Positions 1-64,000 of a stretch of DNA of 64,000 nt are shown here, one piece after another. Position 1 is the first letter of the stretch; every line of letters starts with the position of its first letter. A model generated the notes under the pieces. The model had not been told where the DNA came from, ran no database searches, and saw only the letters and a list, made by a program, of their open reading frames with translations. Origin of the DNA: Candidatus Omnitrophota bacterium (GTDB lineage: Bacteria > Omnitrophota > Gorgyraeia > Gygaellales > Profunditerraquicolaceae); NCBI GenBank assembly GCA_028717245.1, contig JAQUOD010000002.1:12772-76771 (forward strand). The letters are read 5' to 3'. The position numbers were made by a program, and so were the translations under genes.

Positions 1-28
1 AGATTATTATAGTGAAGTCAATTTATAG

Positions 29-346
29 GTGGCTCATGGAGGGATTATCGTGAGATCTGCTAAAGACAAGAAATTAATCAAAAACTTCCTGAAGAAATAT
101 CCTTTCCTGAAGAAAATGTGGCAGGAAAGAGAGGAGGTTTATGGTATAGCCTATGAAAAAGAACTCGGGATAGAAAAGAAATACAATAAAATCGCCAAAA
201 AAGCAGGCCTTAAAAGCGTTAACTTTGCTTACAGCGATTATTGCTTTGGTATAGACGTTAATGACATTAGGTCCTACGGTCAATGCCTAAAGAAAGGCCG
301 TATACTTTTGCATGAGCCTGATTTAATGGATGAAATTGGCCGTTAG
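29..346 (+). CDS. hypothetical Lys-rich protein, GTG start, no recognisable domain
   Basis: ORF track; in-frame stop at 26-28 directly upstream; 105 aa. Confidence 0.35.
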   Translation: MAHGGIIVRSAKDKKLIKNFLKKYPFLKKMWQEREEVYGIAYEKELGIEKKYNKIAKKAGLKSVNFAYSDYCFGIDVNDIRSYGQCLKKGRILLHEPDLMDEIGR

Positions 347-573
347 TTTAGATATCGGGCATTTATCGGGTTTTAAGTAGCAAATTTTCACGTCTTAGCT
401 GGACAATGGAGTTTCGCTTGGCTTTAGCGGGCAGGTAGCATACAACCTTGAAGGTTCTGTTTATTAACCAGTTCGGGCAGCCGATGTTGACAACTATCCG
501 AAACCCCGGGAAGTTTGATTATATAAAAGATTGCTGGAGTTTTAGTTCTTAGAGCGCTATAGTTTAAGGAAGA

Positions 574-1161
574 ATGAATAACCATAAAAATGTTTACATA
601 ATAGCCGGGCCTAATGGTTCAGGCAAGACTACATTTGCAAGAGAGTTTTTGCCCAACTATGCAAAATGTCCGAATTTCGTCAACGCTGATCTTATTGCGC
701 AAGGATTATCTCCATTTTCACCACAGCAGGTAGCGATTAAAGCCGGAAAGCTTGTTTTACAACAAGTAAGAGAATTTATGGACAGGAATATTGATTTTGG
801 CTTTGAAACTACTCTTGCAGGCAAAAGCTATTTAAGGCATTTTCGGAAGTTAAAAGAAAAAGGATACAGGCTTCATCTTTTCTTTCTATGGATACCGAGT
901 TCTAATCTAGCCATAGCTCGTATTAAAGATAGAGTCGCCGAAGGCGGGCATGATGTACCAAACGAGGATGTAAAAAGGCGATTTGAGAGAAGCATCGTTA
1001 ATTTCTTCAAGATATATCGTCCGTTACTAAATACATGGTTATTGTTTGATAATTCAGAGAAAAAACCCCGACTGATTGCGAAGAAGGATAATTCACATAT
1101 TGATGTCCGGAATGACATTTTGTTTCAGAAGATATTAAATAAAGCAGGAGCTAACTTATGA
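574..1161 (+). CDS. zeta-toxin/AAA_33-like P-loop NTPase (putative toxin-type kinase)
   Basis: Walker A GPNGSGKTT at N-terminus, ~195 aa, zeta-toxin-like size; stop overlaps next ORF as ATGA. Confidence 0.55.
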   Translation: MNNHKNVYIIAGPNGSGKTTFAREFLPNYAKCPNFVNADLIAQGLSPFSPQQVAIKAGKLVLQQVREFMDRNIDFGFETTLAGKSYLRHFRKLKEKGYRLHLFFLWIPSSNLAIARIKDRVAEGGHDVPNEDVKRRFERSIVNFFKIYRPLLNTWLLFDNSEKKPRLIAKKDNSHIDVRNDILFQKILNKAGANL

Positions 1162-1301
1162 GAAAACGACTAACATTGCATGAGAAAGCTGAACTTGCCA
1201 TGAAAGAAGCGGTGAAGAAGGTAGTAGCGCAACATAAAAAAGATGGCCGTCCGCTTGCGGTATGGGAGAATGGTAAGGTAAAAAAGATAGAAGCAAATTG
1301 A
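1158..1301 (+). CDS. small basic protein (47 aa) translationally coupled to the NTPase; possible cognate antitoxin/partner
   Basis: ATG at 1158 overlapping TGA of upstream gene (ATGA); translated MRKRLTLHEKAELAMKEAVKK...GRPLAVWENGKVKKIEAN; below ORF-track size cut-off. Confidence 0.3.
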   Translation: MRKRLTLHEKAELAMKEAVKKVVAQHKKDGRPLAVWENGKVKKIEAN

Positions 1302-1361
1302 GGCTCAGGCGAACCATGAGCATGTTTCGGTAGGATGAACCTCGCTACTTAAGGAGCGTTT

Positions 1362-1688
1362 ATGAGTATAGAGAGATTAAAATGCTATGATTGCGGTTGT
1401 CATCTTAAACGCAAGAAAGCCATAGAACGTTCCGTTATGGATGAACTTGGGAATAATGTTTTTCGCATATTCTGTAGTAGTTGTGCAAAAAAGCGAGGTT
1501 TATCCAAAATAAATGAAAATAAAACAATAAAGATTCTAAAATCAGTTGTCAGATTAGCTATAGTTATTATTCCGGTTATTTTCTGGCGTTGGTTTGAGAA
1601 TGATACTCGTGGCTGGGGAGGCGGTATACTTACAGTCGGAGCACTGGTTATAATCTTTTTGTTCATGTTATACGATGGCTTAAAATGA
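1362..1688 (+). CDS. zinc-ribbon (CxxC..CxxC) protein with C-terminal transmembrane helices
   Basis: CYDCGC...CSSC motif then two hydrophobic segments; ORF track. Confidence 0.45.
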   Translation: MSIERLKCYDCGCHLKRKKAIERSVMDELGNNVFRIFCSSCAKKRGLSKINENKTIKILKSVVRLAIVIIPVIFWRWFENDTRGWGGGILTVGALVIIFLFMLYDGLK

Positions 1689-1953
1689 GCTCTTGGTTTT
1701 TGGTTGTCATTTAGGTTGTCAATTGGTTGTTGATTAGGTTGATGATTTTAAGCTGGACAGCCGCCCAAATAGATAAAACCGCCTTTACCCCGGTGGACAG
1801 TCATTTTGATAATCAACTGGTAATATTGATGTTGTGGGGTGCGGTGGGAGACAACTCTGGGTAGCCACTTAGACGTCTTATTGTGCGGTTGAATTACGGA
1901 AAGTTTGTTATTTGAGCTTTAAGGGCGGTTAAAACAAATATATAAAATTTTTC

Positions 1954-1982
1954 TTGCAATACTTGTATAACAATGTTATACT
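1954..1982 (+). promoter_or_regulatory. sigma70-like promoter (TTGCAA-17-TATACT) containing operator palindrome GTATAACAATGTTATAC for the RelBE-type operon
   Basis: -35/-10 spacing 17 nt; perfect 7-bp inverted repeat 1964-1980; AAGGAGG RBS at 1991. Confidence 0.45.
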
Positions 1983-2006
1983 TATATTGTAAGGAGGAAT
2001 GAATAG

Positions 2007-2225
2007 ATGACTATATTAAAAGCCTTTCGTTTACCGGTTGGGTTGGTAAATAGGCTGTCTAGCCTGGCAAAAGCCACGCACCGCAGCGAAAAATTTTATG
2101 TTGCTGAGGCCTTAGCCCATTATTTGGAGGATTACGCCGATGCGCAAATTGCCAAAGACCGCTTTAACGACCCCAAATCAAAAATTATCACTGGCACAGA
2201 GCTAAGGAAACAGCTTGGTGTATAA
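2007..2225 (+). CDS. ribbon-helix-helix antitoxin (RelB/ParD/CopG family)
   Basis: 72 aa; N-terminal RHH-like KAFRLPVGLVNRL; stop overlaps toxin start. Confidence 0.7.
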   Translation: MTILKAFRLPVGLVNRLSSLAKATHRSEKFYVAEALAHYLEDYADAQIAKDRFNDPKSKIITGTELRKQLGV

Positions 2226-2475
2226 AGTCGCCTATCTTGATTCGGTTGAAGAAGACCTTAAGGGGCTCGATAGGCCTACGGTTAAAAAGATTCTTGCCCG
2301 TATTGAAACTTATCTTGCGCAAGACCCTAAAGGATTGGGAAAACCATTAAAAGGGGAGTTTCAGGGATACTGGCGATACCGCTGGGGGGATTACCGCGTT
2401 ATCTACAGAATAGCGGAACGTGAGATTTTAATTATTATCTTACGTATTAGCCATAGAAAAGAAGTTTATACTTAG
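2215..2475 (+). CDS. type II toxin RelE/ParE family
   Basis: 86 aa; ...RYRWGDYRVIYRI...ILRISHRKEVY signature; TTG start overlapping antitoxin stop. Confidence 0.75.
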   Translation: MVYKVAYLDSVEEDLKGLDRPTVKKILARIETYLAQDPKGLGKPLKGEFQGYWRYRWGDYRVIYRIAEREILIIILRISHRKEVYT

Positions 2476-2610
2476 TTTCTTAAATTTGCCCGGTTAAAAG
2501 ACGGATTTTCACATGTCGCTTGAAGTCTTGGGTCATTTTTAGCCTGTTTCCAAGCCATAAAAGCGCGCAGTCAGACGTCAATCCGGGTAGCCCAATAAGA
2601 GAAATATAAT

Positions 2611-2691
2611 GCGCGGGTGGTGGAATGGCAGACACGCTACTTTGAGGGGGTAGTGGGGCAACCCGTGAGAGTTCAAGTCTCTCCCCGCGCA
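2611..2691 (+). tRNA. tRNA-Leu (anticodon GAG), long variable arm, CCA not encoded
   Basis: Acceptor GCGCGGG/CCCGCGC, anticodon loop TTGAGGG, T-arm GAGAG-TTCAAGT-CTCTC, type II variable arm. Confidence 0.8.
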
Positions 2692-2719
2692 CTAAATTAT
2701 AGGGATTAACCCCAAAAAT

Positions 2720-2762
2720 AAACCCGCTATATTATGTACCACTGATAGCGGGTTTATTTTTT
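2720..2762. terminator. bidirectional rho-independent terminator (AAACCCGCTAT...ATAGCGGGTTT flanked by A/T runs)
   Basis: 11-bp stem; T-run on plus strand after tRNA-Leu; A-run on the other side serves minus-strand GGDEF gene. Confidence 0.6.
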
Positions 2763-2772
2763 AAAATCCCTT

Positions 2773-3705
2773 CTATTTACGCTTATCTTTTACGTAGTTA
2801 CTCCTCTCCAAACTCTTGGCATAGGATTTTAATTCCGCGCCGATCTCGCCTATCTGAGCCACGTGCTCTATCTTGCGGGATTCGTTTGTGACTACCCCGA
2901 TAGATATGGATACCAAAGGCATTTTTTCTTCTTTTCCCCGCCGGTCGTGGCCGATGATATAACCATTCTTCCTGTCCTTTTCATTATAGAAGGAGGGGGC
3001 TGTCTTTTCAAAATCAGCGATTATCCTTTTACAGAGGTTATCCGCGGTATCAGGCGTAGTAACGATTACAAAATCATCGCCGCCTATATGGCCGATGAAA
3101 TCGTCAGGGTGGCCGAGGTCATGCGTCGCCTGTATTAATATGCGCGCGGTCTGGCGGATTACCTCGTCGCCATGCTCAAAGCCGTAAGTGTCGTTATATG
3201 TCTTAAACTTGTCTAAGTCCAGGTAGCAGACAGCGAAGGGGGCCTTGTTTTCTATGCGGCGGGAAAGTTCATTGAGTATGGAGACATTACCCGGCAGGCG
3301 CGTTAGAGGATTTGCCTCCAGGTCTATTTCCGTGCGCCTTAATACCATATGAATACGGGCTAAGAGTTCTTTAGGCTCAAAAGGCTTGACGATATAATCA
3401 TCCGCGCCGGCGTTAATACCGCCTACCTTGTCGTCTATTTCGCCTTTGCCGGTGACCATGATGATGGGCAAATGCCGTAAAAGTATATCTTTTTTGACTT
3501 CTGCGCAGACCTGGCGGCCGTTCATCTTAGGCATATTGTAATCAAGCAGGACAAGATCCAGCGGTTTAGACCTGATGATGCGCATGGCCTCTTCCCCATC
3601 TTTGGCCTTTAAGATTTCGTAATTCTCCTCGGAGAGGGTGATCTCCAGTACATCCAGGATATCGGGGTCATCATCCGCAAGTAATACTTTCGGTTTAGGC
3701 ACCAA
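2773..3705 (-). CDS. response regulator, REC + GGDEF diguanylate cyclase domain (motif variant GGDDF)
   Basis: N-terminal LLADDD...DYNMP receiver; C-terminal GGDEF-family domain with HIGGDDF. Confidence 0.85.
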   Translation of the reverse strand: MVPKPKVLLADDDPDILDVLEITLSEENYEILKAKDGEEAMRIIRSKPLDLVLLDYNMPKMNGRQVCAEVKKDILLRHLPIIMVTGKGEIDDKVGGINAGADDYIVKPFEPKELLARIHMVLRRTEIDLEANPLTRLPGNVSILNELSRRIENKAPFAVCYLDLDKFKTYNDTYGFEHGDEVIRQTARILIQATHDLGHPDDFIGHIGGDDFVIVTTPDTADNLCKRIIADFEKTAPSFYNEKDRKNGYIIGHDRRGKEEKMPLVSISIGVVTNESRKIEHVAQIGEIGAELKSYAKSLERSNYVKDKRK

Positions 3706-3711
3706 GCCTCC

Positions 3712-5205
3712 TTATGCTAACGGCAGGGTAAAGCTAAAAGTGCTTCCTTTACCCGCTTTACTTTCTACCCAAATCTTTCCATTATGCGCTTCAATAATAT
3801 GCTTTACCAGAGACAGCCCTAACCCCGTGCCTTTGACCTGTTGGTTTATGGCATTATCTACACGGTAAAATTCCTCGAATAACTTAGGAAGCGCATCTTC
3901 AGGTATGCCTACTCCCGTATCGGATATATCCACCTGCACCATTTTATCTTTAGTGTATGCCTTGACGGTTATCCTTCCGTTATCAGGAGTAAATTTGACT
4001 GCATTACTCAGGAGGTTGATGAATACGCGCTCTATCTGGTCGTGGTCCGCCAAAACAAGGGGCAGGCCTTTCTGCACGTCCTGGGTGAGCTTGATATTTT
4101 TATTTTTAGATTGTATTGAGACCAGATCAGAGGCAGCGGCAAGGATGTCTTTTAAGTCCTGCCCCTGCATCTTCATTACTATCCTGCCGGATTCAATGCG
4201 GGCAATATCCAAAAGGTCATTGACCATGTGCACCAGCTCGTCGCTGTGGCGGTTGATTTTTTCCAGGCGTTCTTTCGCCTCGCTAGGCAAATGCCCCAGC
4301 TTTTCAGCGATAAGTATAGCCGCGTAGCCCTTGATAGAAGTGAGGGGGGTCCTTAATTCGTGCGAGACGCTGGAGATAAAATCATTTTTGCGTTTGCTCA
4401 CCTTTTTTATCGCCTCCATAGCCAAAGTCAATTCGCGCGTCCTTTCCTCTACTTTTTTCTCCAGTTCCTGCTGCGCGTTCCAGGTCTTTTCAAATAAACG
4501 GGCGTTTTCCAGCGCCTGGCCGATTTGATTGCTCAAGATGGTAATTAATTCTTCGTCTCCTTCGTTGACGGAGACGTCTGTATTCTCCGTACCCACAAGC
4601 AAGAACCCCTTATTTGCCTCTTTGGCCAGGATAGGCGCTATTACAAAGGAGTCCACCTTAAAGGCCTCGTTTATTTTTTGCCCAAAGGCAATATCTTTAG
4701 ATAACGAGACAGAGGAGAATGCCCTTTCTTTTTTTATCAAATCCAGGTAATTATCTTTATCGGAGTTCACCGTCTGTTGGATTGCCCCGATTTCATCTGC
4801 CGCGTAACCGATATTCAGGCGCAGGGTGAATTTATTTTCTTTTTCGTCCCACAATAAGCCGCAGGCCTTTTCAAAGCCCAATTCCTCAAAAGAAGTCTTC
4901 TCGATGCGCATAAAGATCTGGCTTTCTTCTAGGGTGGTGCTGATTGTCCGGGACAGCCTCTGCAGGGCGTAAAGGCCGGTTATTTTTTTATCCAGTTCTT
5001 CCTGGGCTTTGTTGAGTTCCATATCCGTGCGCACAACCAGCTTAGCCTGCTCGTCCATTTCTTCCAGGGATTTCTTCAGCTGGCCCACAATTATCTGCAG
5101 TTGCTTGACCTTTTCTGTCTTCAGGAAGACGGCGATAACGAGAGAAACAATAGCCAGCAAACCTGCCAGCACGAATATGTTTAAGAAGAGGCCCGGGTTA
5201 TCCAT
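3712..5205 (-). CDS. sensor histidine kinase (TM, GAF-like, HisKA, HATPase_c)
   Basis: SHELRTPL H-box, N/G1/G2 boxes, N-terminal TM helix. Confidence 0.85.
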
Positions 5206-5212
5206 TTTTTCT

Positions 5213-6418
5213 CTAGCCCCCGACGTTTAGAATAGCAATAGCCTGATTATGAAAATATGCCTGGCCCTGGTAACGGATTGCCCTTAAGGGCGCCTGTTCG
5301 CCGTAAGTATAGAGGCCGATTACAGGCGTGTTTTTGCCGAAACCTTCCTTAATGATTTCCAGTTCTAAGGGCGCATCCCTTCTTAATAACATATACCTGG
5401 AGGCCGAGTTAAAGACCAGGATAAAATTTTTTATACCACTCTTCTCCATAGGGCTGGATGAGAGTTTTTTGGCTTCTTCTACTGCCTTTCGGGTCGCAGC
5501 CAGGCAGGATTCTTTTGTGCCGATCATTAATTTTATGGAGCTGCCTTCGGTGATATTGCCCTGCAGGCGCAATGACCCGCTATCGCCTATAGAAAGGACG
5601 TTCCTTAAGATACACTCTTCTTCCTGGGGCATGTCTATGCCTATCGGATAGAGCATGGAGATACGTTTTATTTCCTGGCGTAGCTCGGCTATATTCTTTG
5701 CCAGGTATTCTTCATAGAGCATAGCTGCCGGCCGTTCGTCTATTTCATAAATGATATTGCCTTCTGATTTAGTGACGGTATGGGGTTTACCCAGGCCTTT
5801 CCAGCCATGCCTTAAGCCTAAGCCAAAATTTAATTTTCCGCCCCAGAGTATCCCTGCTGCGGCGTCACTGAGGAGCTCCCGGTTGAAATACAAATAGGTC
5901 TTTAAGAAACGCATATCATCCGAGGCAGAAGCGCCTACTAAGGGTAAACTCCTGCCTAATCTTTCCTGCATTCCGCAGAGCAGCCCGGAACAGTCATCTA
6001 TTAAACCGTCGGAAAAAACTACGCCGAAGCACCTGCGCACATTACGGAAACCATATCCTAATTGTTCGCCCAGTTCCCTCCCGGCATTCAGGGAGCCCTT
6101 TGTTTTTATATCCCTGACGCAGGCAGTGTTAAAATAGACGTTGTCGGAGAAACTTAAAAGCATGATTACCAGGCCGTGTTTAAATATGCCCTGATTAGAA
6201 ATTATGGCTGCGCTGCTACAGCCTAAAAGCGGCACCTCCCCTAAAGAAATACTCAGGGCTTTTAATAAATTAACAGAAGAGAAATTTATAGAGCTGAATA
6301 CAATGGCTAAGTCGATTTTTTCGCTGGCCAGATTATAAGTAGCTGATCTCAGGGCTTCTTTAACGGCGAGGGCAGGGTTCTTTTCTGTGCTTAAGCCCAC
6401 GCCTACATTCATTCCCAT
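5213..6418 (-). CDS. FIST (FIST_N + FIST_C) sensory domain protein, first gene of FIST-HK-RR operon
   Basis: 401 aa, FIST-like architecture; tightly linked to the HK. Confidence 0.6.
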
Positions 6419-6473
6419 AGAATAAATTTATTGACTTGCCAAAACTCTTAAATTACAATAAAGACAAATTTAC

Positions 6474-6548
6474 GGCCCCATCGTCTAGCCCGGTCTAGGA
6501 CGCTTGGTTCTCAGCCAATAAACAGGGGTTCAAATCCCCTTGGGGCTA
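6474..6548 (+). tRNA. tRNA-Glu (anticodon CUC), CCA not encoded
   Basis: Close to canonical bacterial tRNA-Glu (TCGTCTAG D-region, AGGGGTTCAAATCCCCT T-arm); anticodon loop TTCTCAG. Confidence 0.8.
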
Positions 6549-6699
6549 AGTATTATTCACCTCGGTTCCCCGCCTACGCACCTTGAATTTACTTCGTAAA
6601 ACGCTATGGTGTGCTTCGGCGGGTCCGCCGTAGCCCATCAAAGCCAAGAATGTAATCTACCAAAGAGCGAAGGCGGAAAATCCGGTTGGGGCTATTACG

Positions 6700-7965
6700 T
6701 TAAAAAGCAGATTCTTCTATTCCTTCTATTCTTACCGCAGCATTATCTTTAAGCTCGCCGCGCGTTTCCATAACCACAAAATCCCCGGACTTCAGGCCTT
6801 TGGTAACCTGGACATAGTCGCTGGTCATATAGCCGGTATTTACGCGCCGCAACTCTACAATCCCTGTTTGTGAGCCATCCTCAGGCCTTGTTGTTGATTC
6901 CTGGGGTATAACCGGAAGCAAGGTCTTACCTTTTTCAGAGGGTATAAGGCTGGTTACAGGAATAATCAAGGCATTCTTTAATTCAATGATGAGTATTTCC
7001 GCCCGGCTGAACATCCCCGGGAATAAGAGGCCGTTTGGGTTAGGGACTTTGATTTTGGCAGTAAGGGTCCGGCTTTTACCTTCTACCACAGGGAATATGC
7101 TGTCTACCCTTCCTTCAAAGGTAACATCGGGATTAGCGTCAACATAAACCTTGGCTTTTTGGCCTAATTTTATTTTATTGATGTCCCGCTCTACCACCCC
7201 TACTTCTACAAAGACCTCGCTGATTTCCAAGAGCGAACCGATTTTATCCTGGGGCGTGACAAATTCCCCTTCTTCTTTTTCGCGGGGCCCCATCACGCCG
7301 TCGGTATTGGCATAAAGCAGGGTTTTATTCAGTTCGTTTTCCGCTAATTCGGTTTCGCTTTTTGTGGTTTCCAATTGAAACCCGGCGCTCTTGCACTCTA
7401 AAGTTACCTCTTCCAGTTTTGATTTAATGATTGCCCCTGCTTCATAGAGTTTTTTCTGCACCTCTAATTTTTTCTGGATGGAGTTATAAGCTGCTTCGGC
7501 TGCGTTAAATTTATTTTTGGCATAGGCGAGCCGTAACTGCGCGTCCTTAGGGTCTAATGAGGCAATGAGGCCGCCTTTTTTGATTTTTTCTCCTTCCCGG
7601 AAATAAATTTTTTCTATTACGCCGTTAACCTCAAACTTAAGCCCGATCTCGGTCTTGCCTTTGACCGTGCCCATCACGGGCAGGGTATCCTGAAAATCGG
7701 CACTCCTTACTTCAAATACCCTTACCGGGATAGGCCCGGTTTCAGCGGGCGGATTTGGGGGGATATCTTTTTCAGCCGCCTTCTCTAAAGGAGTTATTTC
7801 TTTTTTAGGCGCCGCCTCCGGTTGGGTTTGTTTCTGAGTTACCGTCGGGACCGCGGCCTTTTCCTTGGATAACTTAGCGCCGGTCTTTAACATGCCCCAG
7901 CCGATAAAGACAATCCAGAAGAGGAGGAATGCGGTAATTAAGATATGCGTCTTTTGGAGATTCAT
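6700..7965 (-). CDS. RND efflux periplasmic adaptor (membrane fusion protein, HlyD-like)
   Basis: N-terminal TM, coiled-coil, biotinyl/beta-barrel adaptor regions; overlaps RND gene by 4 bp. Confidence 0.85.
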   Translation of the reverse strand: MNLQKTHILITAFLLFWIVFIGWGMLKTGAKLSKEKAAVPTVTQKQTQPEAAPKKEITPLEKAAEKDIPPNPPAETGPIPVRVFEVRSADFQDTLPVMGTVKGKTEIGLKFEVNGVIEKIYFREGEKIKKGGLIASLDPKDAQLRLAYAKNKFNAAEAAYNSIQKKLEVQKKLYEAGAIIKSKLEEVTLECKSAGFQLETTKSETELAENELNKTLLYANTDGVMGPREKEEGEFVTPQDKIGSLLEISEVFVEVGVVERDINKIKLGQKAKVYVDANPDVTFEGRVDSIFPVVEGKSRTLTAKIKVPNPNGLLFPGMFSRAEILIIELKNALIIPVTSLIPSEKGKTLLPVIPQESTTRPEDGSQTGIVELRRVNTGYMTSDYVQVTKGLKSGDFVVMETRGELKDNAAVRIEGIEESAF

Positions 7966-10900
7966 AATACCTCCCTAATTAATTGCAGGTCTTTAAATGC
8001 CAGATAAATACAAGGGATGACAAATAAGGTTAAAAATGTAGATAGCGTTAATCCTCCGATTACCGTGATTGCCAAAGGCGACCAGAGGCTGGAAGACTCG
8101 CTTTTATCTAAGGCCATAGGTATGAGCCCCAGTATGGTAGTCAGGGAGGTCATCATGATGGGCCTTAGCCTGTCATATGAGGCAATAACCATTGCCTCCT
8201 GGATGCCTTTTTTTGTGGGGTAATCAACAGGATGTTTGCGCCTTAAGAAGTTAACCCGGTCAACCAAAACAATCGCATTATTTACTACGATGCCGCCTAA
8301 CATAATCGCCCCGATGAGGACGCCGGTGCCGACGGGGATATCAGCCAGCCTTAAGGCAATGACTGCTCCTATTGCCGCCAAAGGCACGGTCATCAGGATA
8401 ATAAAGGGCTGGCTGAAAGATTCAAAGAGGCTGGCCAGGATCATATATACCAGGATTAAACTTAAAATAAGCGCGAAGCCAAGTTCCCTTTGATTGCGTA
8501 TCATTTTATCATAATTACCGCCAAATTGCCAAAAATAATCGTTGGGGAATTTTGATTCCTTTAATGCCTCCTTTACTTTATCCGCTGCCGTGCCCAGGGC
8601 TAGCCCGCCGGTATTGGCGCTCACCTGAACCATACGGGCTTTATTTTTTCTCCAGATTTCACTCGGGCCTATGCCGCTTTTTAAATCGGCCACCTGCGAT
8701 AAATATATCTGCTCTCCTTTATAATTGATTAAACCGATCCTGCGCAGGTCTTCGAAATTCCTGCGGTATTTTTCTTCAAGGCGCACAATGGTTTCGGTTT
8801 CTTCTCCCTCTGTTTTATCTTTCCCGCCGTAACGCGTGGCGACTAACCCCCGCATATAGGTATGCAAAGCCAGGGCGATATCTTCCACGGACATACCGGA
8901 CATCGCCGCCTGCCTTTTATTAATATTTAAATGCATCTCAGGCCTGCCTTCGCGCATCCTTATTTTGGTATCCGTAAAATCAGGGATAGACTGCATCCTC
9001 TGGGCGGTCTCTACTGCCAGGCCCTTCAGGACGTCATAATCATAACCGTAGAGCTCGATAAGTATTTCTTTGGTGCCGATCTCTTCGGATTCTTCATAAT
9101 AGATGAAGGCCGGGTCTAAATTATCCGTAAAGGGGCGCAGCTCATTAATAATCTGGGCAGTAGGTTTTTTTCTTTTGCTCAAAGGGAGGAGTTCCACATA
9201 AATTTTACTTGACCAAGGCTCCACCTTACTGGTCGCGTTTTTTATCTGAGGCAAGCCAGAGATATATTTTTCTACCTGGGCAACAACTTTATCCGATATC
9301 TCTAATTTTGTCCCCGTCGGCAGTTCAATAAATATGGTAAACTTATTCTGCTCGGCAATACCGATAAACTCCTTCTCTAATTTTTTATATTCCCGCAAGG
9401 CATATAGAGAGCCTAAAATGACGAGGAGGATTATAATATAGCGTAGAGAAAGGCAGACAGAGACGGCCTTTTTATAAAAAGTTTCAAATTTTCCGGCCAC
9501 AAAAAGCGGCAGGGGCTGGGCAGCCGGAATTTTTGTTTGAGATGTAAGGGCATCTTCAGTCTGCGCGGCGGGAACTTTTATTTTCAACCTGGCTGCCAGC
9601 ATCGGCACTAAGGTTAAGGCCGCTAAAAGCGAAGCCAGCAGCGAATAAGTAATGGTCAGGGCAATGCCGCTATAAAGCATCCGGATTTCAGGATTGATGA
9701 ACACCAGCGGCAGGAATATGATGATAGTAGTGAAGGTAGAAGCAGTGATGGCCAGAAACATTTCATCCGCGCCGCTTATCGCCAGTTCCTTCACTGTTTC
9801 CTTTGCCTTATTTTCCAGAAATATCTGCGCTAATTTGTCCTTGTCATTCAATAAGGCATCCCTTTTTTTCAGGATATTATCCAGAACGACAATAGCGCAG
9901 TCTACCAGCATCCCTACGCCCAAAGCCAGGCCGCTTAAGGTCATCACATTTAAGGTGAGCTTGCTGAAAAACATGAGCGAGAAAGTGCACAGGATGGAGA
10001 GGGGGATGCTTACGGCGATAATGAGATTGATGTTTAGGCTCCTTAAGAAGACAAAGAGAATTAAAAATGCAAGCACCGCGCCGATACCTAAGGAGCGTTG
10101 GACCTGATTTACTGCCTGCTGGATAGTCTCTGCTTGATTAAAAGTAGGGGTTACGTTTATGTCCTTCTCCAGGATCGGCCTTAATTTTTTTAGCTCTTTA
10201 TTTATTAAGTTTGATATCTTGACCGTGTTTGCCGTAGACTCCTTCTGCACATAAATAGAGACTACCGGCTGGGCGTTTAGCCTGGCGTAGGCTACCGGCT
10301 CTAAATAAGAATCTTTGATTTCGGCGACATCCCTTAACCGGACCACCGAACCCTCTTTTGTGGTAGCAATGGCTAAATCCCTGATTTCATCTAAGTTTTG
10401 GAATTCTCCGATAGTCCGGACTAAGTATTTATCCTTTACCCGTTTTATTTCACCCGCCAATAGGTTGGCATTATTAATATTAATGGTATCTACTACCCGG
10501 TTTATCGCCAGGCCGTAGGCCTGGAGCTTATACTGGTCTACTTCCACCAGTATTTTTCTTTCCCTTCCGCCGGCTACCTCAGCCCGGGCAACCCCTTCGA
10601 TACGCTGGATGCGGTCTTTTATCTTTTCATCGACAATCTTGCGTAATTCCTCCGGCGAGCGGATATCGCTGGTTACCGCCAGGATCATAATCGGCACATC
10701 CATATATTCGTATTTTGCGATTATGGGTTTTTCGATTTCCGGCGGCAATTTGTTTCTGATGCGGTTGAACTTCTCGCGCACCTCCAGGGCGGCAAAGTCC
10801 ATATTTGTGCCGGGCTCGAATTCCAGGATAACCGTGGCATTGCCTTCTTTGGAGATGGAGAGGGTATTTTTCAGGTGGGAGACGCTGCTGACTGCTTCTT

Positions 10901-11105
10901 CCGTCGGTATGGCGATACGCCTTTCTACTTCAGAGGCGGGGATTCCTCCGCGCACATCAATATTGATAGTAATGTCGCCGAATGAGGTATTCGGCATCAT
11001 CTCCACGGGAAGCAGCCGCAAGGCGATTATGCCGATTAGGGCTACGGCAATAAAAAACATGGATACTGCAGTCGGCCTTCTTACGGATAAACTAGGCAGG
11101 CTCAT
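7962..11105 (-). CDS. RND efflux permease (AcrB/MdtC-like), 1047 aa
   Basis: MSLPSLSVRRPTAV start, 12-TM RND topology. Confidence 0.9.
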   Translation of the reverse strand: MSLPSLSVRRPTAVSMFFIAVALIGIIALRLLPVEMMPNTSFGDITINIDVRGGIPASEVERRIAIPTEEAVSSVSHLKNTLSISKEGNATVILEFEPGTNMDFAALEVREKFNRIRNKLPPEIEKPIIAKYEYMDVPIMILAVTSDIRSPEELRKIVDEKIKDRIQRIEGVARAEVAGGRERKILVEVDQYKLQAYGLAINRVVDTININNANLLAGEIKRVKDKYLVRTIGEFQNLDEIRDLAIATTKEGSVVRLRDVAEIKDSYLEPVAYARLNAQPVVSIYVQKESTANTVKISNLINKELKKLRPILEKDINVTPTFNQAETIQQAVNQVQRSLGIGAVLAFLILFVFLRSLNINLIIAVSIPLSILCTFSLMFFSKLTLNVMTLSGLALGVGMLVDCAIVVLDNILKKRDALLNDKDKLAQIFLENKAKETVKELAISGADEMFLAITASTFTTIIIFLPLVFINPEIRMLYSGIALTITYSLLASLLAALTLVPMLAARLKIKVPAAQTEDALTSQTKIPAAQPLPLFVAGKFETFYKKAVSVCLSLRYIIILLVILGSLYALREYKKLEKEFIGIAEQNKFTIFIELPTGTKLEISDKVVAQVEKYISGLPQIKNATSKVEPWSSKIYVELLPLSKRKKPTAQIINELRPFTDNLDPAFIYYEESEEIGTKEILIELYGYDYDVLKGLAVETAQRMQSIPDFTDTKIRMREGRPEMHLNINKRQAAMSGMSVEDIALALHTYMRGLVATRYGGKDKTEGEETETIVRLEEKYRRNFEDLRRIGLINYKGEQIYLSQVADLKSGIGPSEIWRKNKARMVQVSANTGGLALGTAADKVKEALKESKFPNDYFWQFGGNYDKMIRNQRELGFALILSLILVYMILASLFESFSQPFIILMTVPLAAIGAVIALRLADIPVGTGVLIGAIMLGGIVVNNAIVLVDRVNFLRRKHPVDYPTKKGIQEAMVIASYDRLRPIMMTSLTTILGLIPMALDKSESSSLWSPLAITVIGGLTLSTFLTLFVIPCIYLAFKDLQLIREVL

Positions 11106-14100
11106 ATTAATTCATACCATCTTCCCGGCCCCAGCGGCCCCCGGGCTTTAATCAGGCCGTTATCTGCCAACTCTTTTAAATCCCTGGCGGCAGTGGGCAC
11201 GGAGACTTTAAACATCCGCGCGTATTCCTTACGGGTGATTTTCTTAATCTCTTTTAGTTTTATCAAGAGTTCTTGCTGGCGCACGTTTAATTCCCGTTTC
11301 TCAAGGGGAATCTTGGCTTGAGGTTCTACGGCTTCCTCGGGAATTGGCAGAGCAATAGGTTTAATCACCGCAGGCATAGCGGGCGCGGGTAATTTTATTT
11401 CTAAACTGGGCCGGGGGGGAGGAATAATCGGTTCGGGTTCAGGTTTAATTTCTTCGCGCGCAATCTTTATTTCTGGCAGTGGCGGCGGGGTCTCAAAATA
11501 GCCATGCGCCATAAGATATAAAGCCGGGATAAAAACCAGGGTCAAGAATGTCGCTGAAGTTAATCCGCCCATTACGGTAATGGCCAGAGGCGCTTGTAGT
11601 TCTGCGCCTTCTCCGATACCCAGCGCTAATGGCAAGAGCCCTAAGATGGTGGTCAGCGAGGTCATCAGAATCGGCCGCAGCCGATTTTTGCTTGCTTCTA
11701 CCACGGCATCATAAGCAGAATACCCTTGTTTTCTTAAAACATTCACCAAATCAATTAAGACAATGCCGTTATTGACGGCAATCCCGCCTAACATAATAAT
11801 GCCTAAATAGGCCACTGAACTTAAAGGCGTGCGGGTAATAGATAGGGCAAAAGCAACACCGATAAGCGAGAGGGGTATAGTGAACATAATTAAAAAAGGC
11901 TGCCATAAAGACTCAAACTCCCCGGCCATAATCATATAGACTAAAATAAAAGCCAAGGCCATGGCAAAGGCCAGGCTATGGAACGATTCCTTCATCCTCT
12001 GCTGCTCGCCGACTAATTCCAGAGAATAATCTTTAGATACCTTGGCGCCCGCAGAACGGATGATTTTATTTATTTCATTGATTATCTGATTAAAATTGCG
12101 GCCGTAAGTATTGGCGGTTAGGATTATATTCCTTTGCTGGTCAACCCGTTTTATTTCCGTGGGCCCTTTGCCTTTAGTTAAATAAGCCACATCAGATAAG
12201 GAGACATCCATCCCCAATGGCGAGTGAATTAAAAGCCTCCTTAAATTACCTAAGTCACTCCTGTCTTCGGGCCTCAGGCGCACGCGGATATCCACATCCT
12301 CCTGCCCTTGTTTTTCCTTAAACTTAGTAGCCACATAACCCTTGAGGGCGACCTGCGCAGTGACGGCGATATCGCGCACAGAAAGGCCGTAGAGCGAGGC
12401 CTTATCCTTAAGGACATGCAGTTTTGTTTCCGGGCTGGGAGCGGGCATATTACTTTTTATTCCGTAAACGCCGCTAATCTTACTCATTTTAGATTGCAAA
12501 GAGGAGGAGATTTCTATTAATTTATTCAGGTCCGCGCCTTTTATCTCGACGGCAATAGGCGCTCCCTGCTCTAAGGCAGTGCCAAAAGAAGTCTCCTGGG
12601 CAACATATTCTATTTCCGCACCTTCTAAATCCTGTTTTTCCAGCTTATTTTTTAGATACTGGATGACTTCATCGGTGGAGCGCAGGGTATTGAACGCCCG
12701 GGATTTCTTTTTAAGATTCACCATAATCTGGGCCTGATGGCTGCCTAAGGTTTGCAGGGAAGTTGTTTCTGCGGAAGTCCTTTCTGCGCTGGAGCCGATA
12801 TTTACGGTTACATCTTTAGTTTCCGGAAGTTTTAGCAATGAGCCTTCAATTTTTTTTACCACGCTGTCGGTTATCTCTAAGCGCGTGCCCGGGGCGAGCT
12901 CTACTTTAATAATAAATTGACGTTGGTCAACGCGGGGGAGAAACTGCCTTTGCGTCCAGAAGAGGATGACGAACATACTGATAAAAAAAAGCAGAAGGAC
13001 TATGCCGATGACTTTCCCCTTTTGGTGAAGCATGTTAGCGATGAATTTTCCGTAAGCAGATTGCAGGCGCTGGAATTTTTCCTGTATCAGTTTGGTTTTA
13101 TCAACGAGGGCTGTTTCCAGGGATTGTAGCAGCGCCAGAGATTGGGATTTTCTGCGCCGGCCCAAAGAAATTAATACCGGCACTAAAGACAGCGCCACAA
13201 TGATGGAGACGATGAGGGAAAAAGTAATGGTCAGGGAGAGCTGTTTAAAAATCTGGCCCACAACCCCCAGCACAAAAGCAAAAGGTAAGAATACTGCCAC
13301 GGTAGTCAGGGTTGAGCCGATGATGGGGCCGACCATCTCCTGCGTCCCGTCAATACAGGCCTGTATGGGATTCTTCTGCATTTGGCGGTGCCGGAAGATA
13401 TTCTCGATGACCACAATAGAGTTATCCACAAGCATGCCTACTCCCAGAGCCAGCCCGCCTAAGGACATCATATTCAGGTTAATGTTGCTGAAATACATCA
13501 GGCAGAAGGTAGCCATGATAGAAATAGGTATAGAGAAGGTGATGACGCCGGAAGACTTGAATTCCCAGAGGAAAAAGAAGAGCACTAGAAATGCCAGGAA
13601 CGCTCCTTGCACAGCGGCATCGCGCACATTGCTGATCGCCTCCTGGATAAACTGCGATTGGTCATAGGTCACCTGGATCTTTATGCCCTGGGGTAATTTT
13701 TCAGCCAGTAACTTTTGAATTTCTTTTTTTACCCCCTTGACTACATTCAGGGTATTGGTCCCGGATTGTTTTCTGATGACTAAGGATACGCTGTCTTTTC
13801 CGTTATAGCGGGAGATGCTGGTTTTTTCTTTGATGGTGTCTTCTACCTTGGCGATGTCCTTAAGATAGACCAGGCGCCGGCCTTGTTTTTCCTTCTTTTC
13901 TTTTTCTTCCTGCGTCTTGGCTTCTTCTTCGGGCAGGTCCAGGGCAGTAGGGGTCTCCTGGATTTCCGTTACCTTTTGATATTCGCCCATGGTGCGGATA
14001 AGGTATTCATAAAAACTTTCTTTGATGGTCCCCGCCGGATAATTGATGTTTGCCGCCCTGAGGCTATCCACGACGGAGACTATGGGTATCTGCGAAGCGC

Positions 14101-14677
14101 GCAGGCGCGGCTGGTCAATCTCTACCAGGATTTCGCGTTCGTCTCCTCCGGTAATGGTGGCTGAAGCCACGCCTTCTGTTTTTTCAATGGAGTCCTTGAT
14201 ATATTTGCGGCAGATTTCGCGTAACTCTAAAGGAGGCAGGCCCCCGGTAACTGCCAGGTTCATAATCGGCAGGTCAAAAGGGTTATACTTCATGACAATG
14301 GGTTCCTGGGATTCGCGGGGGAGTTTTTCTTTTACCAGGTCTATTTTTTCGCGCACGTTTAAGGCGGCGAAATCCATATTCGTGCCCCAGTTGAATTCCG
14401 CCATCACCAGCGACAGGCCTTCTTTAGAAATGGAGCTTATCCTTTTGACATTATTGACCGTGCCGACAGCTTCCTCAATACTTTTGGTAATCAGGCTTTC
14501 AATTTCTTCGGGAGCGGCATTTTCATAGGCAGTAACTACGGTGATCTGCGGATAGGTGATAGAGGGGAAGAGCTCCTGGGGAAGCCTGCCCCAGGAGATA
14601 AAGCCTAAAAGCACGATGGCCGTAAAAATCATGATGGTGGTAATGGGCCGGTTTACGGAGAGCTTAGGGATATTCAT
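11102..14677 (-). CDS. RND efflux permease (AcrB/MdtB-like) with ~150-aa C-terminal Pro-rich linker + winged-HTH-like tail
   Basis: MNIPKLSVNRPITT RND core; C-terminus ...ITRKEYARMFKVSVPTAARDLKELADNGLIKARGPLGPGRWYELI resembles Fic/DeoR-type wHTH. Confidence 0.85.
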   Translation of the reverse strand: MNIPKLSVNRPITTIMIFTAIVLLGFISWGRLPQELFPSITYPQITVVTAYENAAPEEIESLITKSIEEAVGTVNNVKRISSISKEGLSLVMAEFNWGTNMDFAALNVREKIDLVKEKLPRESQEPIVMKYNPFDLPIMNLAVTGGLPPLELREICRKYIKDSIEKTEGVASATITGGDEREILVEIDQPRLRASQIPIVSVVDSLRAANINYPAGTIKESFYEYLIRTMGEYQKVTEIQETPTALDLPEEEAKTQEEKEKKEKQGRRLVYLKDIAKVEDTIKEKTSISRYNGKDSVSLVIRKQSGTNTLNVVKGVKKEIQKLLAEKLPQGIKIQVTYDQSQFIQEAISNVRDAAVQGAFLAFLVLFFFLWEFKSSGVITFSIPISIMATFCLMYFSNINLNMMSLGGLALGVGMLVDNSIVVIENIFRHRQMQKNPIQACIDGTQEMVGPIIGSTLTTVAVFLPFAFVLGVVGQIFKQLSLTITFSLIVSIIVALSLVPVLISLGRRRKSQSLALLQSLETALVDKTKLIQEKFQRLQSAYGKFIANMLHQKGKVIGIVLLLFFISMFVILFWTQRQFLPRVDQRQFIIKVELAPGTRLEITDSVVKKIEGSLLKLPETKDVTVNIGSSAERTSAETTSLQTLGSHQAQIMVNLKKKSRAFNTLRSTDEVIQYLKNKLEKQDLEGAEIEYVAQETSFGTALEQGAPIAVEIKGADLNKLIEISSSLQSKMSKISGVYGIKSNMPAPSPETKLHVLKDKASLYGLSVRDIAVTAQVALKGYVATKFKEKQGQEDVDIRVRLRPEDRSDLGNLRRLLIHSPLGMDVSLSDVAYLTKGKGPTEIKRVDQQRNIILTANTYGRNFNQIINEINKIIRSAGAKVSKDYSLELVGEQQRMKESFHSLAFAMALAFILVYMIMAGEFESLWQPFLIMFTIPLSLIGVAFALSITRTPLSSVAYLGIIMLGGIAVNNGIVLIDLVNVLRKQGYSAYDAVVEASKNRLRPILMTSLTTILGLLPLALGIGEGAELQAPLAITVMGGLTSATFLTLVFIPALYLMAHGYFETPPPLPEIKIAREEIKPEPEPIIPPPRPSLEIKLPAPAMPAVIKPIALPIPEEAVEPQAKIPLEKRELNVRQQELLIKLKEIKKITRKEYARMFKVSVPTAARDLKELADNGLIKARGPLGPGRWYELI

Positions 14678-15894
14678 AGTTCTTTAATCCATTTCAGGTA
14701 TGTATCTAAAGAACATACTGAGGCGTCTTTTGTTAACAGCCCATCCTCATCGCTCAGGCAAATTATTTTACCGGGCTTGACAGCCAACTTTGAGAATATC
14801 TTTTTAAATCTTTCTATGGGTTTAGCCATATTGGTGTTTGGGGATTTGCTCATTTTAATTTCTAAGGGAAAAAGTTGCATATTTTTTTCTATAATAAGGT
14901 CCACTTCCACGTCGTTATGCGTGCGTAGGTAAAATATATTCGGTCTCCTGCCTTGGTTAAAAAAACATTTTATTGTCTCCTGAATTATATAGTTTTCAAA
15001 AAGCGCCCCGGCCATTGGCCCGTTTAAGAGATGTCTGCTATCCCTTATGCCGGTTAGATAACAGACTATGCCGGAATCTAAAAAATATACTTTTGGGGCC
15101 TTGGTTATGCGTTTGCCCAAATTCCTGTAATATGGGTTTAAGAGATATATCAGGTGGCTTGCTTCTAAAACAGAAATCCATTTTTTGATTGTATTTATGG
15201 AAACCCCTAATTCCGTGGCCAGACTATTGAGGTTTAGGACTTGAGAGCAGCGCGTTGCCAATAACTGCAGGAATTTATGGAATTCCCTGAGGCTGCCTAT
15301 CATATAAGTAGAGCGCACGTCTCTTTCTAAGTATGTCTCAAGATAACTGCCATACCAGGTTTCGAAATCTATCTTTGGGCGTACGCTTATTTCAGGAAAG
15401 GAGCCGCGCAGGCACGCATCGGTAAAAAACTGTTGCGGGCTGCTTATCTTTTCTCTCTGCGCGGGCATATGCCCTTTTTCTTCTTTACTAAAAGGTAATA
15501 AGGTTAAAAGAGCGATCCTACCAGCCAAAGTATCCCCTAAATTTTTAATCAGATTAAATTGCTGTGAACCCGTGAGGATAAAGCGCCCCCGTTTATTGCG
15601 GTTGCGGTCTATAGCTATTTTTAAGTAAGATAATATTTCAGGGACATATTGTATCTCGTCGAATACCACGGGCTCGCGGATATTATCCAGGAATAATCGC
15701 GGGTCCAATACAGCTTTTTGACGAGTTAAGGGGTCATCCAGAGAAATAAAGTGGTGGGTCCTTGCAAATAACTTCTTAAGGAGCGTGGATTTTCCTGACT
15801 GCCGTGGGCCGGTTATACCGATTGCGGGGAATTGCTTGGCGATAGCCTTAAGCGATGGCTCTATCTGCCGGTGTACATAAATATCTTTAGCCAT
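14674..15894 (-). CDS. AAA family ATPase (AAA_14 + DUF4143-like)
   Basis: Walker A GPRQSGKST; stop overlaps start of RND gene. Confidence 0.75.
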   Translation of the reverse strand: MAKDIYVHRQIEPSLKAIAKQFPAIGITGPRQSGKSTLLKKLFARTHHFISLDDPLTRQKAVLDPRLFLDNIREPVVFDEIQYVPEILSYLKIAIDRNRNKRGRFILTGSQQFNLIKNLGDTLAGRIALLTLLPFSKEEKGHMPAQREKISSPQQFFTDACLRGSFPEISVRPKIDFETWYGSYLETYLERDVRSTYMIGSLREFHKFLQLLATRCSQVLNLNSLATELGVSINTIKKWISVLEASHLIYLLNPYYRNLGKRITKAPKVYFLDSGIVCYLTGIRDSRHLLNGPMAGALFENYIIQETIKCFFNQGRRPNIFYLRTHNDVEVDLIIEKNMQLFPLEIKMSKSPNTNMAKPIERFKKIFSKLAVKPGKIICLSDEDGLLTKDASVCSLDTYLKWIKEL

Positions 15895-15987
15895 AGCTGT
15901 TTATATAACATATCTTGGATTCATTGTCAAGACAATTTTGCATTTATAATGCAAATTTGTCTTATAGAATTTATTTTGTGATAAAAA

Positions 15988-16063
15988 GGGCGGCTTCTAT
16001 CTTGAGAGGGGGACACTGTCTTGATTAGGTGGGAAACTGTCTGTGATAAAGGGGACGGTTCTA
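15988..16063. repeat. REP-like element, left flank of transposase: ~56-bp unit plus 18-bp terminal repeat ATAAAGGGGACGGTTCTA
   Basis: 18-mer reverse-complemented at 16797-16814; the 56-bp unit recurs in direct orientation at 16836-16892. Confidence 0.65.
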
Positions 16064-16064
16064 A

Positions 16065-16739
16065 TTATTTACCTTTTGGTGGCCTGCCCCTGTCTTCTCT
16101 CCTGTTTTTTATATTATAATATGCCTGCAGTTTATTGATAAAAGCTTGACTGCCGATATAAAGCCTTTTCTCGAGCATACCCGGATTTATTATACTGTTA
16201 TCTACAACAAAATCAACATATTGCTTTTGTCTCGATGTGGCGGAATCAGATAAACCCAGATAGGCCGGGCTCGGGGTAATGAGCGTGTCGGGCTTGCCTT
16301 TTGCATAGAAATTATAGCTGGAAAAGGGATAGTCGCCAGGATGGCTGACAATACCAACTCTCACCGGGTTCAGTTCAATATATTTTCCGCATTGAAGCAG
16401 ATACGAATCCAACTCAATAATATTGCTCTTAAACCTATCCTGCCAAAAGTGCCCAAAATATCCGTAACGTTTTCGGTAATAATGGAAATAGGTTAAGTTT
16501 ACCTGTTTCATGAATCTCGATACCTTGCTTTCAAGGTTAAGGCGCAGGATGATATGCAGGTGGTTATCCATCAGACAGTAGTGCAGGATATCTATTCTAT
16601 TTTCATCCTTTATTTCCTCTAGCAGTGCATAGTATCTTAATTTGTCGTTATCGCTATGAAAAACATTATTCCTGTTGTTGCCTCTACATATAACATGCAT
16701 GGCTGCATTGATTAAGGTTATCCTTTTATACCGCGGCAT
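16065..16739 (-). CDS. Y1 HUH transposase, IS200/IS605-TnpA or REP-associated tyrosine transposase (RAYT)-like
   Basis: HUH motif NHLHIIL, downstream Tyr-containing YIELNPVR; GAAGGAGG RBS; flanked by inverted REP-like repeats. Confidence 0.75.
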   Translation of the reverse strand: MPRYKRITLINAAMHVICRGNNRNNVFHSDNDKLRYYALLEEIKDENRIDILHYCLMDNHLHIILRLNLESKVSRFMKQVNLTYFHYYRKRYGYFGHFWQDRFKSNIIELDSYLLQCGKYIELNPVRVGIVSHPGDYPFSSYNFYAKGKPDTLITPSPAYLGLSDSATSRQKQYVDFVVDNSIINPGMLEKRLYIGSQAFINKLQAYYNIKNRREDRGRPPKGK

Positions 16740-16796
16740 AAAAAATCCTCCTTCTACTATAATTGACGTAAAAGGAGGGAGAATCTAACTAAAAAA

Positions 16797-16892
16797 TAGA
16801 ACCGTCCCCTTTATTGCCCTTTATTGCCGCATTTAGGGCAGCTTCTATCTTAAGTTGAAGGGTACTGTCTTGATTGAATGGAAAGTGTCTAG
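16797..16892. repeat. REP-like element, right flank of transposase (inverted 18-mer TAGAACCGTCCCCTTTAT + direct 56-bp unit)
   Basis: see left flank; contains GGAAAGTGTCT motif also at 16031 and 17720. Confidence 0.65.
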
Positions 16893-16899
16893 GGGGTAT

Positions 16900-17613
16900 T
16901 TAAAAATTAAATTTTTTAAGGAACTTAGGAATTTCAGAGTCAACTACATTGCCAAAAAAATTTTTAAGTGTTTCTTGATCCACGAGGGTTAATTCTAAAA
17001 ATGATTTCTGCCATCGAGAAAATTTTATATCTTTCCACCACCACCAAGCCCTGTCAAAAACAATTTTCTGCGTAGCCGTATCTACCAAAGTAAAATTTGA
17101 TATAAAATACGCTTTCGCATACCACATCATTAAAAAAGTCTGTACTACAAACCCATATCCATTTACGTGTGTGTACGTATTTCCGAAAATGTTCTCACTC
17201 GGTGATATAATGATAAGTGCGTCGATTCCTTCTGCTTTTAGATTTTGTATATGAGACCTTAGGCGTTCTAGTGATTGTTTAGGGTTTGATTTATATCCGA
17301 AATTCCCCCGCAAACCTTTTCTTAAATCAGGCCTGATTACTGCATTGAGTCCAGAATGATGTTTTAAATATGTAGCTATTGATTCTTCTATTTTTCTATC
17401 CATTCCAAAAGTAGAAAAATCTTCTTCAAATTGGTCATTATTAAATACTGTTGTTCCTATTTTAACGCCATTAAAATTATCACCCATAATAGAAACAACT
17501 GCAATATTATTAATTGATTGCTTATATTCCGATTTAATAGGCTGACCAAGCGTAACACAACCAGATAAAAAGCAAACGAGGCAAAATATAAGAGAATATC
17601 TATTCATAATCAA
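16900..17613 (-). CDS. lipoprotein (signal peptide + lipobox LSGC), AT-rich
   Basis: MIMNRYSLIFCLVCFLSGC N-terminus; AT-rich relative to flanks. Confidence 0.5.
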   Translation of the reverse strand: MIMNRYSLIFCLVCFLSGCVTLGQPIKSEYKQSINNIAVVSIMGDNFNGVKIGTTVFNNDQFEEDFSTFGMDRKIEESIATYLKHHSGLNAVIRPDLRKGLRGNFGYKSNPKQSLERLRSHIQNLKAEGIDALIIISPSENIFGNTYTHVNGYGFVVQTFLMMWYAKAYFISNFTLVDTATQKIVFDRAWWWWKDIKFSRWQKSFLELTLVDQETLKNFFGNVVDSEIPKFLKKFNF

Positions 17614-17627
17614 GTTATTTGAGTAAA

Positions 17628-17746
17628 TAGGGACAGCTGTCCCTATTAGGATTGTATGGGAAAGCGTCTGGTTTATGCTAAATAAAACAAGACGAGATAT
17701 TTTATTTTCATGTTAGAACGGAAAGTGTCTAGTTTACTGGTTTATG
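17628..17746. repeat. REP-like palindrome TAGGGACAGCTGTCCCTA plus GGAAAG(C/T)GTCT and GGTTTA micro-repeats
   Basis: perfect 18-bp palindrome 17628-17645; motif shared with 16031, 16881, 28606-28680. Confidence 0.55.
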
Positions 17747-17791
17747 TAGTTTATAGTGGTTTAGGTTTAATGGTTTAGTTTACTCGAATCG

Positions 17792-18250
17792 CTATTCTGT
17801 GAATGTATATGTCCAATATTTAATATCTATTTGGGTAATAATGCCGTTTACAAAAGTAATTTTGACCATTCTACCATCTCTTGTGACTGAACCATATACC
17901 CAAATTTCTTTATTATTCTTTCTATCAAATTCCTTAACATCAGGCATTGCTATTATTGCAACCTGTTCATTTGTCATGCCCTTGCAAACCGAGTAATTAC
18001 GGATTGCATTTACTATAGTCTGTTCTAATTCACGATGGTTATTTAAATAATTATTGATGCGCGTATCGATAAGTTTATAATCTACGGCACCTTTATTACC
18101 GAATATTACCTCTTTAACAGGAGGATAGCCACGATAGACAGTAATATAAATAGGCTCTGAATTTAAATTTCTAATGTCTTTAATATATGCGCACCCATTT
18201 AACAATAATATTGCTATTGCATAAATAATAATCAATTGTTTATTATTCAT
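17792..18250 (-). CDS. small lipoprotein (lipobox LNGC) immediately downstream of RHS toxin gene; candidate immunity protein
   Basis: MNNKQLIIIYAIAILLLNGC; AT-rich; toxin-then-immunity gene order. Confidence 0.45.
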   Translation of the reverse strand: MNNKQLIIIYAIAILLLNGCAYIKDIRNLNSEPIYITVYRGYPPVKEVIFGNKGAVDYKLIDTRINNYLNNHRELEQTIVNAIRNYSVCKGMTNEQVAIIAMPDVKEFDRKNNKEIWVYGSVTRDGRMVKITFVNGIITQIDIKYWTYTFTE

Positions 18251-18350
18251 TCCAATTCTTTTAATGAGAAGTAGTTACTTCTCACAATGCCCTCTTTAAA
18301 TTAATAAAATTGTAGAGGCAATAATGAGAATTTTATATGTTAACCCGTCA

Positions 18351-21300
18351 TTAATAAGTTTTATAACCGTGGTAATACTCTAACGTTAAAGCGCCTAATA
18401 TTCCATAAATAGGGGCTGTCAACGGATTGAAGGTTGTAAACATCCCTGCGGAATCAGCCAAATGTGGCGGAACCCAATGAAGAGTAGCCCCAATATCACT
18501 AAATACACTTTGGGCAGTACCTTTTGAATAAAAAGCACTAACTAAATCAAAGTGCCCACCAATATTATTGCCTTGGAGCATCTTGGCTGCTCCTAAAGCA
18601 GTAAGTGTCATCTCACTATGAAGTCTATAGGTGGTTCCAGGATGTCCCAGCATATATTGTGCCAATTGACGGGAAGCCAAACTATTCTTAAATAACAGTT
18701 GCATGCCTCCGCGAATAATATCTGCTGCAACTCCTCTGGATTGGGTATAAATAACTCTACTGCCTGTTTCATTAGCAACCCGTAACGCTTTTTCTGGGGT
18801 GGTCCCTACCCCTTTACCTCGGACAGCCGGATTTCTAACTCCACCTTCCGGATCTTGAATACTAAGCGGATCATGAAAATAACTATTTATTCCTGTTCCA
18901 ACCACTGTCCCAGCAATGCCTCCCACCAGACCACCGGCAAAGCTATCCCAACTGTTAGTAGCACCGGCTACAAATGCTCCGGTTGCCAGCATCCCGACTA
19001 CAAAAGGGGTTCCGATGTTATAAGCTCCCCACCCGCCAAAAGCCCCTAAGGCGCCTCCAATGCCTGCGCCAATCAGGGCGCCTCTCCAGCCGCCTTCCAG
19101 GCCGCCGGTAACTGCACCTCCGGTCATCCCTCCCCAGAAACCCGCAACTGCCCAGGGTAAGCCAGCGCCAGCAGTAACTACAGCTACTACTGCTCCTACA
19201 AATGCCCCGACAATACTCTTCCAAAAGCTTTTCCAGGACCAGTGCCCTGTGGGGTCAATAGCGTTAATAGGATTATTGTTGCAGTAGGAATAACGGTTTA
19301 GTTCCTGGGGGTTATAGGGACGGGCAACCAAGGTATCCGCACTGATAAACCTCCCCACCTGTGGGTCATAATACCGAGCCCCGTAGAAGTAGAGGCCGGT
19401 TGCATCCAGCTCCTTGCCGTTGAACTTGTATTTAGCAGTATCGCTTCCCTGAACCTTAGCAACTCCTCCGTAAGGCTTATAGCTATTGGTCTGGGTGGCT
19501 TTACCTTGACTGTCGCTGATGACGCTGCTTGAGCCGAGATGATCACTGTGGTAGTAATTAGTCGTTAGTCGTTGGCCGTTAGTCGTTAGTGTGCAGACCC
19601 TGTTTGACCCGGCAAAGATGTGTTTGCGGGTTGTGCCGTCGGAATCTATTTCAAAGAGCGAGCCGATGTAGGTGGTCGTTAGTCGCTGGTCGTTAGTCGT
19701 TAGTGTCTTAACGACACGGCCGCCATCGCCATCGTATACGAACGAGGTAATTATACCGCTCTCATTTACCTGGGTCAAGCGGTTCTCAGCGTCATATTGG
19801 TATTGTTCGCTTCCCTTAGAGATTAAATTGCCGTTGGCGTCATAACTAATAACTGTATTGCCGAATTGAGTAGGCGCATGGGGCCTTGCGCCGTATTGGT
19901 AGCCTATGCCTTCCTTCTCTAAAAGGTTACCAATTGAATCATACCTATAATTCAGCGTCCCGTATTCACCGCTTGCCTTAATCAATCTGTCTAAATCATC
20001 ATATTGGAAAGCCTGTGTAGTGTCTTTTACCTTGTCTTCTATTTTAATGATATTGCCTGAATTATCATAGGTATAGCGCAGCTCCTGCAGGACTTCGTTA
20101 TTATTTTGATTCAGAGTGACGATGAGTGAGATTTGCGAGGTATTGGGGAGATAGCGGTAGTAAGTGGTGGTGCCATTGCCGTATTCTATCTTTAAAGTTT
20201 GGCCTGATGCGGCATAATCTATATTTTTTACAAAGACCGTAGAGTCCGTCTGGCTGTAAACCTTCTTGAGCTGGCCTGCTTTATTGTATTCATAGCTGAT
20301 TATTTCCCCGTCAGGATATTTCAGGGAAGTTAATCTGTCTAAAACATCGTAGGTGCGCTCAACGAGATATTGCTGTTCAGGGACAGTCCCCTTGGTTTCA
20401 ATTGAGTTAGATATCTGCGGGGACAGTCCCTTCACTGACTTGATTTCTCTGCCTAAGTTGTCATAGAAGAATTCGGTGGAGCCGGATTGGTCAATGACCT
20501 TGGAGAGCCGGCCGATAGAGTTTTCTTTTGTTAAATCATCGTAGGTATAGGCGGCTAAGGCCTCAGTAACAGCCCCCTGGCTGGGGATGAGCCCCTGTTT
20601 ACGCGTAAGGCGGTTTAGGGCGTCGTATTCAAAAGTAAGGATTTGGCCTTTGGCATCGGTTTGTTTGATTAAATTTCCCACAGCGTCGTATTCATAAGTC
20701 CAGGTTCCCATATCAGGGTCTTGCATTTTTATTTTCCTGCCTAAAGAATCATAAAAGATTTGGCTGGTATTTTTCTGGTTATCCACTACTTTTATCAGGC
20801 TATCCAAAGCATTGTATTCGTAATGGGTGGTATAAACTTCTGCTGCGTTGTATTCTTTTACCTCCACAATCCTGGCATAGGCATCAAAATATTCTTCTTT
20901 TTTATGGTTATTCTCGTCTATATAGGTAACTTTCCAGTCAGAGTAAATAGTTTGGGCATATGTCCCTTCGGGTTTGGTTATTTTAATTAATCTTCCCTTG
21001 GGGTCATAATCAAATTCAAACTTAGCTAAAGCAGTTAAATCGCTCGTATCAGGTTTATCGTTTACTTCAAAAGTATAATAAGCATTATATTTTTCTCGGA
21101 CATTCCCGCGGCTATCAAAGGTTACCCTGCCTGAAACTATTTGACGGGCTTTTTGAATTTGCGGGTCATCTTCTGCCGGAGATTTTATCTGCATAAGCCT
21201 GCCTAAACCGTCGTAAAAAGAGTAGGAGGTAAGATAGTTATTATTCTCGGCTTTTACCTTTTTGGTAACGCGATAAGGCAGGTTAGATAAATCATAATCG

Positions 21301-24300
21301 TAGATAACGCCGGGTGAGTCTTGCGTATCATTAGGGCCAATGGCTTTTATTAGGCGGTAGAGACTATCATAGACATAGGTTGTAGTTTGATTATTCAAGT
21401 CAGTAGTGGTCAGCACCAGGCCGCTTTTTAAATCAAAGGTCTTCTTGACGGTCTGGCCTAAAACATTGGTTGCCTTAATCGGATAGGTATAAGTCTGGGT
21501 ATCGTATTCCGTAGTAGTTGTCCTTCCCAAGGCATCAGTAGTTGAAATAAGGTTACCGTAAGAATCGTAAGTAAAAGTTGTGGCTAAGTATTTTTCCTCA
21601 CTGGTTAAAGGATTAAACAGCCAGGCCTCTTCTTTGGTAAGCAGGCCCTTAGCCGGAGCCTGGTTAATATCAGTTGTATTATCATAATAGAAGCGTTTTT
21701 CAGAAACTTTTTGTTGGTTGTATAAAAGAGAAGTGCGCTTAGGAAGCGCAATTGCCCAGTCAGAAGTGTTATAAGCATATTCGGTAGTTTGCGTCTTATC
21801 GTCTTCAATGATATCCACGTCACCATAATATATAACCTTGGTAGTATTGCCGTAATTATCATATTCAAATTCTGTGCGGGCATGTTTATAGCTTGCGTCA
21901 CCGTCATAGGTAAAATTATCGGCTGAGGAAAGATAGACAAAATAAACGCCCGGGTAAATTTCCGTATGCTGCCAGACATTTTCTATCTTAGAGTATAAGT
22001 TTCCGTCTTTATTTTTAAATTCCTGTTCATAGAGGCGGCCTTTATAGATGTTGTCCTGCTTAAAATAACTTTCTGTATAATTACCGTCGGCATCGCTGAC
22101 CTTGACATAGCTAAAGCCGCGGAACTCCCGCTCTTTTGGCTCAAAATAACCGTCTTTATAAAAATAAGTTGTAGGATAGGAATTGCCCTGGTTGTCTTCC
22201 AGGGTGAGCCTTGAGACAAGCTGCAGGCTAAAAGGGAGCTTACCGGTTTTATTGGGATAATAATTTTCATATTGAGTAGAAGAGGTATATTCAATTTTAG
22301 CCTTTGCGCCTAAGCCATTTGCGACTTCTACTAAAAGGTCGGCAGGTCCGGATAAATTTAGATAGGTCTTTTTATAACCGTCTTTGGCAATACAGATATC
22401 CATTAAACCATCCCCGTTTAAATCGGTTAAATAACGGGCCTGGTCGCGGCCCTGGCTATCCACAAAATCTCCGTCTGTAATATTAAAGGAGTCGTCTCTC
22501 CTCCAGCCTGAGCCAGTGTTTAAGTAAGTGGCGCGGTAACCGTCTTTAGCAATTAGCAAATCATTCAGGCCGTCTGCGTTTATATCTATCAGCACCCTTC
22601 CCTGGTTAACGCCGTTTTCGGTAAAATTACCGTCGGGAAGATTAAAGGCGTCATTCCTCACCCAGCCCGAGCCGGTATTAAGATAAGTAGCCTTATAGCC
22701 GTCAGCCGCGACTAAAAAGTCAGCTAAACCGTCGCCGTTGACATCCGCTAAGCGCCTTCCATTATCGCCTGATGCCGTAACATAATAACCGTCAGGCGAA
22801 TTCCAGCGCGCATCTTGCTGCCAGCCGCTTCCGGTATTAATATAAGTGGTGGTTGTCCGGGATATCACGTCAAGCGGCCGATAACTCCAATGTATCTCGT
22901 CAACGGCAATGGATAAGTCATTCAAGCCGTCGCCATTAAGGTCAGCGAATCTTATCCCGCCGTCTATGTGGTTACCATAAACAAAATATCCTTCAGGTAA
23001 ATTCCAGCTCGTATCTTTAAACCATTGAGGGTCAATGTTGTCAAGGTACTGAAAGGAGTAAGCATCTTTATATTGCCCGCCTGAACCCAGATACGGGTCC
23101 CAGAGCGCAGCTGCTAATAATTCGGGCATGCCGTCGCCGGTTAAATCTACGAGCCTGCGCCCGTCATCCCAGGTATTATAGATAAAATAACCCAAAGGTA
23201 CCGGCCACCAGTTGGGCTGCGAACTAAAACCCTGCGTGGAATTAAGATATGTAGCTTTTAACCACTGGCGGTCTGTTGATTCGTTGGGGTCGTAACGGGA
23301 GACAATAAAGTCATATAAACCATCGCCGTTTAAATCATAAAGCCCCCTGCCCTGGTTTTGTTCGGATTTGATAAAATCTCCGTCGGGGATATGCCACTGC
23401 GGCTGGTCGCCAGACCAAGCGCCGGAATTAGAACGATAGGAAAAAGTCAAAGGAGGCTGTGCGGTTTGGCCGTCAGAGCCATATTCGGTTACCTTGGTTA
23501 AGAGGCTCCTTGAGGTGGAAGGGCTTTGGGTATATTCAAGGCCGTATCTGCGTACCAGGTTATTATCAAAAGAGACCTCAATACTCTTTAGCCGTTTAAG
23601 CAGTTTTATTGGTTCGCCGGTAATATAGCTTAAAGATGTATCCGGCCTGGGTTCATAGGCGAAAGTAACTTTATAGCTTGCCGCAAGCTGAGTCTGCGCG
23701 TTTGCAGTATAGGAGATATTCAAAGGATAAAGGGTATTCTCTTCTTTAGAGTAACTGATGGTTAGATAATTACCTTCTAAATCCATCACCTTATCCAATG
23801 CCCAGGAAAAAATGCCTTTTGAGGTCGTGATGCGCGAGTTATCCGTCGAGCCGAAGAAATATTTTATTCCCTGCTTATCAGTTGTCTGCCAGGAAGCGCC
23901 GTCATAAACATATTTTATGAAACTGCCTTCAATTTCAGCCCTGTATTCATTATTGCCTGTGCTTATCAGTTCCTGGCTTTGGGCAATAAAGGCATCAGAG
24001 GAATTATAATCAGGAACGCCGCCTTTAGTAGAACGGTAAATACTGCCCAAATCTAAATCCCAGCCTTTTCCGGCTAATCCGTTGCCTTTAAGACTGCTGT
24101 AGGAGAGCGCTAAGTGCGGCTCTATCCCGTTTCTGCCTGCCGGAGTTTGTACCGGGATAGAGAATGTTGCCTGCCCGGTTAAAAGGTCAACGCCCAAATT
24201 TTCCAGCCCGTTTGAACTTTTGGGAACATCAGGGGAAGCGGTATCCGCAGAGACCGGCTCTTGATAATCCTCTTCGCTTAATTCATCCGATAATTCCGTA

Positions 24301-26411
24301 GGTATAGGGCTTTTAGAAAAAGATTGGACCACTTTAAAAGTCATTACCGCGCTCCAGTTGCTTTCCCCCTCGGTTTTTACTACCTTTACGCGCGCATAGT
24401 AATTCCCCGCCGTATCTAATTCGCTTAATTCGAGGGAATTAGAAGCCGATTCATAAGCTTTGGGGTTTTTAAAGTCAGCATCGGTAGAGATTTCTACTTT
24501 GTAATTTGTCGCCCCTGCTATTGCACTCCAATTTATCTTAGTAGTGCTTTGGAGCAGAGTATCATTAACCGCTTCTAATACGGGCGCGGTTATTGCAGGA
24601 GGAATAGGCGCAGGAGGAGTAGGCGGGTTGGGTGTTGGTGGTGGTGGGGTTGGGGGAATACCGCCTCCGCTACCACCAGAACCAGAAGTAGGTTGTTTGG
24701 GAGGAGGCGGCGGATTAACAACGTTAACGCTTAACTCACCCGTAGATGGATCCCGATTAATTTCTATGGTATTGCCGGTAGCAGGGTCTTTGTAGCTTTT
24801 ATCAGTCTCGCCGGGAGCTAAATCTATCTGGATTCCTTTAACTATTGCCCTTGCGCTGCCATCAGGATAAGCAGCGCGTGTGATAGTATCACCATTTACA
24901 TCCTTGGTAGAAGTATAGCCTAACCCTTTATTATTGCTGTAGGTAATATTGCCATTAGCGTCTATTTTAGTCTCGCTACGATAATCATCAGGGCCAACTG
25001 TTGTTTTTGTAATGCTGCCGTCGGGATGAGAGGTTGTTGTGGCCACGCTTCCGTCATCGCCATATGTTATCGTCGGCGTAGCGGTGCTACCACCGCTATT
25101 ACTGTTTACGCTCCTCTGTCCGCCTGTGGATGATATAGCTGGGGGTGTTGTTTGCGTTCCGCTTCCGTTAGAATTAACAATGGTAGTGGAATAACCACCA
25201 TTGCTATCGTAAGTGTTAGTTACGGTAGTGCCGGCTAAGGAACCGCCACTGCTTGCCGGATGATTATCCACAGTACTTGTAACCGCACCACCCGGGCTTG
25301 CATAGGTGATAGTCCTGGTGCTACCATCAGCATAGGTAGCAACGCCGGTATTGCCATTTCTCACAAGAGTTATGCCTCCGTTTGCCGCACCTGCGCCAAA
25401 AAGAGTTGTTGTCTCGCCATCCGAACCCCAAATTCCTTGCGTTTGACTGACGCTTAAGGCCTGGCCAATACCTGCCTCGGTGGTCAGGGCATATCCTATC
25501 CATTGGGCAGTGAATTCAGCTAATGATACGGTTTTTGTGATACTGTTATCTATATAGGTAATGCCTTCAACATCAATTCCGGTCACTACTACATAGTGGC
25601 CAAGGCCATTTCCTAAGTCTAAATGGGCAATTGCCGGTTGATTTAGATTTTTGAGGTCAGTAAGGGAGAGTTGGCTGGCGTAAAGATCCAAACCATATTC
25701 TTTGGCTACTTGCTGGATTCCATAGAGAGAGGTCTGGCCGTCTTGAGTATATAAGGCCAAGCTTTTAGCCAATATAGCGGAGTTGACATTAGACAAGAGT
25801 TGGGAGAGTGCGTAGACTGCGCAGTTCGGGATTGGAGGGCCGTGGTTATAAAGGTCAGCTTGGTACGTATTTATAACTGCTTTCTGTTCTTCGGGTTGAA
25901 TTCGTACGCTTTGGTTATTTTGGGGCTTTATGGCAGTGTCCTTATTTACCTGGCCATAAACTGGTATAGAATTTCCCTTTAGGCCCGCTACTAATTTGTC
26001 TTTTATGGGTTGAGGCTGGGTTTGCGGTGCAGGTGCGGATTGACTGGTGGCATCTATTGGTTTTACGGGTGTTTCTACGAAAACCGTATTATTTAAGTTA
26101 ACCGTTTGTTTGGCAGGTTTAAAGGATTGGGAATACGAAGCTGGCATAACGCCGGGATTATCATTCAAACAAGACGATATTTCCTCTGCATGCGCTAGGG
26201 GGACTATAAAAGAGGCTATTCCTTGGTAAATATTCCATAAAAAATCCCCCAATTTCGGTTGGGGGATTTGCGGGTAGCTAGTTTGCTCGGTTTGCGGCAG
26301 AGATATATGGTAGTCTGCTCTGGCTGCCCAGGTGACCTCGGAAAATAAAAACACTCCGGAAATAGTCAGGGCAACAATTTTTAACCACAATCTTTGACGT
26401 AAAGGATTCAT
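18351..26411 (-). CDS. giant RHS/Tc-toxin-like polymorphic toxin (~2686 aa): signal/TM, C39-like peptidase domain, Pro-rich linker, FN3, SpvB/TcaC N-terminal domain, FG-GAP/VCBS repeats, YD-repeat RHS shell, ...DPTGHW core end, Gly-rich hydrophobic + variable C-terminal toxin domain
   Basis: ORF track 18351..26435 starts at TTG; the ATG at 26411 (MNPLRQRLW) has a AAAGGGGA RBS; motifs NCAVYAL/GHYVVV (C39-like), DLNGDGL x6, many YD repeats, RYYDPQVGRFISADT...NPINAIDPTGHW. Confidence 0.85.
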   Translation of the reverse strand: MNPLRQRLWLKIVALTISGVFLFSEVTWAARADYHISLPQTEQTSYPQIPQPKLGDFLWNIYQGIASFIVPLAHAEEISSCLNDNPGVMPASYSQSFKPAKQTVNLNNTVFVETPVKPIDATSQSAPAPQTQPQPIKDKLVAGLKGNSIPVYGQVNKDTAIKPQNNQSVRIQPEEQKAVINTYQADLYNHGPPIPNCAVYALSQLLSNVNSAILAKSLALYTQDGQTSLYGIQQVAKEYGLDLYASQLSLTDLKNLNQPAIAHLDLGNGLGHYVVVTGIDVEGITYIDNSITKTVSLAEFTAQWIGYALTTEAGIGQALSVSQTQGIWGSDGETTTLFGAGAANGGITLVRNGNTGVATYADGSTRTITYASPGGAVTSTVDNHPASSGGSLAGTTVTNTYDSNGGYSTTIVNSNGSGTQTTPPAISSTGGQRSVNSNSGGSTATPTITYGDDGSVATTTSHPDGSITKTTVGPDDYRSETKIDANGNITYSNNKGLGYTSTKDVNGDTITRAAYPDGSARAIVKGIQIDLAPGETDKSYKDPATGNTIEINRDPSTGELSVNVVNPPPPPKQPTSGSGGSGGGIPPTPPPPTPNPPTPPAPIPPAITAPVLEAVNDTLLQSTTKINWSAIAGATNYKVEISTDADFKNPKAYESASNSLELSELDTAGNYYARVKVVKTEGESNWSAVMTFKVVQSFSKSPIPTELSDELSEEDYQEPVSADTASPDVPKSSNGLENLGVDLLTGQATFSIPVQTPAGRNGIEPHLALSYSSLKGNGLAGKGWDLDLGSIYRSTKGGVPDYNSSDAFIAQSQELISTGNNEYRAEIEGSFIKYVYDGASWQTTDKQGIKYFFGSTDNSRITTSKGIFSWALDKVMDLEGNYLTISYSKEENTLYPLNISYTANAQTQLAASYKVTFAYEPRPDTSLSYITGEPIKLLKRLKSIEVSFDNNLVRRYGLEYTQSPSTSRSLLTKVTEYGSDGQTAQPPLTFSYRSNSGAWSGDQPQWHIPDGDFIKSEQNQGRGLYDLNGDGLYDFIVSRYDPNESTDRQWLKATYLNSTQGFSSQPNWWPVPLGYFIYNTWDDGRRLVDLTGDGMPELLAAALWDPYLGSGGQYKDAYSFQYLDNIDPQWFKDTSWNLPEGYFVYGNHIDGGIRFADLNGDGLNDLSIAVDEIHWSYRPLDVISRTTTTYINTGSGWQQDARWNSPDGYYVTASGDNGRRLADVNGDGLADFLVAADGYKATYLNTGSGWVRNDAFNLPDGNFTENGVNQGRVLIDINADGLNDLLIAKDGYRATYLNTGSGWRRDDSFNITDGDFVDSQGRDQARYLTDLNGDGLMDICIAKDGYKKTYLNLSGPADLLVEVANGLGAKAKIEYTSSTQYENYYPNKTGKLPFSLQLVSRLTLEDNQGNSYPTTYFYKDGYFEPKEREFRGFSYVKVSDADGNYTESYFKQDNIYKGRLYEQEFKNKDGNLYSKIENVWQHTEIYPGVYFVYLSSADNFTYDGDASYKHARTEFEYDNYGNTTKVIYYGDVDIIEDDKTQTTEYAYNTSDWAIALPKRTSLLYNQQKVSEKRFYYDNTTDINQAPAKGLLTKEEAWLFNPLTSEEKYLATTFTYDSYGNLISTTDALGRTTTTEYDTQTYTYPIKATNVLGQTVKKTFDLKSGLVLTTTDLNNQTTTYVYDSLYRLIKAIGPNDTQDSPGVIYDYDLSNLPYRVTKKVKAENNNYLTSYSFYDGLGRLMQIKSPAEDDPQIQKARQIVSGRVTFDSRGNVREKYNAYYTFEVNDKPDTSDLTALAKFEFDYDPKGRLIKITKPEGTYAQTIYSDWKVTYIDENNHKKEEYFDAYARIVEVKEYNAAEVYTTHYEYNALDSLIKVVDNQKNTSQIFYDSLGRKIKMQDPDMGTWTYEYDAVGNLIKQTDAKGQILTFEYDALNRLTRKQGLIPSQGAVTEALAAYTYDDLTKENSIGRLSKVIDQSGSTEFFYDNLGREIKSVKGLSPQISNSIETKGTVPEQQYLVERTYDVLDRLTSLKYPDGEIISYEYNKAGQLKKVYSQTDSTVFVKNIDYAASGQTLKIEYGNGTTTYYRYLPNTSQISLIVTLNQNNNEVLQELRYTYDNSGNIIKIEDKVKDTTQAFQYDDLDRLIKASGEYGTLNYRYDSIGNLLEKEGIGYQYGARPHAPTQFGNTVISYDANGNLISKGSEQYQYDAENRLTQVNESGIITSFVYDGDGGRVVKTLTTNDQRLTTTYIGSLFEIDSDGTTRKHIFAGSNRVCTLTTNGQRLTTNYYHSDHLGSSSVISDSQGKATQTNSYKPYGGVAKVQGSDTAKYKFNGKELDATGLYFYGARYYDPQVGRFISADTLVARPYNPQELNRYSYCNNNPINAIDPTGHWSWKSFWKSIVGAFVGAVVAVVTAGAGLPWAVAGFWGGMTGGAVTGGLEGGWRGALIGAGIGGALGAFGGWGAYNIGTPFVVGMLATGAFVAGATNSWDSFAGGLVGGIAGTVVGTGINSYFHDPLSIQDPEGGVRNPAVRGKGVGTTPEKALRVANETGSRVIYTQSRGVAADIIRGGMQLLFKNSLASRQLAQYMLGHPGTTYRLHSEMTLTALGAAKMLQGNNIGGHFDLVSAFYSKGTAQSVFSDIGATLHWVPPHLADSAGMFTTFNPLTAPIYGILGALTLEYYHGYKTY
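25420..26411. repeat. inverted duplication arm 1 (5' ~1 kb of RHS gene), partner at 29291-30300
   Basis: ~85-90% nt identity when reverse-complemented, e.g. AAAATTGTTGCCCTGAC...GGGCAGCCAGAGCAGACTACC. Confidence 0.7.
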
Positions 26412-26464
26412 TTTGCTTGAGTCCCCTTTCGTCAATATAATTAAAACTCAAATAACTAATATAA

Positions 26465-26493
26465 AATATAACATATAAAAAGTAAGATGTCAA
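26465..26493 (-). promoter_or_regulatory. near-consensus sigma70 promoter for the RHS gene (TTGACA-17-TATATT)
   Basis: read on minus strand; ~55-nt leader to ATG 26411. Confidence 0.5.
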
Positions 26494-26597
26494 GGAAAGC
26501 GCTTTTTTATTTTATGTTTATTTTTGTGAAGGGAGAGTTCTATTGTAACTTCTTTAATTACAGCGTGTTATATAGAAACGGTCTGGATTGGGGAGGT

Positions 26598-28415
26598 TTA
26601 GATTTTAAGGCTATAACCCGTGGCTTTTTTGAGGCTGGCGAGAGAGGTTTGGTAATTACCCAGCGCCTGGATATATTTTGCCTGCGACTCCGAAAGATTA
26701 TACAGGGATTCCATCGCGCTAGAGAGGTTGGCTTCACCGACCATGGAACGGATCTTAATCACGTCTGTTTCATTGCGCCGGAATTTCATCTCCATCTCCG
26801 CGGTATTTAATTGCGAGATGGCCTTTTGGTAGTTAAAAAATGCCTCCTGGACCTCAAGGGTCACGGCCTTGGTAGTTTCATTAAAGTCGCTCAGGGAACG
26901 CCAGAGGTCTATCTCTGATTTTTTCTTATCCGATACGCGCTTAAGGTTATCCAGGACGCTGAAGTCCGCGCTGACCATTTGATACTTGCTGGGCTCGGCC
27001 TCGCCAAAGCGCGCCCTCTGTTTCTGGGCATTATAAGAAGTGCTGAAGGTGCTGCCTCCCCAGGGCTTGGTTAGCTTTACCCCGGCGAACCAGTTGTCCG
27101 TGTCTTCCCAGGGAGTATTGATATAATGCCCTTTGTAATACCCGTAAGAAGAGGTTAGGTCTATGCTGAAGGAATTTACGTCGCTGCGCTTCATCTTTTG
27201 GCTGTAGTCATTAAACTTTACCAGGAGCTCGCTTAAACGGATTTCCGGATGGTTAACCAGGGCCATCTCCGTGCAGGTAGATAATTCTAACTTTGTTTTT
27301 TTTGGCGCTGATAATCGCGGGGGCATAATATTGCCCAGTTCCTTGGTATTCAATACCTGCTTTAAGGTTAATTCCGCGTTCAAAACGTCTTGTTTTATGT
27401 TATCGGCCTGGAATTGTATTTGGTCAAACCAGGAACGCGCGCTATTTACTTCCAGGGGGATGACCATATCCGCCTGGCCTAATTTCTCTATTTTTCCCAG
27501 GGTCTCTTTCGCTTCCTCAAGAAGCGCCTCCTTGAGCCGCAGGTGCATCTTGGCCACGGCTAAATTATAATAGGCGGTTTCGGCCTTCTGCATCAATTCA
27601 AACTTAATGCGGTCATAATTTTTTTTGGTGATTTCCAAATCTACCCCTGCCTGCCTTACCGCATTCACTAATTGTCCTCCGCGAAAGAGCGGCTGGGTCA
27701 CTTCTACCGCAGGTTCCCATTCTTCGTAATCTACTTTATAGACATCGCCGTCTGTTTTATAGCCTGATATTTTTAGGGTAGGAAAGAGGTTGCGCTGGTT
27801 TTCCAGGATTTTAAACTGGGCCAATTCAATTTCCTGGCGCGCCACCTTAAGGGGCGGGTTGTTTTTTATGGCCAGGTCAACGAAATTATAGAGCGCCGGG
27901 TCAAGTTCCGCAGCGGCCCCTTTAAAATCTTCAGCCGACGTTTGCTTTTCTTCAACCGTTTCAGATAATCTTATAGGCTGCGTTAAATATGCCTGTTGTA
28001 AGGTCGGCATCTCTTGCGGTTCGCTCGGCTCTAAGGATTTATCCTGTTCGTAACTTATCGGCACAACCATCTCCAGTTCTTCCTTATTATAACCTTGGGG
28101 CAGGGGATAGGGGCTGGCGTCTTTTACGGCTAAGAGCGCCCCGGCATCCAGCAAGGGATAACCCGATGATTCCGCGATATTAATTTCTTTTATCCGGCCA
28201 CCCTGGTCCAGGGTGAACCTTACCTTTACCATGCCTTCCCAGCCTTTGGTTTGTGCCTCTTGCGGATAGACAAAACAAGCGCTTATTTTTTGCTGTATTG
28301 AGCTGATGTATTCGGGATTTAATAAAGCGGCCCGGGAGTAAGCGGGGTAGAGCAGGAGGAAGTTTATAAGAGCTATTATTCGGTATATTTTAACTATTTT
28401 ATGATCTATCTCCAT
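26598..28415 (-). CDS. outer membrane efflux protein (TolC-like) with N-terminal TonB_C-like domain
   Basis: TonB C-terminal signature ...GMVKVRFTLDQGGRIKEINIAESSGYPLLDAGALLAV...; then OEP/TolC-type repeats. Confidence 0.75.
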   Translation of the reverse strand: MEIDHKIVKIYRIIALINFLLLYPAYSRAALLNPEYISSIQQKISACFVYPQEAQTKGWEGMVKVRFTLDQGGRIKEINIAESSGYPLLDAGALLAVKDASPYPLPQGYNKEELEMVVPISYEQDKSLEPSEPQEMPTLQQAYLTQPIRLSETVEEKQTSAEDFKGAAAELDPALYNFVDLAIKNNPPLKVARQEIELAQFKILENQRNLFPTLKISGYKTDGDVYKVDYEEWEPAVEVTQPLFRGGQLVNAVRQAGVDLEITKKNYDRIKFELMQKAETAYYNLAVAKMHLRLKEALLEEAKETLGKIEKLGQADMVIPLEVNSARSWFDQIQFQADNIKQDVLNAELTLKQVLNTKELGNIMPPRLSAPKKTKLELSTCTEMALVNHPEIRLSELLVKFNDYSQKMKRSDVNSFSIDLTSSYGYYKGHYINTPWEDTDNWFAGVKLTKPWGGSTFSTSYNAQKQRARFGEAEPSKYQMVSADFSVLDNLKRVSDKKKSEIDLWRSLSDFNETTKAVTLEVQEAFFNYQKAISQLNTAEMEMKFRRNETDVIKIRSMVGEANLSSAMESLYNLSESQAKYIQALGNYQTSLASLKKATGYSLKI

Positions 28416-28427
28416 ATTATGATATTA

Positions 28428-28600
28428 TGATACGCTTAATATATAGGTAAAACATCAATTAAGAGTTGACTATGAATTTGGCTAAATTATAATGAATAAA
28501 TTTCCTTTTGTCAAGAGATTTTTGATACGCTATTGATACGCTATTATAAATAACGTAAAATCAAAGAGTTATCTTAGGTGATACTGTTGATGATACGATA
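28428..28600. repeat. four copies of GATACG(C/A)T direct repeat in the divergent control region (putative regulator binding sites)
   Basis: copies at 28429, 28524, 28535 (tandem, 11-bp phase) and 28592. Confidence 0.4.
28486..28514 (-). promoter_or_regulatory. consensus sigma70 promoter for the OMP gene (TTGACA-17-TATAAT)
   Basis: read on minus strand. Confidence 0.5.
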
Positions 28601-28605
28601 GCCAT

Positions 28606-28680
28606 TAGGGACGGTTCTCAATTACGGTTAAAATTGTCCCTTTTGGGGACAGTTTTATAGTTGACTGAGAACCGTCCCTA
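28606..28680. repeat. REP-like nested palindrome TAGGGACGGTTCTCA ... TGAGAACCGTCCCTA with inner GTCCC/GGGAC hairpin
   Basis: 15-bp perfect inverted repeats 28606-28620 / 28666-28680; same core as repeats flanking the transposase. Confidence 0.65.
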
Positions 28681-28699
28681 TTTTGGGGTACTTTCTACC

Positions 28700-28728
28700 T
28701 TGACGCGCCGAGGATTTTATGTTATATT
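28700..28728 (+). promoter_or_regulatory. sigma70 promoter TTGACG-17-TATATT giving leaderless transcript of ORF 28735
   Basis: -10 ends 6 nt before ATG; shares upstream CTTTCTACCTTGAC with the promoter at 29072. Confidence 0.45.
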
Positions 28729-28734
28729 CTTAAC

Positions 28735-29061
28735 ATGCGTTGTAAGATCTGTCAAAATGAGTTTAAACCTAATAAATACCGGCCTCAACAGCAGGTTTGT
28801 TCTCAACCGGAATGCCAAAAGCAGAGGCAGCTTCAGAATGAAAGGGGATGGCGGCTGAAAAACCCCGATTATTTCAAGTCTTTAGGGCAAGAAGCGTTCT
28901 GGCGGGAAAAACGCTCTCAATACCGTAGATTATGGAAGAAAAAACACAAAAAACACCTCAAAGAATATGCCGAAAAGCGCAAAAAAGAGCACCAGGAATA
29001 TATGCGCAAATATATGGCCGGATACCGCGCAACCCAGAATGTTAATAGAGAAAAAAGTTAG
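28735..29061 (+). CDS. small zinc-ribbon protein with highly basic C-terminal half
   Basis: CKICQ..CSQPEC motifs; 108 aa; ORF track. Confidence 0.5.
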   Translation: MRCKICQNEFKPNKYRPQQQVCSQPECQKQRQLQNERGWRLKNPDYFKSLGQEAFWREKRSQYRRLWKKKHKKHLKEYAEKRKKEHQEYMRKYMAGYRATQNVNREKS

Positions 29062-29071
29062 TTTTTCTACC

Positions 29072-29100
29072 TTGACAAACACCTATCCATTCAGTATACT
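29072..29100 (+). promoter_or_regulatory. consensus sigma70 promoter TTGACA-17-TATACT upstream of riboswitch leader of the giant gene
   Basis: exact -35, 17-nt spacer, TATACT -10. Confidence 0.55.
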
Positions 29101-29163
29101 TTAGATGTAAGTTAAATTTTTTTCCGCTATTTGTAAGCAGTTTCACAAAGTATTTTTATACCT

Positions 29164-29252
29164 GAGCGATAAAGGCAAACCCGCCGCAAGGCGGGGGCGC
29201 AAAGCCACGGATCCGACGGTAAATTCACTACGGATGGCCGGGTTACCGAAAT
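29164..29252 (+). ncRNA. c-di-GMP-I (GEMM-like) riboswitch aptamer
   Basis: GGCAAACC + GNRA(GCAA)-capped hairpin CCGCC/GGCGG + GCGCAAAGCC + second hairpin + GGGTTACCGA, matching hallmark GEMM elements in order and spacing. Confidence 0.65.
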
Positions 29253-29277
29253 AAGGTAACTCGGCTTTTTTATTAAA
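29240..29277 (+). terminator. riboswitch expression platform: hairpin GGTTACC-gaaataa-GGTAAC followed by CTTTTTTATT, 14 nt upstream of the TTG start
   Basis: 5' arm GGTTACC is also the 3' end of the aptamer, giving mutually exclusive structures. Confidence 0.55.
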
Positions 29278-29290
29278 AAGCGAGGCTAAA

Positions 29291-30300
29291 TTGAGTAACT
29301 GGCGAGAAAAAATCTGGTTAAAAATTGTTGCCCTGACCATTGCCGGAGTATTTTTATTTTCCGAAACCACCTGGGCAGCCAGAGCAGACTACCGCGTATC
29401 TATGCCTGAAACCGAGCAAACAAGCTACCCGCAAGTCCCCCAACCGAAATTGGGGGATTTTTTATTGAATATTTATCACGAAATAGCCTCTTTTATAGTC
29501 CCTTCAGCTCAAGCGGCTGAAATAGCGCCTTGCGGTGTAGATAAAGTAACTAAGAATATGCCTGTCTTAAATCCCAATTCTAATTGGCAAAAAGCCAATC
29601 AAACCGTAGTTTTATCAGAAAATAAGGCAATTGATACGGTTGATACAGTTGATACGGTTAAAAATAGCTTAATTGAAGAAACTGGAGATATGAGAGTAGC
29701 TGAAGCTGAGCAGAAGCCGCAAGGAGATGCGCCAGCGCCAACCCCAACGGTTAAGGATTCCGCGCTTCCTGCCCAAGCTCAGCCGCCTCAAGGTTCCGAG
29801 ACTCCCTCTGTCCCCGTAGATTACACTAAGATTAATAATACCAACGATCAAACCGGCTTTATTCCGATTAAACAAGCTCAATTACCTCAAGAAACCGCAG
29901 CGATTACTTTACATAGCAAGGATCCGCCTAAGATGAGCTTCAACTGCGCAGTCTCCGCACTCTCTCAACTCTTGTCAGATGTCAACTCCGCTATATTGGC
30001 TAAAAGCCTGGCCTTATATACTCAAGACGGCCAGACCTCTCTCTATGGAATCCAGCAAGTAGCCAAAGAATATGGTTTGGATCTTTACGCCAGCCAACTC
30101 TCCCTTACTGACCTCAAAAATCTAAATCAACCCGCAATTGCCCATTTAGACTTAGGAAATGGCCTTGGCCACTATGTAGTAGTGACCGGAATTGATGTTG
30201 AAGGCATTACCTATATAGATAACAGTATCACAAAAACCGTATCATTAACTGAATTCACTGCCCAATGGACAGGATATACGCTTACTACCGAGGCAGGTAT
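29291..30300. repeat. inverted duplication arm 2 (5' ~1 kb of giant plus-strand gene)
   Basis: see arm 1; encodes same TM + Pro-rich + C39-like module. Confidence 0.7.
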
Positions 30301-33300
30301 TGGCCAGGCCTTAAACGTTGAGCAGAGCTATAGCATAAAAGGGGCAGTGCCTTCTTTAAGCTATTTTGCCGCACCAGACGGTAATCTATATCAGAGAACC
30401 GGTGTGGGTGAAAATGGCCAGATGCAGAGCGTGCTCTATCATGGCAGCCAGACTTCTTCCTTTGGGTATAAAGGCACAAATTATCAAACCACCATCTCTG
30501 CCAATCAAGGCACAATCACTTATTCCGGCTATTTCCTGGGTGAAGATGGTAACCTGTATAAGATACCTGATAACAATTCCGGTCCAATCCAAGGCAACTT
30601 ATATGAAGGAACCCAGTCCCAGCCTTTTGACTATAAAGGGGCTACCTATCAAACCACCATTTCTGCTAACCAGGGCACCATCACCTACTCCGGTTATTTC
30701 AAAAGCGAAGACGGCAACCTCTATAAGATAACCGGCGCAGATGATGACGGCCAAATCCAGGGTTCCCTTTATGATGGCGAGCAGAATTCTTCCTTTGAAT
30801 ACAAAGGCACTACCTATCAAACCACTATCTCTGCTAACCAAGGCGTAATTATTTATTCCGGTTATTTTAAGGGCGAGGATGAAAACCTCTATAAGATTAC
30901 CGGCACCAGCGATGACGGCCAAATCCAGGGCACGCTCTACGACGGCAGCCAGATAGATTCCTTTGAATATAAAGGCGCTACCTATCAGACCATTATTTCT
31001 GCCAACCAAGGCGCAATTACCTACTCCGGATATTTCAAAGGCGAAGACGAGAATCTCTATAGGATAACCGGCGCAGATGAGGAGGGTAAGATTCAGGGCT
31101 CATTCTATGACGGATTTCGCGTTCTTGAGACCTATACTTATGCGGGGCAAAGCTACCAGATAGAAATGACTGCCACCCAAGGCCAGATTACTTATTCTGG
31201 TTTTTTTGTGGGCAGCGATGGCAACCTCTATCAGGTAACCGGCGCTGACGCCTCTACCGGCAATATCCAGGGCACTCTCTATACCCCTTCTACTGAATTG
31301 AATTGCGCGGTTCAGTCCTTAAGCGTGCTCCTGCCTGATATAGGCTCTGCTACTTTAACCCAGGAACTTCTTCCTTATACGGTTAATGGCCAGACGTCTA
31401 TGTACGGCATCCAGCAGGTCGCCAGCAAATACGGCTTAAACCTTTATGCGGTAGAATTCTCCTTAGAAGAAATCCTGCAATTAGGAGAAGGCGCCATTGC
31501 CCATTTAGTGGTGGGTAGCAATCAGGGCCACTGGGTGGCGATTTATCCAGAAAAAGGTATTTATATTGATAATGGCATAGAGAAATCCCTTGATGCTTCA
31601 GAATTTGCTACTCAATTTAGCGGATATATCCTAACCGTCCAATCGGATATTGGCCTGGCCTTAACAAATGAACAGATGCAGGGCATACAAGGGAGTGAAG
31701 TAGAACACTGGGATTTTAGTACGGATACGCCAGGTCCATATGAATTGGGTGGAGGAGCAGATGAGGGCGGCGTTGATATTACGATAAATGATGATGGCTC
31801 GGCTACTTATACCTATCCTGATGGTAGCTCAAGGGACGCCACATTTGATTCAGATGGTAATCTTACGAGCACTACTGATCATGACAGCGATGGCACTACC
31901 ATAATTAATGTTTATGGTGACGTAGATATTGGTATAGATGGAGACGAAGACGTAGACATTAATATAAACCAAGGGGGCAATGGATATATTGCTGTGGCCG
32001 GCGGCAATGTGGATATTACTATAAATGCCGGCGGCAATTTATCAAGTTTTACTATGACCGGCGGTAATGCAACTATTACTGCAAATGCAGAAGCTACAGG
32101 ATATATCGCAGGAGTAAGCGGCGGCACGCTCAATATCACAGATAACGGAGGGGACACGAGTGATATATATATAAATTCTGATGGTTATACCGGCGGTGTT
32201 ATAACTGTAGACGATAATCCAATTTCACTACCACCAGGCACACCACTATCCTATGAACCCGATTCAGATACTCCTGGGGTGGGTTCTTCTTCTGTAGCAG
32301 GTTATAATTGCGCAGTTTACGCCCTCTTGCAATTCCTCCCAGGTATAGGCCTTACAGCTTTAGCGCAAAAAATCAACGTAGAAAATTATAAATACCAAAT
32401 AGAGGCATTTAACAAAATTATAAGTAGTGAAATTTTCTTTGAAGTAATCATCAGAGTGGCTTCTGATTACGCTTTAGACTTAAACGCGGTTAAACTTACC
32501 TTAGAAGGGCTTCAGCAAATAGCAGAGCCGGCAATCGTCCATTTAGACTTAGGGAATGGCCAGGGCCATTATATAGTGGTTACCCAAACCGCAGATAACA
32601 CAATTACCTACATAGATAATGAGATCATCAAGACTGTATCAGAGGATGATTTTACGGCCCTCTGGACAGGATACGCCTTAATTACTCAACCAAATAATAT
32701 AGGAGAAGTTTTGGCCCTTCAGGAGATACTGAACATAAAAGGCGCTACGGTAACTATCGGAGGCCGTCGTGTTGGCGGCAGTAGTAGTAAAGGCAGCAGT
32801 AATTCAGGCGGCGGTAATACAACTGCTGGAGGCGGCAGCACTACTCAGCCCGCACAATCCCCTTCAATAGTCTCAGGCCCGCCAATGCCGCAAAGTTTAA
32901 AAGAATATCAAGATTTAAATAAAACTTTTCTCAATACCGACAAATATACTTATCAATATGACCGCAGCAAAGATATGCTAACCGTATACGACCATACAGA
33001 CCCCTCTAATGTTACAGCTATTATGGTTTATTATGATGCTACAGTTAGATCTGGGGATAAGCTCGTTGATGCTACTATTACCATAACAGTAGGTGGAGGA
33101 TCTCTTGTTGGCGGTGCCAAACCTACTTCTCCGGTTACGGTTATTGATGAGCCCGGTAAGGGTCCGTGGGTAGTTGATTTAACTGAAGTCTCTGATGGTT
33201 CACGGGTAACATATAATTTTATCGAAGGGACGACAACTACAATAACAGGTTCAGGAGGGCAAGATAATTCAACTATGGTTATAGATGATTGGAAAACAGG

Positions 33301-36300
33301 GCAAAAAACCACGCTTGACTATCAATGGAATCCTAGCCACGGGCAACAGCCTGTTAAGGCAACCGTAGTTAATGGCGGTACTACAATTGAGTACAATTAT
33401 AATATCTGGGGGCAGGTAGAGACGGTGCATACGGTAAATATAGATTCGTTGGGCCATATCGTTACTGATACAACACAGAACCCTAACGGCTTTTTCGTTT
33501 CCGAAGAGCCGCAAACTATTAACGGAATAACTTATAATGTCGCTTTAGATGACGATTACTATGGCCGTAACGCCGGGCAAGTCTTAGAATACAAAAATGA
33601 TAAGGGAGAGAAGTGCACCCAGATTTATGAGACGCTTTATATTGAGGGGAATATATTCACTGCTGTCCCTACTGAGTTTAGCGTAGTAGAGAACGGGATG
33701 TTGAAATATAGGGCAAATGCTACAGATTTTAGTGTGTATAAGGACGCAAGCGGAAATATAAATTTGAAGGTTGGGAAGAAAAACGTATGGGAGCATGTTT
33801 CTCCCTCCAACGACGGCTATCCTGGCTATCCTATTGTATATACTACTGATGCGCAAAATAAAATATTATCCATTGATATGGTTTTTGGGAGTAAGCCCGA
33901 GTTTACCAAAGTTGGCGCACAAGATATCTATACCAGCACAAACGGCTATGTGGTTGTAGAAAATGGTGAAATAAAAGACATAAATATTCTTAAACAAGTT
34001 GCGCAGCCTCAAAAAGATAATGGTGAGGTTTCAGCACCCAGCGTTAACCTCTCAGGCGAGCCGTATTCTGCTCAATGCTTTAGTGATTTTATCGGTGCTG
34101 GAATTTCCGATAAGAAATCTACGCCCACACCAACGCCTTCTCCAACGCCAACACCGACAGCTACACCGGCTCCGGCCCTATCTCCGACTCCAACTATAAC
34201 AGGTGGCGCATCTTCGCCTTCACCTCTTCAGCTAGTTATCGATACTTTTGCAGAAATAATCACTTTGGGAGGAGCTCAGACTCAAACCTATAATAGCAAC
34301 TGCGCGGCAAATGCTTTGAGCGTTGTCTTACCGGAAATAAACCCTTCCCTAAACGGAATAGATACTTATACCCTCTACAACCAACTCACTCCTTACACAG
34401 ACCAGCATAAGCAAACCTCTGAATACGGAATCCAGCAGATAGCTGCTAGCTATGGCGTAAAGCTTGATGCCACCAAAATAGATTATAATGGGCTAAGAAA
34501 TCTGGGGACACCTGCTGTAGCCCACCTTCAGCTTGATGAGGGTCAGGGACATTGGGTTGCGGTTAACCCTGAAAATGGTGTTTACACAGATAACGGCGCG
34601 ATTAATCCTTTAAATTCAGCAGAATTTAGCGAACATTTTGACGGTATTATTTTAGCCTCTACGCCTACCCGAGGCCCTCCGGTGAGTGTTGAAGAAACCC
34701 AAAACATAATGGGTGGTTTTGATTTTGGCAATGTGTTTTCTGGAGTTATTGGTGGAGTTTCCGGAGCAATAGGAGGCTTGATTTCCGGGTATGGCAATGG
34801 AGGAATTACTGGGGCAATTAATGGTGCAATTACCGGATGGCAAGCAGGATATAACGCAGGCAGTTCTACCGGAGTTTTTCAAGCCCCCAGCGCAGGATAT
34901 ACTGCAGGGCAACAATCTACAAACAGCCAACCTGTAACTAATTCAGCTACAATTCCAACTACAATAAATAATGGTTCATCCGGTGGCGTCGGTAGTTTAG
35001 GTTCTCTTCCGATTTTCCTCGCTATTGGTGCGCCTCTAACCATTCCTGCAAATAATCCCCCTCCCGCTGGCGCAGGAACTGGATTTTTAGATGACCCATT
35101 AGGTTGGTTGAATGACAATGCGCTTCAACCAGTGGGTAATTTCCTTACCAGAATCTTTGAACGGCAAGGGGAAGCTATGCTCGTTGAGGCCGAAGCGCAA
35201 ATGGCCGCAGGAAAGGCTATAGGTAATGCTATAGGTGATTACTTCGCTTCGGTGCAAAAATATGAATTGATGCAGCAAGAAAACGAAATATTGATGGCTG
35301 GGTTGATTGCAGACGTATTCACTCCGGATAAAGATTTTGATAAGATTGGGGCTGCGCAGGCGGCTCTAAGCGATGCTGATAAACTCATACAGGAGCACAT
35401 AGAAAATAACGGATATTTTAATACTTATGGAGACTTAGGAAAATATCTTTCAGATTTTATGGCTGACCGCGGTATCCCTGCTAATACCCAAGGGCCGCAG
35501 GACCAATCTGCAGCGCAGAAAGCTCTTGTTGATGCCTTGATAAATAAAGGCGTGGTCGATTTGGAAGAAATAGCAGGAATATCAACCACAGATATAAATA
35601 AATTATCCAAAAAGGACAGGGATACAATAATTGCTTGGGTCGGGGAAAAAGATAGTGAGATTGAAATAAGTAAAATAAATACTTGTTTGGAAGCCATAGG
35701 CATAGGTTTAGATAGTAATGGTAAATATGCGGTTACAGATACAGCTAAACTTCAAGATTCCCTGAGTTATCAAGGTGCGCAATACGTCACAAATTATTTT
35801 CCTTCATTTCTGACTCTCTTTTTGGAACCGACGGACACTGGTTTGGCTGCGCCTGCCAAGATATCCGGCGGAGAAGAAGCAAAAGCTAAATTGGCAGATT
35901 TACTGGGCGGGCTTAATTCCGATATTATAATGGATACAGCAGGTTTAAGCCTTAAAGAAAGAGAAACATACGGGCCTTTATTAAGTCAGTTAAAAGATAG
36001 CCCGGAAAATATTTCTATCAACTCTAAAGATTATATCACGCTTTTAGTTTTGGCGTGTAAATTTGTGGAGGGCGTAGAGGATAAAGCAGGAGTAAAGCCG
36101 GTTAACTCAATTTATACTAACCAGCCTGCGCCGTTGCCTGTGCCCGGGTCTCAGCCAGAGTTCGTCGGCCGAAATTCTTATAGCTGGGAAGTTATTGATA
36201 AAGATAAATTTGAGGCATTCAAAAAGGAAGTCGCTGAGGTTGAGGGATACGAATTCAAACGCAACTCTAACCTCATTAGCTCTTTACCCGAAGATATCAA

Positions 36301-39300
36301 GAAGAGCCTGGGTTTAACCAATGATGAAGGCAGACTTAATATTTTATCTTTTTCCTTAGACCCAGATGGGGCAACTGCTAAAATAAAACAGGCCTTATCT
36401 AAATATTCCGAATATTTTGGTATTAAGGTAGATAATATTGCCGCGCTTGACCTTTCCAGCCTTTACCCGCAATTAAAGGAGGTCAATGATAAGCTTGAGC
36501 TTTATTTAGGACCAACTAGGAAGGACGATGGAACATATATTTATGATTCGGATTCGGCTAAATTAGAAGATTTCCGCGATGTTATTGCCGGTAACCAAGA
36601 AATTAACCGCAGCCTTAGGCTGATTAGCTTTTTATCTGGAGAGGAACCCAAAGGTAATCTTTTAACATTAGCTTTAGACCCGGCAGAGGTAAGCCCCGAG
36701 ATAAAGCAGGCCTTAATTAAATATTTTGGTATTAATGTAGATAATATTGCTGCTGCTGATATTTCCGGCCTTACCCAGAAATTAAAGGATGCCAATGATA
36801 AGCTGGAGCTCTATTCGGGAACAACCATGCAGGCGGATAAAACATATATTTATGATTCGGCTAAATTAGAAGATTTCCGCAATGTTATTGCAGCAAGAGA
36901 AGAAATCAAGCGCACATACAGCCTTATTAACTCTTTATCCGAAGATAAAGATAGCCTTTTGTCCTCAGAGGGTTTAAACCCAGTGGGGGTAACTGCTGAA
37001 GCAAGGCAGCTTTTAGCCAAATACGGTTTTAATAATGTCAGTAATATTGCTGTTGTTGACTTAGCCGATTTAGCCTTAGACCCGGCAGAGGTAACTGCCG
37101 AAATAAAACAGGCTTTAGCCAAGCAGAACATTAATGTAGATAATATTGTTGCGCTTGACCTGCCCAGCCTTACCCGGCAATTAAAGGAAGCCAATGATAA
37201 GTTTGAGACTGATTTAGGGGCAATCAGGCAGGATGATGGGGCATATGTCTTTGATCAGATTAAATTAGAGGATTTTAGGGCGAATTATGAGACTGAAAAA
37301 TGGGCAGAAACCGTAGAATGCATTCAGAAGGCCTCGGTATTATCCACCGCTGTTGGGGTAGCCCTCTTTGAATTTAATGCCGCCAACTATGGCAATGGAA
37401 AGGAAGGCGTATACGAGGCCTATCAGAAAGTTTCTTTATTATCCACCGCTGTTCGGGTAGCCCTCTTTGAATTTAATGCCGCCAACTATGGCAATGGAAA
37501 GGAAGGCGTATACGAGGCCTATCAGAAGGCTTCGGTATTATCCACCGTTGCTCAGGCAGCAGTATCTTTCACGACAGCAGGCCAGCTGATTACTTTTTCT
37601 CAGATACTTGAGCCCCTGGCAACCACGGCTTTTAGAGAAACAACAAGGAAAGCCGTTGAGGATTTTGAGGCAGTAAAACTTTATAGCCAGGCAGTGCAAA
37701 ACGCTTTTATAAGCCAAAGAGGTAGCTTTAGTTATGCCTGGGAGAATTTGAAGTATGTTTTGGCAGGAGCAAACCCAGTAGTAGTTGTGGCGGCTGCCGT
37801 GGCTTTTGTTGCGATAGCAGTAGTACTACATGTTACAGTGCCTTTATTGATTACAGCTGGTTTAACCGGAGCTGGCGCAGGGGCATTTATTTGGAATGAA
37901 CGGGGTCCTGCAAAGAATTGGTCTCTACTGGAACGGATAGGTGCCACCATTGGTGCTGCTGCATTGGTACCTCTAATGGCATTGACTTCTGTGTCTGTGG
38001 CCCCCGCCGCTGCAGCCGCAGCAACTAACATCGCACCTCTTACAACAGCGTTAATGTTAATAAATTCTGGCCTGCAAGTTGCAGCTTGGGGTATACCCAT
38101 AAGATTTGCGATAGCGGCTGCGGAAGGAAGAGAGATAACCTTTGGGGGGTTTGTTAAAGATTTAGGTATAGATTTTGTGATTGGAGTTGCCTTTTTTGGG
38201 GTGCAGAGAATTTTAGGCCTTTTATCTGCTAATTTAAGTTCTACAAGTTGGATAGTACGTTTATTAAAGGTCTTATTTTACCCTACGGGAATCAAAGAGA
38301 TTGCTTTGTCGAGCGTAGCCAGGGGATTGATTGGCGCTGGAGCAGCATATATGTTCTCTCCTATACTCGGAGAAGGCGATTTATGGTCAATAGAGAATCT
38401 TGAGGCTTTTGGTTATACTTTTGCCTTTCTTGCGTTGGCTAATTTTGCTATCTTAGGGATTGACGGTTTATTAGTAGCTAAGGGTTGGGGCGCGCTGCCG
38501 CTTAGAGCTGGTTTACATATCGGCCTTGCCTATGCCAATTTTACTTTTGTCATAAATTCAGCCCAGCACAGCGGGGGTTATACATATGCCCTCGGAGACA
38601 AACTTGCTTTTTATGGTTCACAGTTTGGATGGGGATTTTTAGCCGGTTTTATTGGGGTTTCCATAGCTTCTTTAATAGGGGTAGAGAAGGTAGTCAGGTT
38701 TCTTAAGTCTGCGTTCATCGGCAAGGGGAGATTTTTTACTTGGCCGCTTCTTGGCGAAGGAATAAGCCTTGGCGCAAGTAAGGTGCTTAATCGCGAATGG
38801 AAACCTGGATGGGGAGTTTTAGCAGGATTAGGATTAGTTTTATTAAAGCCGGTGGTTTTCTTATCTCCCGCCACATCCGCCTCTACGCTTATTAAGGTGG
38901 CGAGGTGGTTCTTAGTGGGTGGGGGTAGATTTCTTACTTGGCCGGTTATCAGCGTATTCATCAATAATGCCTTTCTTGGCGGCGACCCAATATTAGCTGG
39001 TTTAATCGGGCTTAATTTGGCTTTCTTGCCGTCATTGGGTAGTAAGGGGTTGCTAAGCTTAAGGCCTGCGGGTTGGATGGCGGCTGTGCGTTCAATTGCC
39101 GGTTGGGCATTTCTGGGAGGAATTAATCGCCTTACATTTAACTATTACTGGGATTTGAATTGGGGCGCTCAGAAAGGCGGTTGGGATGGGTTCTGGGGAT
39201 ATGTCTGGCAAAGAGGCGGTTCTCAGGCATTTATTGAAGGGGCTTATCAGCTCGCAATAGCGCGGCTGGCAATTTTGATAGGCCGCTCCTTATACCCCAA

Positions 39301-42300
39301 GAGCCCTTCTTCTTTTTCTCTGGGATATTTTCTCACCCAAAGCTTACTGGTTATTGGGCCAGCAGTATTTATTCTGGCAGAATTTGTCTGCCTTCCTCTT
39401 TACCCTCCCTTAGCTATGTTAAAGATATCGGGCAACATAGCCAGGACTGAAAAGTTAAAAGGGGATACACTAAACGATATAGAAAAGAAAGAGGCTGAAA
39501 TAAAAGGAACAGGCATAAGCGATGATGAGTTGAAGGCAATGAAGTTAGGGCTCGCTGAAATCGAGATTGGACTTAACGACCTCAAGAACGTTGATTTAAA
39601 GAACTTTAACGATTTAATGAGCCAAAAGTATCTTGATTATTTACGGCCAGATGCTTGGGATATACTGCGTTACCCGGCTATAGGCCTTGCCTTAAATTTC
39701 ACTTGGTTATTAGTGAAGGCCTTGGGTAAGGCTGCAGGAAGCAAGGTATTTGAGGCCAAGGGTTTGGGGGAGGGTTTAAAAATTGGGGCAGAAGAGTCGT
39801 TACTAAAATTGAGAGCTTTAGTGGGAATTGCGGAAGTAGATCCAGAGACTTTAGCGAAACTCACGGAAGTAGGGCGGCTTATTACACAAGTTAAAACAGC
39901 CAGCTCCTTATACCAATTAATGTTTTGGATTCCTTTTGTCCGGCCGGGAATTGAGATAGCCTCGCATGGTTTTAATCTATTTTTTAAATCTGAATTTGGC
40001 CAGGCATGCTTAGGAAAAGGATTAACAGAATTCTTAATAGATACGTTGGGAGAATTTGACCCGGCAAACATAGCTACAGGAAGAAGCCCCCTTACAAATC
40101 AACTTATGCCTGGTATTAATGGTTGGGATGCGTTGTGGAGCGAGGGTATATCTATGGGGGCAAGGGCCCTGGTGAGAGAGGCATTTGCTGATCCTTGGGG
40201 TTCGTTTTACGGCGTATTCTTCTTTATCGGCGGGCCTATGTTAGAGAAGGCCTTAACAAACCTAAAGTTTGCTGATATAGGCAAACAGGTTTATACATTT
40301 GGTAATGTTGCTAAGGGTGTGGAGAATATATTTGGAAAAGACTCTGCTATAACGCGCTATTTTATGGCCCCTGTGGCAGAAGAATGTGTCTTTGAACAAT
40401 TAATATCTCCCTTGACAGGCGCTTTAGCGCTTCCTGTTCTTGTTATTTTTGGCCCTGAGGCTTATATGTGGTTCAAAGAAGGACTTGAGGAGATTGTTTT
40501 TCCAGACGGCAACGTGAGCGGGGTAAATGTTGACAGCGCTTCAATTCTTTATGACCATTTAGGAAGAAGAGTAGGAGAAGATATAGATTCTCGTGGGAAT
40601 CCTATTAAGCAGTCCAGAGTTCTTTATGGCCCCGATGGAAGAATCTTGATCGCTGGGACAGAAGGAGTAAAAGCTCCTTCAGGAAGCGCAAGAGCAATTC
40701 CTGAACCGAGCAAGCCAAGGATTACAGTAAATAGTGCAGGAATAAACAACATAGAAATACCAATTTCCGGAAATGGATACAATCCTTCTGTAATAATAGA
40801 GGATCCTTTGAATCCGTCTTCAGTAATAGTGATTCCTGTTAATATGTTAAGAGCGAATGGTATTGGTACAAGCATAATTCCAGATGGCCCTCCACAACGT
40901 ATCCTGTTACCTCTGCTTGATTATGAGCGGTTTCGTAAGGTGATAGAATCAAGAGAGGCGGAGGAAGTAAATTCTTCGCCCGAGGTATTTGAGTTAGGTT
41001 CCAAATATAATCCAGCCACCAAAGTCCTTGAGCCAGTCCTCATCCCAGTAGAAACAATTCTTTCTGCAGTCCCCTCCCAAAATAGCGAACTAAAACCGAC
41101 CGGTATATTTCTTAATAATGGAAATAAAGAAGGGCCTATTGCCGTAAGAGAAGGCAGTAATGTCGCGCTAAAATCAGATAAATATCTGATTGTCTTTAAT
41201 GAGGTAAGGCCTTCCGGAACAGCCCAAGTCCAGGAAGCAAAAGGATTAATTGGGCAAATCGAGGGAATCATTCGGCGTAACAATGGCGAGCTTGATATTG
41301 ATAAATGGAAAGATCAGCAAACAGCGATAAAAGCACTTTTGAATGAGCGCATAGTTGCCTTAAGGAATGCCGGAGGCAAGACCTTGATTACCGTGGTAGT
41401 TGGTGCTGAGTTAGCAAGAAATGGAAAATACCCAACTATTTTTGTTCTTAATGGCGATGCAACTGTTCCATACACAGAAGGAGGGCCCGCTAACGTAATA
41501 AATGTAGTTTATAAAGATGTTGCCAAAGAACTGGGAGCAACTGATATGGTTAATCTGGATTCTCTAATACAAGCTTATGAAAAGGCGATAAAGGATAATG
41601 ATCCAGCAGGAGCTAAATCCATCGCGGAGCAAATAGAAAGAGCGCTTAGAGACCCTAAAACAATCGTTGTTGTTTCCATAGATGCACGCGGGCATTTACC
41701 TAATAAATTTGATTGGCATAAAGGAATACGGGAAGCCTTAGAATTGAGAAAGGAAGGCTGGAGAATTCTCGATGAGGTAGATGATCTTTTACTCAGAGAG
41801 AACCAATACATTATTTCTCAGGATAGCCTTGTAAAGGATAGCCATATTCTAAGAGACATAGCAAGTAAATCAGAAGAGCTTTTTAAAGATATAAATCTTC
41901 AGGGTGACGAAACAGGCTTGACAGGTAAAGGCCCGCTCATAAGAAAAGCCAAGAGCCAGAGGGAATTTGAGTCTTTAGCAAGGCAAGGCGAAATGGTTTA
42001 CTATCGAGGCCAACCCAGAGGCAACAGCGTTATTGCCGGAGAAGATTTTCTCCTTAGTTGGCCTGTATTCGCACATTATATAGAACAAGGATATGTGCCG
42101 AATTTAGTCTACGATGTTGCCAAGGGAAAGGTTCATGAAATTGGGAGCCTCTCAGGCTTAACCCCTGATAGGGGCAAGGGTGAAATGGTGCCTACGTTTA
42201 AAGGCGGAGAAGCCCAGCCTGATATGCTGTCAGAAAGCCTTGCTTATAAGGTTGCCCAGACACTGAAATATAATTTAACAATAGGTAAAGATAGCCCCTT

Positions 42301-45300
42301 CAAATTAGATAATATAAGGGCCTCTACAAAGACAGTAAGGGAGAATCCAATCCAAGAGATGTTTGAGGGCGGCGGCCCAATTATTGGCCTTTCTGCAACT
42401 AAATCCGGTGCTGAGAAGATAATGCTTGCTAAAACCGGAGCATCTGGAATAGAAGAAATAGGGCTACAAAGCAATATTAGTGAGATGATAGGGGCAAGGG
42501 AGGTGCGAGTGGAGAAAGATACGGGGATTTCGAGATTAATTGATTTAGCCGTTGAAGCCGTTGAAGGCAGAGGGTTAATTGATTTAGCCACCGGAGCCGC
42601 TATCGAAGGCAAGCGAGGCGTTTTAATTGAAATAGATAACCCTACATGTTTAGATAGGGTTTTTAAAGAACTGCAAAATTCAGAGAAGTTAAAAGGAAGG
42701 CAAGTAGATGCCATTAAAGGAGATACGCCAGTTGATAAAATTGATGAATTACGTAAAAAAATAGGGCCGGAAGCACGTATAGTAGTAGCTCTGCCAAGAG
42801 TGGCAAAGCAGTGGAGTTTTAAGGGAAACCTTGATGTGATAATTTATGGAGCTGAGGGTTGGACATGGGATTTCCTTACCCACGGCATAAACAGAAACTG
42901 TAGAGACTCTGGGGCGGTAGGAAACAAGATAGTCATTGTTAATGAGGAAAGATTAAATGAGACCCTTGCCTACTTAAAAGAAAACCTTTCTTTATACAGG
43001 GATTATTCGGATGATGAAGCTAAAGATTTACAAAATTTAGTTAAAAATAAGATAACCGATACAAAAGATATTCTTTCTCTGTCATTAGAAGACAGGCTTC
43101 TTTTAAATGCAGATTTTCTTCAGATTGTGCAAACTTCTTCTTCCCATAAGAGCGCCATTCTTACTATCTTTAGAAATACCAGATCAACCGCGCCATTACA
43201 GAAATTATTTGATGACGCCGGTCTAACTCCCGAGGAAAGAGAGGTTATCGAGGAAGTAAGAACAAAGGAGAGAAGCGGCCTTTATGGTTTAATCCAAAGA
43301 TTAAATGACGAGCCGCTTTCAGGCGTAGAATGGGTAAGGGTAGTTTCGCAACAGAGCTGGGAATCAGCAATAAAGATGTGGGATGACCTTTTGAGTTCTA
43401 AAGGATTAAGTGAAATGACACTGCAGAAGGTTCAGGAACTGAAAGAATTTGCCCAAAGCAGTAAAGAACATGAGAAAAAAGATTTCGGAAAGATACTGCC
43501 TTCTAGATATGGATTAAATCAAGTGCCTGTGAATCACGATTCAGTCTTAGGAGTTGCTAAATATTTAGGGGAGGATATTCTTCCTTCAAGAATTGTTGAC
43601 TTCTTCGCTTCCACACCAACTGCTACTCAAGTAGCAGGATCCGTAGGTGTTAATAAGGCTCCACCCAAGACAGCAGAAGAATTTGTTAACCAATATTTTG
43701 CTAATCTATCCCCTCAAGAAAAATCCGCTGTAAAGGAATATTTAAACGATCCCCAAAATGATTTTGCCCTCGGTAATGGAAACCTGAATACTCGCGGAAG
43801 ATTATTCGCTGCCCTGATAGATAAAATACTTAGTCTGCCCGGAGAAGAAATAGCCAGCCTGCAGGCAATAGGGATAATCCCTGCTAATGCCGGCGGGATT
43901 AAGCTTTCTACAATAGAGACATTCGAATTAGTAAAGGCAATATTTGAAAGTGGATTAGAAGCGGATTTAGATTGGTTAATTTCGGCAGGTAGAGTGATTA
44001 AAGCTTTCGGGAACAATCTTCAGCCGATTACTTTTGAGAAAATAAAAGAGTTACAAAAAGAATTTCCTGCCTTAGCCAGATTCATCTTAGCAAATATTGA
44101 CCAGAGCAAGCCTGAGGGTAAAGAGCTATATCAGAAATGGGATGCCATAGTAACACGTCAGGAGAAGGCAAATAAGAAATATAAGCAAGATATTTCTAAG
44201 CTTAACAACCCATCTTTACCTTCAGCAGTAAGAATTATGATGCTTAAACGTGCCTCTGAAGCTATGGAGAAGGCTTGTATTAGCGTTAAGGAAGCCAGAG
44301 AGATAAACAATGACCTCGGTGTAGTTGCGGCTTTACTTGGCCTGATTAACACACCAAAAGCACTTGATGAATTTAATAAAGCTTATAAAGACTTGGTGGA
44401 GGTACCCAACATAGAAAAGGAAAAAATTGATAATGTTTCGCTTGCTACTTTAGCAAAATTAGTAAACGGCGAAACCAAGCTCGTTGACTTTATTATATCC
44501 ATAGGCAAAGAAGGTCTTTTTGATGCAGCCTGCGATGTAAGGAATGTTCTTGGCGTAATAGAGAAGCTTACAAAAGTAAAAGGGATTTGGAACTGGGGTG
44601 AAAAAATTACTCAAGAAGCGGTGAATAAATATGCTGAAAAATTTACCAAAGGCGATACAAAGAAGGCAGAGGCTGAACTGAAGAAATTAGCCGCTGATTT
44701 AGAAAAAGATATTAAATCTTTGCAAGAGAAATTAAAGGGCTGGAATCCGCAAGAAGGAATTACAATGAAAGTTATCCAGGAGATAGCTAAGATTGATAAT
44801 CTAGATTCGAATGATGCAGATCTGAAGGTAGTTTATATTCTCTTCTTAGGTCTTGCGACTACCGATGAAGAAATTGCAAAGATAAAAAAGAATGCCGAAA
44901 TCGCCGCTTCGCTTAAGGGAATATATCTGGTAATTACGGAGACGGATGGAAGGGTAGAGTTTGTAGATGTTGAGCCAAAAGATGGTAAAGTAAAAATTGG
45001 CGATAAAGAGTTAGGGGTTAAGGAATTCTATCCAATGGAGTCCCTGCCGCTAAATATTTTAAGAAATATAAAGCTTTTCGGCCATATTGCTCAAGGCGAA
45101 ACAATTACTTTGGGTGAAGGAGCCAACCAAATAACACTTACTCCTTACCAAAAAGAAGCTAATTGGAAAGTAGTAGCAGAAGGCGGGAAATTAGATTATC
45201 AAAGATTTGATGCGGGGACTGAATTTGAAGATAAAGCAACAGGTGATATCTGGCAGCCTACTGAACAAGGGTTTAGGATAGTCCAGACTATGGATGGCCT

Positions 45301-48300
45301 TAAAATAGAATATAACGCTGACGGTACAAAAACTATAACAGTAGTTGCGGCCGAAAGGAAGTATGCGGTTTTGAGCGATGGGTTAGTGGTTTACTTAAGC
45401 AATGGCGTATCTTACGTTAGATCTGATAAGGATAATTCACATACGCCCAACTTTAGAAAAGACTTAATTGGCCAGGAGATCGGGACTATAAAGAATGGTG
45501 CTGGAGAACAGATTGGCAGAGTTAAGTTAGAAGCCAATCCTGATAATCCGGATGAACCTTTTACAGTATATATCTATGACCGCGATTATACCTTTACAGG
45601 AAAAGATTCAGAGGGGAAAGAGGTATCTGTTACTACCTCCCAAGGCACAGAGATTAAATATAATCATCAGGGAGAATATGTGAGCCGAGTATTAAATGGT
45701 CTGGAATACAAACGGGACGGAGTAGTAACCGTAGTTGCTGCCGAAGGAGTAGAATTACCATTGCCCGGGATACGTTCACTTATTTTAAATATTCCTGTGG
45801 GTACATCTTTTGTATTCGGTCCTTTCGGCCCTCAATTGCCCGACGGCCAGTATAACCTTAAAGGCGACGGCGGTTCGGTTATAATAGGAGCTATTGATGG
45901 TAAGAAAAATTACACAGTTACGCTTAAAAAGGATGCTAAAGTTGGTTTAATGGAATTCGCTGCAGGATCAAAGGCTAAAATCGAGTTTATGTCTGACGAG
46001 GAAGTAAAGAATATGTTTGGAGATTCTTTAGATAAAGAAAAAACGCAGGCAGCCATCGAATTATCCGGGTTATCATTCCCTCCCCAAGTAACTTTATTAA
46101 AAGGTAGTTATGTTTCTGGCGGTTTACAGGTTGTTGTCCAAGACGATGGCAGCCTAACCGCAAAAGTTATCAGCGAAGGCGGAAACAGATACGCGTTTAT
46201 GCAACAAGAGGTTATTTTGCCTAAGGCAACGCCAGTTAAGGTAGATAGAGCTGGCAATATAACAGGTATTACTCCTGGCCGTTATGAATCTTCAGACAAA
46301 AAAGGCTCAATAGAGCTGGATGAAGATGGAACTTATACCGTAACTTACAGTAAGGAAGTAGATTTAGATTTGACTATTGGGGAAGAGGCTGAGAAAAAAG
46401 ACAAGAAAGAACATCATTTAGGCGGAACAGTTATCCTCTATACCCCTATTCCAGGTGAAGAGGGTAACTTTAGAGTATATGTTTTAAAAGAAGGCGATCA
46501 GCATGATCCAAAATCGCCTGCTAAAGCTCCTGACGTAGTTGCACCAGACGCCAAAGAGTTTTCTTTGGAGGTATTAATAGGTAAGGAAATAAGCCTTAAT
46601 GGTTCAGGAAAGGGCAGAATAGCGAGGAATAACGGGAATAAAGATGTGGCTCAAGTCCTTGATCTAAATAATAAGCCTGTAGCCGAATTAAAATATATTT
46701 CCAATAATGGTGAAGGCGCAGCAGAGATTGTCGTTAATAGTATTGATGGTTTAGGAGAAGGTGCGCTGGAAGAATTAACAAAGAACCTGAAAGAGAGCTT
46801 ACCGGCTCCGTTTAAAGATAACATAACTGTAAGGACAAACAACACTAATAATGGAAATGGAAACGGCTCTGATTCAGCGAAAGGCCCAGAACATTCTAAG
46901 AAAGACAATAAACCCGGTTCACCCGGAATGTTATCTATTGTACCATTTGTCTTTATATCTTCGGCATTCATGACCCCTTATGCCACCGGTCCGCCGATAG
47001 CCGGACTCAATGTTGCTTTATTCGCAAGCATTGCTGTGGTTGTAGCTGTAAGTGTAGTTGTAACAATTGGCTTTATAAAATATATTAAGAATCAAAAAGA
47101 AGGCGCAAAATGGCAGAGTATAATAGAACAGACAATCTGGAATTTGAAGTTGACCATCTCGTGGTTCTTGAGAAAGACGGAAGGATTATGGTCGCTGCTA
47201 AGTCGGATGCTCTCTTCCTTATTGACCAGCACACCGGAGAGGTTTGCGTCCATCAACCCGATGGGTCATGGGAAAAGCTCTGGGGTACTGAAAGCAGAGG
47301 AGTCATCGCCCACACCGTCGCAGCGCGTAATCAAGGGGTCCCAGTCTATCTGCAATAAGGGTAGCGGGCCTTCTTACACCCTCCAATCTCTCGGACAACG
47401 CGTTCCGGCCTTATATCATCCTGATAATAATAAAAATACATTTCACAATATGCCGACTGCGGAGGAAGTTAGATCCTGGGCTAAAACATTAGAAAAGTCT
47501 TATCCGAAGGTTGCGGCTGAGTTATATAGATTAGCAAGACTGCTTAAAAGACTTGAAGAACTCACGGGTGGAGAACCTATTGCCAAAAGGGATAATAAAG
47601 GAGAGTATGAATACCATTCTAAACTGGGTAGAAATAGACAGGAGGCAGAAGCCAAAATTAATGAATTACTTGGAGGAACGGATGCCGCTTTTGTCATTAG
47701 TCAGGTTATAGTTCATGAAAAAGAGGAAGACCATAAAAAAGGAATAACTAGCCAGTTAGCCCAAATAATACATACTATCCGGATAAAAGATATTATAAAG
47801 GCAGCCGATACAGTTAATACGGAGCTGGTTGACCTCTTAGATAAGAGGAGCCCTGATGATAGTAAAGATGATCTTAAAGTCAGGGCTATTATGGCAGTCA
47901 TAATTAGACGCATATTTAGAGTAAACGGCAATAGGGCTATAACCATAGACGAAAATGCGAAAGAAGGCGCTCTATATGATTTAGGAAATATTGGAATAGT
48001 TGATAGGAAGTTGGAAGAGATAAGGGAAATGACAGAGGAATTCTATAAAGGATACGGTAATTATGAGCCAAATTTATTAATACATTTAGCCAATGCTGTA
48101 AAGATAAAAATACAGAACTATGATTGGTATGATGCAGAAGAAATAACAGAGCTCTTGAAAATTAAAGAGCTTGACAACGGAGAAGTTGAAGGTAGACTTA
48201 AAAAACTTGAAGATGGACTCGGCCAGACCAAAGAAGAACTCGGCCAGACCAAAGAAGAACTCGGCCAGACCAAGAAGACGGCCGAAGAGGCCAAAGAGGC

Positions 48301-51300
48301 AGCGAAAGACACTATTAAGATAGAGGATATGCCAGTCCGTAGAGTCCATTGCGTTGTTTCTTTTGTGCGTTCTCTTACTTGGTTAACTTCTATAATGAAA
48401 GATAAAATTATCAGCGCGATAGAAACATCAGATAGAGAATTATCCACTATCTTAAATATCTTTAATACAAAAATAATAGAATTTAAATTAGGATTAGAGA
48501 AAAGATTAGCGGCCTTTGCTGTTGATATAGATAGATTAAGAGAACTCCTGAAAAAGGGTATAACAATATATGCTCTGGAGAAAATAGGAAACGGAGAATA
48601 TCATTTTGTGCAAATAATAAAAATCAATGAAGACGGGACAGTGTCGGTTTTAGATAATGAATCCGAAGATGAAAAAGGCATAGCAGGACGCTCAGATGTG
48701 CGCTTAATAAATCTGGTTAAAATAAAAGGAAAGTTTTTGGTGGTTTCTTATGAAAAGTATAAAGAAGGGCAAGAAGAAGGTGTATTTAAGAAAGAAGAGG
48801 AACTTTCTAAGAAAGAGATAGAGAGTATAAAGGGGAAAGTTAATACACTTTCGCCTAGCAACACCGCGCCCGGCACCAGCACCCCAGGTGGCGAAGTTGC
48901 CCCGGGCGGCGGAAGCGGAGCAGGCGCTGTTGGTGGAAGCAAAGGTTCAGCCACAGGTTCCGGCGCCGCAGGCTTCGGTGGCATAAGCGGTGAAGATTCA
49001 ATATTCGGGGATAGCGGGGTAGTGATTATAGGCGGGGTTGCTTACCCGATACAAGGCGCAGATTTATCAGCATTGATTAACGCTATTTTAGGGACTTTCT
49101 TCGGGGTAGTTAATCCGGGCCAAGGCGCGGCTGGGCTGAATGAGAGCGGCAGCGGCAAAGAAGGGGCTTCTTCAATCCAAGGCCAGGTTTCTTATACCGA
49201 TACCATTGGTAAATATAACGGAGTATCCGCAAGAATTCCTTTTGGCGCAATACCTTTTGGCGCAGGCATACCCGCGGCTCCAGTAGTAATAGTCCTGAAC
49301 GGAGAGGGGAATAATCCTCAAGATAAAGATAGGGCCCAAGTTGCCGTCAGCGAAATACTCAACCAGATTAAGCTCGGTTCAGCGCGGGCAGTGATATTGA
49401 ATGAACAATTCGTAATTTTCGTTTGCCAGGCCCAGTTGAACAAGGCGTCGCCGGCAGGGGCAGGGGTATCCATCATCCTCATTTTTGCCAACATCCAATC
49501 CCTCGCCCAATTATTGGCTGCTTTCTTAAGCGCCAGCCAGAATCCGAACGATAAATCCACTCCCTCAAACGAAGAAAATGATTTAAGGACGCTCATTGAA
49601 GGAATTATAAAAGCCATACTCAAAGATCTTGAGAATAAAGATAAGCTTGAGGATATAATTGTTAAATTAAACGCTGCCCTCGCTTCCCTGATAAATTCCG
49701 GCCTTACTCAAGGCATTTCTAAGATTACGGTTACCGTAGTTCCTGCCTCTTCCAAGACAGCTAATGCCGCGGCAGATATGGTAGCTAACAGCGAAAAAGT
49801 AGCAACAGGCAGCAGGAGAGCACAACCGACAGAGAGAAAAGAAAACGCTTTCACCCCCGAAGAATTAGGCGCTGTTGTAGCAGCGTTATTAAAGGTAATA
49901 AGCTCAAGAGACAATGTTTCTGAAAAAACATTAAGCAAATTAGAGCAGCAGGTTGAGGCGTTAGTTGAGTTGGTAAAGGGTCAATATCAGCTCATCCAGC
50001 CCAGGCCTGAAAACGGCATAAATACGGTTATTATTATTCTCGGTCCTCCTGCCCCTGAACTCCCTCGCGCAACTATGTTTGGAGGAGTAACAGGGGTCAA
50101 TAAAAGGGTCAGAAGTAAAAAAGGAGGATCAAATGTTAAAGTTAAATTTAGAGAATTGGCAGATGGAACTAAAATCATTATATACACAATTTATGGTGGC
50201 AGAATTCGAAAGGTCCAGAAGAATTACCATGGAGGATCTGGGACAGTTAGTACAGGAAGTGAATCTGAGCTACGACGGAATCCTAGGCCACCAAGCAGCG
50301 TAGGCACAACTTTTATACCGGGTTTACTTGGATTTGCTGCTTTACCTTATATAGGGCTTAGTTCTAGCGTAGTAAATTGGCAAACAGGAGCTACAAATTT
50401 AGTAGCGATTGGTTTAATCGCGCTGCTATCTTACGTTGCTTATGATCGTATCATTAGATTATTAAAAGCGGCAGAAGAAGGCGCAATTTATAGGCCTCGC
50501 AGTCCGCCTGCAAGTAATGGCGTAGAATCCTTAATAATCCAGAGTCAAACCGCCTTTATCAATAATCCTTCCTTAATTCAAAACTTAATAGAAGAAATTA
50601 GAAACTTAACCGAGCCGCTTATGCCTCCTACCGTGGCAGGTAGAGTATTTGCGGCTATTGTTGTAATCGGGGGCATGGTGACAGGAGCCCTCCTCCAGGG
50701 ATTGACCCCTCTTGTTGCAGCCCCCGTTACAACTATAATCATAGGAGGTGTAATATGGTTAACTACACTGAACTGGATTTTGACCACATCGTTGAGTTCA
50801 TCCACGACTCTACCGTCTTCGCTGCTGCTAGAGAGAACGGCAATGGCCATATGCGGATTTTCCTTATTAATGAGCTTACCGGCCACGTTTACACCCGTAA
50901 CGGCCGCGCTGATTCTTGGGAGCAGCTTTTTGGCAGCGACCGCGAAACTATTCTCACTCGCCTTAGCGCAGCGCGCAACAACCACACGCCGGTCTACAGG
51001 ATCAACGGAACCAACGGCTCGTTATAACGGAGGTAAGCGAGCCGCTGGTTCTCCATTAATTCCGCCTATTTTGTCATACTACGCTACGCCTTCGCAAGAG
51101 AAATCCGGACATGTAGGGGGAATGAGAACCGGTGGTGGAGTAACTTTACGTTGCAATGACGAATTTACAGTAGTATTGCAGGTTGGTAATACGTTGGTAG
51201 CGATAATAAAAGATAAATTAGGTTTAGGTAGTTACCGTGCAGTCAGAATTGATGGGGATAGCCAACAATTAGGCAGAGAGGTGTCATTTACAGAGAGTAT

Positions 51301-54300
51301 TGAGATAGGTAGAGACGAACAGAGTGGCAGATTTAAATTAGGTTCTCAGATTTCAAGCGTATGGAGTGATACTCAAGTGTCACGTAGGCATACAAGGATA
51401 GCAGTTTTAGATGGCGGTTTTATTGTAGTTCAGGATTTGAATTCTTATCATGGCATATATTATCGTGAGGTTAATAATGGCAGTGGTAATGTAGTTTCAG
51501 CTGATAGCGGCAAACATACTCAAAGTAATAATCGCGTTGAATACAGAAATGGCAATAAAGTTTTAATCGGAGACGTTGTTGGTATTATTGAGGTTAACTA
51601 TGCAGGTAAAAGAGGTATATTTAGAAGAGTTGTATTTGTGAGAGCCGAAGTCGCCCAAAACGTGGCATACGGATTTTATCCGCAGGGTAGCAGTGAAGCT
51701 TACGTTATATTAGAGCCGGATATGAGAACAGAGGGTAGCAGATTAGGCAAGGCCAGCCATGAAGGGAGACACGGGCTTGATTGGATGGAATTTGGTAGCC
51801 AAATGAATGAAATAGACAGAGAATACACCGCGCGCTTAACTACACTGGCAGAGAATCCCGATGACGACGAAGTAAGGGCAAGTTTTGGCAGGCGCATAGC
51901 CGAATATCAACGAAGGTCATTAGACAACCATGCCGAAGCTACACGACGCATTATTACCAATTTCATGGATAGAATAAAAAGATATATTTTTGGAGAACTA
52001 TATTATATACCTGCAGAACAAATTAGAAAGATAGCAAAAGAGTTACTCGAGGAATTTTATCAAGGTCATTTCGGATATATACCTAATTATCCTATGATTG
52101 GTAGACAGTCCATTACCTCTCCTAAAATTCAACATCTCTCTTCCCGCACCACCCTGCCTTTTATGGGTTTGGCGGCAGTGGGGCTTGTTCTGTCAATCCT
52201 CTCTGGCAATCTAGCACTGGTAGTGATTTCAGGTATCTATCTTGCCTGGAAGATATGCCAGCTATTCCATAAGGGCGAGTTTGATCCAAAAACAGGCAAG
52301 ATAGTTTATACAGACGCAAGCCTTGCTGCCGAAGCCCATGAACAAACCCATAAGTTACTGTGGAATTTCGGTATTAAAAATAGATTTATCTCTGAGGCTT
52401 TAGCCCAGTTGTTAGATTTACTAGTAGGAGCGGGAAGGCTTATTGGGCGTGCTTATGAGCGCGGCGCTGGTCTATGCCTAAAAGGACCAGAACAATTATT
52501 GCGAATACTGAAACAATTATTGCGGCCGTTAATGCCATATCATTCACCTCGCTCTTCTTTCTTGGGTGGGCTGACAGTTATTGCAAGGGTAATTAATAGA
52601 ACTAAAGCAATGCCCAGGGCTGTTCTAATGGTTGCAGAGAATTTAACAAAGAATTCGGATGCCAGCATAGCAGCAAAAAGAATGCTGGAGAGATTAAGGC
52701 ATATTCTAAATATCCCTTCTCTGCGGCCGTTATTTAGAAATCCGTTCTCTACCATCACAAAATCTATATCACACCTTACAAATCCTGTCAAGGGAATTCT
52801 ACCCCAGCCGCAATCCACGCAGCTTAACGTAGGGCTACGAGCCGGGTTAATCGCAGCCTCCCTTGCGGCTGCAACAACTCCTCAGGAGGATCAAAAAGTA
52901 GACGAGGAATCTATAATCCGTTCTGCTAACGAATTCTTCTTAGGAGCAGTAAGGCGGATTAAGGAAAAGACCGGCATAGATGGAGAATTTACGCCCCCAG
53001 AAATAATTTTTGTTGGTCGATTAACTAAAGAACAGGATTACCGGCTCAAAACACTTGAGAGTAGGGAATTGTCCGGAAAGCTAAGCCAGGAAGAGCTGGA
53101 AGAGAAACAAAAGTTGGAAAGTAATTTGAGGAATAGTTCGGAAGCTAACTACGATAAACAAAAGAACCAAATAAGGTTACTTAAGGGAAAAGTTATCCGG
53201 CAGGGAGCGTATCGCCATGAGGAATTACATGCAATCAGGCACCAATTTATTTTACAACGGTTCGGAGTTATTGAAGTGAATGAAGGCTATAGCATGCTGG
53301 ATCGGTACCTGAGTAGTATTTGTAAAGTAGAAATAGAAGGGAAAAAGGTAAAAGTGATTCCTGCGTATATGATTGAATTCTTCGCGCTATTAGATGAGAT
53401 GATTTCAAAAGAACTTGGCTTAGCCAATGGAGAAGATACGCGAGAACTAAGTTTGCGAGGATTAAGAGAGGCAGCTGAATATTTCAAGGGCGGTTTTGAT
53501 ACAAAGTTTTATGAAATATTAGAGTTGGGCGAACAAGTAATTGGGGTGCTTGAGGATATCGCTCGGCAAGATAAAGGAATTGACGAAAAAATTCAGGAAG
53601 CAAAGAATGCCCTTGCGCAATATGCGGATAAGGTTAGGGAATTAGGGAAGAGTATACTAAAGAACCAAGCCTATCTAAAACTACTTTGTCTAAAAACAGA
53701 CCCGGAGAAGTACGTTGGCTTATTACGTGATTTTTTTGAGATTATGGTGTCATTGTCTAAAACTTATGATAAAGCATTGCTTGAGAATGGAAGTTTAGGC
53801 GTTGAATTCACGTCCTTAAAGAAAGATGTCGCTGTATATAAGGAATACATAGAAGAGAATTTTGATTTTGATAGAGATACGTTAATATTAAATGGTAATG
53901 ATTCTGTGGCGCCCTATCTAGCGACTAAAATATTTATTACAGAAAAATACGAAGAAATAAGGAAGAATTGGGAAAAGATTTTTGTAATGGACGCTACAGA
54001 GGTAGAAGAGGTTTACTTTAAAGATGTTTTTAAAGCAATGGAGCAGATAGCGGAAGATTATGAGAGGAATATTATAAAAAGAGACGTAAGTGTGGATATT
54101 TCTAAAGAGGACATAGAACAAACTCAGGCCCTCTCCCTACGCACCACCCTGCCTTTTGTGGGTTTGGCGGCAGTGGGGCTTGTTCTGTCAATCCTCTCTG
54201 GCAATCTAGCGCTGGCAGTGATTTCAGGAATTTATCTTGTTTGGAAGATATACCAGTTGACCTGTAAAGGTGAATTTGACAATTACATAGGCAAGATAAA

Positions 54301-57300
54301 GAGCGCTGAAGGCCTTGGAGGGAAAATCCACGAGCAGACTCATAAGTTACTGTGGAATCTCGGCGTTAAGAATAGATTCGTCTCTGAGGTTTTGGCTCAG
54401 CTGTTAGATCTACCGGTAGGAATAATCGGGTTGGCTGGCAAGATGATTAGCGGGCGTGCTTGCGAGATTGGCGCTGTTGGACGTTTGACGCGCGTTTCGG
54501 AAGCATTAAGGATAGAGGCTTTTAAAATCAGGCAGTTCATAATAAGGCGTATTTTATTACGGAAACCAATAACACAAATGAAAGGTTATTTTGGCCAGGC
54601 GCGGCCGGATTCTTATGAAAAGGACGTACCGGAAATAATAGTAGGAGCCCCTGGCGAAAAACCGGTAAAATTAGAAGAAACGGAATTATCTAAAATAGAA
54701 AGAAAAACTACTTTTATTACCGAAGGAGTAGCTAGTTGTTCAGTTATAATTTATATAGCACAGACGCCAACCGGTTTATTTGCGTACCCTTTACATACAG
54801 TTATCTGGAACGATAGTAGGTTCCAGGAAATAAATAAGACAATTATTTCTAAGTTTAATTTAAAAGGAGCAGGAAAGATACGGGCTATAGTTATCCCAGG
54901 CCCTGTAGCCACTTTTAAGAATTGGAATCTGCAAGAGATTTTTGGAGATAAGGTTGATTGTTATGTAATACCTGAACTGTTATTGAGGATACCCAAGATA
55001 GAACACAGAAGGGTAAGGATTAGTTTTGGAAGCAAAAAATTAAGAATAGATGTGTGGGATTATAAAGATCGTCTTAAGGGGCCTTGGATGCCACGGAGGC
55101 CTTCGAGAAAGAATGTATTCTATTATTCCATAACCCCAGCCCAGCCAACCCCAGCCCGGCCGCGGCAGAAAACAGGGCTGTCCTCAATTTTATTTAATCC
55201 TATAAGTATCTTCGGTATTCCTGTAAAGATGCAATGGGCTTATCCTGTTATGTTGGCAATAATTATTATTGCTGTGGGAGCGACGCCTATTGGTTATTTA
55301 AATGGAGTATTGTTAGGATTGGGCTTAACTGCCTCGATTTTATTGCATGAGCTTGCACATTCGATGGTAGCCAATAAATACCAAAAGAATAGCTTGAAAG
55401 ATATTAGATTTACCGCCTTCGGCGCGCAAGCTAATATAAAAATAAATGGTAACATCAACATGTGGGAACAACTCAAAATACACTTTGCTGGGGCAATAAT
55501 GAATTTTGCCTTAGCCGGGTTATTGGTTGGCCTGAATGCCTTATACCCTAATGCTTATATTTTGGGTAGTTTAGGCTTAGTTAATGCAATATTAGGCGTA
55601 TATAACCTACTGCCGGTATTCCCGCTGGATGGCGGCATGATATTGTTGACAATTGCTAATAAATTTATGGATTCCAAGAAAGCCGCTTATTTAGCCGTTT
55701 ATGTAGCAAAGGGATTCGCAGTGGCAATGGCGCTGGCTGGTTTGGTAAGCCTACTATTTGGATTTTACCCCTTTGGCACATTAGTCTTTCTTGGCCTGTA
55801 TGTTTGGTATGCGGCAGGCAAAGAAGATAATTTTGAAGAAATTTATTCAATTGAAATTAGCAGCCCCGATAATTTTGAAATAAAGAAACAAAGGGAGGTT
55901 CCGGAGTATATAGGATCATTAGCGGAACACATGATAGCTCTGTATTTTTCTCCATCAAAGGTAGCCCGTATTAGCGAATTATTGAATATACTGAAAGAAG
56001 GAAGCTTTGAGCGAGGGGAACCCTATCTAATAAAAGGAGATTTTAGAGACGAAGATATAAGAGAATTATTAGATACTGCTATGAAAGAGAAAGCCATAGA
56101 GATAGGGTTGGTTAAAGCAGTTATTGCTGATGTAGAGGTTAGTTTTTGTGTGTTTGGAGGAAAAGAAGGCGTAAATTACCATAAACTTCTGGATATATTA
56201 GGCAAAATAAAAACTGGGCTAAGGCTGAGAGTCCACAATCATTATGGTAAGCAATTTTTACCGAGCGGGCCTGATTGTCCGCCTCTTACGGAGTATGCCT
56301 TCAGGCTATATACCTACTCAGAGATAGGTTTTATTGAATATGGTAGAGGCGGGGATAATGCGCTTATTAGAGAAAGCTTTAAAGATAAAGCAGGTGAAAA
56401 CTTGATTGTTTCGTGGGTACAGGGCAACAGAAGATTCCTCAAGATTATTCCTAACTCATCCGGTATTCTATTATGCAACGATTATCAGCCAAAAGATGTT
56501 TACAAAATAATCACGCCAATATTAAAGGAGAAGATAAAAGAAGGAGCTTCAAGAATAGCCTTCATAGAATCTCGCGGTGCGTGGGTAGAATGCGATGCAT
56601 CTGCCCAAGAATATTCTCGGCTTAATTCGTCTTATCCGGATTGCCCTATTTCAGGTTTACCTACCCAGCCGCAAGCTACTAAGGAGTCCACCGCCGCGCC
56701 AGCCCCAGCCCAGCCGCAGCGGGGAATGGAACCAGTTGCCGCCAATCAAAAGAATGATAATCAGATACGCATAATTCCGTTAGAGTCGGTTAAACATATA
56801 CCTTCTGTTACGGGCAAGCTGCCGGTTGTGCTTGAGACCGACAGTATGATTTTTGTGACTTATGATTATGAAATAACTACCGCAGCTTCCGAGCGGCCGA
56901 TACTGCAAACAAAAGCGGCAGGCCCTTGTATAGTTTTAATACTATATGATAAGGTAAATAAAGTAGGGCTTCTCGCTCATCGTTATAAATCTCCTGCCAG
57001 CGAAGAGATAGGGCAAATGCTTGTTGATTTGGAAAAATCCGGAGCGGATAAAAAGAATTTAACATTCACAATCCTCGGGGGTTGGAGCGGTTCAGATGAT
57101 CCGGGAAGTAACAGGCCTTTAAAAGAAGGGCTCAGGGATATGCTTCTTCAAAAAGGAATAGGTTTGGGCGAAATTGAATGGAATCCTACCTTTAGCCGTT
57201 CAGTTGCATTTGATACCAGAACAGGCAAGACCTACGATTTAGTGGCGGAATGGGAATTGTTCAGATGTCCTTCAAAATATATAGATGTCCTCCCGAATAA

Positions 57301-60300
57301 GATTGATTTTGAAAGTCTAATTAGAGGCGCAGAAGTCAAGCCAGCAGTCTCAGCCGCCCAGACGCTGCGGGGAAAAACAAGCCTTATAGGCAAAGTCTTG
57401 CGGAGAATTTTGCGGGCAGCGCAGATAGCGTTGGCAATAATCGTCTTATTTGTTATCTTTGCCCAGCCGGTTGCAGCAGCGGCAGAGGCAGTTGTTGTAG
57501 GCAACAGCACAGCGTCGGTAGCGGCATTTTCACTCTCAGCAGCTGTACCTTATATAGGTATAGCCATTGAGGTAATGCTTCTAGGAGTAATGGTTGTTTT
57601 GGGGGTGTTTCGCCATTACCGTATGCGCGAACAATACTGGGGAGCGATTAGAACATTATTCGTGTTTTTAATCTCAGGAGTTATTCTTGCTGGGCCGGTT
57701 TTGGCGCTTGCTGCATTCTCAATCCTTCCTCCTGTAAGTACAAGCCTAACCGTAGGGATAGGTATTGGGATAGGAGTAGTGAATGTAGTTTCATTTATTA
57801 TACTTATACTTAGAATCTATAGCGGAATAAGGGTTTTCTCCCGGGACAACCCCTGGTATGAGGATGTTATGGTTACAGGAGCAGCATTGATATGGGGGCC
57901 AATAGCAGGTTTCTTATATTTACTGAAAAAGATAACTGATGCCATACAAGTCAGAAAAGAAGCAGCGCAGAAAGATAATAAAAAGCTCAATGAAGAAATA
58001 AAAGGAATAAACGCTGACCTTAAATCTGCCGCTAGAGCATTTAGAAAAATGAAGGTAGTAGGGGATGAGGAAAGATTCAAGGAGGTATGCGGCTCCTTTG
58101 ACGCCGCCTATGACCGTGGCTGTGCGATACCGGCAGAAAATAGGCCTCACTCTATGGCGGAAGCCTTAAAGGAAGCATCTGATGCGCGCGAAGAAGCCCG
58201 GAAGAGGATAGAGCAGGATAAAGCTAAAAAAGAAGCCAAGCAGCCAACAGTAACCCAAAAGACTACCCAACAGGCTAATCAGCCAAAAAGAGCCATTGAT
58301 ATTTATAGAATTATTGCCGGTATATTTACTATCAGTGGAGCAGTTTCCTTGTCTGCGGCCCTCTATCTACTAATAGTAGGAATAAGATTACTCGTTACAG
58401 GAGACTATGCTAGCACGGTATCGCCTTACATTAACATAGTATTTTTCGTTTTTAGCGTCAGCGTAGTTATAACCTTAGGTTCTCTATATTATTTGTTTTT
58501 TAAAGAAAAGCTGGCTAAACAAGCCAAGCAGGCAAAAGAAAACGAGCGTCAGGCAGAGAAAGACAAGGCTTATAAGCAGGCCAGGAGAGCAGTAGCAAAA
58601 TTATCCAGATTAGATGATATGGGAGAGTTCTACACAAGGCTAAAAGCCATAGAGGATAAATATGGCATTACATTCATTGTTGAAGATCCAGCTTTACAGA
58701 AGGCAGGCGCTCAGGTTAGAAAGAATCAAGCTGCCAAAGAGGCTAGAGAAGAGCGGGCTAAGAAGCAAACCCAAAAGACAGATAGCGAGACCGAAGAAGC
58801 CAAACAGAAGGCCGCTTCTTTTGTTAAGAAACTTGCCGAAGCCGTTAAAGCTAATAATAAAGCCAAGGCCGATAAGAAGGCTGCCGAAGAAGCAGCCAAG
58901 AAAAAGGCCAAGGCAGCAAAGGCTGGGAAAGAAGCTAAAGCGTGGAGTTATGATACTCTACACCCCATGATGAAGAGTCTTATTGAATCGCACTTAGAAG
59001 TTTTATCTTCTCGGTCCGACATAAATTCTTTAGAAAAGCAGAGGGCGGAGACAGAAAACGAAATAACGGATAACACCAATAAAGGTTACTTAAATAAAAA
59101 AGAGAGCGAACACTATCAGAAGAAGCTCCGCAAGGCCTATTCATCCCGCGCGCAGCAATTAATAAAAAAGAGAATCAAAGCCGAGATTGTTTCAAGAAAA
59201 CCAAAGGATGAATTAGAGAGAATCCATAGCGAAATCGTTGGCGTAATTAATAGTCTTTCCTTAGACGAGAAAGACAAAGCAAAGTTAAAAGGAGAAGCAG
59301 ATAATAAATTAAAAGTAATCCAGGAAAAGCAGGTTAAGCAGCAAGCTAAGAACAAACCCAGCGCCGCTCCGGCAAAAACAGGATTAGGGGCGTGGATTAA
59401 ACAGAAGGCCGAGAAGCTTACCGAAGCCGCAAAGAAGGCATGGGATAAAGTCAGGGCAGGAAAGGCCCAGAAGGCTTATGATAAGCGAGAAAACAAGCGC
59501 AATGCAGAAATCAAAAAATATAACCGGCGGATCGGCCCGGCGCTTAAGAAAATGGCCTCTGCTAAGACAGTTGAAGCTGTGCGTAAGGCAGAGGCTGATG
59601 TTATTGCCTTGGATAATCAGTACCCGTGTTTTAACAAAGAAGATAGGGCCGCCCATATTAAATCCCACCGTGACCAGGCAAATTCTATAATAGATAATAT
59701 TAATACAGAAAATACCAAGAAGGCTCAAGAGAAATTAGAACAGAAACAAGCACGCCAGGCAGGAAAAGACCAGAAGGCTGCTGATAATAAAGCCAAGAAA
59801 GAGGAAGAGAAGAAATTAAAAGCTGAAGCTAAACTCAAAAAGGACGCAGAGAAAAAAGCGCAGGCAGCAGCAGATAAATCCAAAACAGCAGCCAAGAGTA
59901 AACCAGTAGCCCAAGAAAATTCCGAAAGAGGGCCTCCAGTTGCAACAGAAGATAAGCCAATAACCCCAGCTCCCAGCGCACCTGCTGAAAAAGAAACAAC
60001 TCCAGCCAGCGTTGAGAGCGATCTTCTCCGCGATCCCATAAATGCCCTCCTTTTGATTTTAGTAGTTTATGGTTTCTACGGCCTTGTGGCGCTTCCTTTA
60101 GCATTGATTTCTCCTGATATTTATCTTGCCGCCCTGCTTGGCGGATTAGAGCTCGCTGTGGGTGGGTGGCTTCTTATGTTATGGATATTTAGAGGCAAGC
60201 CCGCTAAAGCTGAAGTCACAGCAGCACCAGTAATCCCAGCAGCACCAGCAGCCCCAGTAGTATCAGAGGAAAAAGTTCCTGAGGCACCCGCCACAGTTAA

Positions 60301-63300
60301 ACCCGCAGAACCCAAAGAAACTCCTCAACCTCCTCAAACCGGAACTTCCTACGGTTATCCTTATGGGTATGGCGACGGTGCTAGTCAGATACCTCAAGAA
60401 GATTTAAAAGATATACAGAAAACTACAGAAGACCTGAAGAAAAAATTAGATGAAGTTCAAGAAGGAGAACAAACCGAACAAGAGATTAAAAAGCGCGTAG
60501 AAGAATTTATTGAGAACAAAATCTCACCAGAGCCAAGAGAAGCAGTAAGAGCTGAAATCATGAGAAGGTTGGTTGATTTAGCTGCTACCAACGAAACCCT
60601 CCGCAAGGTTTTAGTTGGAATGTTCTTCGGTGTTGAATACCCAACCCCAATTAAAAACGTATTGTTTATCCATACTGCATTAGATGGTATGGGTGATGAG
60701 ATGATAGCCGCTAGTTTATTGATGGCTCTAATGATAGCTTATCCCGATGCAAAGGTTACTATTGCTTCGGACCGCCCCTTCCGTTACAACCAGAAGAGAG
60801 TTAGGGTTGTTTCTCTGCAGCGAATTAGCAGGTATAGAGCAACCGGTTTAAATAGAGAAGACCTGGGCGATGCGGTAAGCGTTATGCCGGAGAATGAAGA
60901 AAAAATAGATTCACTAGCACAGAAGGATTGGGATGTGGTTCTCTGCTCCAGAGAATTGACTATAGGTAAAAAAGAAAACATTCCGGAATTTAAAAAGGCA
61001 AAGGTTCTGGTTGTGCTTCCTGAATGGCCGGACAGAAATGTCTTGGCCAGAGTCAGGACCCATGACGGCGCCTGGTACCCCATCGCAGGCCATGGGAATC
61101 AGTATGAGATATGCCTGAGTGTAGCCCGGCTTTTAGGCATAGATGTCAGGGCCAGCGAACCAGAGCTTTTTATATCCAGAGAATCAAAAGAATATGCATA
61201 TGTTGCCCGGAGGGTAAACGAAATGAGGGTATCTGGCGCAAATAAACCCGTATTGTTCATTAGTTTGTTTGGAAGTACCGCTCCACTTAAGGGTTTCCTA
61301 GATATGAATAAATTAGCTCGGGTAGTAGAATACATCCGAGATTTAGGCTTCGTTCTCGTTGTTGATACCAGTCATGGCAATAAGATTGGAGATAAAGAGA
61401 TGAATGCCTTTAGGTTAGCTATTAAGAATTGGGATGCTATCTATATTATCCAGGATATAGAAAATGATTATAGAGTAGCCCTTTTAGAATATTTCATATA
61501 TTTTGCAGATGGCGCAGTAACTGTTGACTGCGGCCAAATGCATACGTTCCATGCATTGGGTAAGAATAAGCCTTTATTAGCCCTGTTTAGCAAGAAGATG
61601 TATTTTAATAAATCCGCATGGTTCCCGGCTTATGCAAATTCTTTAATTCAACAGGCAATCGAATATGAAGGTACATTCGATGAGTTGACAGAGAGAAATA
61701 TCCAGCAAATAGCTATTATCAAAGATTTAATTCTTAATCATCCTAAATATGTAATTGATTCTCAAAAAGCAGGGGCACCTGTATTTGCCAATCATGAAAG
61801 CTTTAAAGCCAAGATTAAAGAGACAATCTCTGATTTATTGTTGATATATTTGCGGGAGAAAAGGTTGGATTGCGACAAGGTAGATTCCTTAGCCCGTATC
61901 ATAGCTGCAAACCCAGAATATTCTGAGTATGCCTCTAAGGCATTATTTAAAGATTTAGTCGAACCATTGATGGATAGCTTCTTGTTAGAAGGCAGGAAAG
62001 CTTATATAGAAATATTCACCGGAATAATTATGTATCTGCGTAAATACCCACAGGCAAAGATTATCGATGAATATCTGAACAGGATGGCAGTAGAAAATGC
62101 CGAACAGATGATACAACGAGTGAATAGGCTGATGCAGACGAGGCCTTTTGCTCCAAGCCGCAAAAATAGGATTAAAAAGGCCTTTGTGTTCTCCCGCATC
62201 ACTATTGGCGCAGATGTAGCTATAACAGGTATAGTGCTTGAGCGCATAAAAGAGGAATTCCCGGATGCAGAGATTTATTTCGTAGCTCCTGCTAAACAGG
62301 CTCAGCTATTCGGCGCTGATTCAAGGATTAAGATAATGGAGCTTCCTTTCCAGCGCCAGGGAGGGATGCTTGCCCGCTTGGAAAGCTGGATAGATTTAGT
62401 GAAACTTATCCAGGCCAACACCGCCGGGCTCAAGGACGATGAATATTTAATCGTGGACCCAGATAGCCGTATACCTCAATTGGGTATTATGCCTCTGCCG
62501 GTAAGGTTAGAGAATTACTTGTTCTTTAATAGCGGTGCCAGGGAAGACGAAATAAGAAACGGCGTGTTGACGGTTGGCGAGGCGACAAACCGCTGGTTAG
62601 ATGAAGTATTCGGCAAAAGAGAAAAGCCCATCTATCCAAAGGTTTGGATTAGGGCGCAGGATAAAGGATTTGCGGATAAAGTATTCAGCCACAAGAGGCT
62701 GCAAGGTAAATTCGTTGTAACTATAAATTTAGGTTTTGGCGGCAACGGCAATAAACGTATTAGCCCTGAATTTGAAGCAGGATTGATTTTAAGATTGATA
62801 GAGCAGGGTTCGACGGTTATCCTGGATAAAGGCTTTGGCCCCGAGGAGAGCGAACAGATAGACGCGATTATTAAATATATACAGGACCACGGAAAGACTT
62901 CGGCCTATGTTAAAAACGATACAGATACGATAAATGCATTTTTGAACGTAGGCGATTTTGATTTGGTTGTATTTGAAGGTAACATCGGTGAACTTACAAG
63001 CTTAATCTCAAGAAGCGGCTATTATGTCGGCTATGATTCGCAAGGCCAACACGTAGCCGCTTCTTTATCTATACCGGAAACCGTAATCTTTGCCGGATAT
63101 ATCAGCGATGTCTTTAGGCAGAGATGGCATCCTTACGGCGCAGGAGAAATAAAGGTTATAGCGGTTGATGCTCAGAACATTGATAAAAAGGATATTGATG
63201 AAGATAAGATAATTGCTTCCGTTGCAGCAGATGTAAAGGCTAAGATGCAGGAGGCGGCAAAAGCAGCAGAAGAGAAGGCTAAACAGGAAGAGCCTGCGCC

Positions 63301-64000
63301 TCAGGCAGAAGCCCAAGAGACTAAGAGTTGGGCTGAATGGAAAAAAGTTTTTGCGCAGGAAGAGAATGCCGAGATTATTGATGATAATAGTGGATACGCT
63401 CCAGAGCAGGTTATTAACCGCGAAGAAGCAGAAGCGGGATGGAATAAATGCGCTGCCGTATTACATCGTCCGGAAGAGCAGCCAGTCGAGCCAGAAACTA
63501 CAACTCCCGCTCCGGCTGCGAATAATGAAGCGCCAAAGCCAGCAGTTCAGACTGCGCCGGATTTAAGTGATGAGAAGATATTTGGGCCAGTTAAGGTAAA
63601 TGGGAAACCTGCGGATATCTGCGTAGTAATAAATGACCAAATCGTGGATGCTGATAACGAAGCGGATATCTCCAGGGCAATGGCTCGCGAACCAGTGGGC
63701 AGCCATAAAGAAGTAGAGGTCCAGATAGGGCAGCCAGTAATTATATCTATACCTTTATCTTTATCTAACATTACTGAAGAACAAGCCAAGGCTATTCAGG
63801 TTAAAGTTCCTTTTATTGGGCCCACATTAGCAAGTGAGACAATTGAACTTACGGCTGACTTTGTTTCTTTGCAAGGTTCCGAGGCTTTATACCATTGCGA
63901 AATTACTCCTAAACATCCAGGTCAATACTACTTCTTTGTAAAAATTTCTAATGACGGCAAAAATTGGTTTTTTGACTCGCACGCCGGGTATTTTAGGTTT
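29291..64000 (+). CDS. giant stop-free ORF (>11,570 codons, 3' partial; continues past window) encoding a multi-domain membrane/secreted mega-protein or polyprotein
   Basis: Frame 2 read codon by codon from TTG 29291 (SD GAGG 5 nt upstream; stop TAA at 29252 just before) with no TAA/TAG/TGA to 64000; N-terminus homologous to the RHS giant; domains listed in the summary and findings; internal module starts ATG 47450 and ATG 51122 (AGGGGGA RBS). Confidence 0.7.
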   Translation, partial: MSNWREKIWLKIVALTIAGVFLFSETTWAARADYRVSMPETEQTSYPQVPQPKLGDFLLNIYHEIASFIVPSAQAAEIAPCGVDKVTKNMPVLNPNSNWQKANQTVVLSENKAIDTVDTVDTVKNSLIEETGDMRVAEAEQKPQGDAPAPTPTVKDSALPAQAQPPQGSETPSVPVDYTKINNTNDQTGFIPIKQAQLPQETAAITLHSKDPPKMSFNCAVSALSQLLSDVNSAILAKSLALYTQDGQTSLYGIQQVAKEYGLDLYASQLSLTDLKNLNQPAIAHLDLGNGLGHYVVVTGIDVEGITYIDNSITKTVSLTEFTAQWTGYTLTTEAGIGQALNVEQSYSIKGAVPSLSYFAAPDGNLYQRTGVGENGQMQSVLYHGSQTSSFGYKGTNYQTTISANQGTITYSGYFLGEDGNLYKIPDNNSGPIQGNLYEGTQSQPFDYKGATYQTTISANQGTITYSGYFKSEDGNLYKITGADDDGQIQGSLYDGEQNSSFEYKGTTYQTTISANQGVIIYSGYFKGEDENLYKITGTSDDGQIQGTLYDGSQIDSFEYKGATYQTIISANQGAITYSGYFKGEDENLYRITGADEEGKIQGSFYDGFRVLETYTYAGQSYQIEMTATQGQITYSGFFVGSDGNLYQVTGADASTGNIQGTLYTPSTELNCAVQSLSVLLPDIGSATLTQELLPYTVNGQTSMYGIQQVASKYGLNLYAVEFSLEEILQLGEGAIAHLVVGSNQGHWVAIYPEKGIYIDNGIEKSLDASEFATQFSGYILTVQSDIGLALTNEQMQGIQGSEVEHWDFSTDTPGPYELGGGADEGGVDITINDDGSATYTYPDGSSRDATFDSDGNLTSTTDHDSDGTTIINVYGDVDIGIDGDEDVDININQGGNGYIAVAGGNVDITINAGGNLSSFTMTGGNATITANAEATGYIAGVSGGTLNITDNGGDTSDIYINSDGYTGGVITVDDNPISLPPGTPLSYEPDSDTPGVGSSSVAGYNCAVYALLQFLPGIGLTALAQKINVENYKYQIEAFNKIISSEIFFEVIIRVASDYALDLNAVKLTLEGLQQIAEPAIVHLDLGNGQGHYIVVTQTADNTITYIDNEIIKTVSEDDFTALWTGYALITQPNNIGEVLALQEILNIKGATVTIGGRRVGGSSSKGSSNSGGGNTTAGGGSTTQPAQSPSIVSGPPMPQSLKEYQDLNKTFLNTDKYTYQYDRSKDMLTVYDHTDPSNVTAIMVYYDATVRSGDKLVDATITITVGGGSLVGGAKPTSPVTVIDEPGKGPWVVDLTEVSDGSRVTYNFIEGTTTTITGSGGQDNSTMVIDDWKTGQKTTLDYQWNPSHGQQPVKATVVNGGTTIEYNYNIWGQVETVHTVNIDSLGHIVTDTTQNPNGFFVSEEPQTINGITYNVALDDDYYGRNAGQVLEYKNDKGEKCTQIYETLYIEGNIFTAVPTEFSVVENGMLKYRANATDFSVYKDASGNINLKVGKKNVWEHVSPSNDGYPGYPIVYTTDAQNKILSIDMVFGSKPEFTKVGAQDIYTSTNGYVVVENGEIKDINILKQVAQPQKDNGEVSAPSVNLSGEPYSAQCFSDFIGAGISDKKSTPTPTPSPTPTPTATPAPALSPTPTITGGASSPSPLQLVIDTFAEIITLGGAQTQTYNSNCAANALSVVLPEINPSLNGIDTYTLYNQLTPYTDQHKQTSEYGIQQIAASYGVKLDATKIDYNGLRNLGTPAVAHLQLDEGQGHWVAVNPENGVYTDNGAINPLNSAEFSEHFDGIILASTPTRGPPVSVEETQNIMGGFDFGNVFSGVIGGVSGAIGGLISGYGNGGITGAINGAITGWQAGYNAGSSTGVFQAPSAGYTAGQQSTNSQPVTNSATIPTTINNGSSGGVGSLGSLPIFLAIGAPLTIPANNPPPAGAGTGFLDDPLGWLNDNALQPVGNFLTRIFERQGEAMLVEAEAQMAAGKAIGNAIGDYFASVQKYELMQQENEILMAGLIADVFTPDKDFDKIGAAQAALSDADKLIQEHIENNGYFNTYGDLGKYLSDFMADRGIPANTQGPQDQSAAQKALVDALINKGVVDLEEIAGISTTDINKLSKKDRDTIIAWVGEKDSEIEISKINTCLEAIGIGLDSNGKYAVTDTAKLQDSLSYQGAQYVTNYFPSFLTLFLEPTDTGLAAPAKISGGEEAKAKLADLLGGLNSDIIMDTAGLSLKERETYGPLLSQLKDSPENISINSKDYITLLVLACKFVEGVEDKAGVKPVNSIYTNQPAPLPVPGSQPEFVGRNSYSWEVIDKDKFEAFKKEVAEVEGYEFKRNSNLISSLPEDIKKSLGLTNDEGRLNILSFSLDPDGATAKIKQALSKYSEYFGIKVDNIAALDLSSLYPQLKEVNDKLELYLGPTRKDDGTYIYDSDSAKLEDFRDVIAGNQEINRSLRLISFLSGEEPKGNLLTLALDPAEVSPEIKQALIKYFGINVDNIAAADISGLTQKLKDANDKLELYSGTTMQADKTYIYDSAKLEDFRNVIAAREEIKRTYSLINSLSEDKDSLLSSEGLNPVGVTAEARQLLAKYGFNNVSNIAVVDLADLALDPAEVTAEIKQALAKQNINVDNIVALDLPSLTRQLKEANDKFETDLGAIRQDDGAYVFDQIKLEDFRANYETEKWAETVECIQKASVLSTAVGVALFEFNAANYGNGKEGVYEAYQKVSLLSTAVRVALFEFNAANYGNGKEGVYEAYQKASVLSTVAQAAVSFTTAGQLITFSQILEPLATTAFRETTRKAVEDFEAVKLYSQAVQNAFISQRGSFSYAWENLKYVLAGANPVVVVAAAVAFVAIAVVLHVTVPLLITAGLTGAGAGAFIWNERGPAKNWSLLERIGATIGAAALVPLMALTSVSVAPAAAAAATNIAPLTTALMLINSGLQVAAWGIPIRFAIAAAEGREITFGGFVKDLGIDFVIGVAFFGVQRILGLLSANLSSTSWIVRLLKVLFYPTGIKEIALSSVARGLIGAGAAYMFSPILGEGDLWSIENLEAFGYTFAFLALANFAILGIDGLLVAKGWGALPLRAGLHIGLAYANFTFVINSAQHSGGYTYALGDKLAFYGSQFGWGFLAGFIGVSIASLIGVEKVVRFLKSAFIGKGRFFTWPLLGEGISLGASKVLNREWKPGWGVLAGLGLVLLKPVVFLSPATSASTLIKVARWFLVGGGRFLTWPVISVFINNAFLGGDPILAGLIGLNLAFLPSLGSKGLLSLRPAGWMAAVRSIAGWAFLGGINRLTFNYYWDLNWGAQKGGWDGFWGYVWQRGGSQAFIEGAYQLAIARLAILIGRSLYPKSPSSFSLGYFLTQSLLVIGPAVFILAEFVCLPLYPPLAMLKISGNIARTEKLKGDTLNDIEKKEAEIKGTGISDDELKAMKLGLAEIEIGLNDLKNVDLKNFNDLMSQKYLDYLRPDAWDILRYPAIGLALNFTWLLVKALGKAAGSKVFEAKGLGEGLKIGAEESLLKLRALVGIAEVDPETLAKLTEVGRLITQVKTASSLYQLMFWIPFVRPGIEIASHGFNLFFKSEFGQACLGKGLTEFLIDTLGEFDPANIATGRSPLTNQLMPGINGWDALWSEGISMGARALVREAFADPWGSFYGVFFFIGGPMLEKALTNLKFADIGKQVYTFGNVAKGVENIFGKDSAITRYFMAPVAEECVFEQLISPLTGALALPVLVIFGPEAYMWFKEGLEEIVFPDGNVSGVNVDSASILYDHLGRRVGEDIDSRGNPIKQSRVLYGPDGRILIAGTEGVKAPSGSARAIPEPSKPRITVNSAGINNIEIPISGNGYNPSVIIEDPLNPSSVIVIPVNMLRANGIGTSIIPDGPPQRILLPLLDYERFRKVIESREAEEVNSSPEVFELGSKYNPATKVLEPVLIPVETILSAVPSQNSELKPTGIFLNNGNKEGPIAVREGSNVALKSDKYLIVFNEVRPSGTAQVQEAKGLIGQIEGIIRRNNGELDIDKWKDQQTAIKALLNERIVALRNAGGKTLITVVVGAELARNGKYPTIFVLNGDATVPYTEGGPANVINVVYKDVAKELGATDMVNLDSLIQAYEKAIKDNDPAGAKSIAEQIERALRDPKTIVVVSIDARGHLPNKFDWHKGIREALELRKEGWRILDEVDDLLLRENQYIISQDSLVKDSHILRDIASKSEELFKDINLQGDETGLTGKGPLIRKAKSQREFESLARQGEMVYYRGQPRGNSVIAGEDFLLSWPVFAHYIEQGYVPNLVYDVAKGKVHEIGSLSGLTPDRGKGEMVPTFKGGEAQPDMLSESLAYKVAQTLKYNLTIGKDSPFKLDNIRASTKTVRENPIQEMFEGGGPIIGLSATKSGAEKIMLAKTGASGIEEIGLQSNISEMIGAREVRVEKDTGISRLIDLAVEAVEGRGLIDLATGAAIEGKRGVLIEIDNPTCLDRVFKELQNSEKLKGRQVDAIKGDTPVDKIDELRKKIGPEARIVVALPRVAKQWSFKGNLDVIIYGAEGWTWDFLTHGINRNCRDSGAVGNKIVIVNEERLNETLAYLKENLSLYRDYSDDEAKDLQNLVKNKITDTKDILSLSLEDRLLLNADFLQIVQTSSSHKSAILTIFRNTRSTAPLQKLFDDAGLTPEEREVIEEVRTKERSGLYGLIQRLNDEPLSGVEWVRVVSQQSWESAIKMWDDLLSSKGLSEMTLQKVQELKEFAQSSKEHEKKDFGKILPSRYGLNQVPVNHDSVLGVAKYLGEDILPSRIVDFFASTPTATQVAGSVGVNKAPPKTAEEFVNQYFANLSPQEKSAVKEYLNDPQNDFALGNGNLNTRGRLFAALIDKILSLPGEEIASLQAIGIIPANAGGIKLSTIETFELVKAIFESGLEADLDWLISAGRVIKAFGNNLQPITFEKIKELQKEFPALARFILANIDQSKPEGKELYQKWDAIVTRQEKANKKYKQDISKLNNPSLPSAVRIMMLKRASEAMEKACISVKEAREINNDLGVVAALLGLINTPKALDEFNKAYKDLVEVPNIEKEKIDNVSLATLAKLVNGETKLVDFIISIGKEGLFDAACDVRNVLGVIEKLTKVKGIWNWGEKITQEAVNKYAEKFTKGDTKKAEAELKKLAADLEKDIKSLQEKLKGWNPQEGITMKVIQEIAKIDNLDSNDADLKVVYILFLGLATTDEEIAKIKKNAEIAASLKGIYLVITETDGRVEFVDVEPKDGKVKIGDKELGVKEFYPMESLPLNILRNIKLFGHIAQGETITLGEGANQITLTPYQKEANWKVVAEGGKLDYQRFDAGTEFEDKATGDIWQPTEQGFRIVQTMDGLKIEYNADGTKTITVVAAERKYAVLSDGLVVYLSNGVSYVRSDKDNSHTPNFRKDLIGQEIGTIKNGAGEQIGRVKLEANPDNPDEPFTVYIYDRDYTFTGKDSEGKEVSVTTSQGTEIKYNHQGEYVSRVLNGLEYKRDGVVTVVAAEGVELPLPGIRSLILNIPVGTSFVFGPFGPQLPDGQYNLKGDGGSVIIGAIDGKKNYTVTLKKDAKVGLMEFAAGSKAKIEFMSDEEVKNMFGDSLDKEKTQAAIELSGLSFPPQVTLLKGSYVSGGLQVVVQDDGSLTAKVISEGGNRYAFMQQEVILPKATPVKVDRAGNITGITPGRYESSDKKGSIELDEDGTYTVTYSKEVDLDLTIGEEAEKKDKKEHHLGGTVILYTPIPGEEGNFRVYVLKEGDQHDPKSPAKAPDVVAPDAKEFSLEVLIGKEISLNGSGKGRIARNNGNKDVAQVLDLNNKPVAELKYISNNGEGAAEIVVNSIDGLGEGALEELTKNLKESLPAPFKDNITVRTNNTNNGNGNGSDSAKGPEHSKKDNKPGSPGMLSIVPFVFISSAFMTPYATGPPIAGLNVALFASIAVVVAVSVVVTIGFIKYIKNQKEGAKWQSIIEQTIWNLKLTISWFLRKTEGLWSLLSRMLSSLLTSTPERFASINPMGHGKSSGVLKAEESSPTPSQRVIKGSQSICNKGSGPSYTLQSLGQRVPALYHPDNNKNTFHNMPTAEEVRSWAKTLEKSYPKVAAELYRLARLLKRLEELTGGEPIAKRDNKGEYEYHSKLGRNRQEAEAKINELLGGTDAAFVISQVIVHEKEEDHKKGITSQLAQIIHTIRIKDIIKAADTVNTELVDLLDKRSPDDSKDDLKVRAIMAVIIRRIFRVNGNRAITIDENAKEGALYDLGNIGIVDRKLEEIREMTEEFYKGYGNYEPNLLIHLANAVKIKIQNYDWYDAEEITELLKIKELDNGEVEGRLKKLEDGLGQTKEELGQTKEELGQTKKTAEEAKEAAKDTIKIEDMPVRRVHCVVSFVRSLTWLTSIMKDKIISAIETSDRELSTILNIFNTKIIEFKLGLEKRLAAFAVDIDRLRELLKKGITIYALEKIGNGEYHFVQIIKINEDGTVSVLDNESEDEKGIAGRSDVRLINLVKIKGKFLVVSYEKYKEGQEEGVFKKEEELSKKEIESIKGKVNTLSPSNTAPGTSTPGGEVAPGGGSGAGAVGGSKGSATGSGAAGFGGISGEDSIFGDSGVVIIGGVAYPIQGADLSALINAILGTFFGVVNPGQGAAGLNESGSGKEGASSIQGQVSYTDTIGKYNGVSARIPFGAIPFGAGIPAAPVVIVLNGEGNNPQDKDRAQVAVSEILNQIKLGSARAVILNEQFVIFVCQAQLNKASPAGAGVSIILIFANIQSLAQLLAAFLSASQNPNDKSTPSNEENDLRTLIEGIIKAILKDLENKDKLEDIIVKLNAALASLINSGLTQGISKITVTVVPASSKTANAAADMVANSEKVATGSRRAQPTERKENAFTPEELGAVVAALLKVISSRDNVSEKTLSKLEQQVEALVELVKGQYQLIQPRPENGINTVIIILGPPAPELPRATMFGGVTGVNKRVRSKKGGSNVKVKFRELADGTKIIIYTIYGGRIRKVQKNYHGGSGTVSTGSESELRRNPRPPSSVGTTFIPGLLGFAALPYIGLSSSVVNWQTGATNLVAIGLIALLSYVAYDRIIRLLKAAEEGAIYRPRSPPASNGVESLIIQSQTAFINNPSLIQNLIEEIRNLTEPLMPPTVAGRVFAAIVVIGGMVTGALLQGLTPLVAAPVTTIIIGGVIWLTTLNWILTTSLSSSTTLPSSLLLERTAMAICGFSLLMSLPATFTPVTAALILGSSFLAATAKLFSLALAQRATTTRRSTGSTEPTARYNGGKRAAGSPLIPPILSYYATPSQEKSGHVGGMRTGGGVTLRCNDEFTVVLQVGNTLVAIIKDKLGLGSYRAVRIDGDSQQLGREVSFTESIEIGRDEQSGRFKLGSQISSVWSDTQVSRRHTRIAVLDGGFIVVQDLNSYHGIYYREVNNGSGNVVSADSGKHTQSNNRVEYRNGNKVLIGDVVGIIEVNYAGKRGIFRRVVFVRAEVAQNVAYGFYPQGSSEAYVILEPDMRTEGSRLGKASHEGRHGLDWMEFGSQMNEIDREYTARLTTLAENPDDDEVRASFGRRIAEYQRRSLDNHAEATRRIITNFMDRIKRYIFGELYYIPAEQIRKIAKELLEEFYQGHFGYIPNYPMIGRQSITSPKIQHLSSRTTLPFMGLAAVGLVLSILSGNLALVVISGIYLAWKICQLFHKGEFDPKTGKIVYTDASLAAEAHEQTHKLLWNFGIKNRFISEALAQLLDLLVGAGRLIGRAYERGAGLCLKGPEQLLRILKQLLRPLMPYHSPRSSFLGGLTVIARVINRTKAMPRAVLMVAENLTKNSDASIAAKRMLERLRHILNIPSLRPLFRNPFSTITKSISHLTNPVKGILPQPQSTQLNVGLRAGLIAASLAAATTPQEDQKVDEESIIRSANEFFLGAVRRIKEKTGIDGEFTPPEIIFVGRLTKEQDYRLKTLESRELSGKLSQEELEEKQKLESNLRNSSEANYDKQKNQIRLLKGKVIRQGAYRHEELHAIRHQFILQRFGVIEVNEGYSMLDRYLSSICKVEIEGKKVKVIPAYMIEFFALLDEMISKELGLANGEDTRELSLRGLREAAEYFKGGFDTKFYEILELGEQVIGVLEDIARQDKGIDEKIQEAKNALAQYADKVRELGKSILKNQAYLKLLCLKTDPEKYVGLLRDFFEIMVSLSKTYDKALLENGSLGVEFTSLKKDVAVYKEYIEENFDFDRDTLILNGNDSVAPYLATKIFITEKYEEIRKNWEKIFVMDATEVEEVYFKDVFKAMEQIAEDYERNIIKRDVSVDISKEDIEQTQALSLRTTLPFVGLAAVGLVLSILSGNLALAVISGIYLVWKIYQLTCKGEFDNYIGKIKSAEGLGGKIHEQTHKLLWNLGVKNRFVSEVLAQLLDLPVGIIGLAGKMISGRACEIGAVGRLTRVSEALRIEAFKIRQFIIRRILLRKPITQMKGYFGQARPDSYEKDVPEIIVGAPGEKPVKLEETELSKIERKTTFITEGVASCSVIIYIAQTPTGLFAYPLHTVIWNDSRFQEINKTIISKFNLKGAGKIRAIVIPGPVATFKNWNLQEIFGDKVDCYVIPELLLRIPKIEHRRVRISFGSKKLRIDVWDYKDRLKGPWMPRRPSRKNVFYYSITPAQPTPARPRQKTGLSSILFNPISIFGIPVKMQWAYPVMLAIIIIAVGATPIGYLNGVLLGLGLTASILLHELAHSMVANKYQKNSLKDIRFTAFGAQANIKINGNINMWEQLKIHFAGAIMNFALAGLLVGLNALYPNAYILGSLGLVNAILGVYNLLPVFPLDGGMILLTIANKFMDSKKAAYLAVYVAKGFAVAMALAGLVSLLFGFYPFGTLVFLGLYVWYAAGKEDNFEEIYSIEISSPDNFEIKKQREVPEYIGSLAEHMIALYFSPSKVARISELLNILKEGSFERGEPYLIKGDFRDEDIRELLDTAMKEKAIEIGLVKAVIADVEVSFCVFGGKEGVNYHKLLDILGKIKTGLRLRVHNHYGKQFLPSGPDCPPLTEYAFRLYTYSEIGFIEYGRGGDNALIRESFKDKAGENLIVSWVQGNRRFLKIIPNSSGILLCNDYQPKDVYKIITPILKEKIKEGASRIAFIESRGAWVECDASAQEYSRLNSSYPDCPISGLPTQPQATKESTAAPAPAQPQRGMEPVAANQKNDNQIRIIPLESVKHIPSVTGKLPVVLETDSMIFVTYDYEITTAASERPILQTKAAGPCIVLILYDKVNKVGLLAHRYKSPASEEIGQMLVDLEKSGADKKNLTFTILGGWSGSDDPGSNRPLKEGLRDMLLQKGIGLGEIEWNPTFSRSVAFDTRTGKTYDLVAEWELFRCPSKYIDVLPNKIDFESLIRGAEVKPAVSAAQTLRGKTSLIGKVLRRILRAAQIALAIIVLFVIFAQPVAAAAEAVVVGNSTASVAAFSLSAAVPYIGIAIEVMLLGVMVVLGVFRHYRMREQYWGAIRTLFVFLISGVILAGPVLALAAFSILPPVSTSLTVGIGIGIGVVNVVSFIILILRIYSGIRVFSRDNPWYEDVMVTGAALIWGPIAGFLYLLKKITDAIQVRKEAAQKDNKKLNEEIKGINADLKSAARAFRKMKVVGDEERFKEVCGSFDAAYDRGCAIPAENRPHSMAEALKEASDAREEARKRIEQDKAKKEAKQPTVTQKTTQQANQPKRAIDIYRIIAGIFTISGAVSLSAALYLLIVGIRLLVTGDYASTVSPYINIVFFVFSVSVVITLGSLYYLFFKEKLAKQAKQAKENERQAEKDKAYKQARRAVAKLSRLDDMGEFYTRLKAIEDKYGITFIVEDPALQKAGAQVRKNQAAKEAREERAKKQTQKTDSETEEAKQKAASFVKKLAEAVKANNKAKADKKAAEEAAKKKAKAAKAGKEAKAWSYDTLHPMMKSLIESHLEVLSSRSDINSLEKQRAETENEITDNTNKGYLNKKESEHYQKKLRKAYSSRAQQLIKKRIKAEIVSRKPKDELERIHSEIVGVINSLSLDEKDKAKLKGEADNKLKVIQEKQVKQQAKNKPSAAPAKTGLGAWIKQKAEKLTEAAKKAWDKVRAGKAQKAYDKRENKRNAEIKKYNRRIGPALKKMASAKTVEAVRKAEADVIALDNQYPCFNKEDRAAHIKSHRDQANSIIDNINTENTKKAQEKLEQKQARQAGKDQKAADNKAKKEEEKKLKAEAKLKKDAEKKAQAAADKSKTAAKSKPVAQENSERGPPVATEDKPITPAPSAPAEKETTPASVESDLLRDPINALLLILVVYGFYGLVALPLALISPDIYLAALLGGLELAVGGWLLMLWIFRGKPAKAEVTAAPVIPAAPAAPVVSEEKVPEAPATVKPAEPKETPQPPQTGTSYGYPYGYGDGASQIPQEDLKDIQKTTEDLKKKLDEVQEGEQTEQEIKKRVEEFIENKISPEPREAVRAEIMRRLVDLAATNETLRKVLVGMFFGVEYPTPIKNVLFIHTALDGMGDEMIAASLLMALMIAYPDAKVTIASDRPFRYNQKRVRVVSLQRISRYRATGLNREDLGDAVSVMPENEEKIDSLAQKDWDVVLCSRELTIGKKENIPEFKKAKVLVVLPEWPDRNVLARVRTHDGAWYPIAGHGNQYEICLSVARLLGIDVRASEPELFISRESKEYAYVARRVNEMRVSGANKPVLFISLFGSTAPLKGFLDMNKLARVVEYIRDLGFVLVVDTSHGNKIGDKEMNAFRLAIKNWDAIYIIQDIENDYRVALLEYFIYFADGAVTVDCGQMHTFHALGKNKPLLALFSKKMYFNKSAWFPAYANSLIQQAIEYEGTFDELTERNIQQIAIIKDLILNHPKYVIDSQKAGAPVFANHESFKAKIKETISDLLLIYLREKRLDCDKVDSLARIIAANPEYSEYASKALFKDLVEPLMDSFLLEGRKAYIEIFTGIIMYLRKYPQAKIIDEYLNRMAVENAEQMIQRVNRLMQTRPFAPSRKNRIKKAFVFSRITIGADVAITGIVLERIKEEFPDAEIYFVAPAKQAQLFGADSRIKIMELPFQRQGGMLARLESWIDLVKLIQANTAGLKDDEYLIVDPDSRIPQLGIMPLPVRLENYLFFNSGAREDEIRNGVLTVGEATNRWLDEVFGKREKPIYPKVWIRAQDKGFADKVFSHKRLQGKFVVTINLGFGGNGNKRISPEFEAGLILRLIEQGSTVILDKGFGPEESEQIDAIIKYIQDHGKTSAYVKNDTDTINAFLNVGDFDLVVFEGNIGELTSLISRSGYYVGYDSQGQHVAASLSIPETVIFAGYISDVFRQRWHPYGAGEIKVIAVDAQNIDKKDIDEDKIIASVAADVKAKMQEAAKAAEEKAKQEEPAPQAEAQETKSWAEWKKVFAQEENAEIIDDNSGYAPEQVINREEAEAGWNKCAAVLHRPEEQPVEPETTTPAPAANNEAPKPAVQTAPDLSDEKIFGPVKVNGKPADICVVINDQIVDADNEADISRAMAREPVGSHKEVEVQIGQPVIISIPLSLSNITEEQAKAIQVKVPFIGPTLASETIELTADFVSLQGSEALYHCEITPKHPGQYYFFVKISNDGKNWFFDSHAGYFRF
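30437..31284 (+). repeat. 5 tandem ~168-bp coding repeats (56-aa units Y.G.Q..F.YKG.TYQTTISANQG.ITYSGYF.GEDGNLYKITG..D.G.IQG.L)
   Basis: read directly from translation; lies between C39-like domains 1 and 2. Confidence 0.8.
37331..37560 (+). repeat. 2.3 tandem near-identical 99-bp coding repeats (ASVLSTAVGVALFEFNAANYGNGKEGVYEAYQK)
   Basis: units 37331-37429 and 37430-37528 differ at a handful of positions. Confidence 0.85.
47110..47358 (+). CDS. small protein 'a' (82 aa), paralog of ORF 50755; embedded in -1 frame of the giant ORF; candidate immunity/accessory protein
   Basis: AGAAGG RBS; conserved FLI(D/N)..TG.V....SWE(K/Q)L(W/F)G...AARN..PVY with synonymous codon differences vs paralog; follows C-terminal TM helix of module A. 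Confidence 0.6.
   Translation: MAEYNRTDNLEFEVDHLVVLEKDGRIMVAAKSDALFLIDQHTGEVCVHQPDGSWEKLWGTESRGVIAHTVAARNQGVPVYLQ
48218..48280 (+). repeat. 3 tandem 21-bp repeats CTCGGCCAGACCAAAGAAGAA (LGQTKEE x3)
   Basis: perfect x2 then truncated copy. Confidence 0.8.
50755..51027 (+). CDS. small protein 'b' (90 aa), paralog of ORF 47110; embedded in -1 frame of the giant ORF
   Basis: AGGAGGTG RBS 5 nt upstream; GC-rich; conserved with 'a'; follows C-terminal TM helices of module B. Confidence 0.6.
   Translation: MVNYTELDFDHIVEFIHDSTVFAAARENGNGHMRIFLINELTGHVYTRNGRADSWEQLFGSDRETILTRLSAARNNHTPVYRINGTNGSL
51122..51640 (+). other. FHA (forkhead-associated) domain at start of module C of the giant ORF
   Basis: ...GREVSFTESIEIGRDEQSG...SDTQVSRRHTRIAVLDGGFIVVQDLNSYHGIYY... 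classic FHA signature; ATG 51122 with AGGGGGA RBS. Confidence 0.65.
55230..55800 (+). other. M50 site-2-protease (S2P/SpoIVFB-like) intramembrane metalloprotease domain inside giant ORF
   Basis: HELAH (HExxH) in TM helix and NLLPVFPLDGG (LDG) motif ~90 aa downstream, multiple TM segments. Confidence 0.7.
60640..61640 (+). other. glycosyltransferase family 9 (heptosyltransferase-fold) domain 1 inside giant ORF
   Basis: N-terminal VLFIHTALDGMGDEMIAASLL..YPDAKVTI, mid KPVLFISLFGST...LGFVLVVDTSHG, C-terminal FADGAVTVDCGQMHTFHALGKNKPLLALF. Confidence 0.55.
62170..63150 (+). other. glycosyltransferase family 9-like domain 2 inside giant ORF
   Basis: KKAFVFSRITIGADVAITGIVLERIKEEFPDAEIYFVAP..., KFVVTINLGFGGNGNKRISPEFEAG..., SGYYVGYDSQGQHVAASLSIPETVIFAG. 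Confidence 0.55.

Follow-up and report, generated by a model that had tools for sequence, protein, structure and literature searches.

A giant Omnitrophota gene preceded by a predicted c-di-GMP-I-class riboswitch and encoding C39 peptidase modules with candidate cut sites

The giant genes of the Omnitrophota are among the largest in any organism, and almost nothing is known of the timing of their expression or of whether each of them yields a single chain. A stretch of 64,000 nt from a Candidatus Omnitrophota bacterium (GCA_028717245.1, JAQUOD010000002.1:12772-76771; this whole stretch is called the window below) raises both questions, as a reading frame that starts near its middle runs off its end. 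Is this frame one genuine gene, what controls it, and does its product remain in one piece?

The frame was examined by a recount of stop codons across the window. The last stop in the frame of position 29,291 (2 mod 3) is a TAA at 29252-29254, after which no TAA, TAG or TGA occurs up to position 64,000. Frame 2 is stop-free from 29255 to 64000 (34,746 nt, 11,582 codons), in agreement with the original prediction of a single uninterrupted ORF of more than 11,570 codons starting at TTG 29291, and the product is at least 11,570 aa long within the window. The other two plus-strand frames of the same window contain 1,604 and 1,504 stops per approximately 21,333 codons each (about 7.3%), and arithmetic from these stop counts gives a chance probability of about 10^-380 for a stop-free run of this length. 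No competing ORF longer than approximately 170 aa was found in any other frame between 29.3 and 64 kb. With a codon model trained on the genes upstream of the giant ORF, the claimed frame scored +0.08 to +0.34 bits per codon in 11/11 tiles of 3 kb, and both shifted frames were negative. An alternative genetic code was considered as the cause of the long ORF and rejected, since TAA, TAG and TGA are all missing from the frame, and code 11 leaves the genes around it intact. The start codon, TTG 29291, coincides in the alignment with the first codon of every homologue, whether ATG or TTG, and these proteins begin MSNWREKIW...; the Shine-Dalgarno-like sequence in front of it has its counterpart in relatives, which show the GCGAGG...TTG or ATG arrangement too.

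29282..29285, + strand: Shine-Dalgarno-like GAGG, 6-9 nt 5' of TTG 29291, read from the sequence
29291..64000, + strand: giant ORF, at least 11,570 codons, open at the window end

One continuous coding frame runs from TTG 29291 through a leader, four tandem C39 modules and a body that is predicted to cross the membrane many times and contains an M50 peptidase, a probable GT9 module and much unannotated sequence. The original prediction had held that this combination was undescribed in one protein and that genes above 30 kb are extremely rare in bacteria. The first statement went too far, since similar Omnitrophota giant genes have been published (10.1101/2023.11.21.568195), and so did the second, since long proteins are common on Omnitrophota contigs (10.64898/2026.06.07.730766). 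The literature already describes Omnitrophota proteins that measure 10,000 to 147,000 aa and carry a signal peptide and C39 domains near the N-terminus (10.1101/2023.11.21.568195; 10.64898/2026.06.07.730766), and the published giants also have many TM helices, glycosyltransferases and peptidases (10.1101/2023.11.21.568195). In a set of 916 long proteins from Omnitrophota (at least 10 kAA each), a cluster of 24 has the 'PF03412 Peptidase C39' architecture, and a protein of at least 10 kAA is found on 24-28% of Omnitrophota contigs in deep-groundwater and Baltic samples (10.64898/2026.06.07.730766). Giant genes are not rare in this lineage, and the present gene is a further example of the published Omnitrophota kind.

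The product begins with a conserved N-terminal leader, and the signal or anchor segment that had been predicted at this end was supported by the sequence and by the N-terminal alignment. The leader also stands at the start of 27 further distinct ORFs and of the adjoining Tc/RHS gene, and is common to 11 genome loci and 21 metagenome loci. It gave no match in Pfam or NCBIfam. A prepilin-type reading of the leader (G|FTLIE) was rejected by eye, as the spacing of the Glu and the order of the hydrophobic residues do not fit. When the first 1200 aa were searched with a word index, the only matches were three N-terminal fragments, two of which came from Candidatus Omnitrophica/Omnitrophota MAGs. The closest homologues, with the same gene order, were found in MAGs titled Candidatus Omnitrophota or Omnitrophica, and some relatives are labelled Planctomycetales or Planctomycetia in their NCBI titles; no rRNA or placeable marker was found in the window.

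18351..26411, - strand: Tc/RHS-type toxin gene with the same leader and a 97% identical C39 module (Pfam SpvB, TcdB_toxin_midN, RHS, C39; NCBIfam Rhs_assc_core)
26598..28415, - strand: TonB_C and OEP (TolC-like) fusion gene, divergent from the giant gene (Pfam, NCBIfam)
28735..29061, + strand: 108-aa zinc-ribbon-like basic ORF, conserved, directly 5' of the promoter and riboswitch
29291..29530, + strand: conserved N-terminal leader (W-x-x-K-x-W-x-K-x-x-A-L...F-x-F-S-E-x-x-W-A-A, then S-F-I-x-P-S-A-x-A-x-E; alignment A1)

The surroundings of the gene are conserved as well. In most related loci an RND pump gene and the TonB_C-OEP gene point one way, and the zinc-ribbon ORF, the riboswitch and the leader gene follow in that order pointing the other way. 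The TonB_C-OEP fusion gene is syntenic in nearly all related loci, and the zinc-ribbon-like ORF, for which no family match was found in Pfam or NCBIfam, occupies the same position in about 30 of 33 of them at 41-67% identity (tblastn). The Tc/RHS gene has its own promoter-like site and no aptamer. In addition to this toxin gene and the TolC-like gene, the 29 kb upstream contain an RND pump, a two-component system and transposase-like genes; type II or type IV secretion genes, pilus genes and glycoside hydrolases were not found in these 29 kb. By comparison of the loci, it is very likely that the giant gene belongs to an Omnitrophota family whose members share the leader and the C39 head and have bodies ranging from approximately 120 aa to more than 11,570 aa. 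Because the head is found on a Tc/RHS toxin and on very different bodies, it appears to act as a cassette through which polymorphic cargo is exported and processed.

Between the zinc-ribbon ORF and the giant gene lie a promoter-like sequence, an aptamer and a terminator.

29072..29100, + strand: sigma-70-like promoter TTGACA-17-TATACT, a consensus match only (11/12), 65 nt 5' of the aptamer
29165..29251, + strand: c-di-GMP-I-class aptamer (Rfam RF03167, 73.9 bits against a gathering cut-off of 59, E 1e-15, model positions 1-80 of 80)
29236..29275, + strand: intrinsic terminator with a 12-bp stem, 7 GC pairs and a 7-nt loop, TTTTTTATT (terminator scan), ending 16 nt 5' of the start

The 3' end of the aptamer is 39 nt before the start codon, on the same strand as the giant gene. 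Its Rfam clan, CL00126, contains both the canonical c-di-GMP-I family (RF01051) and the GGC variant (RF03167), and with a covariance model of our own the window aptamer scored 98.6 bits. When 41 distinct related aptamers were compared, 97.7% of the cells were paired in an alignment that was fitted to the model and so favours the structure; 12 of the 21 pairs showed compensatory changes, none of 500 shuffles equalled the result, and slid controls were at most 52% paired. An independent MAFFT alignment gave 88.7% pairing, a value reached by 0/500 shuffles. Aptamers were present upstream of all three of the first homologues and in 10/11 genome loci, and our own covariance model found 53 of them in 383 kb of related loci. 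Each distinct leader ORF has an aptamer 20-175 nt upstream, except in locus L009, where the aptamer has decayed and the terminator is kept; the design of aptamer plus terminator precedes 27 of 28 distinct related genes. No riboswitch was found before the Tc/RHS gene or the TolC-like gene, even with filters off.

In the window, the 5' arm of the terminator is the 3' strand of the aptamer. The two elements have 16-18 nt in common. This overlap measures 15-19 nt in 11 of the 12 loci examined (in locus L003 the overlap comes with a longer loop), and the terminator helix is 99% paired across 8 loci, with 2 compensatory pairs. The conserved and covarying structure makes it very likely that the giant gene is under riboswitch control, and suggests that c-di-GMP probably turns the gene ON. 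Transcription from the sigma-70-like promoter would enter the aptamer, whose 3' strand would double as the 5' arm of the terminator. In the ligand-free state the terminator would form and transcription would end before reaching the start codon; with ligand bound, the aptamer would keep the shared strand and RNA polymerase would continue into the 34.7+ kb gene. High c-di-GMP is the usual signal for an attached lifestyle, and only at such levels would the cell commit to this very costly product. In the literature searched we found no report of a c-di-GMP-I riboswitch with giant or polymorphic secreted-protein genes, and no statement on the ligand of the GGC variant RF03167.

The leader is followed by the C39 modules, each with a putative cut site behind it.

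29924..30346, + strand: C39 module 1, peptidase aa 212-345 and a GG-leader-like site ending at aa 352 (ALNVEQSYSIKGA, then V) (Pfam; PDB; Cys and His; motif)
31292..31696, + strand: C39 module 2 and a site ending at aa 802 (ALTNEQMQGIQGS, then E) (Pfam, self-BLAST, catalytic residues, motif)
32300..32746, + strand: C39 module 3 and a site ending at aa 1152 (VLALQEILNIKGA, then T) (Pfam, self-BLAST, catalytic residues, motif)
34292..34717, + strand: C39 module 4 and a site ending at aa 1809 (PVSVEETQNIMGG, then F) (Pfam, self-BLAST, catalytic residues, motif)
48275..48838, + strand: divergent fifth C39-like domain (aa 6329-6456; Cys 6352, His 6437) and a GG-like motif, ELSKKEIESIKGK, ending at aa 6516 (weak; self-BLAST against module 1, E 2.7e-5)

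Four C39 domains had been predicted, and four stretches were indeed recognized by Pfam PF03412 (154.8 bits, E 1.5e-45), with the catalytic Cys and His in all of them. The residues NCA...GH(Y/W)V...(Y/L)xDN are present in all copies, and the C39 fold was assigned by sequence from PDB entries of ComA (1.3e-6) and PCAT1 (1e-4). NCBIfam models of ABC exporters cover the peptidase part only, with scores far under their cut-offs, and no match to ABC_membrane or ABC_tran was found anywhere in the visible ORF.

A GG-like motif was found behind all 25 of the distinct complete C39 copies, with G at -2 in 25/25 and A, S or G at -1 in 25/25; L is at -12 in 20 copies, I at -4 in 19, and E at -8 or at -9 in 14 each. 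This motif agrees with the double-glycine leader consensus, LSXXELXXIXGG, and C39 proteases cut such leaders after G(G/S/A) (PMC1538908). A relaxed form of the pattern matched three times in the giant, in each case behind a C39 domain, compared to 0.45 matches expected anywhere. The fifth putative site, which lies outside the training set, has a PSSM score of 13.3, the 95th percentile of the shuffle maximum being 12.8. It was suggested earlier that C39 domains may cut giant proteins (10.1101/2023.11.21.568195). In the present protein, the N-terminal part would be exported by a Sec-type route, after which each C39 domain would cut a double-glycine-like motif, L-S/T-x-x-E-M/L-x-x-I-x-G-A/G/S, 20-25 aa behind it. 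Cuts after aa 352, 802, 1152, 1809 and perhaps 6516 would free head fragments and leave the body anchored in the membrane. As judged from the residues and motifs, the chances are about even that the product is a polyprotein cleaved by its own C39 domains and not a single chain of 11,570+ aa.

The remainder of the visible product contains repeats, hydrophobic regions and a small number of recognizable domains.

30338..31282, + strand: Gly/Thr/Tyr-rich repeats of ~55 aa (aa 350-664; self-BLAST, copies 45-59% identical)
36191..37198, + strand: three repeats of ~110 aa (aa 2301-2636; self-BLAST, ~40% identity)
37748..40456, + strand: polytopic hydrophobic region (~10 segments, aa 2820-3722; Kyte-Doolittle scan)
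51302..51478, + strand: FHA-like segment, borderline (Pfam, model positions 2-47 of 67 only)
52124..52507, + strand: TM-hairpin and HEQTH module, copy 1 (aa 7612-7739; self-BLAST, 57-85% identity to copy 2; HExxH)
54119..54514, + strand: TM-hairpin and HEQTH module, copy 2 (aa 8277-8408; self-BLAST; HExxH)
55205..55849, + strand: Peptidase M50 (site-2-protease type), HELAH at aa 8686 and LDG at aa 8779 (Pfam E 1e-13)
57923..60055, + strand: Lys/Ala/Glu-rich region broken by TM hairpins (aa ~9545-10255; composition, sequence)
61784..63244, + strand: GT9-family (heptosyltransferase-like) glycosyltransferase module (aa 10832-11318; relatives found by exhaustive HMMER)

Several of the originally predicted domains were recovered. 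The polytopic membrane region was recovered as a prediction from hydropathy, and a stretch 33% identical to it was found in a separate ORF of locus L009; by the same hydropathy measure, 42 hydrophobic 19-mers (Kyte-Doolittle >1.7) are clustered in the giant ORF. The M50 protease has intact HELAH and LDG motifs and a Pfam score of 51.5 bits against a cut-off of 27.2; it matched PDB 3b4r (MJ0392) at 7.5e-15 and also SpoIVFB, and its motifs (HELAH 8686 and PLDGG 8779) lie within hydrophobic segments. The composition of the Lys/Ala/Glu-rich stretch was as had been described. The FHA domain proved borderline, at 21.0-21.7 bits against a cut-off of 20.7, and the CheD-like fold was not borne out (Pfam E 0.18, 12.4 bits against a cut-off of 25). 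Two GT9 domains had been claimed, of which one module was found and no second. The module's own Pfam score, 16.8 bits, is under the cut-off of 22, and an exhaustive HMMER search returned 660 relatives, mostly stand-alone proteins of ~500 aa, the best with 49% identity at 2.7e-139. The Pfam GT9 threshold was passed by 8/10 tested relatives, and one relative is named heptosyltransferase; NCBIfam RfaQ matched the module at E 4.9e-8, far under the equivalog cut-off.

A word-index search gave no match for aa 10401-11569 or for aa 2760-3760. Because the first of these negatives was proved false by the 660 relatives, unmatched regions are not claimed as orphans. A PDB sequence search with the whole ORF found only C39 and M50 relatives, and when the visible 11,570 aa were searched in tiles of 1000 aa, none of the tiles matched a SecA family at E <= 1; such a domain may lie beyond position 64,000. 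AlphaFold2 run without an alignment gave models with a mean pLDDT of 42 (aa 10960-11569) and 39 (aa 353-802), which are unreliable, including the all-beta model of the Gly/Thr/Tyr-rich repeat stretch.

A reading frame of this length might be suspected of being wholly or partly an artefact of assembly, produced by a chimeric join of related strains or paralogues, or by a wrong join at an inverted repeat shared with the Tc/RHS gene. Such a repeat exists (377 nt, 97% identical, 29942-30318 and 25450-25826), and short-read Logan contigs with this locus stop beside it. The sequencing runs SRR22315506 and SRR22315508 contain the locus. However, a chimera would need one frame to be kept stop-free over 11,582 codons, and base composition and coding signal are uniform across all eleven tiles. 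Internal repeats are few and divergent, and related genes on independent contigs extend past 4,000 codons and are still open at the end of the stretch examined, while a wrong join at the repeat would alter only which body comes after the first ~1 kb. An artefact is, on this evidence, highly improbable. The inverted repeat is the sole structural risk found; a wrong join there could affect the first ~1 kb of the gene and would leave the other 33.7 kb untouched. The RNA element, in turn, might respond to another cyclic dinucleotide, such as c-AMP-GMP, or to a further ligand of the GGC variant class, or it might switch the gene OFF, or work on translation. In the window and in several loci RF03167, and not RF01051, is the Rfam model with the best score, and close variants of the fold bind c-AMP-GMP (PMC7266159). 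Nevertheless, the sole core position at which the two consensuses differ is a G in the GGC variant and the canonical A of RF01051 in the window RNA (CGC-A-AA) and in the 11 related aptamers that were read, and the strand shared with the terminator in 11/12 loci is standard ON-switch geometry. PilZ-like and other secreted-protein genes are found behind sister aptamers in related loci, and West-Roberts et al. reported pilZ genes downstream of giant genes and GGDEF domains inside giants (10.1101/2023.11.21.568195). Another ligand or another logic is improbable, and an ON switch for c-di-GMP is the reading that we prefer.

It is also conceivable that the C39 modules leave their own chain uncut. 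They might process other double-glycine substrates in trans (prey proteins, partners or other leader-bearing proteins), or have a non-cleaving binding or chaperone role like that of the HlyB C39-like domain, in which case the motif would be a pseudo-substrate, an inhibitor or a structural tail and the product one giant chain. Cleavage of the giant or of other substrates, or chaperoning in type I secretion, has been raised by West-Roberts et al. (10.1101/2023.11.21.568195). The strict literature pattern of the double-glycine leader fits just 4/25 post-C39 copies, NCBIfam leader-peptide models gave one weak match (E 0.094) when run on ten post-C39 tails, and the putative fifth site ends in G-K, not in G-G/A/S; the GG-like motif could be merely a conserved C-terminal extension of the domain. 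All C39 copies retain the catalytic Cys and His, however, which speaks against a role without any catalysis. Behind each of them the motif stands at the same distance, its G at -2 is invariant and a small residue occupies -1, and domain boundaries begin directly after it, as in locus L009, where a LysM domain starts directly after the predicted cut. We regard an uncut chain as somewhat unlikely, and self-cleavage is the reading followed below.

The best explanation as a whole, and a probable one, is that the window holds the 5' 34.7 kb of a genuine Omnitrophota-type giant gene, with the reading frame, family, riboswitch, self-cleavage and envelope role as described here. Four features, namely the riboswitch with its overlapping terminator, the shared leader, the post-C39 cis GG-like motifs and the conserved flanking cassette of TolC-like and zinc-ribbon genes, are mentioned neither in 10.1101/2023.11.21.568195 nor in 10.64898/2026.06.07.730766, and the terms 'riboswitch' and 'c-di-GMP' do not occur in the former. 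By analogy with what has been proposed for Omnitrophota giant proteins, the freed and the anchored parts might act on cell envelopes in host or prey contact, a weakly founded and rather doubtful suggestion. More tentatively than the gene itself, and as a reading that is less likely than not, we propose an undescribed c-di-GMP-gated deployment system of the Omnitrophota, in which a conserved cassette of a TonB_C-TolC-like outer membrane protein, a small zinc-ribbon protein, an ON-type riboswitch, a dedicated leader and self-cleaving C39/double-glycine modules would launch polymorphic cargo, be it small proteins, Tc/RHS toxins or giant polyproteins that exceed 11,000 aa. The near-identical inverted repeat may let the riboswitch-controlled head swap between cargo genes.

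If this is true, giant 'proteins' of the present class would in fact be polyproteins that are regulated and dismantle themselves, with expression tied to the change to an attached or predatory state. A ~90-nt RNA predicted to bind c-di-GMP and to relieve termination would tie giant-gene expression to the attachment messenger, and a ~150-aa protease module with an apparent cut site of its own would show that these genes encode polyproteins. The riboswitch and the protease module provide two handles that are testable without culturing the organism. If the readings of riboswitch and cleavage fail, what stays is one more member of a published gene class.

Among known systems, the present protein resembles the 'Archaeovorin'-type giants (West-Roberts et al. 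2023, 10.1101/2023.11.21.568195) in its N-terminal signal and C39 domains, its many TM helices, its glycosyltransferase and peptidase domains amid mostly unannotated sequence, and its Omnitrophota relatives. The criterion for that type is more than 30 kAA, whereas here at least 11.6 kAA are seen before the ORF leaves the window; SecA_DEAD (in most of those giants, not all), HEAT, TPR and T2SS/pilus neighbours are absent from the part visible here. The C39 cluster of Nielsen & Lui 2026 (10.64898/2026.06.07.730766), compared by its published description, is alike in its length of at least 10 kAA, in C39 as the dominant Pfam signal, in membrane anchoring and in mostly unique sequence, whereas the present protein also has M50 and GT9 modules. 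The flanks in that study contain T2SS, pilus and glycoside hydrolase genes and only two TonB-domain genes, while the conserved neighbour here is a TonB_C-OEP fusion.

The RNA is like known c-di-GMP-I (GEMM-I) riboswitches in its score above the gathering threshold, its covarying fold, its position as a 5' leader on the same strand and its terminator-based expression platform. GEMM RNAs control genes for membrane, motility and environment functions (PMC7266159); the present ones differ in that they precede giant or polymorphic secreted-protein genes in Omnitrophota and occur at very high local density. With the ABC transporters PCAT1 and ComA, which remove double-glycine leaders, the giant shares the C39 fold by sequence, the Cys/His pair and a substrate-like L-S-x-x-E-L-x-x-I-x-G-G/A/S motif, but it lacks an ABC transmembrane or ATPase domain, and peptidase and putative site stand on one chain, in four to five copies. 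In ABC exporters the C39 domains are cytoplasmic, whereas the modules of the giant follow a signal peptide and are predicted to lie probably outside the cytoplasm.

MARTX and the large clostridial toxins carry an internal cysteine protease domain, and in the LapA/LapG/LapD system c-di-GMP decides on the deployment of a giant surface protein; in all of these a secreted protein of very large size is cut at defined sites by a cysteine protease, either built in or dedicated to it. The likeness would be an analogy of logic only, as the protease families are unrelated (C80 and C93 as against C39), and regulation in those systems acts after translation, whereas the riboswitch would act here on transcription. 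Polymorphic toxin systems (Zhang et al. 2012, PMC3482391) also have a conserved N-terminal head for trafficking and processing with a variable C-terminal cargo, and the adjoining Tc/RHS toxin has the same head as the giant. In that survey C39-like domains are toxin domains (Tox-PL-C39) and not N-terminal releasing modules. The occurrence of one head on such diverse bodies, the Tc/RHS toxin included, suggests that the giants may be one extreme of a polymorphic secreted-protein family and not a separate class, an extreme at which, unlike in the known polymorphic toxins, the cargo can exceed 11,000 aa and includes membrane-embedded enzymes.

The stop-free reading frame of the giant gene, which starts at TTG 29291 on the forward strand, is real. 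A recount of stop codons in all six frames found none in this frame up to 64000, as the original prediction had stated. The final in-frame stop before the gene is at 29252-29254, after which 34,746 nt (11,582 codons) pass without one. In the two remaining forward frames there are 1,604 and 1,504 stops, each in approximately 21,333 codons, and from this stop density the chance of such a run is about 10^-380. The G+C content of the window is 43% overall. Using a codon model trained on the genes upstream of the giant gene, its frame scored +0.08 to +0.34 bits per codon and was positive in 11 of 11 3-kb tiles, while both shifted frames scored negative; no ORF above approximately 170 aa was found in any other of the six frames of this stretch. 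The start is preceded by GAGG 6-9 nt upstream, and TTG 29291 opens a leader (29291-29530) conserved across all homologues. Since the ORF runs out of the window, its product is at least 11,570 aa long. The giant gene has a third-position G+C of 0.34-0.42, against 0.44 in the neighbouring Tc/RHS gene and 0.50-0.57 in the genes for efflux, regulation and the TolC-like protein.

Domains were sought with Pfam on 4000-aa and 1000-aa tiles, NCBIfam and PDB sequences, along with self-comparison, hydropathy and motif inspection; transmembrane (TM) topology was derived from hydropathy alone. The following features were located on the product, numbered from TTG 29291:

N-terminus: hydrophobic leader
aa 212-345, 668-800, 1004-1150 and 1668-1806: four C39 (cysteine peptidase) domains
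aa 2820-3722: cluster of approximately 10 hydrophobic segments (hydropathy)
aa 6329-6456: weak fifth C39-like domain
aa ~7338-7396: borderline FHA match
aa 7612-7739 and 8277-8408 (window 52124-52507 and 54119-54514): two copies of a TM-hairpin and HEQTH module
aa 8639-8853: M50 site-2-protease domain with HELAH and LDG motifs
aa ~9545-10255: Lys/Ala/Glu-rich stretch with embedded TM hairpins
aa 10832-11318: GT9-family module

The original prediction was therefore partly right about domain content. The four C39 domains, with catalytic Cys and His in each, and the M50 protease were recovered, one of the two proposed GT9 domains was recovered and the second not found, the FHA domain was reduced to a borderline match, and a Pfam match to CheD was noise (E 0.18). 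Gly/Thr-rich repeats stand between the C39 domains. In the HEQTH module, which is possibly a small metallopeptidase-like unit anchored in the membrane, the TM hairpin is 85% identical from copy to copy and is followed by the HEQTH motif; its database matches were faint ones only (DUF3703, Tox-MPTase4). A word-index search returned no match to the GT9 module, but this search scores only 8000 candidates, so its negatives cannot be read as 'orphan'; exhaustive HMMER gave 660 relatives; 301 had E <= 1e-30, and the top match showed 49% identity. The Pfam GT9 threshold was passed by 8 of 10 relatives tested, and one relative is named a heptosyltransferase by its source.

C39 copies were gathered by profile from the window and related loci, yielding 25 distinct complete copies, all of which carry the same motif 20-25 aa past the last conserved block. 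Position -12 is L in 20/25 copies, positions -9 and -8 are each E in 14/25, -7 is M or L in 15/25 and -4 is I in 19/25; G at -2 and a following A, S or G at -1 are found in all 25. This agrees with the double-glycine leader consensus LSXXELXXIXGG, in which C39 proteases cut after G-(G/S/A) (PMC1538908). The strict literature pattern matched only four of the 25 copies, and the curated NCBIfam leader models gave one weak match. A relaxed pattern matched the giant product three times, always behind a C39 domain, with 0.45 matches expected anywhere in shuffled sequence. A matrix built from the motifs also selected ELSKKEIESIKGK at aa 6516, approximately 60 aa past the weak fifth domain; this site lay outside the training set, and its score narrowly exceeded the 95th percentile of the maxima from shuffled sequence. 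At one related locus, L009, a LysM domain begins directly after the predicted cut. We infer from these sequences that each C39 module would cleave the chain it belongs to, after aa 352, 802, 1152, 1809 and perhaps 6516, and therefore that the giant gene would encode a polyprotein. If so, the leader-C39 head would act as a removable cassette for export and processing.

A word-index search with the first 1200 aa returned three matches only, all N-terminal fragments with the leader and C39 domain, two of them from MAGs that bear the name Candidatus Omnitrophica or Omnitrophota. Judged from such relatives alone, the window probably belongs to Omnitrophota. A leader and C39 profile extended this to 11 loci in species-representative genomes and 21 in metagenomes. 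Past the leader and C39 domain, the bodies of these genes show no kinship to that of the giant. Six leader ORFs end within the fetched stretch (119, 362, 769, 871, 1301 and 1610 aa), and those running off it include ORFs of at least 2291, 2699, 3111, 3476 and 4037 aa. Most loci share a gene order, with an RND pump and then a TolC-like fusion on one strand, and a small zinc-ribbon-like ORF and then the leader gene on the other. In the window the two intervening genes are:

26598-28415 (-): TonB_C-OEP fusion, a TolC-like outer-membrane factor with an N-terminal TonB C-terminal domain
28735-29061 (+): 108-aa ORF with a CxxC...CxxxxC zinc-ribbon-like start and very basic tail

The fusion, which has a 12/12 sigma-70 consensus beside it at 28514-28486, adjoins the riboswitch and leader gene in nearly all 33 related loci, and this adjacency suggests that it is a dedicated partner of leader-bearing proteins. 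The 108-aa ORF lies directly upstream of the riboswitch in approximately 30 of the 33 loci, with 41-67% identity, and has no family match.

The riboswitch region consists of:

29072-29100 (+): sigma-70-like promoter
29165-29251 (+): c-di-GMP-I-class aptamer (Rfam 73.9 bits, gathering score 59, E 1e-15)
29236-29266 (+): terminator hairpin and T-run, the 5' arm being the aptamer's own 3' strand

An aptamer with overlapping terminator lies upstream of all three of the first homologues and in 10 of the 11 genome loci. A covariance model built from five copies found 53 aptamers in 383 kb of related loci, a very high local density. Counting that of the window, 27 distinct leader ORFs have an aptamer 20-175 nt upstream, with L009 the one exception. 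There (2300-2475) no aptamer was detectable; the terminator and fragments are kept (GGCAAA...AGCCACGG...) and the first hairpin is missing, which gives the element the look of a riboswitch that has decayed. Over 41 distinct sequences, 97.7% of the aptamer fold is paired, with compensatory changes in 12 of 21 pairs, and an independent MAFFT alignment gave 88.7% pairing. Pairing in the terminator reaches 99%, two of its pairs being compensatory, and in 11 of 12 loci it shares 15-19 nt with the aptamer. This is the geometry of an ON switch, in which bound ligand would hold the shared strand in the aptamer and the terminator could not form. The top Rfam model is the 'GGC' variant, but the window RNA carries the canonical A at the one core position differing between the consensuses (CGC-G-AA versus CGC-A-AA), and c-di-GMP is therefore the predicted ligand. 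In related loci, sister aptamers stand before a PilZ-like gene and further genes for secreted proteins. These further aptamers, downstream of the TolC-like gene and some in tandem, are:

L006 11-118 and 741-849 (-)
L007 4696-5114 (-)
L008 4912-5287 (-)
L013 3316-3418 and 5335-5437 (-)
L014 6845-6942 (-)
L027 4105-4197 and 6499-6590 (-)

They front other signal-peptide proteins, which form a recurring 'DYPxGYLGPGxREYLN' family of 514-863 aa, and the PilZ-like ORF, of 124 aa.

The leader, C39 domain and double-glycine-like site are also carried by a divergent gene, with which the giant gene shares two inverted repeats:

26411 to 18351 (-): Tc/RHS-type toxin gene, 2,686 aa
25450-25826 versus 29942-30318: inverted repeat, 377 nt, 97%, C39 coding parts
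26170-26414 versus 29288-29532: inverted repeat, 245 nt, 84%, leader coding parts

The toxin contains SpvB, FG-GAP, TcdB_toxin_midN and RHS repeats, with Rhs_assc_core at aa 2319-2398 and then an unannotated tail of approximately 300 aa. No aptamer was found at this gene in the window, and it has its own promoter-like site, TTGACA-17-TATATT. Both repeats are coding parts common to the two genes, the C39 module DNA being 97% identical. Such repeats are a likely break point for short-read assemblies, and the 377-nt repeat could cause either misjoining of the first ~1 kb of the giant gene or a real inversion. Recombination between the repeats would invert the segment that holds the promoter, riboswitch and TolC-like gene, and the Tc/RHS and giant bodies would change places between riboswitch-controlled and uncontrolled promoters.

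Elsewhere in the window, two tandem AcrB-type RND genes occupy 7962-14677 (-), the second with a C-terminal HTH_DeoR-like extension (aa 1133-1177) also present in related loci L004, L010, L014, L035 and L037. Between them and the Tc/RHS gene lie an AAA_14/DUF4143 ATPase and an IS200-like Y1 transposase (14674-17613, -). In relatives an MFP gene occupies the interval between the RND and TolC-like genes, so this segment looks like an insertion that split the usual cassette. A FIST sensor, GAF histidine kinase and REC-GGDEF response regulator stand in a row at 2773-6418 (-). The regulator might supply the riboswitch ligand locally, its cyclase activity being uncertain since the motif reads GGDDF, not GG(D/E)EF. 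Three other features were noted:

574-1161 (+): zeta-toxin-like P-loop kinase ORF
2611-2692: tRNA-Leu(GAG)
6474-6548: tRNA-Glu(CTC)

By established riboswitch logic, high c-di-GMP would relieve termination and allow transcription of the giant gene. The head would then be exported by a Sec-type route and the chain may cleave itself at the double-glycine-like sites, as read from sequence. A role at cell envelopes, in host or prey contact, is tentatively suggested by what has been published on this class and by the presence of LysM, Tc/RHS, M50 and GT9. What makes this gene interesting is its conserved riboswitch control and its apparent self-cleaving modules, both directly testable.

Neither of two papers on Omnitrophota giant genes (West-Roberts et al., 10.1101/2023.11.21.568195; Nielsen & Lui, 10.64898/2026.06.07.730766) mentions riboswitches or c-di-GMP control, and a search of one literature library joining riboswitch, Omnitrophota and c-di-GMP returned nothing relevant. 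West-Roberts et al. report GGDEF domains within giants, with pilZ genes downstream of them, and raise the general possibility that giant proteins are cut by C39 domains (10.1101/2023.11.21.568195); no published description of a cis double-glycine-like site behind C39 in giants was found. The domain combination had been thought undescribed and genes of this size extremely rare, but the original prediction was wrong about the novelty and rarity of the class. In published Omnitrophota giants, signal peptides and N-terminal C39 domains occur together with glycosyltransferases, peptidases and a large number of TM helices (10.1101/2023.11.21.568195). [quoted passage not shown] Given these descriptions and frequencies, the giant belongs to an already published Omnitrophota giant-gene class and is not rare in that lineage.

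Follow-up and report, generated by a model that had tools for sequence, protein, structure and literature searches.

The largest genes known include the giant ones of Omnitrophota and of related uncultured bacteria, and one question about the giant proteins is whether each works as a single chain or undergoes processing. It is raised here by a giant open reading frame (ORF) in a stretch of 64,000 nucleotides (the window), in which an earlier note had read four tandem C39-like peptidase domains, each with Cys and His, as compatible either with autoprocessing or with the cutting of a target. The gene and its surroundings comprise the following features.

29291..64000, plus strand: giant ORF, at least 11,570 aa, running past the window end, likely TTG start
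29291..29377, plus strand: conserved N-terminal signal-like leader (M)SNWREKIWLKIVALTIAGVFLFSETTWA, followed by A, common to the Rhs/Tc-toxin-like ORF and 27 relatives
18351-26435, minus strand: Rhs/Tc-toxin-like ORF, 2,694 aa, divergent from the giant ORF
26598..28415, minus strand: TonB_C + OEP (TolC-like outer-membrane factor) gene, identified by Pfam, between the two genes with C39 domains

The frame is stop-free from 29255 to the window end (11,582 codons), and amino acids are numbered from nt 29255; the likely start at 29291 has a GAGG ribosome-binding site and is consistent with the N-terminus of a relative (P0002), and a c-di-GMP riboswitch lies upstream of the gene. Judging by its sequence, the leader is a putative Sec signal with a cleavage site. 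A single N-terminal hydrophobic segment (aa 20-38) is present, the next strong transmembrane segment occurring only at aa 2832, from which point dozens of hydrophobic segments are found. All four C39 cassettes lie within the first ~1,820 residues, and only 10 Cys residues were found in aa 1-2800, four of them catalytic. The copies are separated by repeat modules and Gly/Ser- and Pro/Thr-rich linkers, much as described beforehand, and no Pfam domain was matched by the separating modules. Further on (aa ~4039-4176) lies a putative SecA-like ATPase with ‘NAGGKT’, which resembles a Walker A motif, and with a ‘DEVDD’ box; no Pfam domain corresponds to it.

The region aa 224-1818 of this bacterial surface protein holds four real C39 cysteine-peptidase domains, which confirms the first claim of the earlier note. 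All four exceed the gathering score of Pfam Peptidase_C39 (PF03412, 22 bits), and a paralogous domain is encoded in the Rhs/Tc-like ORF.

29924..30304, plus strand: C39 domain D1, PF03412 64.1 bits, E 1.5e-17, C231/H306/D322
31283..31654, plus strand: C39 domain D2, PF03412 35.0 bits, E 1.5e-08, C684/H759/D772
32288..32704, plus strand: C39 domain D3, PF03412 50.6 bits, E 2.2e-13, C1019/H1105/D1121
34277..34675, plus strand: C39 domain D4, PF03412 32.6 bits, E 8e-08, C1683/H1766/D1779
25464..25841, minus strand: paralogous C39 domain in the N-terminal cassette of the Rhs/Tc-like ORF, C205/H280/D296

With wider limits, the domains occupy aa 224-362 (D1, nt 29924-30340), aa 677-812 (D2, nt 31283-31690), aa 1012-1162 (D3, nt 32288-32740) and aa 1675-1818 (D4, nt 34277-34708), and the positions first proposed for them agree with these limits within about 40 nt. 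The best sequence match among solved structures is ComA (8hf7), and in the phmmer alignment C17/H96/D112 of ComA line up with the Cys, His and Asp of the window domains. These three residues are invariant in 5/5 window copies (D1-D4 and the Rhs/Tc copy), and the motifs N-C-A, G-H-(Y/W) and (I/T)-D-N, noticed by eye, are real and invariant across copies. D3 carries an 11-residue insertion. Since the other copies of the giant are only 38-50% identical to D1, they represent old duplicates, and an assembly or duplication artefact as their source is excluded. No dedicated NCBIfam family was found for these domains; the NCBIfam PCAT transporter models gave partial matches, to the peptidase part only and far under cutoffs.

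Structural comparison leads to the same assignment. AF2 models built from alignments of five paralogous sequences only reached a mean pLDDT of 82.8 for D1 and 79.4 for D4, and their top Foldseek matches were 7n87, 8vp5, 5xe9, 3k8u and 6mpz (E 1e-6 to 2e-5; TM 0.69-0.77, normalised by target length, isolated-domain entries), namely, the peptidase domains of PCAT1, ComA and LahT150. Six residues before the catalytic Cys, C39 enzymes usually have a Gln, an accessory feature and the proposed oxyanion-hole residue; in the window it is found in D4 only, its place being taken by Pro in D1 and D2, Ser in D3 and Gly in the Rhs copy. This is a counterpoint to self-cleavage, and in the structure of LahT150 the Gln is located 4.3 A from the oxyanion and the need for it was questioned (PMC6363468).

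The loss of the canonical Gln from 3/4 copies, together with the presence of the C39-like domain (CLD) of HlyB (3zua) among the fold matches, would suit non-catalytic CLDs, binding and chaperoning an unfolded substrate in secretion like the HlyB CLD, without proteolysis, a possibility raised by West-Roberts et al. (bioRxiv 10.1101/2023.11.21.568195). This is highly improbable, since the catalytic Cys is missing from CLDs, whereas the triad is invariant in all five window copies, C-H-D is present in 129/204 family domain matches (most of the others being N-terminally truncated alignments), and active PEP domains fit better in Foldseek, with E about 1e-6 vs. 1e-3 for CLDs. Asn immediately precedes the Cys in 116 family domain matches. 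Assignment to the CLDs of RTX type I secretion ABC transporters was likewise rejected, Cys being present in all copies and CLD structures being poorer matches. A bifunctional ABC exporter of the PCAT/AMS type was rejected as well, as neither ABC_membrane nor ABC_tran was matched by Pfam in the giant ORF or the neighbouring genes.

Double-glycine motifs at module boundaries, which the earlier note had suggested looking for, were found behind every C39 copy. The motif L-[ST]-x-x-[EQ]-[ML]-x-x-[ILV]-[KR]-G-[AGS] ends GA, GS, GA and GG in the four copies of the giant, and the spacing from the catalytic Asp to P1 is 42-43 residues in every copy; it is this substrate motif at fixed spacing behind each copy that is new here. 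The scores below come from a position weight matrix (PWM) trained on relatives only.

30311..30346, plus strand: motif 1, LNVEQSYSIKGA followed by V, PWM 15.7, predicted cut after aa 364
31661..31696, plus strand: motif 2, LTNEQMQGIQGS followed by E, PWM 20.9, predicted cut after aa 814
32711..32746, plus strand: motif 3, LALQEILNIKGA followed by T, PWM 22.0, the top score of the whole window, predicted cut after aa 1164
34682..34717, plus strand: motif 4, VSVEETQNIMGG followed by F, PWM 15.3, predicted cut after aa 1821
25422..25457, minus strand: motif of the Rhs/Tc-like ORF, LSVSQTQGIWGS followed by D, PWM 21.6, predicted cut after aa 338 of that ORF

Of about 11,570 positions scored in the giant, the four sites rank first to fourth, and in the six-frame translation of the 64 kb they and the Rhs site are the top 5; C39 domains and motifs are paired one to one, with no other GG-leader candidates or orphan motifs in the window by the same six-frame search. 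The motif is the same as the recognition sequence established for C39 by experiment: C39 leaders end GG, GA or GS and follow the consensus Leu(-12)-X3-Glu(-8)-Leu(-7), and their positions -4, -7 and -12 occupy a hydrophobic groove of the C39 domain (PMC6363468). In the AF2 model of D1, the tail forms a helix (P10-P5) and a strand (P3-P1), and in D4, a helix and strand in the same register; the leader peptide bound to LahT150 has this helix and strand in the register modelled here (PMC6363468). The mean pLDDT of a 10-residue block over most of the tail is 96 in D1 (aa 351-360) and 73-75 in D4, and in both models the confidence collapses a few residues past the predicted cleavage site. Secondary structure and confidence of the models suggest that the tail may contact the active site.

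Autoprocessing is therefore favoured over the cutting of a target, because the check for GG motifs was strongly positive, and from the motifs we infer cleavage itself. In the preferred reading, to which a probability of roughly 0.6 is assigned, each cassette would be a self-cleaving maturation module, cutting in cis after aa 364, 814, 1164 and 1821. A C39 domain and the about 14 residues following it would form a single entity in which the peptidase carries its own double-glycine ‘leader’ substrate. Once folded, each C39 domain would take up in its own leader-binding groove the amphipathic helix that follows it (P12 Leu, P8 Glu/Gln, P7 Met/Leu, P4 Ile); the extended K/R-G-[AGS] segment would then occupy the active site, where the Cys-His-Asp triad would cleave behind the small residue at P1. 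The products would be four N-terminal pieces (about 320-660 aa), each with its own peptidase at the end, and a membrane-embedded body of > 9,700 aa. The C39 domains are probably extracytoplasmic, since a Sec-like signal precedes them, and this compartment would be the site of cleavage of the giant protein. A further counterpoint to this reading is that an exported catalytic Cys would need to work in an oxidising compartment, in contrast to the domains of ABC exporters, which face the cytoplasm.

The motif is also conserved outside the window, in most relatives. A word-index homologue search with the N-terminal module as a query gave nothing at E <= 1e-3, because the family is divergent, and relatives were found by exhaustive profile search. 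Among 51 non-window relatives, consensus sequences chosen by an HMM that included the tail P14-P3, P12 is Leu in 44/51 and P4 is I/L/V/T in 51/51, values that are inflated because the selecting HMM included those positions; outside the HMM, P2 is Gly in 45/51 and P1 is A/G/S in 43/51. Conservation ends at P1, with none from P1' onward. A strict regular expression located the motif behind 61/165 domains, at an identical offset in 43 of the 61; in other parts of these proteins, the background was 0.008 per window of equal size. A cross-tabulation of Cys presence and motif presence over 175 domain matches (88 / 47 / 14 / 26) has no test value and was dropped, because unrelated two-C39 membrane proteins of ~400 aa and inaccurate positions confound it.

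Copies that have lost the Cys offer a natural experiment that favours self-cleavage. In one relative (P0003), a Cys copy ‘VINCAVEAL’ is followed by ‘...KTKGA’ and then E, and a near-identical duplicate, ‘IINSAVEAL’ (Cys to Ser), by ‘...ELRGT’ and then I; the Cys-less first copies of one clade carry ‘...NTKGT’ followed by FF. Such copies, retaining a recognisable motif with P1 = Thr beside an active copy, also agree with cleavage in trans at the same GG sites, in which the motif behind one copy is cut by a different C39 copy, located on that molecule or on a second one, as in viral polyprotein proteases, multiple copies serving redundancy or ordered processing. Pointing the same way are the four active-looking copies in one chain and the ABC exporters, whose C39 domains usually have a separate molecule as substrate (PMC6363468). 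Trans cleavage is nevertheless unlikely: the fixed Asp-P1 spacing and strict one-to-one pairing would not be needed for it, single-copy proteins (for example, the Rhs/Tc ORF and those of L001 and L002) show the same arrangement of C39 domain and motif, AF2 models the tail confidently with its own domain, and processing of StbD-CT was demonstrated in cis (bioRxiv 10.64898/2026.05.07.723447).

The distribution of the cassette is consistent with a general module. In the window, the leader + C39 + GG cassette stands at the N-terminus of both the giant and the Rhs/Tc-like ORF. Pfam matches of the latter include C39 (57 bits), fn3, SpvB, FG-GAP, TcdB_toxin_midN and RHS repeats; its C39 domain (aa 199-324 of 2,694) lies upstream of the RHS repeats and shares 91% protein identity with D1. 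At the DNA level, the two genes share inverted repeats in the leader region (26170-26414 / 29288-29532, 84% complementary) and the C39 region (25450-25826 / 29942-30318, 97% complementary). The divergent arrangement with the TonB_C + OEP gene is matched in the related locus L001. Cargoes behind the cassette in relatives include subtilisin, a Hint domain and YD-repeat proteins. Because it heads an Rhs/Tc-like gene and unrelated cargoes, the cassette is taken as a portable, cargo-independent export and maturation module rather than a weapon directed at a target. Among this protein and its 150 closest cluster representatives, 106 proteins with one C39 copy, 42 with two and 3 with three were counted, and four is the highest number. 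The nearest GTDB loci belong to an ‘uncultured Planctomycetales’ MAG (57% identity, with leader and synteny in common) and a Ca. Omnitrophota MAG; further relatives bear the labels Ca. Gorgyraea, Omnitrophota, PVC group and Elusimicrobiota, as well as Woesearchaeota (one 9.8-kb contig).

In a clade with ‘MLDWQ’-type leaders, second C39 copies with the Cys have no GG motif downstream, which is a counterpoint to self-cleavage as a general rule and indicates that a C39 domain can have another role. Such copies agree with the target-cutting reading of the earlier note, related to Tox-PL-C39 toxins, in which the motif would be an uncleaved pseudo-substrate that auto-inhibits or caps the peptidase, and the domains would cleave Gly-Gly sites of other proteins, such as surface proteins of prey or host or GG-leader peptides that are secreted. 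Polymorphic toxins do include C39 toxin domains (PMC3482391), GyrB and ParE are cut at Gly-Gly by StbD-CT (bioRxiv 10.64898/2026.05.07.723447), and a role in predation is suspected for the giant proteins of Omnitrophota (bioRxiv 10.1101/2023.11.21.568195). Capping is, however, judged slightly less probable even than cleavage in trans, since the residues at P2 (Gly) and P1 (Ala/Gly/Ser) are precisely those that permit cleavage, with a drift to Thr upon loss of the Cys, the domains are N-terminal beside a signal sequence, in contrast to the C-terminal position of toxins, no immunity-like gene is adjacent, the same cassette occurs on very different cargoes, and the 64-kb window contains no other GG-leader candidate to be cut. 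Classification as a Tox-PL-C39 toxin was rejected, the domains being N-terminal and repeated, with C39 ahead of the RHS repeats in the Rhs/Tc ORF and no immunity-like neighbour.

A possible degenerate fifth copy lies far downstream in the giant.

48338..48838, plus strand: possible degenerate fifth C39-like module, C6366/H6450/D6467, aa ~6362-6528

This candidate is followed by EELSKKEIESIKGK and then V, with P1 = Lys; its motif has the fifth-best PWM score of the giant and the sixth-best of the window, and the family HMM gives a domain E of 0.0055. No Pfam match was found, and the hhalign probability is only 2%, so that a fifth C39 copy is weakly supported.

Returning to the self-cleaving module, a wider and more tentative reading is that leader, C39 domain and GG motif together form an undescribed, widespread, autonomous ‘cis-leader-peptidase’ secretion and maturation module of Omnitrophota/PVC-type bacteria. 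The PCAT peptidase may in effect have moved from the transporter into the cargo; the KxWxKxIA...WA leader and the TonB_C-fused TolC-like channel, whose gene product may serve as an outer-membrane exit channel, may free giants and Rhs/Tc toxins from an inner-membrane anchor; and the N-terminal region may be chopped into several separately acting secreted proteins, the whole possibly under control of the c-di-GMP riboswitch. Residue-level predictions follow for four cut sites in the giant and one in the neighbouring Rhs/Tc toxin, and the consensus motif can be searched for in every relative and in metaproteomes. A cassette of C39 domain and leader in cis bears on the evolution of leader-peptidase systems and may offer a compact self-cleaving tag; were the cassettes inactive, the locus would only add to the known cases of this domain architecture.

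An earlier preprint reported giant Omnitrophota genes that carry C39 domains close to the N-terminus, with only speculation about their role (West-Roberts 2023, bioRxiv 10.1101/2023.11.21.568195), and a PF03412 architecture cluster of giant Omnitrophota proteins was described (bioRxiv 10.64898/2026.06.07.730766); the bare finding of C39 is thus not new. The window protein is very probably a member of this group: like the ‘Archaeovorins’ and related proteins of the former study, it is encoded by a giant multi-TM ORF with C39 near the N-terminus beside a signal peptide, and its relatives are annotated as Ca. Omnitrophota, Ca. Gorgyraea and PVC-group MAGs. Described here but not in that study are a motif for cleavage, its constant spacing and a model of cutting in cis. 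SecA DEAD-like or preprotein-binding domains belong to the body of proteins of this group, and SecA_DEAD has no Pfam match at E <= 1 in the within-window part of this ORF. In a literature search short of all journals, neither the downstream GG motif nor a cis model turned up for these proteins and, as far as the search reached, this would be the first C39 peptidase with its own canonical double-glycine leader in cis.

A precedent for auto-processing by C39 is StbD-CT, a CdiA-like C39 peptidase toxin of Citrobacter rodentium (PDB 8ssk; bioRxiv 10.64898/2026.05.07.723447), in which a C39 domain of a large secreted protein, structurally matching the window domain, performs cis auto-processing at Gly-Gly in a flanking linker. 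Its GG site is N-terminal to the peptidase, whereas here it is C-terminal, with a full leader-type helix; at the C-terminus of StbD, the domain is a toxin, is accompanied by an immunity protein and also cuts topoisomerases, whereas the cassette here is N-terminal and repeated.

The cysteine protease domain of MARTX/TcdB (C80) follows the same logic, a built-in protease freeing modules of a very large secreted protein. This also applies to the releasing peptidases of polymorphic toxins (PMC3482391). Both differ from the present case in peptidase family and recognition, C39 reading a helical double-glycine leader. With the PEP domains of ComA, PCAT1 and LahT (PCAT/AMS), the window domains share the Pfam family, the papain-like fold and the triad, residue for residue, as well as a substrate motif with Leu-12, Glu-8, Leu-7, a hydrophobic -4, Gly-2 and Gly/Ala/Ser-1, the recognition element being predicted here in the same helix-plus-strand conformation. 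In contrast to PCAT/AMS, there is no ABC transporter here, the Gln at -6 is not conserved and Asn directly precedes the Cys; one to four peptidase copies stand behind a Sec-like signal, and the peptidase is located inside the exported protein, upstream of its own leader motif.

The giant ORF comprises 11,582 codons without a stop; it opens at nt 29255, the origin of its residue numbering, and is still open at the window end. The likely start of the gene is TTG at 29291, located behind a GAGG ribosome-binding site, and P0002, the closest relative, has a matching N-terminus. Pfam Peptidase_C39 (PF03412) matched four separate stretches of the ORF with 64.1, 35.0, 50.6 and 32.6 bits, all above the gathering score of 22 bits. 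The limits drawn by a family HMM are essentially those given for the four C39 domains in the earlier note:

D1, aa 224-362, + strand: C39 domain (family HMM), triad C231/H306/D322
D2, aa 677-812, + strand: C39 domain (family HMM), triad C684/H759/D772
D3, aa 1012-1162, + strand: C39 domain (family HMM), triad C1019/H1105/D1121
D4, aa 1675-1818, + strand: C39 domain (family HMM), triad C1683/H1766/D1779

The other copies are 38–50% identical to D1 and are therefore diverged paralogues. The N-C-A, G-H-(Y/W) and D-N motifs, read in the earlier note, are invariant across D1–D4, and the Cys and His that it had placed in every copy align, together with Asp, on catalytic C17, H96 and D112 of ComA, the solved structure closest in sequence. 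Gln six residues before Cys, usual in C39, is missing from D1–D3; the structure of the C39 peptidase domain LahT150 puts its role in doubt (PMC6363468). D1 and D4 were modelled with AlphaFold at a mean pLDDT of 82.8 and 79.4, respectively, and most of the core exceeds 86–88. In the Foldseek search against the PDB, the top matches were peptidase domains of PCAT1, ComA and LahT150 (E ~1e-6 to 2e-5), followed by the C39 toxin StbD-CT, while the non-catalytic HlyB C39-like domain was weaker (E ~1e-3). Accordingly, both HMM and fold comparison lead to C39 peptidase domains, and neither of the findings that would have spoken against the assignment, an unrelated non-catalytic fold or unaligned catalytic residues, was obtained.

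The GG motifs suspected at module boundaries are also present: a double-glycine leader motif was found behind each of D1–D4, as well as behind the C39 domain of the divergent 2,694-aa neighbour, the Rhs/Tc ORF (the arrow marks the predicted cut; P1, P2 and so on are counted back from it, P1' is the first residue after it):

D1 junction: LNVEQSYSIKGA↓V, predicted cut after aa 364
D2 junction: LTNEQMQGIQGS↓E, predicted cut after aa 814
D3 junction: LALQEILNIKGA↓T, predicted cut after aa 1164
D4 junction: VSVEETQNIMGG↓F, predicted cut after aa 1821
Rhs/Tc ORF junction: LSVSQTQGIWGS↓D, predicted cut after its aa 338

The distance from the catalytic Asp to P1 is 42–43 residues, alike in D1–D4. The consensus derived from 51 relatives, with the window sequences left out, is represented by P12 Leu (44/51), P11 Ser/Thr (34/51), P8 Glu/Gln (35/51), P7 Met/Leu/Ala, P4 Ile/Leu/Val/Thr (51/51), P3 Lys/Arg, P2 Gly (45/51) and P1 Ala/Gly/Ser (43/51); conservation is absent from P1' onward. 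C39 leaders have Gly-Gly, Gly-Ala or Gly-Ser at their end and follow the consensus Leu(-12)-X3-Glu(-8)-Leu(-7); co-crystallised with LahT150, a leader forms a two-turn helix at positions -4 to -11, by which residues -4, -7 and -12 come to lie in a hydrophobic groove (PMC6363468). Judged by its sequence, the motif behind D1–D4 is this experimentally defined C39 recognition sequence. In the AlphaFold models of D1 and D4, built on shallow alignments, P10–P5 is predicted as a helix and P3–P1 as a strand; over most of the tail, taken as one 10-residue block, mean pLDDT is 96 in D1 and 73–75 in D4, and confidence collapses a few residues past the predicted cleavage site.

A strict pattern for the motif was found behind 61 of 165 domains, at an identical offset in 43 of these, against a background of 0.008 for windows of equal size in other parts of these proteins. 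With a weight matrix trained on relatives only, the D1–D4 sites came out as the four best of ~11,570 positions in the giant ORF. When the whole 64 kb was scanned in six frames, a score of at least 10 was reached at only six positions, five of them being the sites behind the window's five C39 domains and the sixth a site that follows a weak C39-like stretch:

48338-48838, + strand, aa ~6362-6528: possible degenerate fifth C39-like module, with 'VHCVVSF', 'GEYHFVQ' and 'VLDNE'

Behind this stretch comes a leader-like 'LSKKEIESIKGK' whose P1 is Lys; here two weak signals fall together, but the module has no support from Pfam or hhalign.

An exhaustive profile search over 1.84 billion representative proteins gave 1,635 matches at E <= 1e-3, of which 113 reach E <= 1e-10. 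Many of the best matches are proteins or fragments of 2,000–7,800 residues in which a few hundred residues precede the domain; relatives are named 'cysteine peptidase family C39 domain-containing protein' in source records and originate from MAGs of Ca. Gorgyraea atricola, Ca. Omnitrophota, the PVC group and Elusimicrobiota. Among the 150 best representatives, 106 contain one C39 copy, 42 two and 3 three, so that four copies in the giant ORF exceed all of them. The C-H-D triad is complete in 129/204 domain matches, most others being alignments truncated at the N-terminus. In relative P0003, '...KTKGA↓E' stands behind the active copy ('VINCAVEAL') and '...ELRGT↓I' behind its near-identical duplicate, in which Ser replaces Cys; in one clade, first copies without Cys carry '...NTKGT↓FF'. 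A weak point of a self-cleavage reading is that some second copies in one clade of relatives keep Cys but lack the motif. A separate family of ~400-residue proteins (P0032, P0034, P0043, P0050 and others) has two C39-like domains with a transmembrane segment after each, the second copy often without Cys, and no double-glycine motif; it is unrelated to the cassette (C39 domain plus downstream motif) of the giant protein, though caught by the same profile.

The fixed spacing and one-to-one pairing of domain and motif, the same layout in single-copy proteins and the invariant Cys bear on three other explanations and stand against all of them. Processing at the same GG sites in trans is unlikely; that the motif is an uncleaved pseudo-substrate, the true function being target cutting, is slightly less likely still; and a role of the C39 domains as non-catalytic chaperone domains is highly improbable.

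The Rhs/Tc ORF and further neighbours are as follows:

18351-26435, − strand: Rhs/Tc ORF, 2,694 aa, with C39, fn3, SpvB, FG-GAP, TcdB_toxin_midN and RHS repeats
26598-28415, − strand: TonB_C-fused TolC-like outer-membrane factor (OEP), divergent from the giant ORF
29291-29377, + strand: N-terminal hydrophobic signal-like leader of the giant ORF, (M)SNWREKIWLKIVALTIAGVFLFSETTWA↓A (sequence pattern)
26349-26414, − strand: same leader in the Rhs/Tc ORF
16065-16739, − strand: IS200/Y1 transposase gene, between the Rhs/Tc operon and two RND pumps
6700-14677: two RND pumps with HlyD-type adaptor
6474-6548, + strand: tRNA gene

The domain composition of the Rhs/Tc ORF therefore marks it as a Rhs/Tc-toxin-like protein. 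Its first ~340 residues are nearly a copy of the giant N-terminus (29291-30346), with the same leader, as an inverted duplication, and its C39 is 91% identical to D1. Because the C39 part of the inverted DNA repeats (377 nt) is 97% complementary and the leader part (245 nt) 84%, recent gene conversion of the peptidase segment is suggested. The fusion of TonB_C N-terminal to OEP is unusual and sits between the two cassette-bearing genes. A small basic ORF at ~28700-29010 (+), between the OEP gene and a riboswitch, begins MRCKICQNEF, contains ...CSQPECQKQ... and resembles a zinc ribbon.

In the leader, the pattern K-x-W-x-K-x-(I/V)-A ... W-A is common to 27 relatives, in fuller form (N/D)W(R/Q)xKxW(I/V/F)K(I/V)(I/V)A...F...(E/D)(I/V)(T/A/S)WA(A/M)x(D/N)(F/Y). 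Such conservation is unusual, being above that of an ordinary Sec signal peptide, and family models gave no match to the leader, which may be a dedicated targeting signal. The next strong hydrophobic segment of the giant ORF occurs only at aa 2832, followed by dozens; aa 1–2800 contain only ten Cys, of which four are catalytic. Between the C39 copies lie five ~60-residue repeats, an Asp/Gly/Asn-rich stretch and a ~450-residue region bordered by Gly/Ser- and Pro/Thr-rich linkers; Pfam gave no match to these modules. A Peptidase_M50 (site-2 protease) match of 40.4 bits at 55200-55800 (+), aa ~8650-8850, contains the HExxH motif 'LHELAHS' among transmembrane segments, and a marginal FHA match is located near aa 7350-7410; both are putative further enzymatic modules of the protein body.

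Signalling elements are represented in the window and in L001, the closest GTDB locus:

29165-29251, + strand: c-di-GMP-I-class riboswitch aptamer, best Rfam model RF03167 c-di-GMP-I-GGC
2773-3705, − strand: GGDEF response regulator
L001:8240-8340, + strand: c-di-GMP-I riboswitch (RF01051, 58.4 bits), immediately ahead of the leader+C39 gene
L001:4654-4761 and 4903-5029, − strand: two tandem c-di-GMP-I-GGC aptamers, ahead of YD-repeat genes

The RF03167 match (73.9 bits, gathering score 59, E 1.2e-15) lies ~40 nt upstream of the TTG start, with a T-run after the aptamer, and expression of the giant gene is probably under c-di-GMP control. In L001, the TonB_C-OEP fusion occupies the same position, with the tandem aptamers and YD-repeat genes downstream of it; conservation of the arrangement of riboswitch, TonB_C-OEP and leader-C39 gene therefore extends to two genomes. 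Among GTDB species representatives, the nearest loci belong to a MAG labelled Planctomycetales, which shares the leader and the divergently transcribed TonB_C-OEP gene, and to an Omnitrophota MAG.

For the cassettes of the giant ORF, the analysis shows the domains with their triads and fold, and the motif with its spacing, its conservation and its pairing with the domains. In the simplest reading, the cassette is a self-cleaving maturation module, cleavage being predicted: each C39 domain would bind its own downstream leader helix and cut after the small P1 residue, yielding products aa 42–364, 365–814, 815–1164 and 1165–1821, with a peptidase at the end of each, and a body of >9,700 residues. 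Auto-processing of C39 in cis at a Gly-Gly site was recently shown for StbD-CT (bioRxiv 10.64898/2026.05.07.723447). Since the same cassette heads such different proteins, namely, the Rhs/Tc toxin in the window and subtilisin, Hint and YD-repeat proteins among relatives, its role appears independent of the cargo. The cassette may free the cargo from an N-terminal anchor, with subsequent passage via the adjacent TolC-like channel. A further weak point of self-cleavage is that, if exported, the cysteine protease must function in an oxidising environment.

Full-length giant Omnitrophota genes with C39 near the N-terminus, adjoining signal peptides, were reported by West-Roberts et al., who wrote that these domains might cleave giant proteins or other substrates (bioRxiv 10.1101/2023.11.21.568195); the four-C39 protein therefore adds one more member to an architecture already known. 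A 2026 preprint describes a PF03412 architecture cluster of 24 proteins and nowhere mentions cleavage (bioRxiv 10.64898/2026.06.07.730766), and neither the double-glycine motif downstream of C39 nor a cis model for such proteins was found described in the literature searched. As read from sequence, the cassette is rated as a variant in which a C39 leader peptidase lies in the cargo alongside its own leader.

Follow-up and report, generated by a model that had tools for sequence, protein, structure and literature searches.

Omnitrophota giants of 10,000 to 150,000 residues pose, to our knowledge, the puzzle of whether they function intact or as cleavage products, and annotation is lacking for most of their sequence. 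Members with an N-terminal C39 domain and many transmembrane (TM) helices have been described in two preprints (West-Roberts et al. 2023, bioRxiv 10.1101/2023.11.21.568195; 10.64898/2026.06.07.730766), the second of which lists a PF03412 architecture group with 24 members. The giant analyzed here shares their Omnitrophota origin and is likewise longer than 10,000 aa. It also has their hydrophobic N-terminal anchor, with C39 domains close to this end of the chain and TM helices by the dozen, and little of its sequence can be annotated. It differs from the published C39 giants in carrying M50/site-2 protease and deamidase modules, which have zero occurrences in both preprints.

For these modules, the closest described systems lie elsewhere. 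The protease compares best with mjS2P of Methanocaldococcus jannaschii (MJ0392, PDB 3B4R) and SpoIVFB of Bacillus subtilis (8VJL), and the deamidase with CheD of Thermotoga maritima (2F9Z) and with NTAN1, the eukaryotic protein N-terminal asparagine amidohydrolase (PDB 6A0E). The overall layout recalls the PrsW-peptidase polymorphic toxins, in which a membrane metallopeptidase, a short linker, and enzymatic domains share one chain, an arrangement proposed to process that chain itself (Zhang et al. 2012, PMC3482391). At 55.2-57.3 kb, the giant contains a cassette of three parts: an M50 core, a 260-residue "mid" domain, and, behind a linker, a 170-residue amidohydrolase. Both the M50 and the CheD/NTAN1 families are well known, but the combination of M50 and deamidase is unreported for these giants.

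The giant gene and its other modules

We found a stop-free plus-strand frame of 11,582 codons that extends from 29255 to the end, at 64000, of the window (the whole stretch of DNA analyzed, 64,000 nt). The giant ORF (29291..64000, +) likely starts at TTG 29291, on the basis of GAGG plus TTG at 29282-29293, and it runs off the 3′ window end with at least 11,570 aa. Its leader holds a c-di-GMP-I riboswitch aptamer (29165-29251, +; Rfam RF03167, 73.9 vs 59 bits, E 1.2e-15; predicted to be an ON switch), overlapped by a terminator hairpin with a 12-bp stem and a following T-run (29236-29276, +), and a promoter-like site (29072-29100, +) lies upstream of this riboswitch/terminator leader (29165-29276). 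The giant is a real gene, with in-frame domains 25 kb apart in a 34.7-kb frame and a riboswitch-controlled leader. Antisense ORFs of the region are short (all ≤92 aa), an Rfam scan of the cassette region returned no RNA family, and the neighboring proteins are recorded at NCBI under a Candidatus Omnitrophota MAG. A hydropathy scan of the giant ORF marked approximately 50 hydrophobic segments, which are predicted membrane helices.

The giant carries four Peptidase_C39 domains (29942-30346, 31301-31696, 32306-32746, and 34298-34714, +; Pfam PF03412, 153 bits over four stretches), which are internal repeats according to a blastp self-comparison and retain the catalytic NCA...GH[YW]V residues in every copy. 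Apart from these, the only duplications within the giant were a repeat at aa 2313-2675 and a TM-hairpin module at 7626/8291, while the M50, mid, and CheD-like segments had no internal duplicate anywhere in it. The hairpin module preceding the cassette (54125..54475, +) repeats 52130-52468 at 70% identity (E 2e-47) and contains an HEQTH string; we considered this string as another zincin and rejected it, as the only hints were sub-threshold ones of DUF3703 and Tox-MPTase4. A simple pattern search of the giant found no C39 double-glycine leader-like cleavage motifs, and no SecA_DEAD domain was found within its 11,582 visible residues.

The site-2 protease core and its topology

The M50 core (55193..55831, +) has six TM helices and is of the compact mjS2P/SpoIVFB type, without a PDZ insertion. 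It matched Pfam Peptidase_M50 (PF02163) with E 3.3e-15 and 56.5 bits, well above the gathering score of 27.2, and query residues 11-222 aligned to residues 9-212 of the M. jannaschii S2P chain in PDB 3B4R (phmmer, E 3.2e-16). The core also aligned with SpoIVFB (PDB 8VJL, E 2e-8). The zinc-binding/catalytic motif HELAH (55346..55360, +; aa 8698-8702, with H8698, E8699, and H8702) lies in TM2 at the end of the hydrophobic segment 8684-8703. NLLPVFPLDGG (55604..55636, +; aa 8784-8794), in TM4, straddles the end of the hydrophobic segment 8771-8790, and by homology its D8792 would be the third zinc ligand; the N..P..P.DG pattern has this single match in the whole giant. An earlier note on this DNA had taken both strings, within TM helices of the giant ORF, to define an S2P/M50 metalloprotease core. 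That assignment is borne out by the Pfam score and the full-length alignment to 3B4R, and both strings indeed sit in hydrophobic helices, within the single frame of the giant that also contains the CheD-like motifs.

In an alignment of the window M50 core with 11 free-standing M50 proteins (A3), the HExxH motif, N...NLxPxxPxDGG, and a Glu after TM6 were invariant, including the H58/E59/H62 columns of HELAH and the N/L/P/P/D/G/G columns of the second motif, and all invariant columns were common to the window core and the free-standing proteins. The core therefore shares with mjS2P and SpoIVFB its six TM helices, an end-to-end alignment, HExxH in TM2, NxxPxxPxDGG in TM4, the lack of a PDZ domain, the conserved Glu after TM6, and extra soluble domain(s) at the cytoplasmic C-terminus. 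Unlike these enzymes of 220-390 aa, it is embedded approximately 8,650 residues into a giant, and its appended domains are the mid domain and a Cys-His amidohydrolase, not CBS; in addition, AGP is replaced by AGA in TM3. Judging from these residues, the domain is almost certainly a complete, catalytically intact six-helix core of the site-2 type, for which proteolysis is predicted.

All Lys and Arg residues of the core lie in its N-flank and in loops 2-3 and 4-5, with zero in loops 1-2, 3-4, and 5-6, a positive-inside pattern that points to an N-in/C-in topology. Because both ends of the core are predicted to be cytoplasmic, the two soluble domains would be cytoplasmic as well. In P0008, a free-standing M50 protein, a cytoplasmic CBS domain directly follows the core and begins at the same point as the soluble domains in the window, which thus appear to stand where SpoIVFB-type enzymes carry their regulatory CBS domains. 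The soluble stretch ends at the next TM-helix cluster (57425..57922, +; hydropathy scan), before which lies the Lys/Arg-rich flank RGKTSLIGKVLRRILR. From the loop charges and the CBS position in relatives, we infer that the mid and CheD-type domains probably face the cytoplasm of the producer, a topology worked out by hand from hydropathy and charge, not with a dedicated predictor. Topology predictions for such Omnitrophota giants have been called unreliable (bioRxiv 10.1101/2023.11.21.568195). The reader behind the earlier note had noticed neither the predicted cytoplasmic orientation nor the conserved mid domain with its JAMM-like string, nor that the DNA comes from Omnitrophota.

The soluble domains behind the core

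The mid domain (55880..56659, +) comprises 260 residues at the CBS site of some free-standing M50 proteins. It is 39% identical (E 5e-35) to P0001, a free-standing protein of 374 aa that is its single free-standing relative and is encoded by an independent gene beside rimP-nusA. An exhaustive HMMER search of 1.84 billion representative proteins yielded 6,822 proteins at E ≤ 1e-3; among the best 150 of these, all except the first (P0001) were 200-460-aa proteins matching the M50 block, and weaker matches to the CheD part could lie below them. The domain contains the string HNHYGKQFLPSGPD (56234..56275, +; aa 8994-9007), of the form H-x-H-x7-S-x2-D, and a conserved Glu (E8961, 56135-56137), and it thereby fits the E...H-x-H-x7-S-x2-D metal-binding signature of JAMM/MPN+. 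These E/H/H/S/D residues are invariant in P0001, and the string is unique in the giant and was present in 10 of 2000 shuffles of it. The mid domain gave no JAB or Prok-JAB match in Pfam/NCBIfam at E ≤ 1 and no PDB match by sequence or profile. Against four PDB JAMM sequences, hhalign returned a probability of 0.6% and left the motif unaligned. An AF2 model was poor (pLDDT 48, with <50 in the motif region) and had no Foldseek match. We regard a JAMM identity as a lead only, since the profile and fold tests gave no confirmation. A Pro/Gln/Ala-rich linker, PTQPQATKESTAAPAPAQPQRGMEPVAANQKNDN (56660..56761, +), follows.

The last part of the cassette (56762..57271, +) is a domain of approximately 170 aa that AF2 and Foldseek place among the Cys-His amidohydrolases of the CheD/NTAN1 type (CNF1/YfiH-like fold). 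Its Cys/His core, AAGPCIVLILYDKVNKVGLLAHRYKSP (at approximately 56915-56995), lies in the frame of the giant. The putative catalytic triad T9219/C9225/H9242 (56909-56911, 56927-56929, and 56978-56980, +) aligns with the T/C/H of T. maritima CheD, and its spacing, T-x5-C-x16-H, is identical to that of CheD (T21/C27/H44) and NTAN1 (S69/C75/H92; PMC7022378). At the family level, all scores were below the cutoffs: 16.4 bits for Pfam CheD (PF03975; cutoff 25, E 0.01), 15.7 bits for the top Pfam match, N_Asn_amidohyd (PF14736; cutoff 24, profile positions 27-97 of 270), and 16-19 bits for the NCBIfam CheD equivalogs (240-251). The sole meaningful PDB sequence match was CheD 2F9Z_C (E 0.006 by both phmmer and hmmsearch).

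The fold comparison led to the same protein. The AF2 model, of moderate confidence (pLDDT 56, pTM 0.55), was built from an alignment of only the window sequence and P0151, without any CheD or NTAN1 sequence, and Foldseek against the PDB ranked CheD 2F9Z_C first (E 7e-7, TM 0.56/0.60), followed by NTAN1 (6e-6), YfiH/PgeF (1e-4), and CNFy/CNF (0.02 or worse, TM ~0.3). P0151 was the sole relative of the segment detected in a word-index search of 5.8 billion proteins (pairwise E 1e-14). The triad is invariant in P0151, which reaches the NTAN1 cutoff of 24 with 24.1 bits (PF14736) and is encoded by an independent, lipoprotein-like gene; because it carries a lipoprotein signal, this copy would be active outside the cytoplasm.

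The segment thus resembles T. maritima CheD as its best fold and PDB sequence match, in its size (~160-170 aa), and in the identical Thr-x5-Cys-x16-His spacing, but it scores far below the family cutoffs and is fused into a membrane giant. Moreover, no chemotaxis genes or domains (CheC, CheA, receptors) were found in the giant or among the scanned ORFs, namely all window ORFs of ≥150 aa on the coding strand of their stretch. With NTAN1 it shares the fold and the triad geometry, whereas Thr takes the place of the NTAN1 Ser and the score (15.7 vs 24 bits) falls short. It is very likely an amidohydrolase of the CNF1/YfiH fold with a putative triad, whose activity is predicted from the model and these residues. 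The claim of the earlier note that the segment resembles the Cys/His core of CheD-type deamidases holds for the fold and the catalytic triad but does not extend to membership in the CheD family; in Pfam, Peptidase_M50 alone of the two exceeded its cutoff. With the Cys/His pair kept in all four C39 copies, the M50 motifs intact, and the amidohydrolase triad present, the giant is predicted to carry at least three hydrolase types, as that note had counted.

A further segment, "cys2" (54662-55084; T-x5-C-x18-H), was considered as a second, upstream CheD-like domain and rejected as unsupported. It had no match in Pfam/NCBIfam and nothing relevant in the PDB, and its comparison with the CheD-like segment gave E 8.7 (BLASTP), E 2.7 (A1 profile), and an hhalign probability of 0.2%.

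Possible roles of the cassette

The explanation that fits best overall, and which we consider somewhat probable, is a membrane-anchored cassette in which the M50 core acts on nearby helices with the aid of its tethered domains. The core would cut TM helices, those in the giant or in a closely held partner being the likeliest substrates; the tethered soluble domains may bind the cytoplasmic portion of the M50 substrate or modify it, and the CheD/NTAN1-type domain would deamidate a protein at a Gln or Asn side chain, yielding Glu or Asp. That the helices are those of the giant itself is possible, if somewhat doubtful. The arrangement suggests, short of proof, that the giant carries the means of its own cleavage or modification. 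The earlier note held that the several hydrolases strengthen the idea of a polyprotein or of self-processing. The M50 core does bear on self-processing, because M50 proteases cut membrane helices and the giant has approximately 50 hydrophobic segments. CheD/NTAN1-type enzymes deamidate side chains and leave peptide bonds uncut, and the deamidase domain therefore lends no support to a cleavage model. The polyprotein idea is thus neither strengthened nor refuted, and the intact M50 core makes self-processing testable.

Because each module exists elsewhere as an independent protein, the giant can be viewed as a fusion of stand-alone enzymes. The order M50-mid-deamidase was not found elsewhere in word-index searches or in two genome-contig and two metagenome-contig scans, and tblastn detected no homologous cassette in plasmids or phages. 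As no second example was found, the cassette cannot be shown to be conserved, which is how functional coupling is usually argued. This single occurrence, the free-standing relatives of each module, and the tiling of Omnitrophota giants with many unrelated Pfam domains (10.64898/2026.06.07.730766) would also suit independent passengers, that is, M50 and deamidase as unrelated modules on one scaffold that act in trans on other proteins, with neither self-processing nor cooperation; the M50 core might, for example, cleave an anti-sigma factor or another signaling protein in regulated intramembrane proteolysis. We consider this rather unlikely: the position behind the M50 core holds a regulatory domain in relatives (CBS in P0008), which suggests that appended domains serve the protease, and the tight spacing, the short linker, and the lack of a TM helix between the modules suggest the same, although neither point is decisive.

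By analogy with the PrsW membrane peptidases, for which downstream toxins behind short linkers are proposed to be released (PMC3482391), the M50 core might instead free the CNF1-fold deamidase, which would serve as an effector aimed at prey or competitors. The toxins CNF1 and BLF1 have this fold (PMC7022378), Foldseek listed CNF structures, and a predatory or host-dependent life is ascribed to Omnitrophota (bioRxiv 10.1101/2023.11.21.568195). Furthermore, the C39-SpvB-TcdB-RHS toxin of the adjoining gene and the giant share 90-97% DNA identity at their N-termini. However, the likeness to PrsW toxins is an analogy only; the peptidase here is M50 and not PrsW/CPBP, and the module is internal, neither N-terminal nor a C-terminal toxin tip, and is followed by >2,200 residues with many TM helices. 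The deamidase is predicted to lie on the cytoplasmic face of the producer and is closest to non-toxin deamidases, its best fold matches being the housekeeping proteins CheD and NTAN1 (E 1e-6 to 1e-7), with CNF weak. An effector role is hence quite improbable.

Still less credit is due to a true NTAN1-type enzyme that would deamidate the N-terminal Asn of new M50 or C39 fragments and thereby mark or mature them. Its appeal lies in the proteases next door, the sub-threshold but top-ranking N_Asn_amidohyd match, the cutoff score of the sole relative P0151, and the second place of NTAN1 structures in the Foldseek ranking. The specificity of NTAN1 for N-terminal Asn, however, needs an appended C-terminal region with Ser254/Thr255/Glu260 (PMC7022378), to which nothing in the alignments corresponded. 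With ~170 aa, the window domain is the size of CheD; it covers only profile positions 27-97 of 270 and ends at about aa 9339, with the next TM helix approximately 50 residues on, at 9391. Lastly, a degenerate or chance resemblance, with no enzyme domain and a coincidental Cys/His pattern, might be read from the sub-cutoff Pfam/NCBIfam scores, the moderate model confidence, and the chance origin of such patterns illustrated by cys2, but it is largely refuted by four independent lines (Pfam, NCBIfam, PDB sequence search, and fold search) that lead to one superfamily and by a triad that is exact in spacing and invariant in the sole homologue.

An extended form of the membrane-anchored cassette is conceivable, although as a joint proposal it is a long shot. 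The M50 core would cut specific TM helices of the giant, dividing it into several membrane and soluble pieces, the tethered amidohydrolase would then convert Gln/Asn to Glu/Asp at or near the new ends or in a neighboring module as a second, irreversible mark of maturation or timing, and c-di-GMP, acting on the riboswitch in the leader, would switch synthesis of the entire protein. If true, intramembrane proteolysis and protein deamidation would here be coupled within one bacterial chain. Apart from this proposal, the CheD-like domain represents a very divergent bacterial branch of the CheD/NTAN1 fold group, and the predicted intact M50 core amid approximately 50 predicted membrane helices offers a concrete handle on the question of how such giants are processed.

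The membrane giant and its surroundings

The cassette described here (~55.2–57.3 kb) lies in a stop-free frame on the + strand (29255–64000; 11,582 codons), which extends past the window end and probably starts at TTG 29291, with GAGG 6 nt ahead. The motif strings quoted in the earlier note, HELAH (55346–55360), NLLPVFPLDGG (55604–55636), and AAGPCIVLILYDKVNKVGLLAHRYKSP (~56915–56995), were all found in this frame on the + strand; within 55.0–57.5 kb, the opposite strand contained no ORF >92 aa, and an Rfam scan detected no RNA family. The encoded giant has ~50 hydrophobic segments, four Peptidase_C39 domains near its N-terminus (Pfam, 153 bits), all retaining catalytic Cys and His, and almost no Pfam matches beyond C39. 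It belongs to the described class of Omnitrophota giants with N-terminal C39 and many transmembrane (TM) helices (bioRxiv 10.1101/2023.11.21.568195; bioRxiv 10.64898/2026.06.07.730766).

A c-di-GMP-I (GGC variant) riboswitch aptamer (29165–29251, +; RF03167, 73.9 bits vs 59, E 1.2e-15) sits immediately 5' of the giant ORF, preceded by a promoter-like TTGACA-17-TATACT (29072–29100, +) and overlapped at its 3' end by a terminator (12-bp hairpin and T-run; 29236–29276, +), after which come GAGG and the TTG. This layout is consistent with an attenuation-type switch, in which c-di-GMP binding would turn the giant gene on. One of the two preprints noted PilZ and GGDEF links, and the word "riboswitch" is absent from both.

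Divergent to the giant is a C39-SpvB-TcdB-RHS toxin gene (18351–26435, −). The 5' ends of the two genes (giant, 29315–30318, +; toxin, ~25450–26390, −) share DNA identities of 90% (188 bp) and 96.6% (377 bp), and both proteins have the hydrophobic anchor at the N-terminus and the first C39 domain in common, suggesting that a duplication or gene conversion took place recently and that both proteins use one route of export or processing. Between them, a gene labeled "TonB family protein" by NCBI (26598–28415, −; MDD4980039.1) encodes an unusual protein in which a TonB C-terminal domain is fused to a TolC-like outer-membrane efflux protein (OEP); it may be the outer-membrane component exporting both C39-bearing proteins. 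An RND efflux operon (6700–14677, −) and a cluster of FIST, histidine kinase, and response-regulator/GGDEF genes (2773–6418, −) lie upstream of the toxin region. The window also contains an IS200/Y1 transposase gene (16065–16739, −) adjoining an AAA_14/DUF4143 ATPase, a zeta-toxin-like kinase gene (574–1161, +), tRNA-Leu(GAG) (2611–2692), and tRNA-Glu(CTC) (6474–6548).

Within the giant, a module of ~115 aa comprising a TM hairpin and HEQTH occurs in two copies with 70% identity (52130–52468 and 54125–54475, +), the second just upstream of the M50 cassette. Its DUF3703 matches were all sub-threshold (16.5, 15.3, and 21.9 bits vs 22.3), with a faint hint of Tox-MPTase4.

A compact site-2-type protease domain

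The M50 domain (55193–55831, +; aa 8647–8859) scored 56.5 bits with Pfam Peptidase_M50 (gathering cutoff 27.2; E 3.3e-15), in agreement with the earlier note, which had proposed an intramembrane metalloprotease core. When 1.84 billion representative proteins were searched exhaustively with HMMER, 6,822 reached E ≤ 1e-3. Of the 150 matches listed, all but the first were 200–460 aa long and aligned to the M50 block, with E values no weaker than 8e-20; a Pfam scan of two such relatives assigned both to M50 and detected CBS in one. The Methanocaldococcus jannaschii S2P core (3B4R) aligned end to end with the domain (E 3.2e-16; query 11–222, chain 9–212), as did SpoIVFB (8VJL; E 2e-8), whereas similarity to the PDZ-containing RseP type was confined to the LDG motif. 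Moreover, when the giant's domain was aligned to 11 free-standing relatives, it kept every invariant column, namely H-E-x-x-H, N...N-L-x-P-x-x-P-x-D-G-G, and a Glu beyond the final helix, which makes it a complete compact protease of the site-2 type, apparently active. Among NCBIfam families, the best matches (YydH/LiaK and daptide RiPP proteases, and RseP) were far below cutoffs, and thus no subfamily was assigned. Across >11,000 giant residues, the sole other Pfam signals were a borderline FHA domain (aa ~7350; window 44–52 kb, +; 20.8 bits vs 20.7) and a sub-threshold Memo-like match (aa ~4115–4251; 17 bits vs 27).

Six hydrophobic segments can be assigned in the M50 domain, and its Lys and Arg residues are confined to the N-terminal flank and loops 2–3 and 4–5, with none in loops 1–2, 3–4, and 5–6. 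Under the positive-inside rule, this distribution places the M50 core N-in/C-in. In P0008, a free-standing M50 relative, a CBS domain directly follows the core at the same point as the giant's soluble stretch, and CBS domains are cytoplasmic. A Lys/Arg-rich flank also stands immediately ahead of the next TM cluster (57425–57922). From this hand analysis of hydropathy and charge, we infer that 55832–57424 all probably faces the cytoplasm.

The soluble domains

The CheD-like domain (56762–57271, +; aa 9170–9339) shows weak profile matches, a triad, and a fold match. It stayed below the profile cutoffs, with 16.4 bits for Pfam CheD (cutoff 25), 15.7 for Pfam N_Asn_amidohyd (cutoff 24), and 16–19 for the NCBIfam CheD equivalogs (cutoffs ~240). 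Taken alone, this sequence evidence for CheD is weak, but the weak signals are all concordant. The sole meaningful PDB sequence match, obtained both from the sequence by itself and from a profile of two sequences, was Thermotoga maritima CheD (2F9Z_C; E 0.006), covering nearly all of CheD, and T9219, C9225, and H9242 aligned on its Thr, Cys, and His. The resulting spacing, T-x5-C-x16-H, is the same as in the published triads of CheD (Thr21/Cys27/His44) and NTAN1 (Ser69/Cys75/His92) (PMC7022378). Among 5.8 billion proteins, a word-index search yielded a single relative, the 344-aa JGI metagenome protein P0151 (pairwise E 1e-14), which shares the core PILQT..GPC.V.I.YD..K.G.LAH; it carries a lipoprotein-type signal (…LVSC) and barely attains the Pfam NTAN1 cutoff (24.1 bits). 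An AlphaFold2 model for which the window sequence and P0151 were the only input, CheD and NTAN1 sequences being absent, had moderate confidence (pLDDT 56, pTM 0.55), and its top Foldseek match in the PDB was CheD (E 7e-7; TM 0.56/0.60), followed by human NTAN1 (~6e-6) and then YfiH/PgeF and CNF toxins. Based on sequence and model, we conclude that the domain is a putative Cys-His-Thr amidohydrolase of the CNF1/YfiH-fold superfamily. Because the Pfam and NCBIfam CheD cutoffs were not reached and no che genes were found in the giant or the scanned ORFs (all ≥150 aa on the coding strand of their stretch), it is not chemotaxis CheD; the CheD resemblance proposed earlier thus holds for fold and active site, not as a family assignment. 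A second CheD-like core, T-x5-C-x18-H (TEGVASCSV...AYPLH), was considered in the soluble segment between the second HEQTH module and the M50 core (54662–55084, +) and rejected, as profile and pairwise tests gave no homology support.

Between the M50 and CheD-like domains lie a "mid" domain (55880–56659, +; aa 8876–9135) and a Pro/Gln/Ala-rich linker (56660–56761, +). The best match of the exhaustive search, the non-M50 protein P0001 (374 aa; E 5e-35), is 39% identical to "mid" and is encoded by a truly free-standing gene that has an upstream in-frame stop and adjoins rimP-nusA on its own contig. Both keep an invariant Glu and an H-x-H-x7-S-x2-D string (HNHYGKQFLPSGPD; 56234–56275, +), a combination that is the JAMM/MPN+ signature; the string occurs once in the giant and was found in 10 of 2,000 shuffles. 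For "mid", no match of any kind was obtained in Pfam or NCBIfam at E ≤ 1, nor any PDB match by sequence or profile; the AlphaFold model was poor at the motif (pLDDT 48) and gave no fold match, and an hhalign comparison with a small profile made from four JAMM proteins of known structure returned a probability of 0.6% with the motif unaligned. Since none of these independent tests confirmed a JAMM domain, we report "mid" as a conserved domain with a JAMM-like string, and its being a JAMM-type metalloenzyme is doubtful.

Rarity and possible roles of the cassette

None of the three domains is repeated elsewhere within the giant, and the same cassette was not found at other loci in the genome, metagenome, plasmid, or phage collections searched. 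For the deamidase and "mid" domains, the sole relatives detected are metagenome proteins that are single-copy and unannotated: P0151 (L001, 871–1905), lipoprotein-like and upstream of a UbiA-family gene, and P0001 (L004, 119–1243), which also adjoins a pilin-like N_methyl gene. Both domain families appear extremely rare or fast-evolving.

The analysis establishes that the M50 core is intact, that the amidohydrolase has the CNF1/YfiH fold and a complete triad, and that the middle domain is conserved. The soluble domains, predicted to face the cytoplasm, would occupy the place of CBS regulatory domains in SpoIVFB-type enzymes and, from that position, would probably bind or modify substrate for the protease. 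The protease would cut TM helices held nearby, the giant's own helices being the most economical candidate substrates, and the amidohydrolase would turn protein Gln/Asn into Glu/Asp, the activity common to CheD, NTAN1, CNF1, and BLF1 (PMC7022378). Alternatively, M50 and the deamidase may be independent passengers without coupling; each cassette domain has relatives existing as independent proteins. By analogy, a PrsW-like arrangement of releasing peptidase and deamidase toxin might also apply, as it has precedent (PMC3482391) and the neighboring C39-RHS toxin has the same N-terminus as the giant, but it is disfavored by the predicted cytoplasmic orientation, the internal position of the cassette, and the weakness of the CNF matches. 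The missing specificity region speaks against a coupling of proteolysis to a true N-terminal amidase of the NTAN1 type, and bona fide NTAN1 identity was rejected on this ground. Chance resemblance of the CheD-like segment is largely excluded.

With C39 retaining Cys and His, M50 intact, and the amidohydrolase triad complete, the giant does carry at least three hydrolase types, as the earlier note stated. Of the support it drew from them for a polyprotein, only the M50 part bears on candidate self-processing, because a deamidase does not cut chains. Both enzyme families, and Omnitrophota giants as a phenomenon, were already known; modules of the M50/site-2 protease or deamidase kind are mentioned for such giants neither in the two preprints nor in the other literature searched. 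New are the site-2-type protease, intact as judged from its motifs, inside an Omnitrophota giant and the fact that a very divergent domain of the CheD/NTAN1 type, which had one relative among 5.8 billion proteins in the word-index search, is fused to it. The M50 domain provides a testable handle on whether giants get processed.
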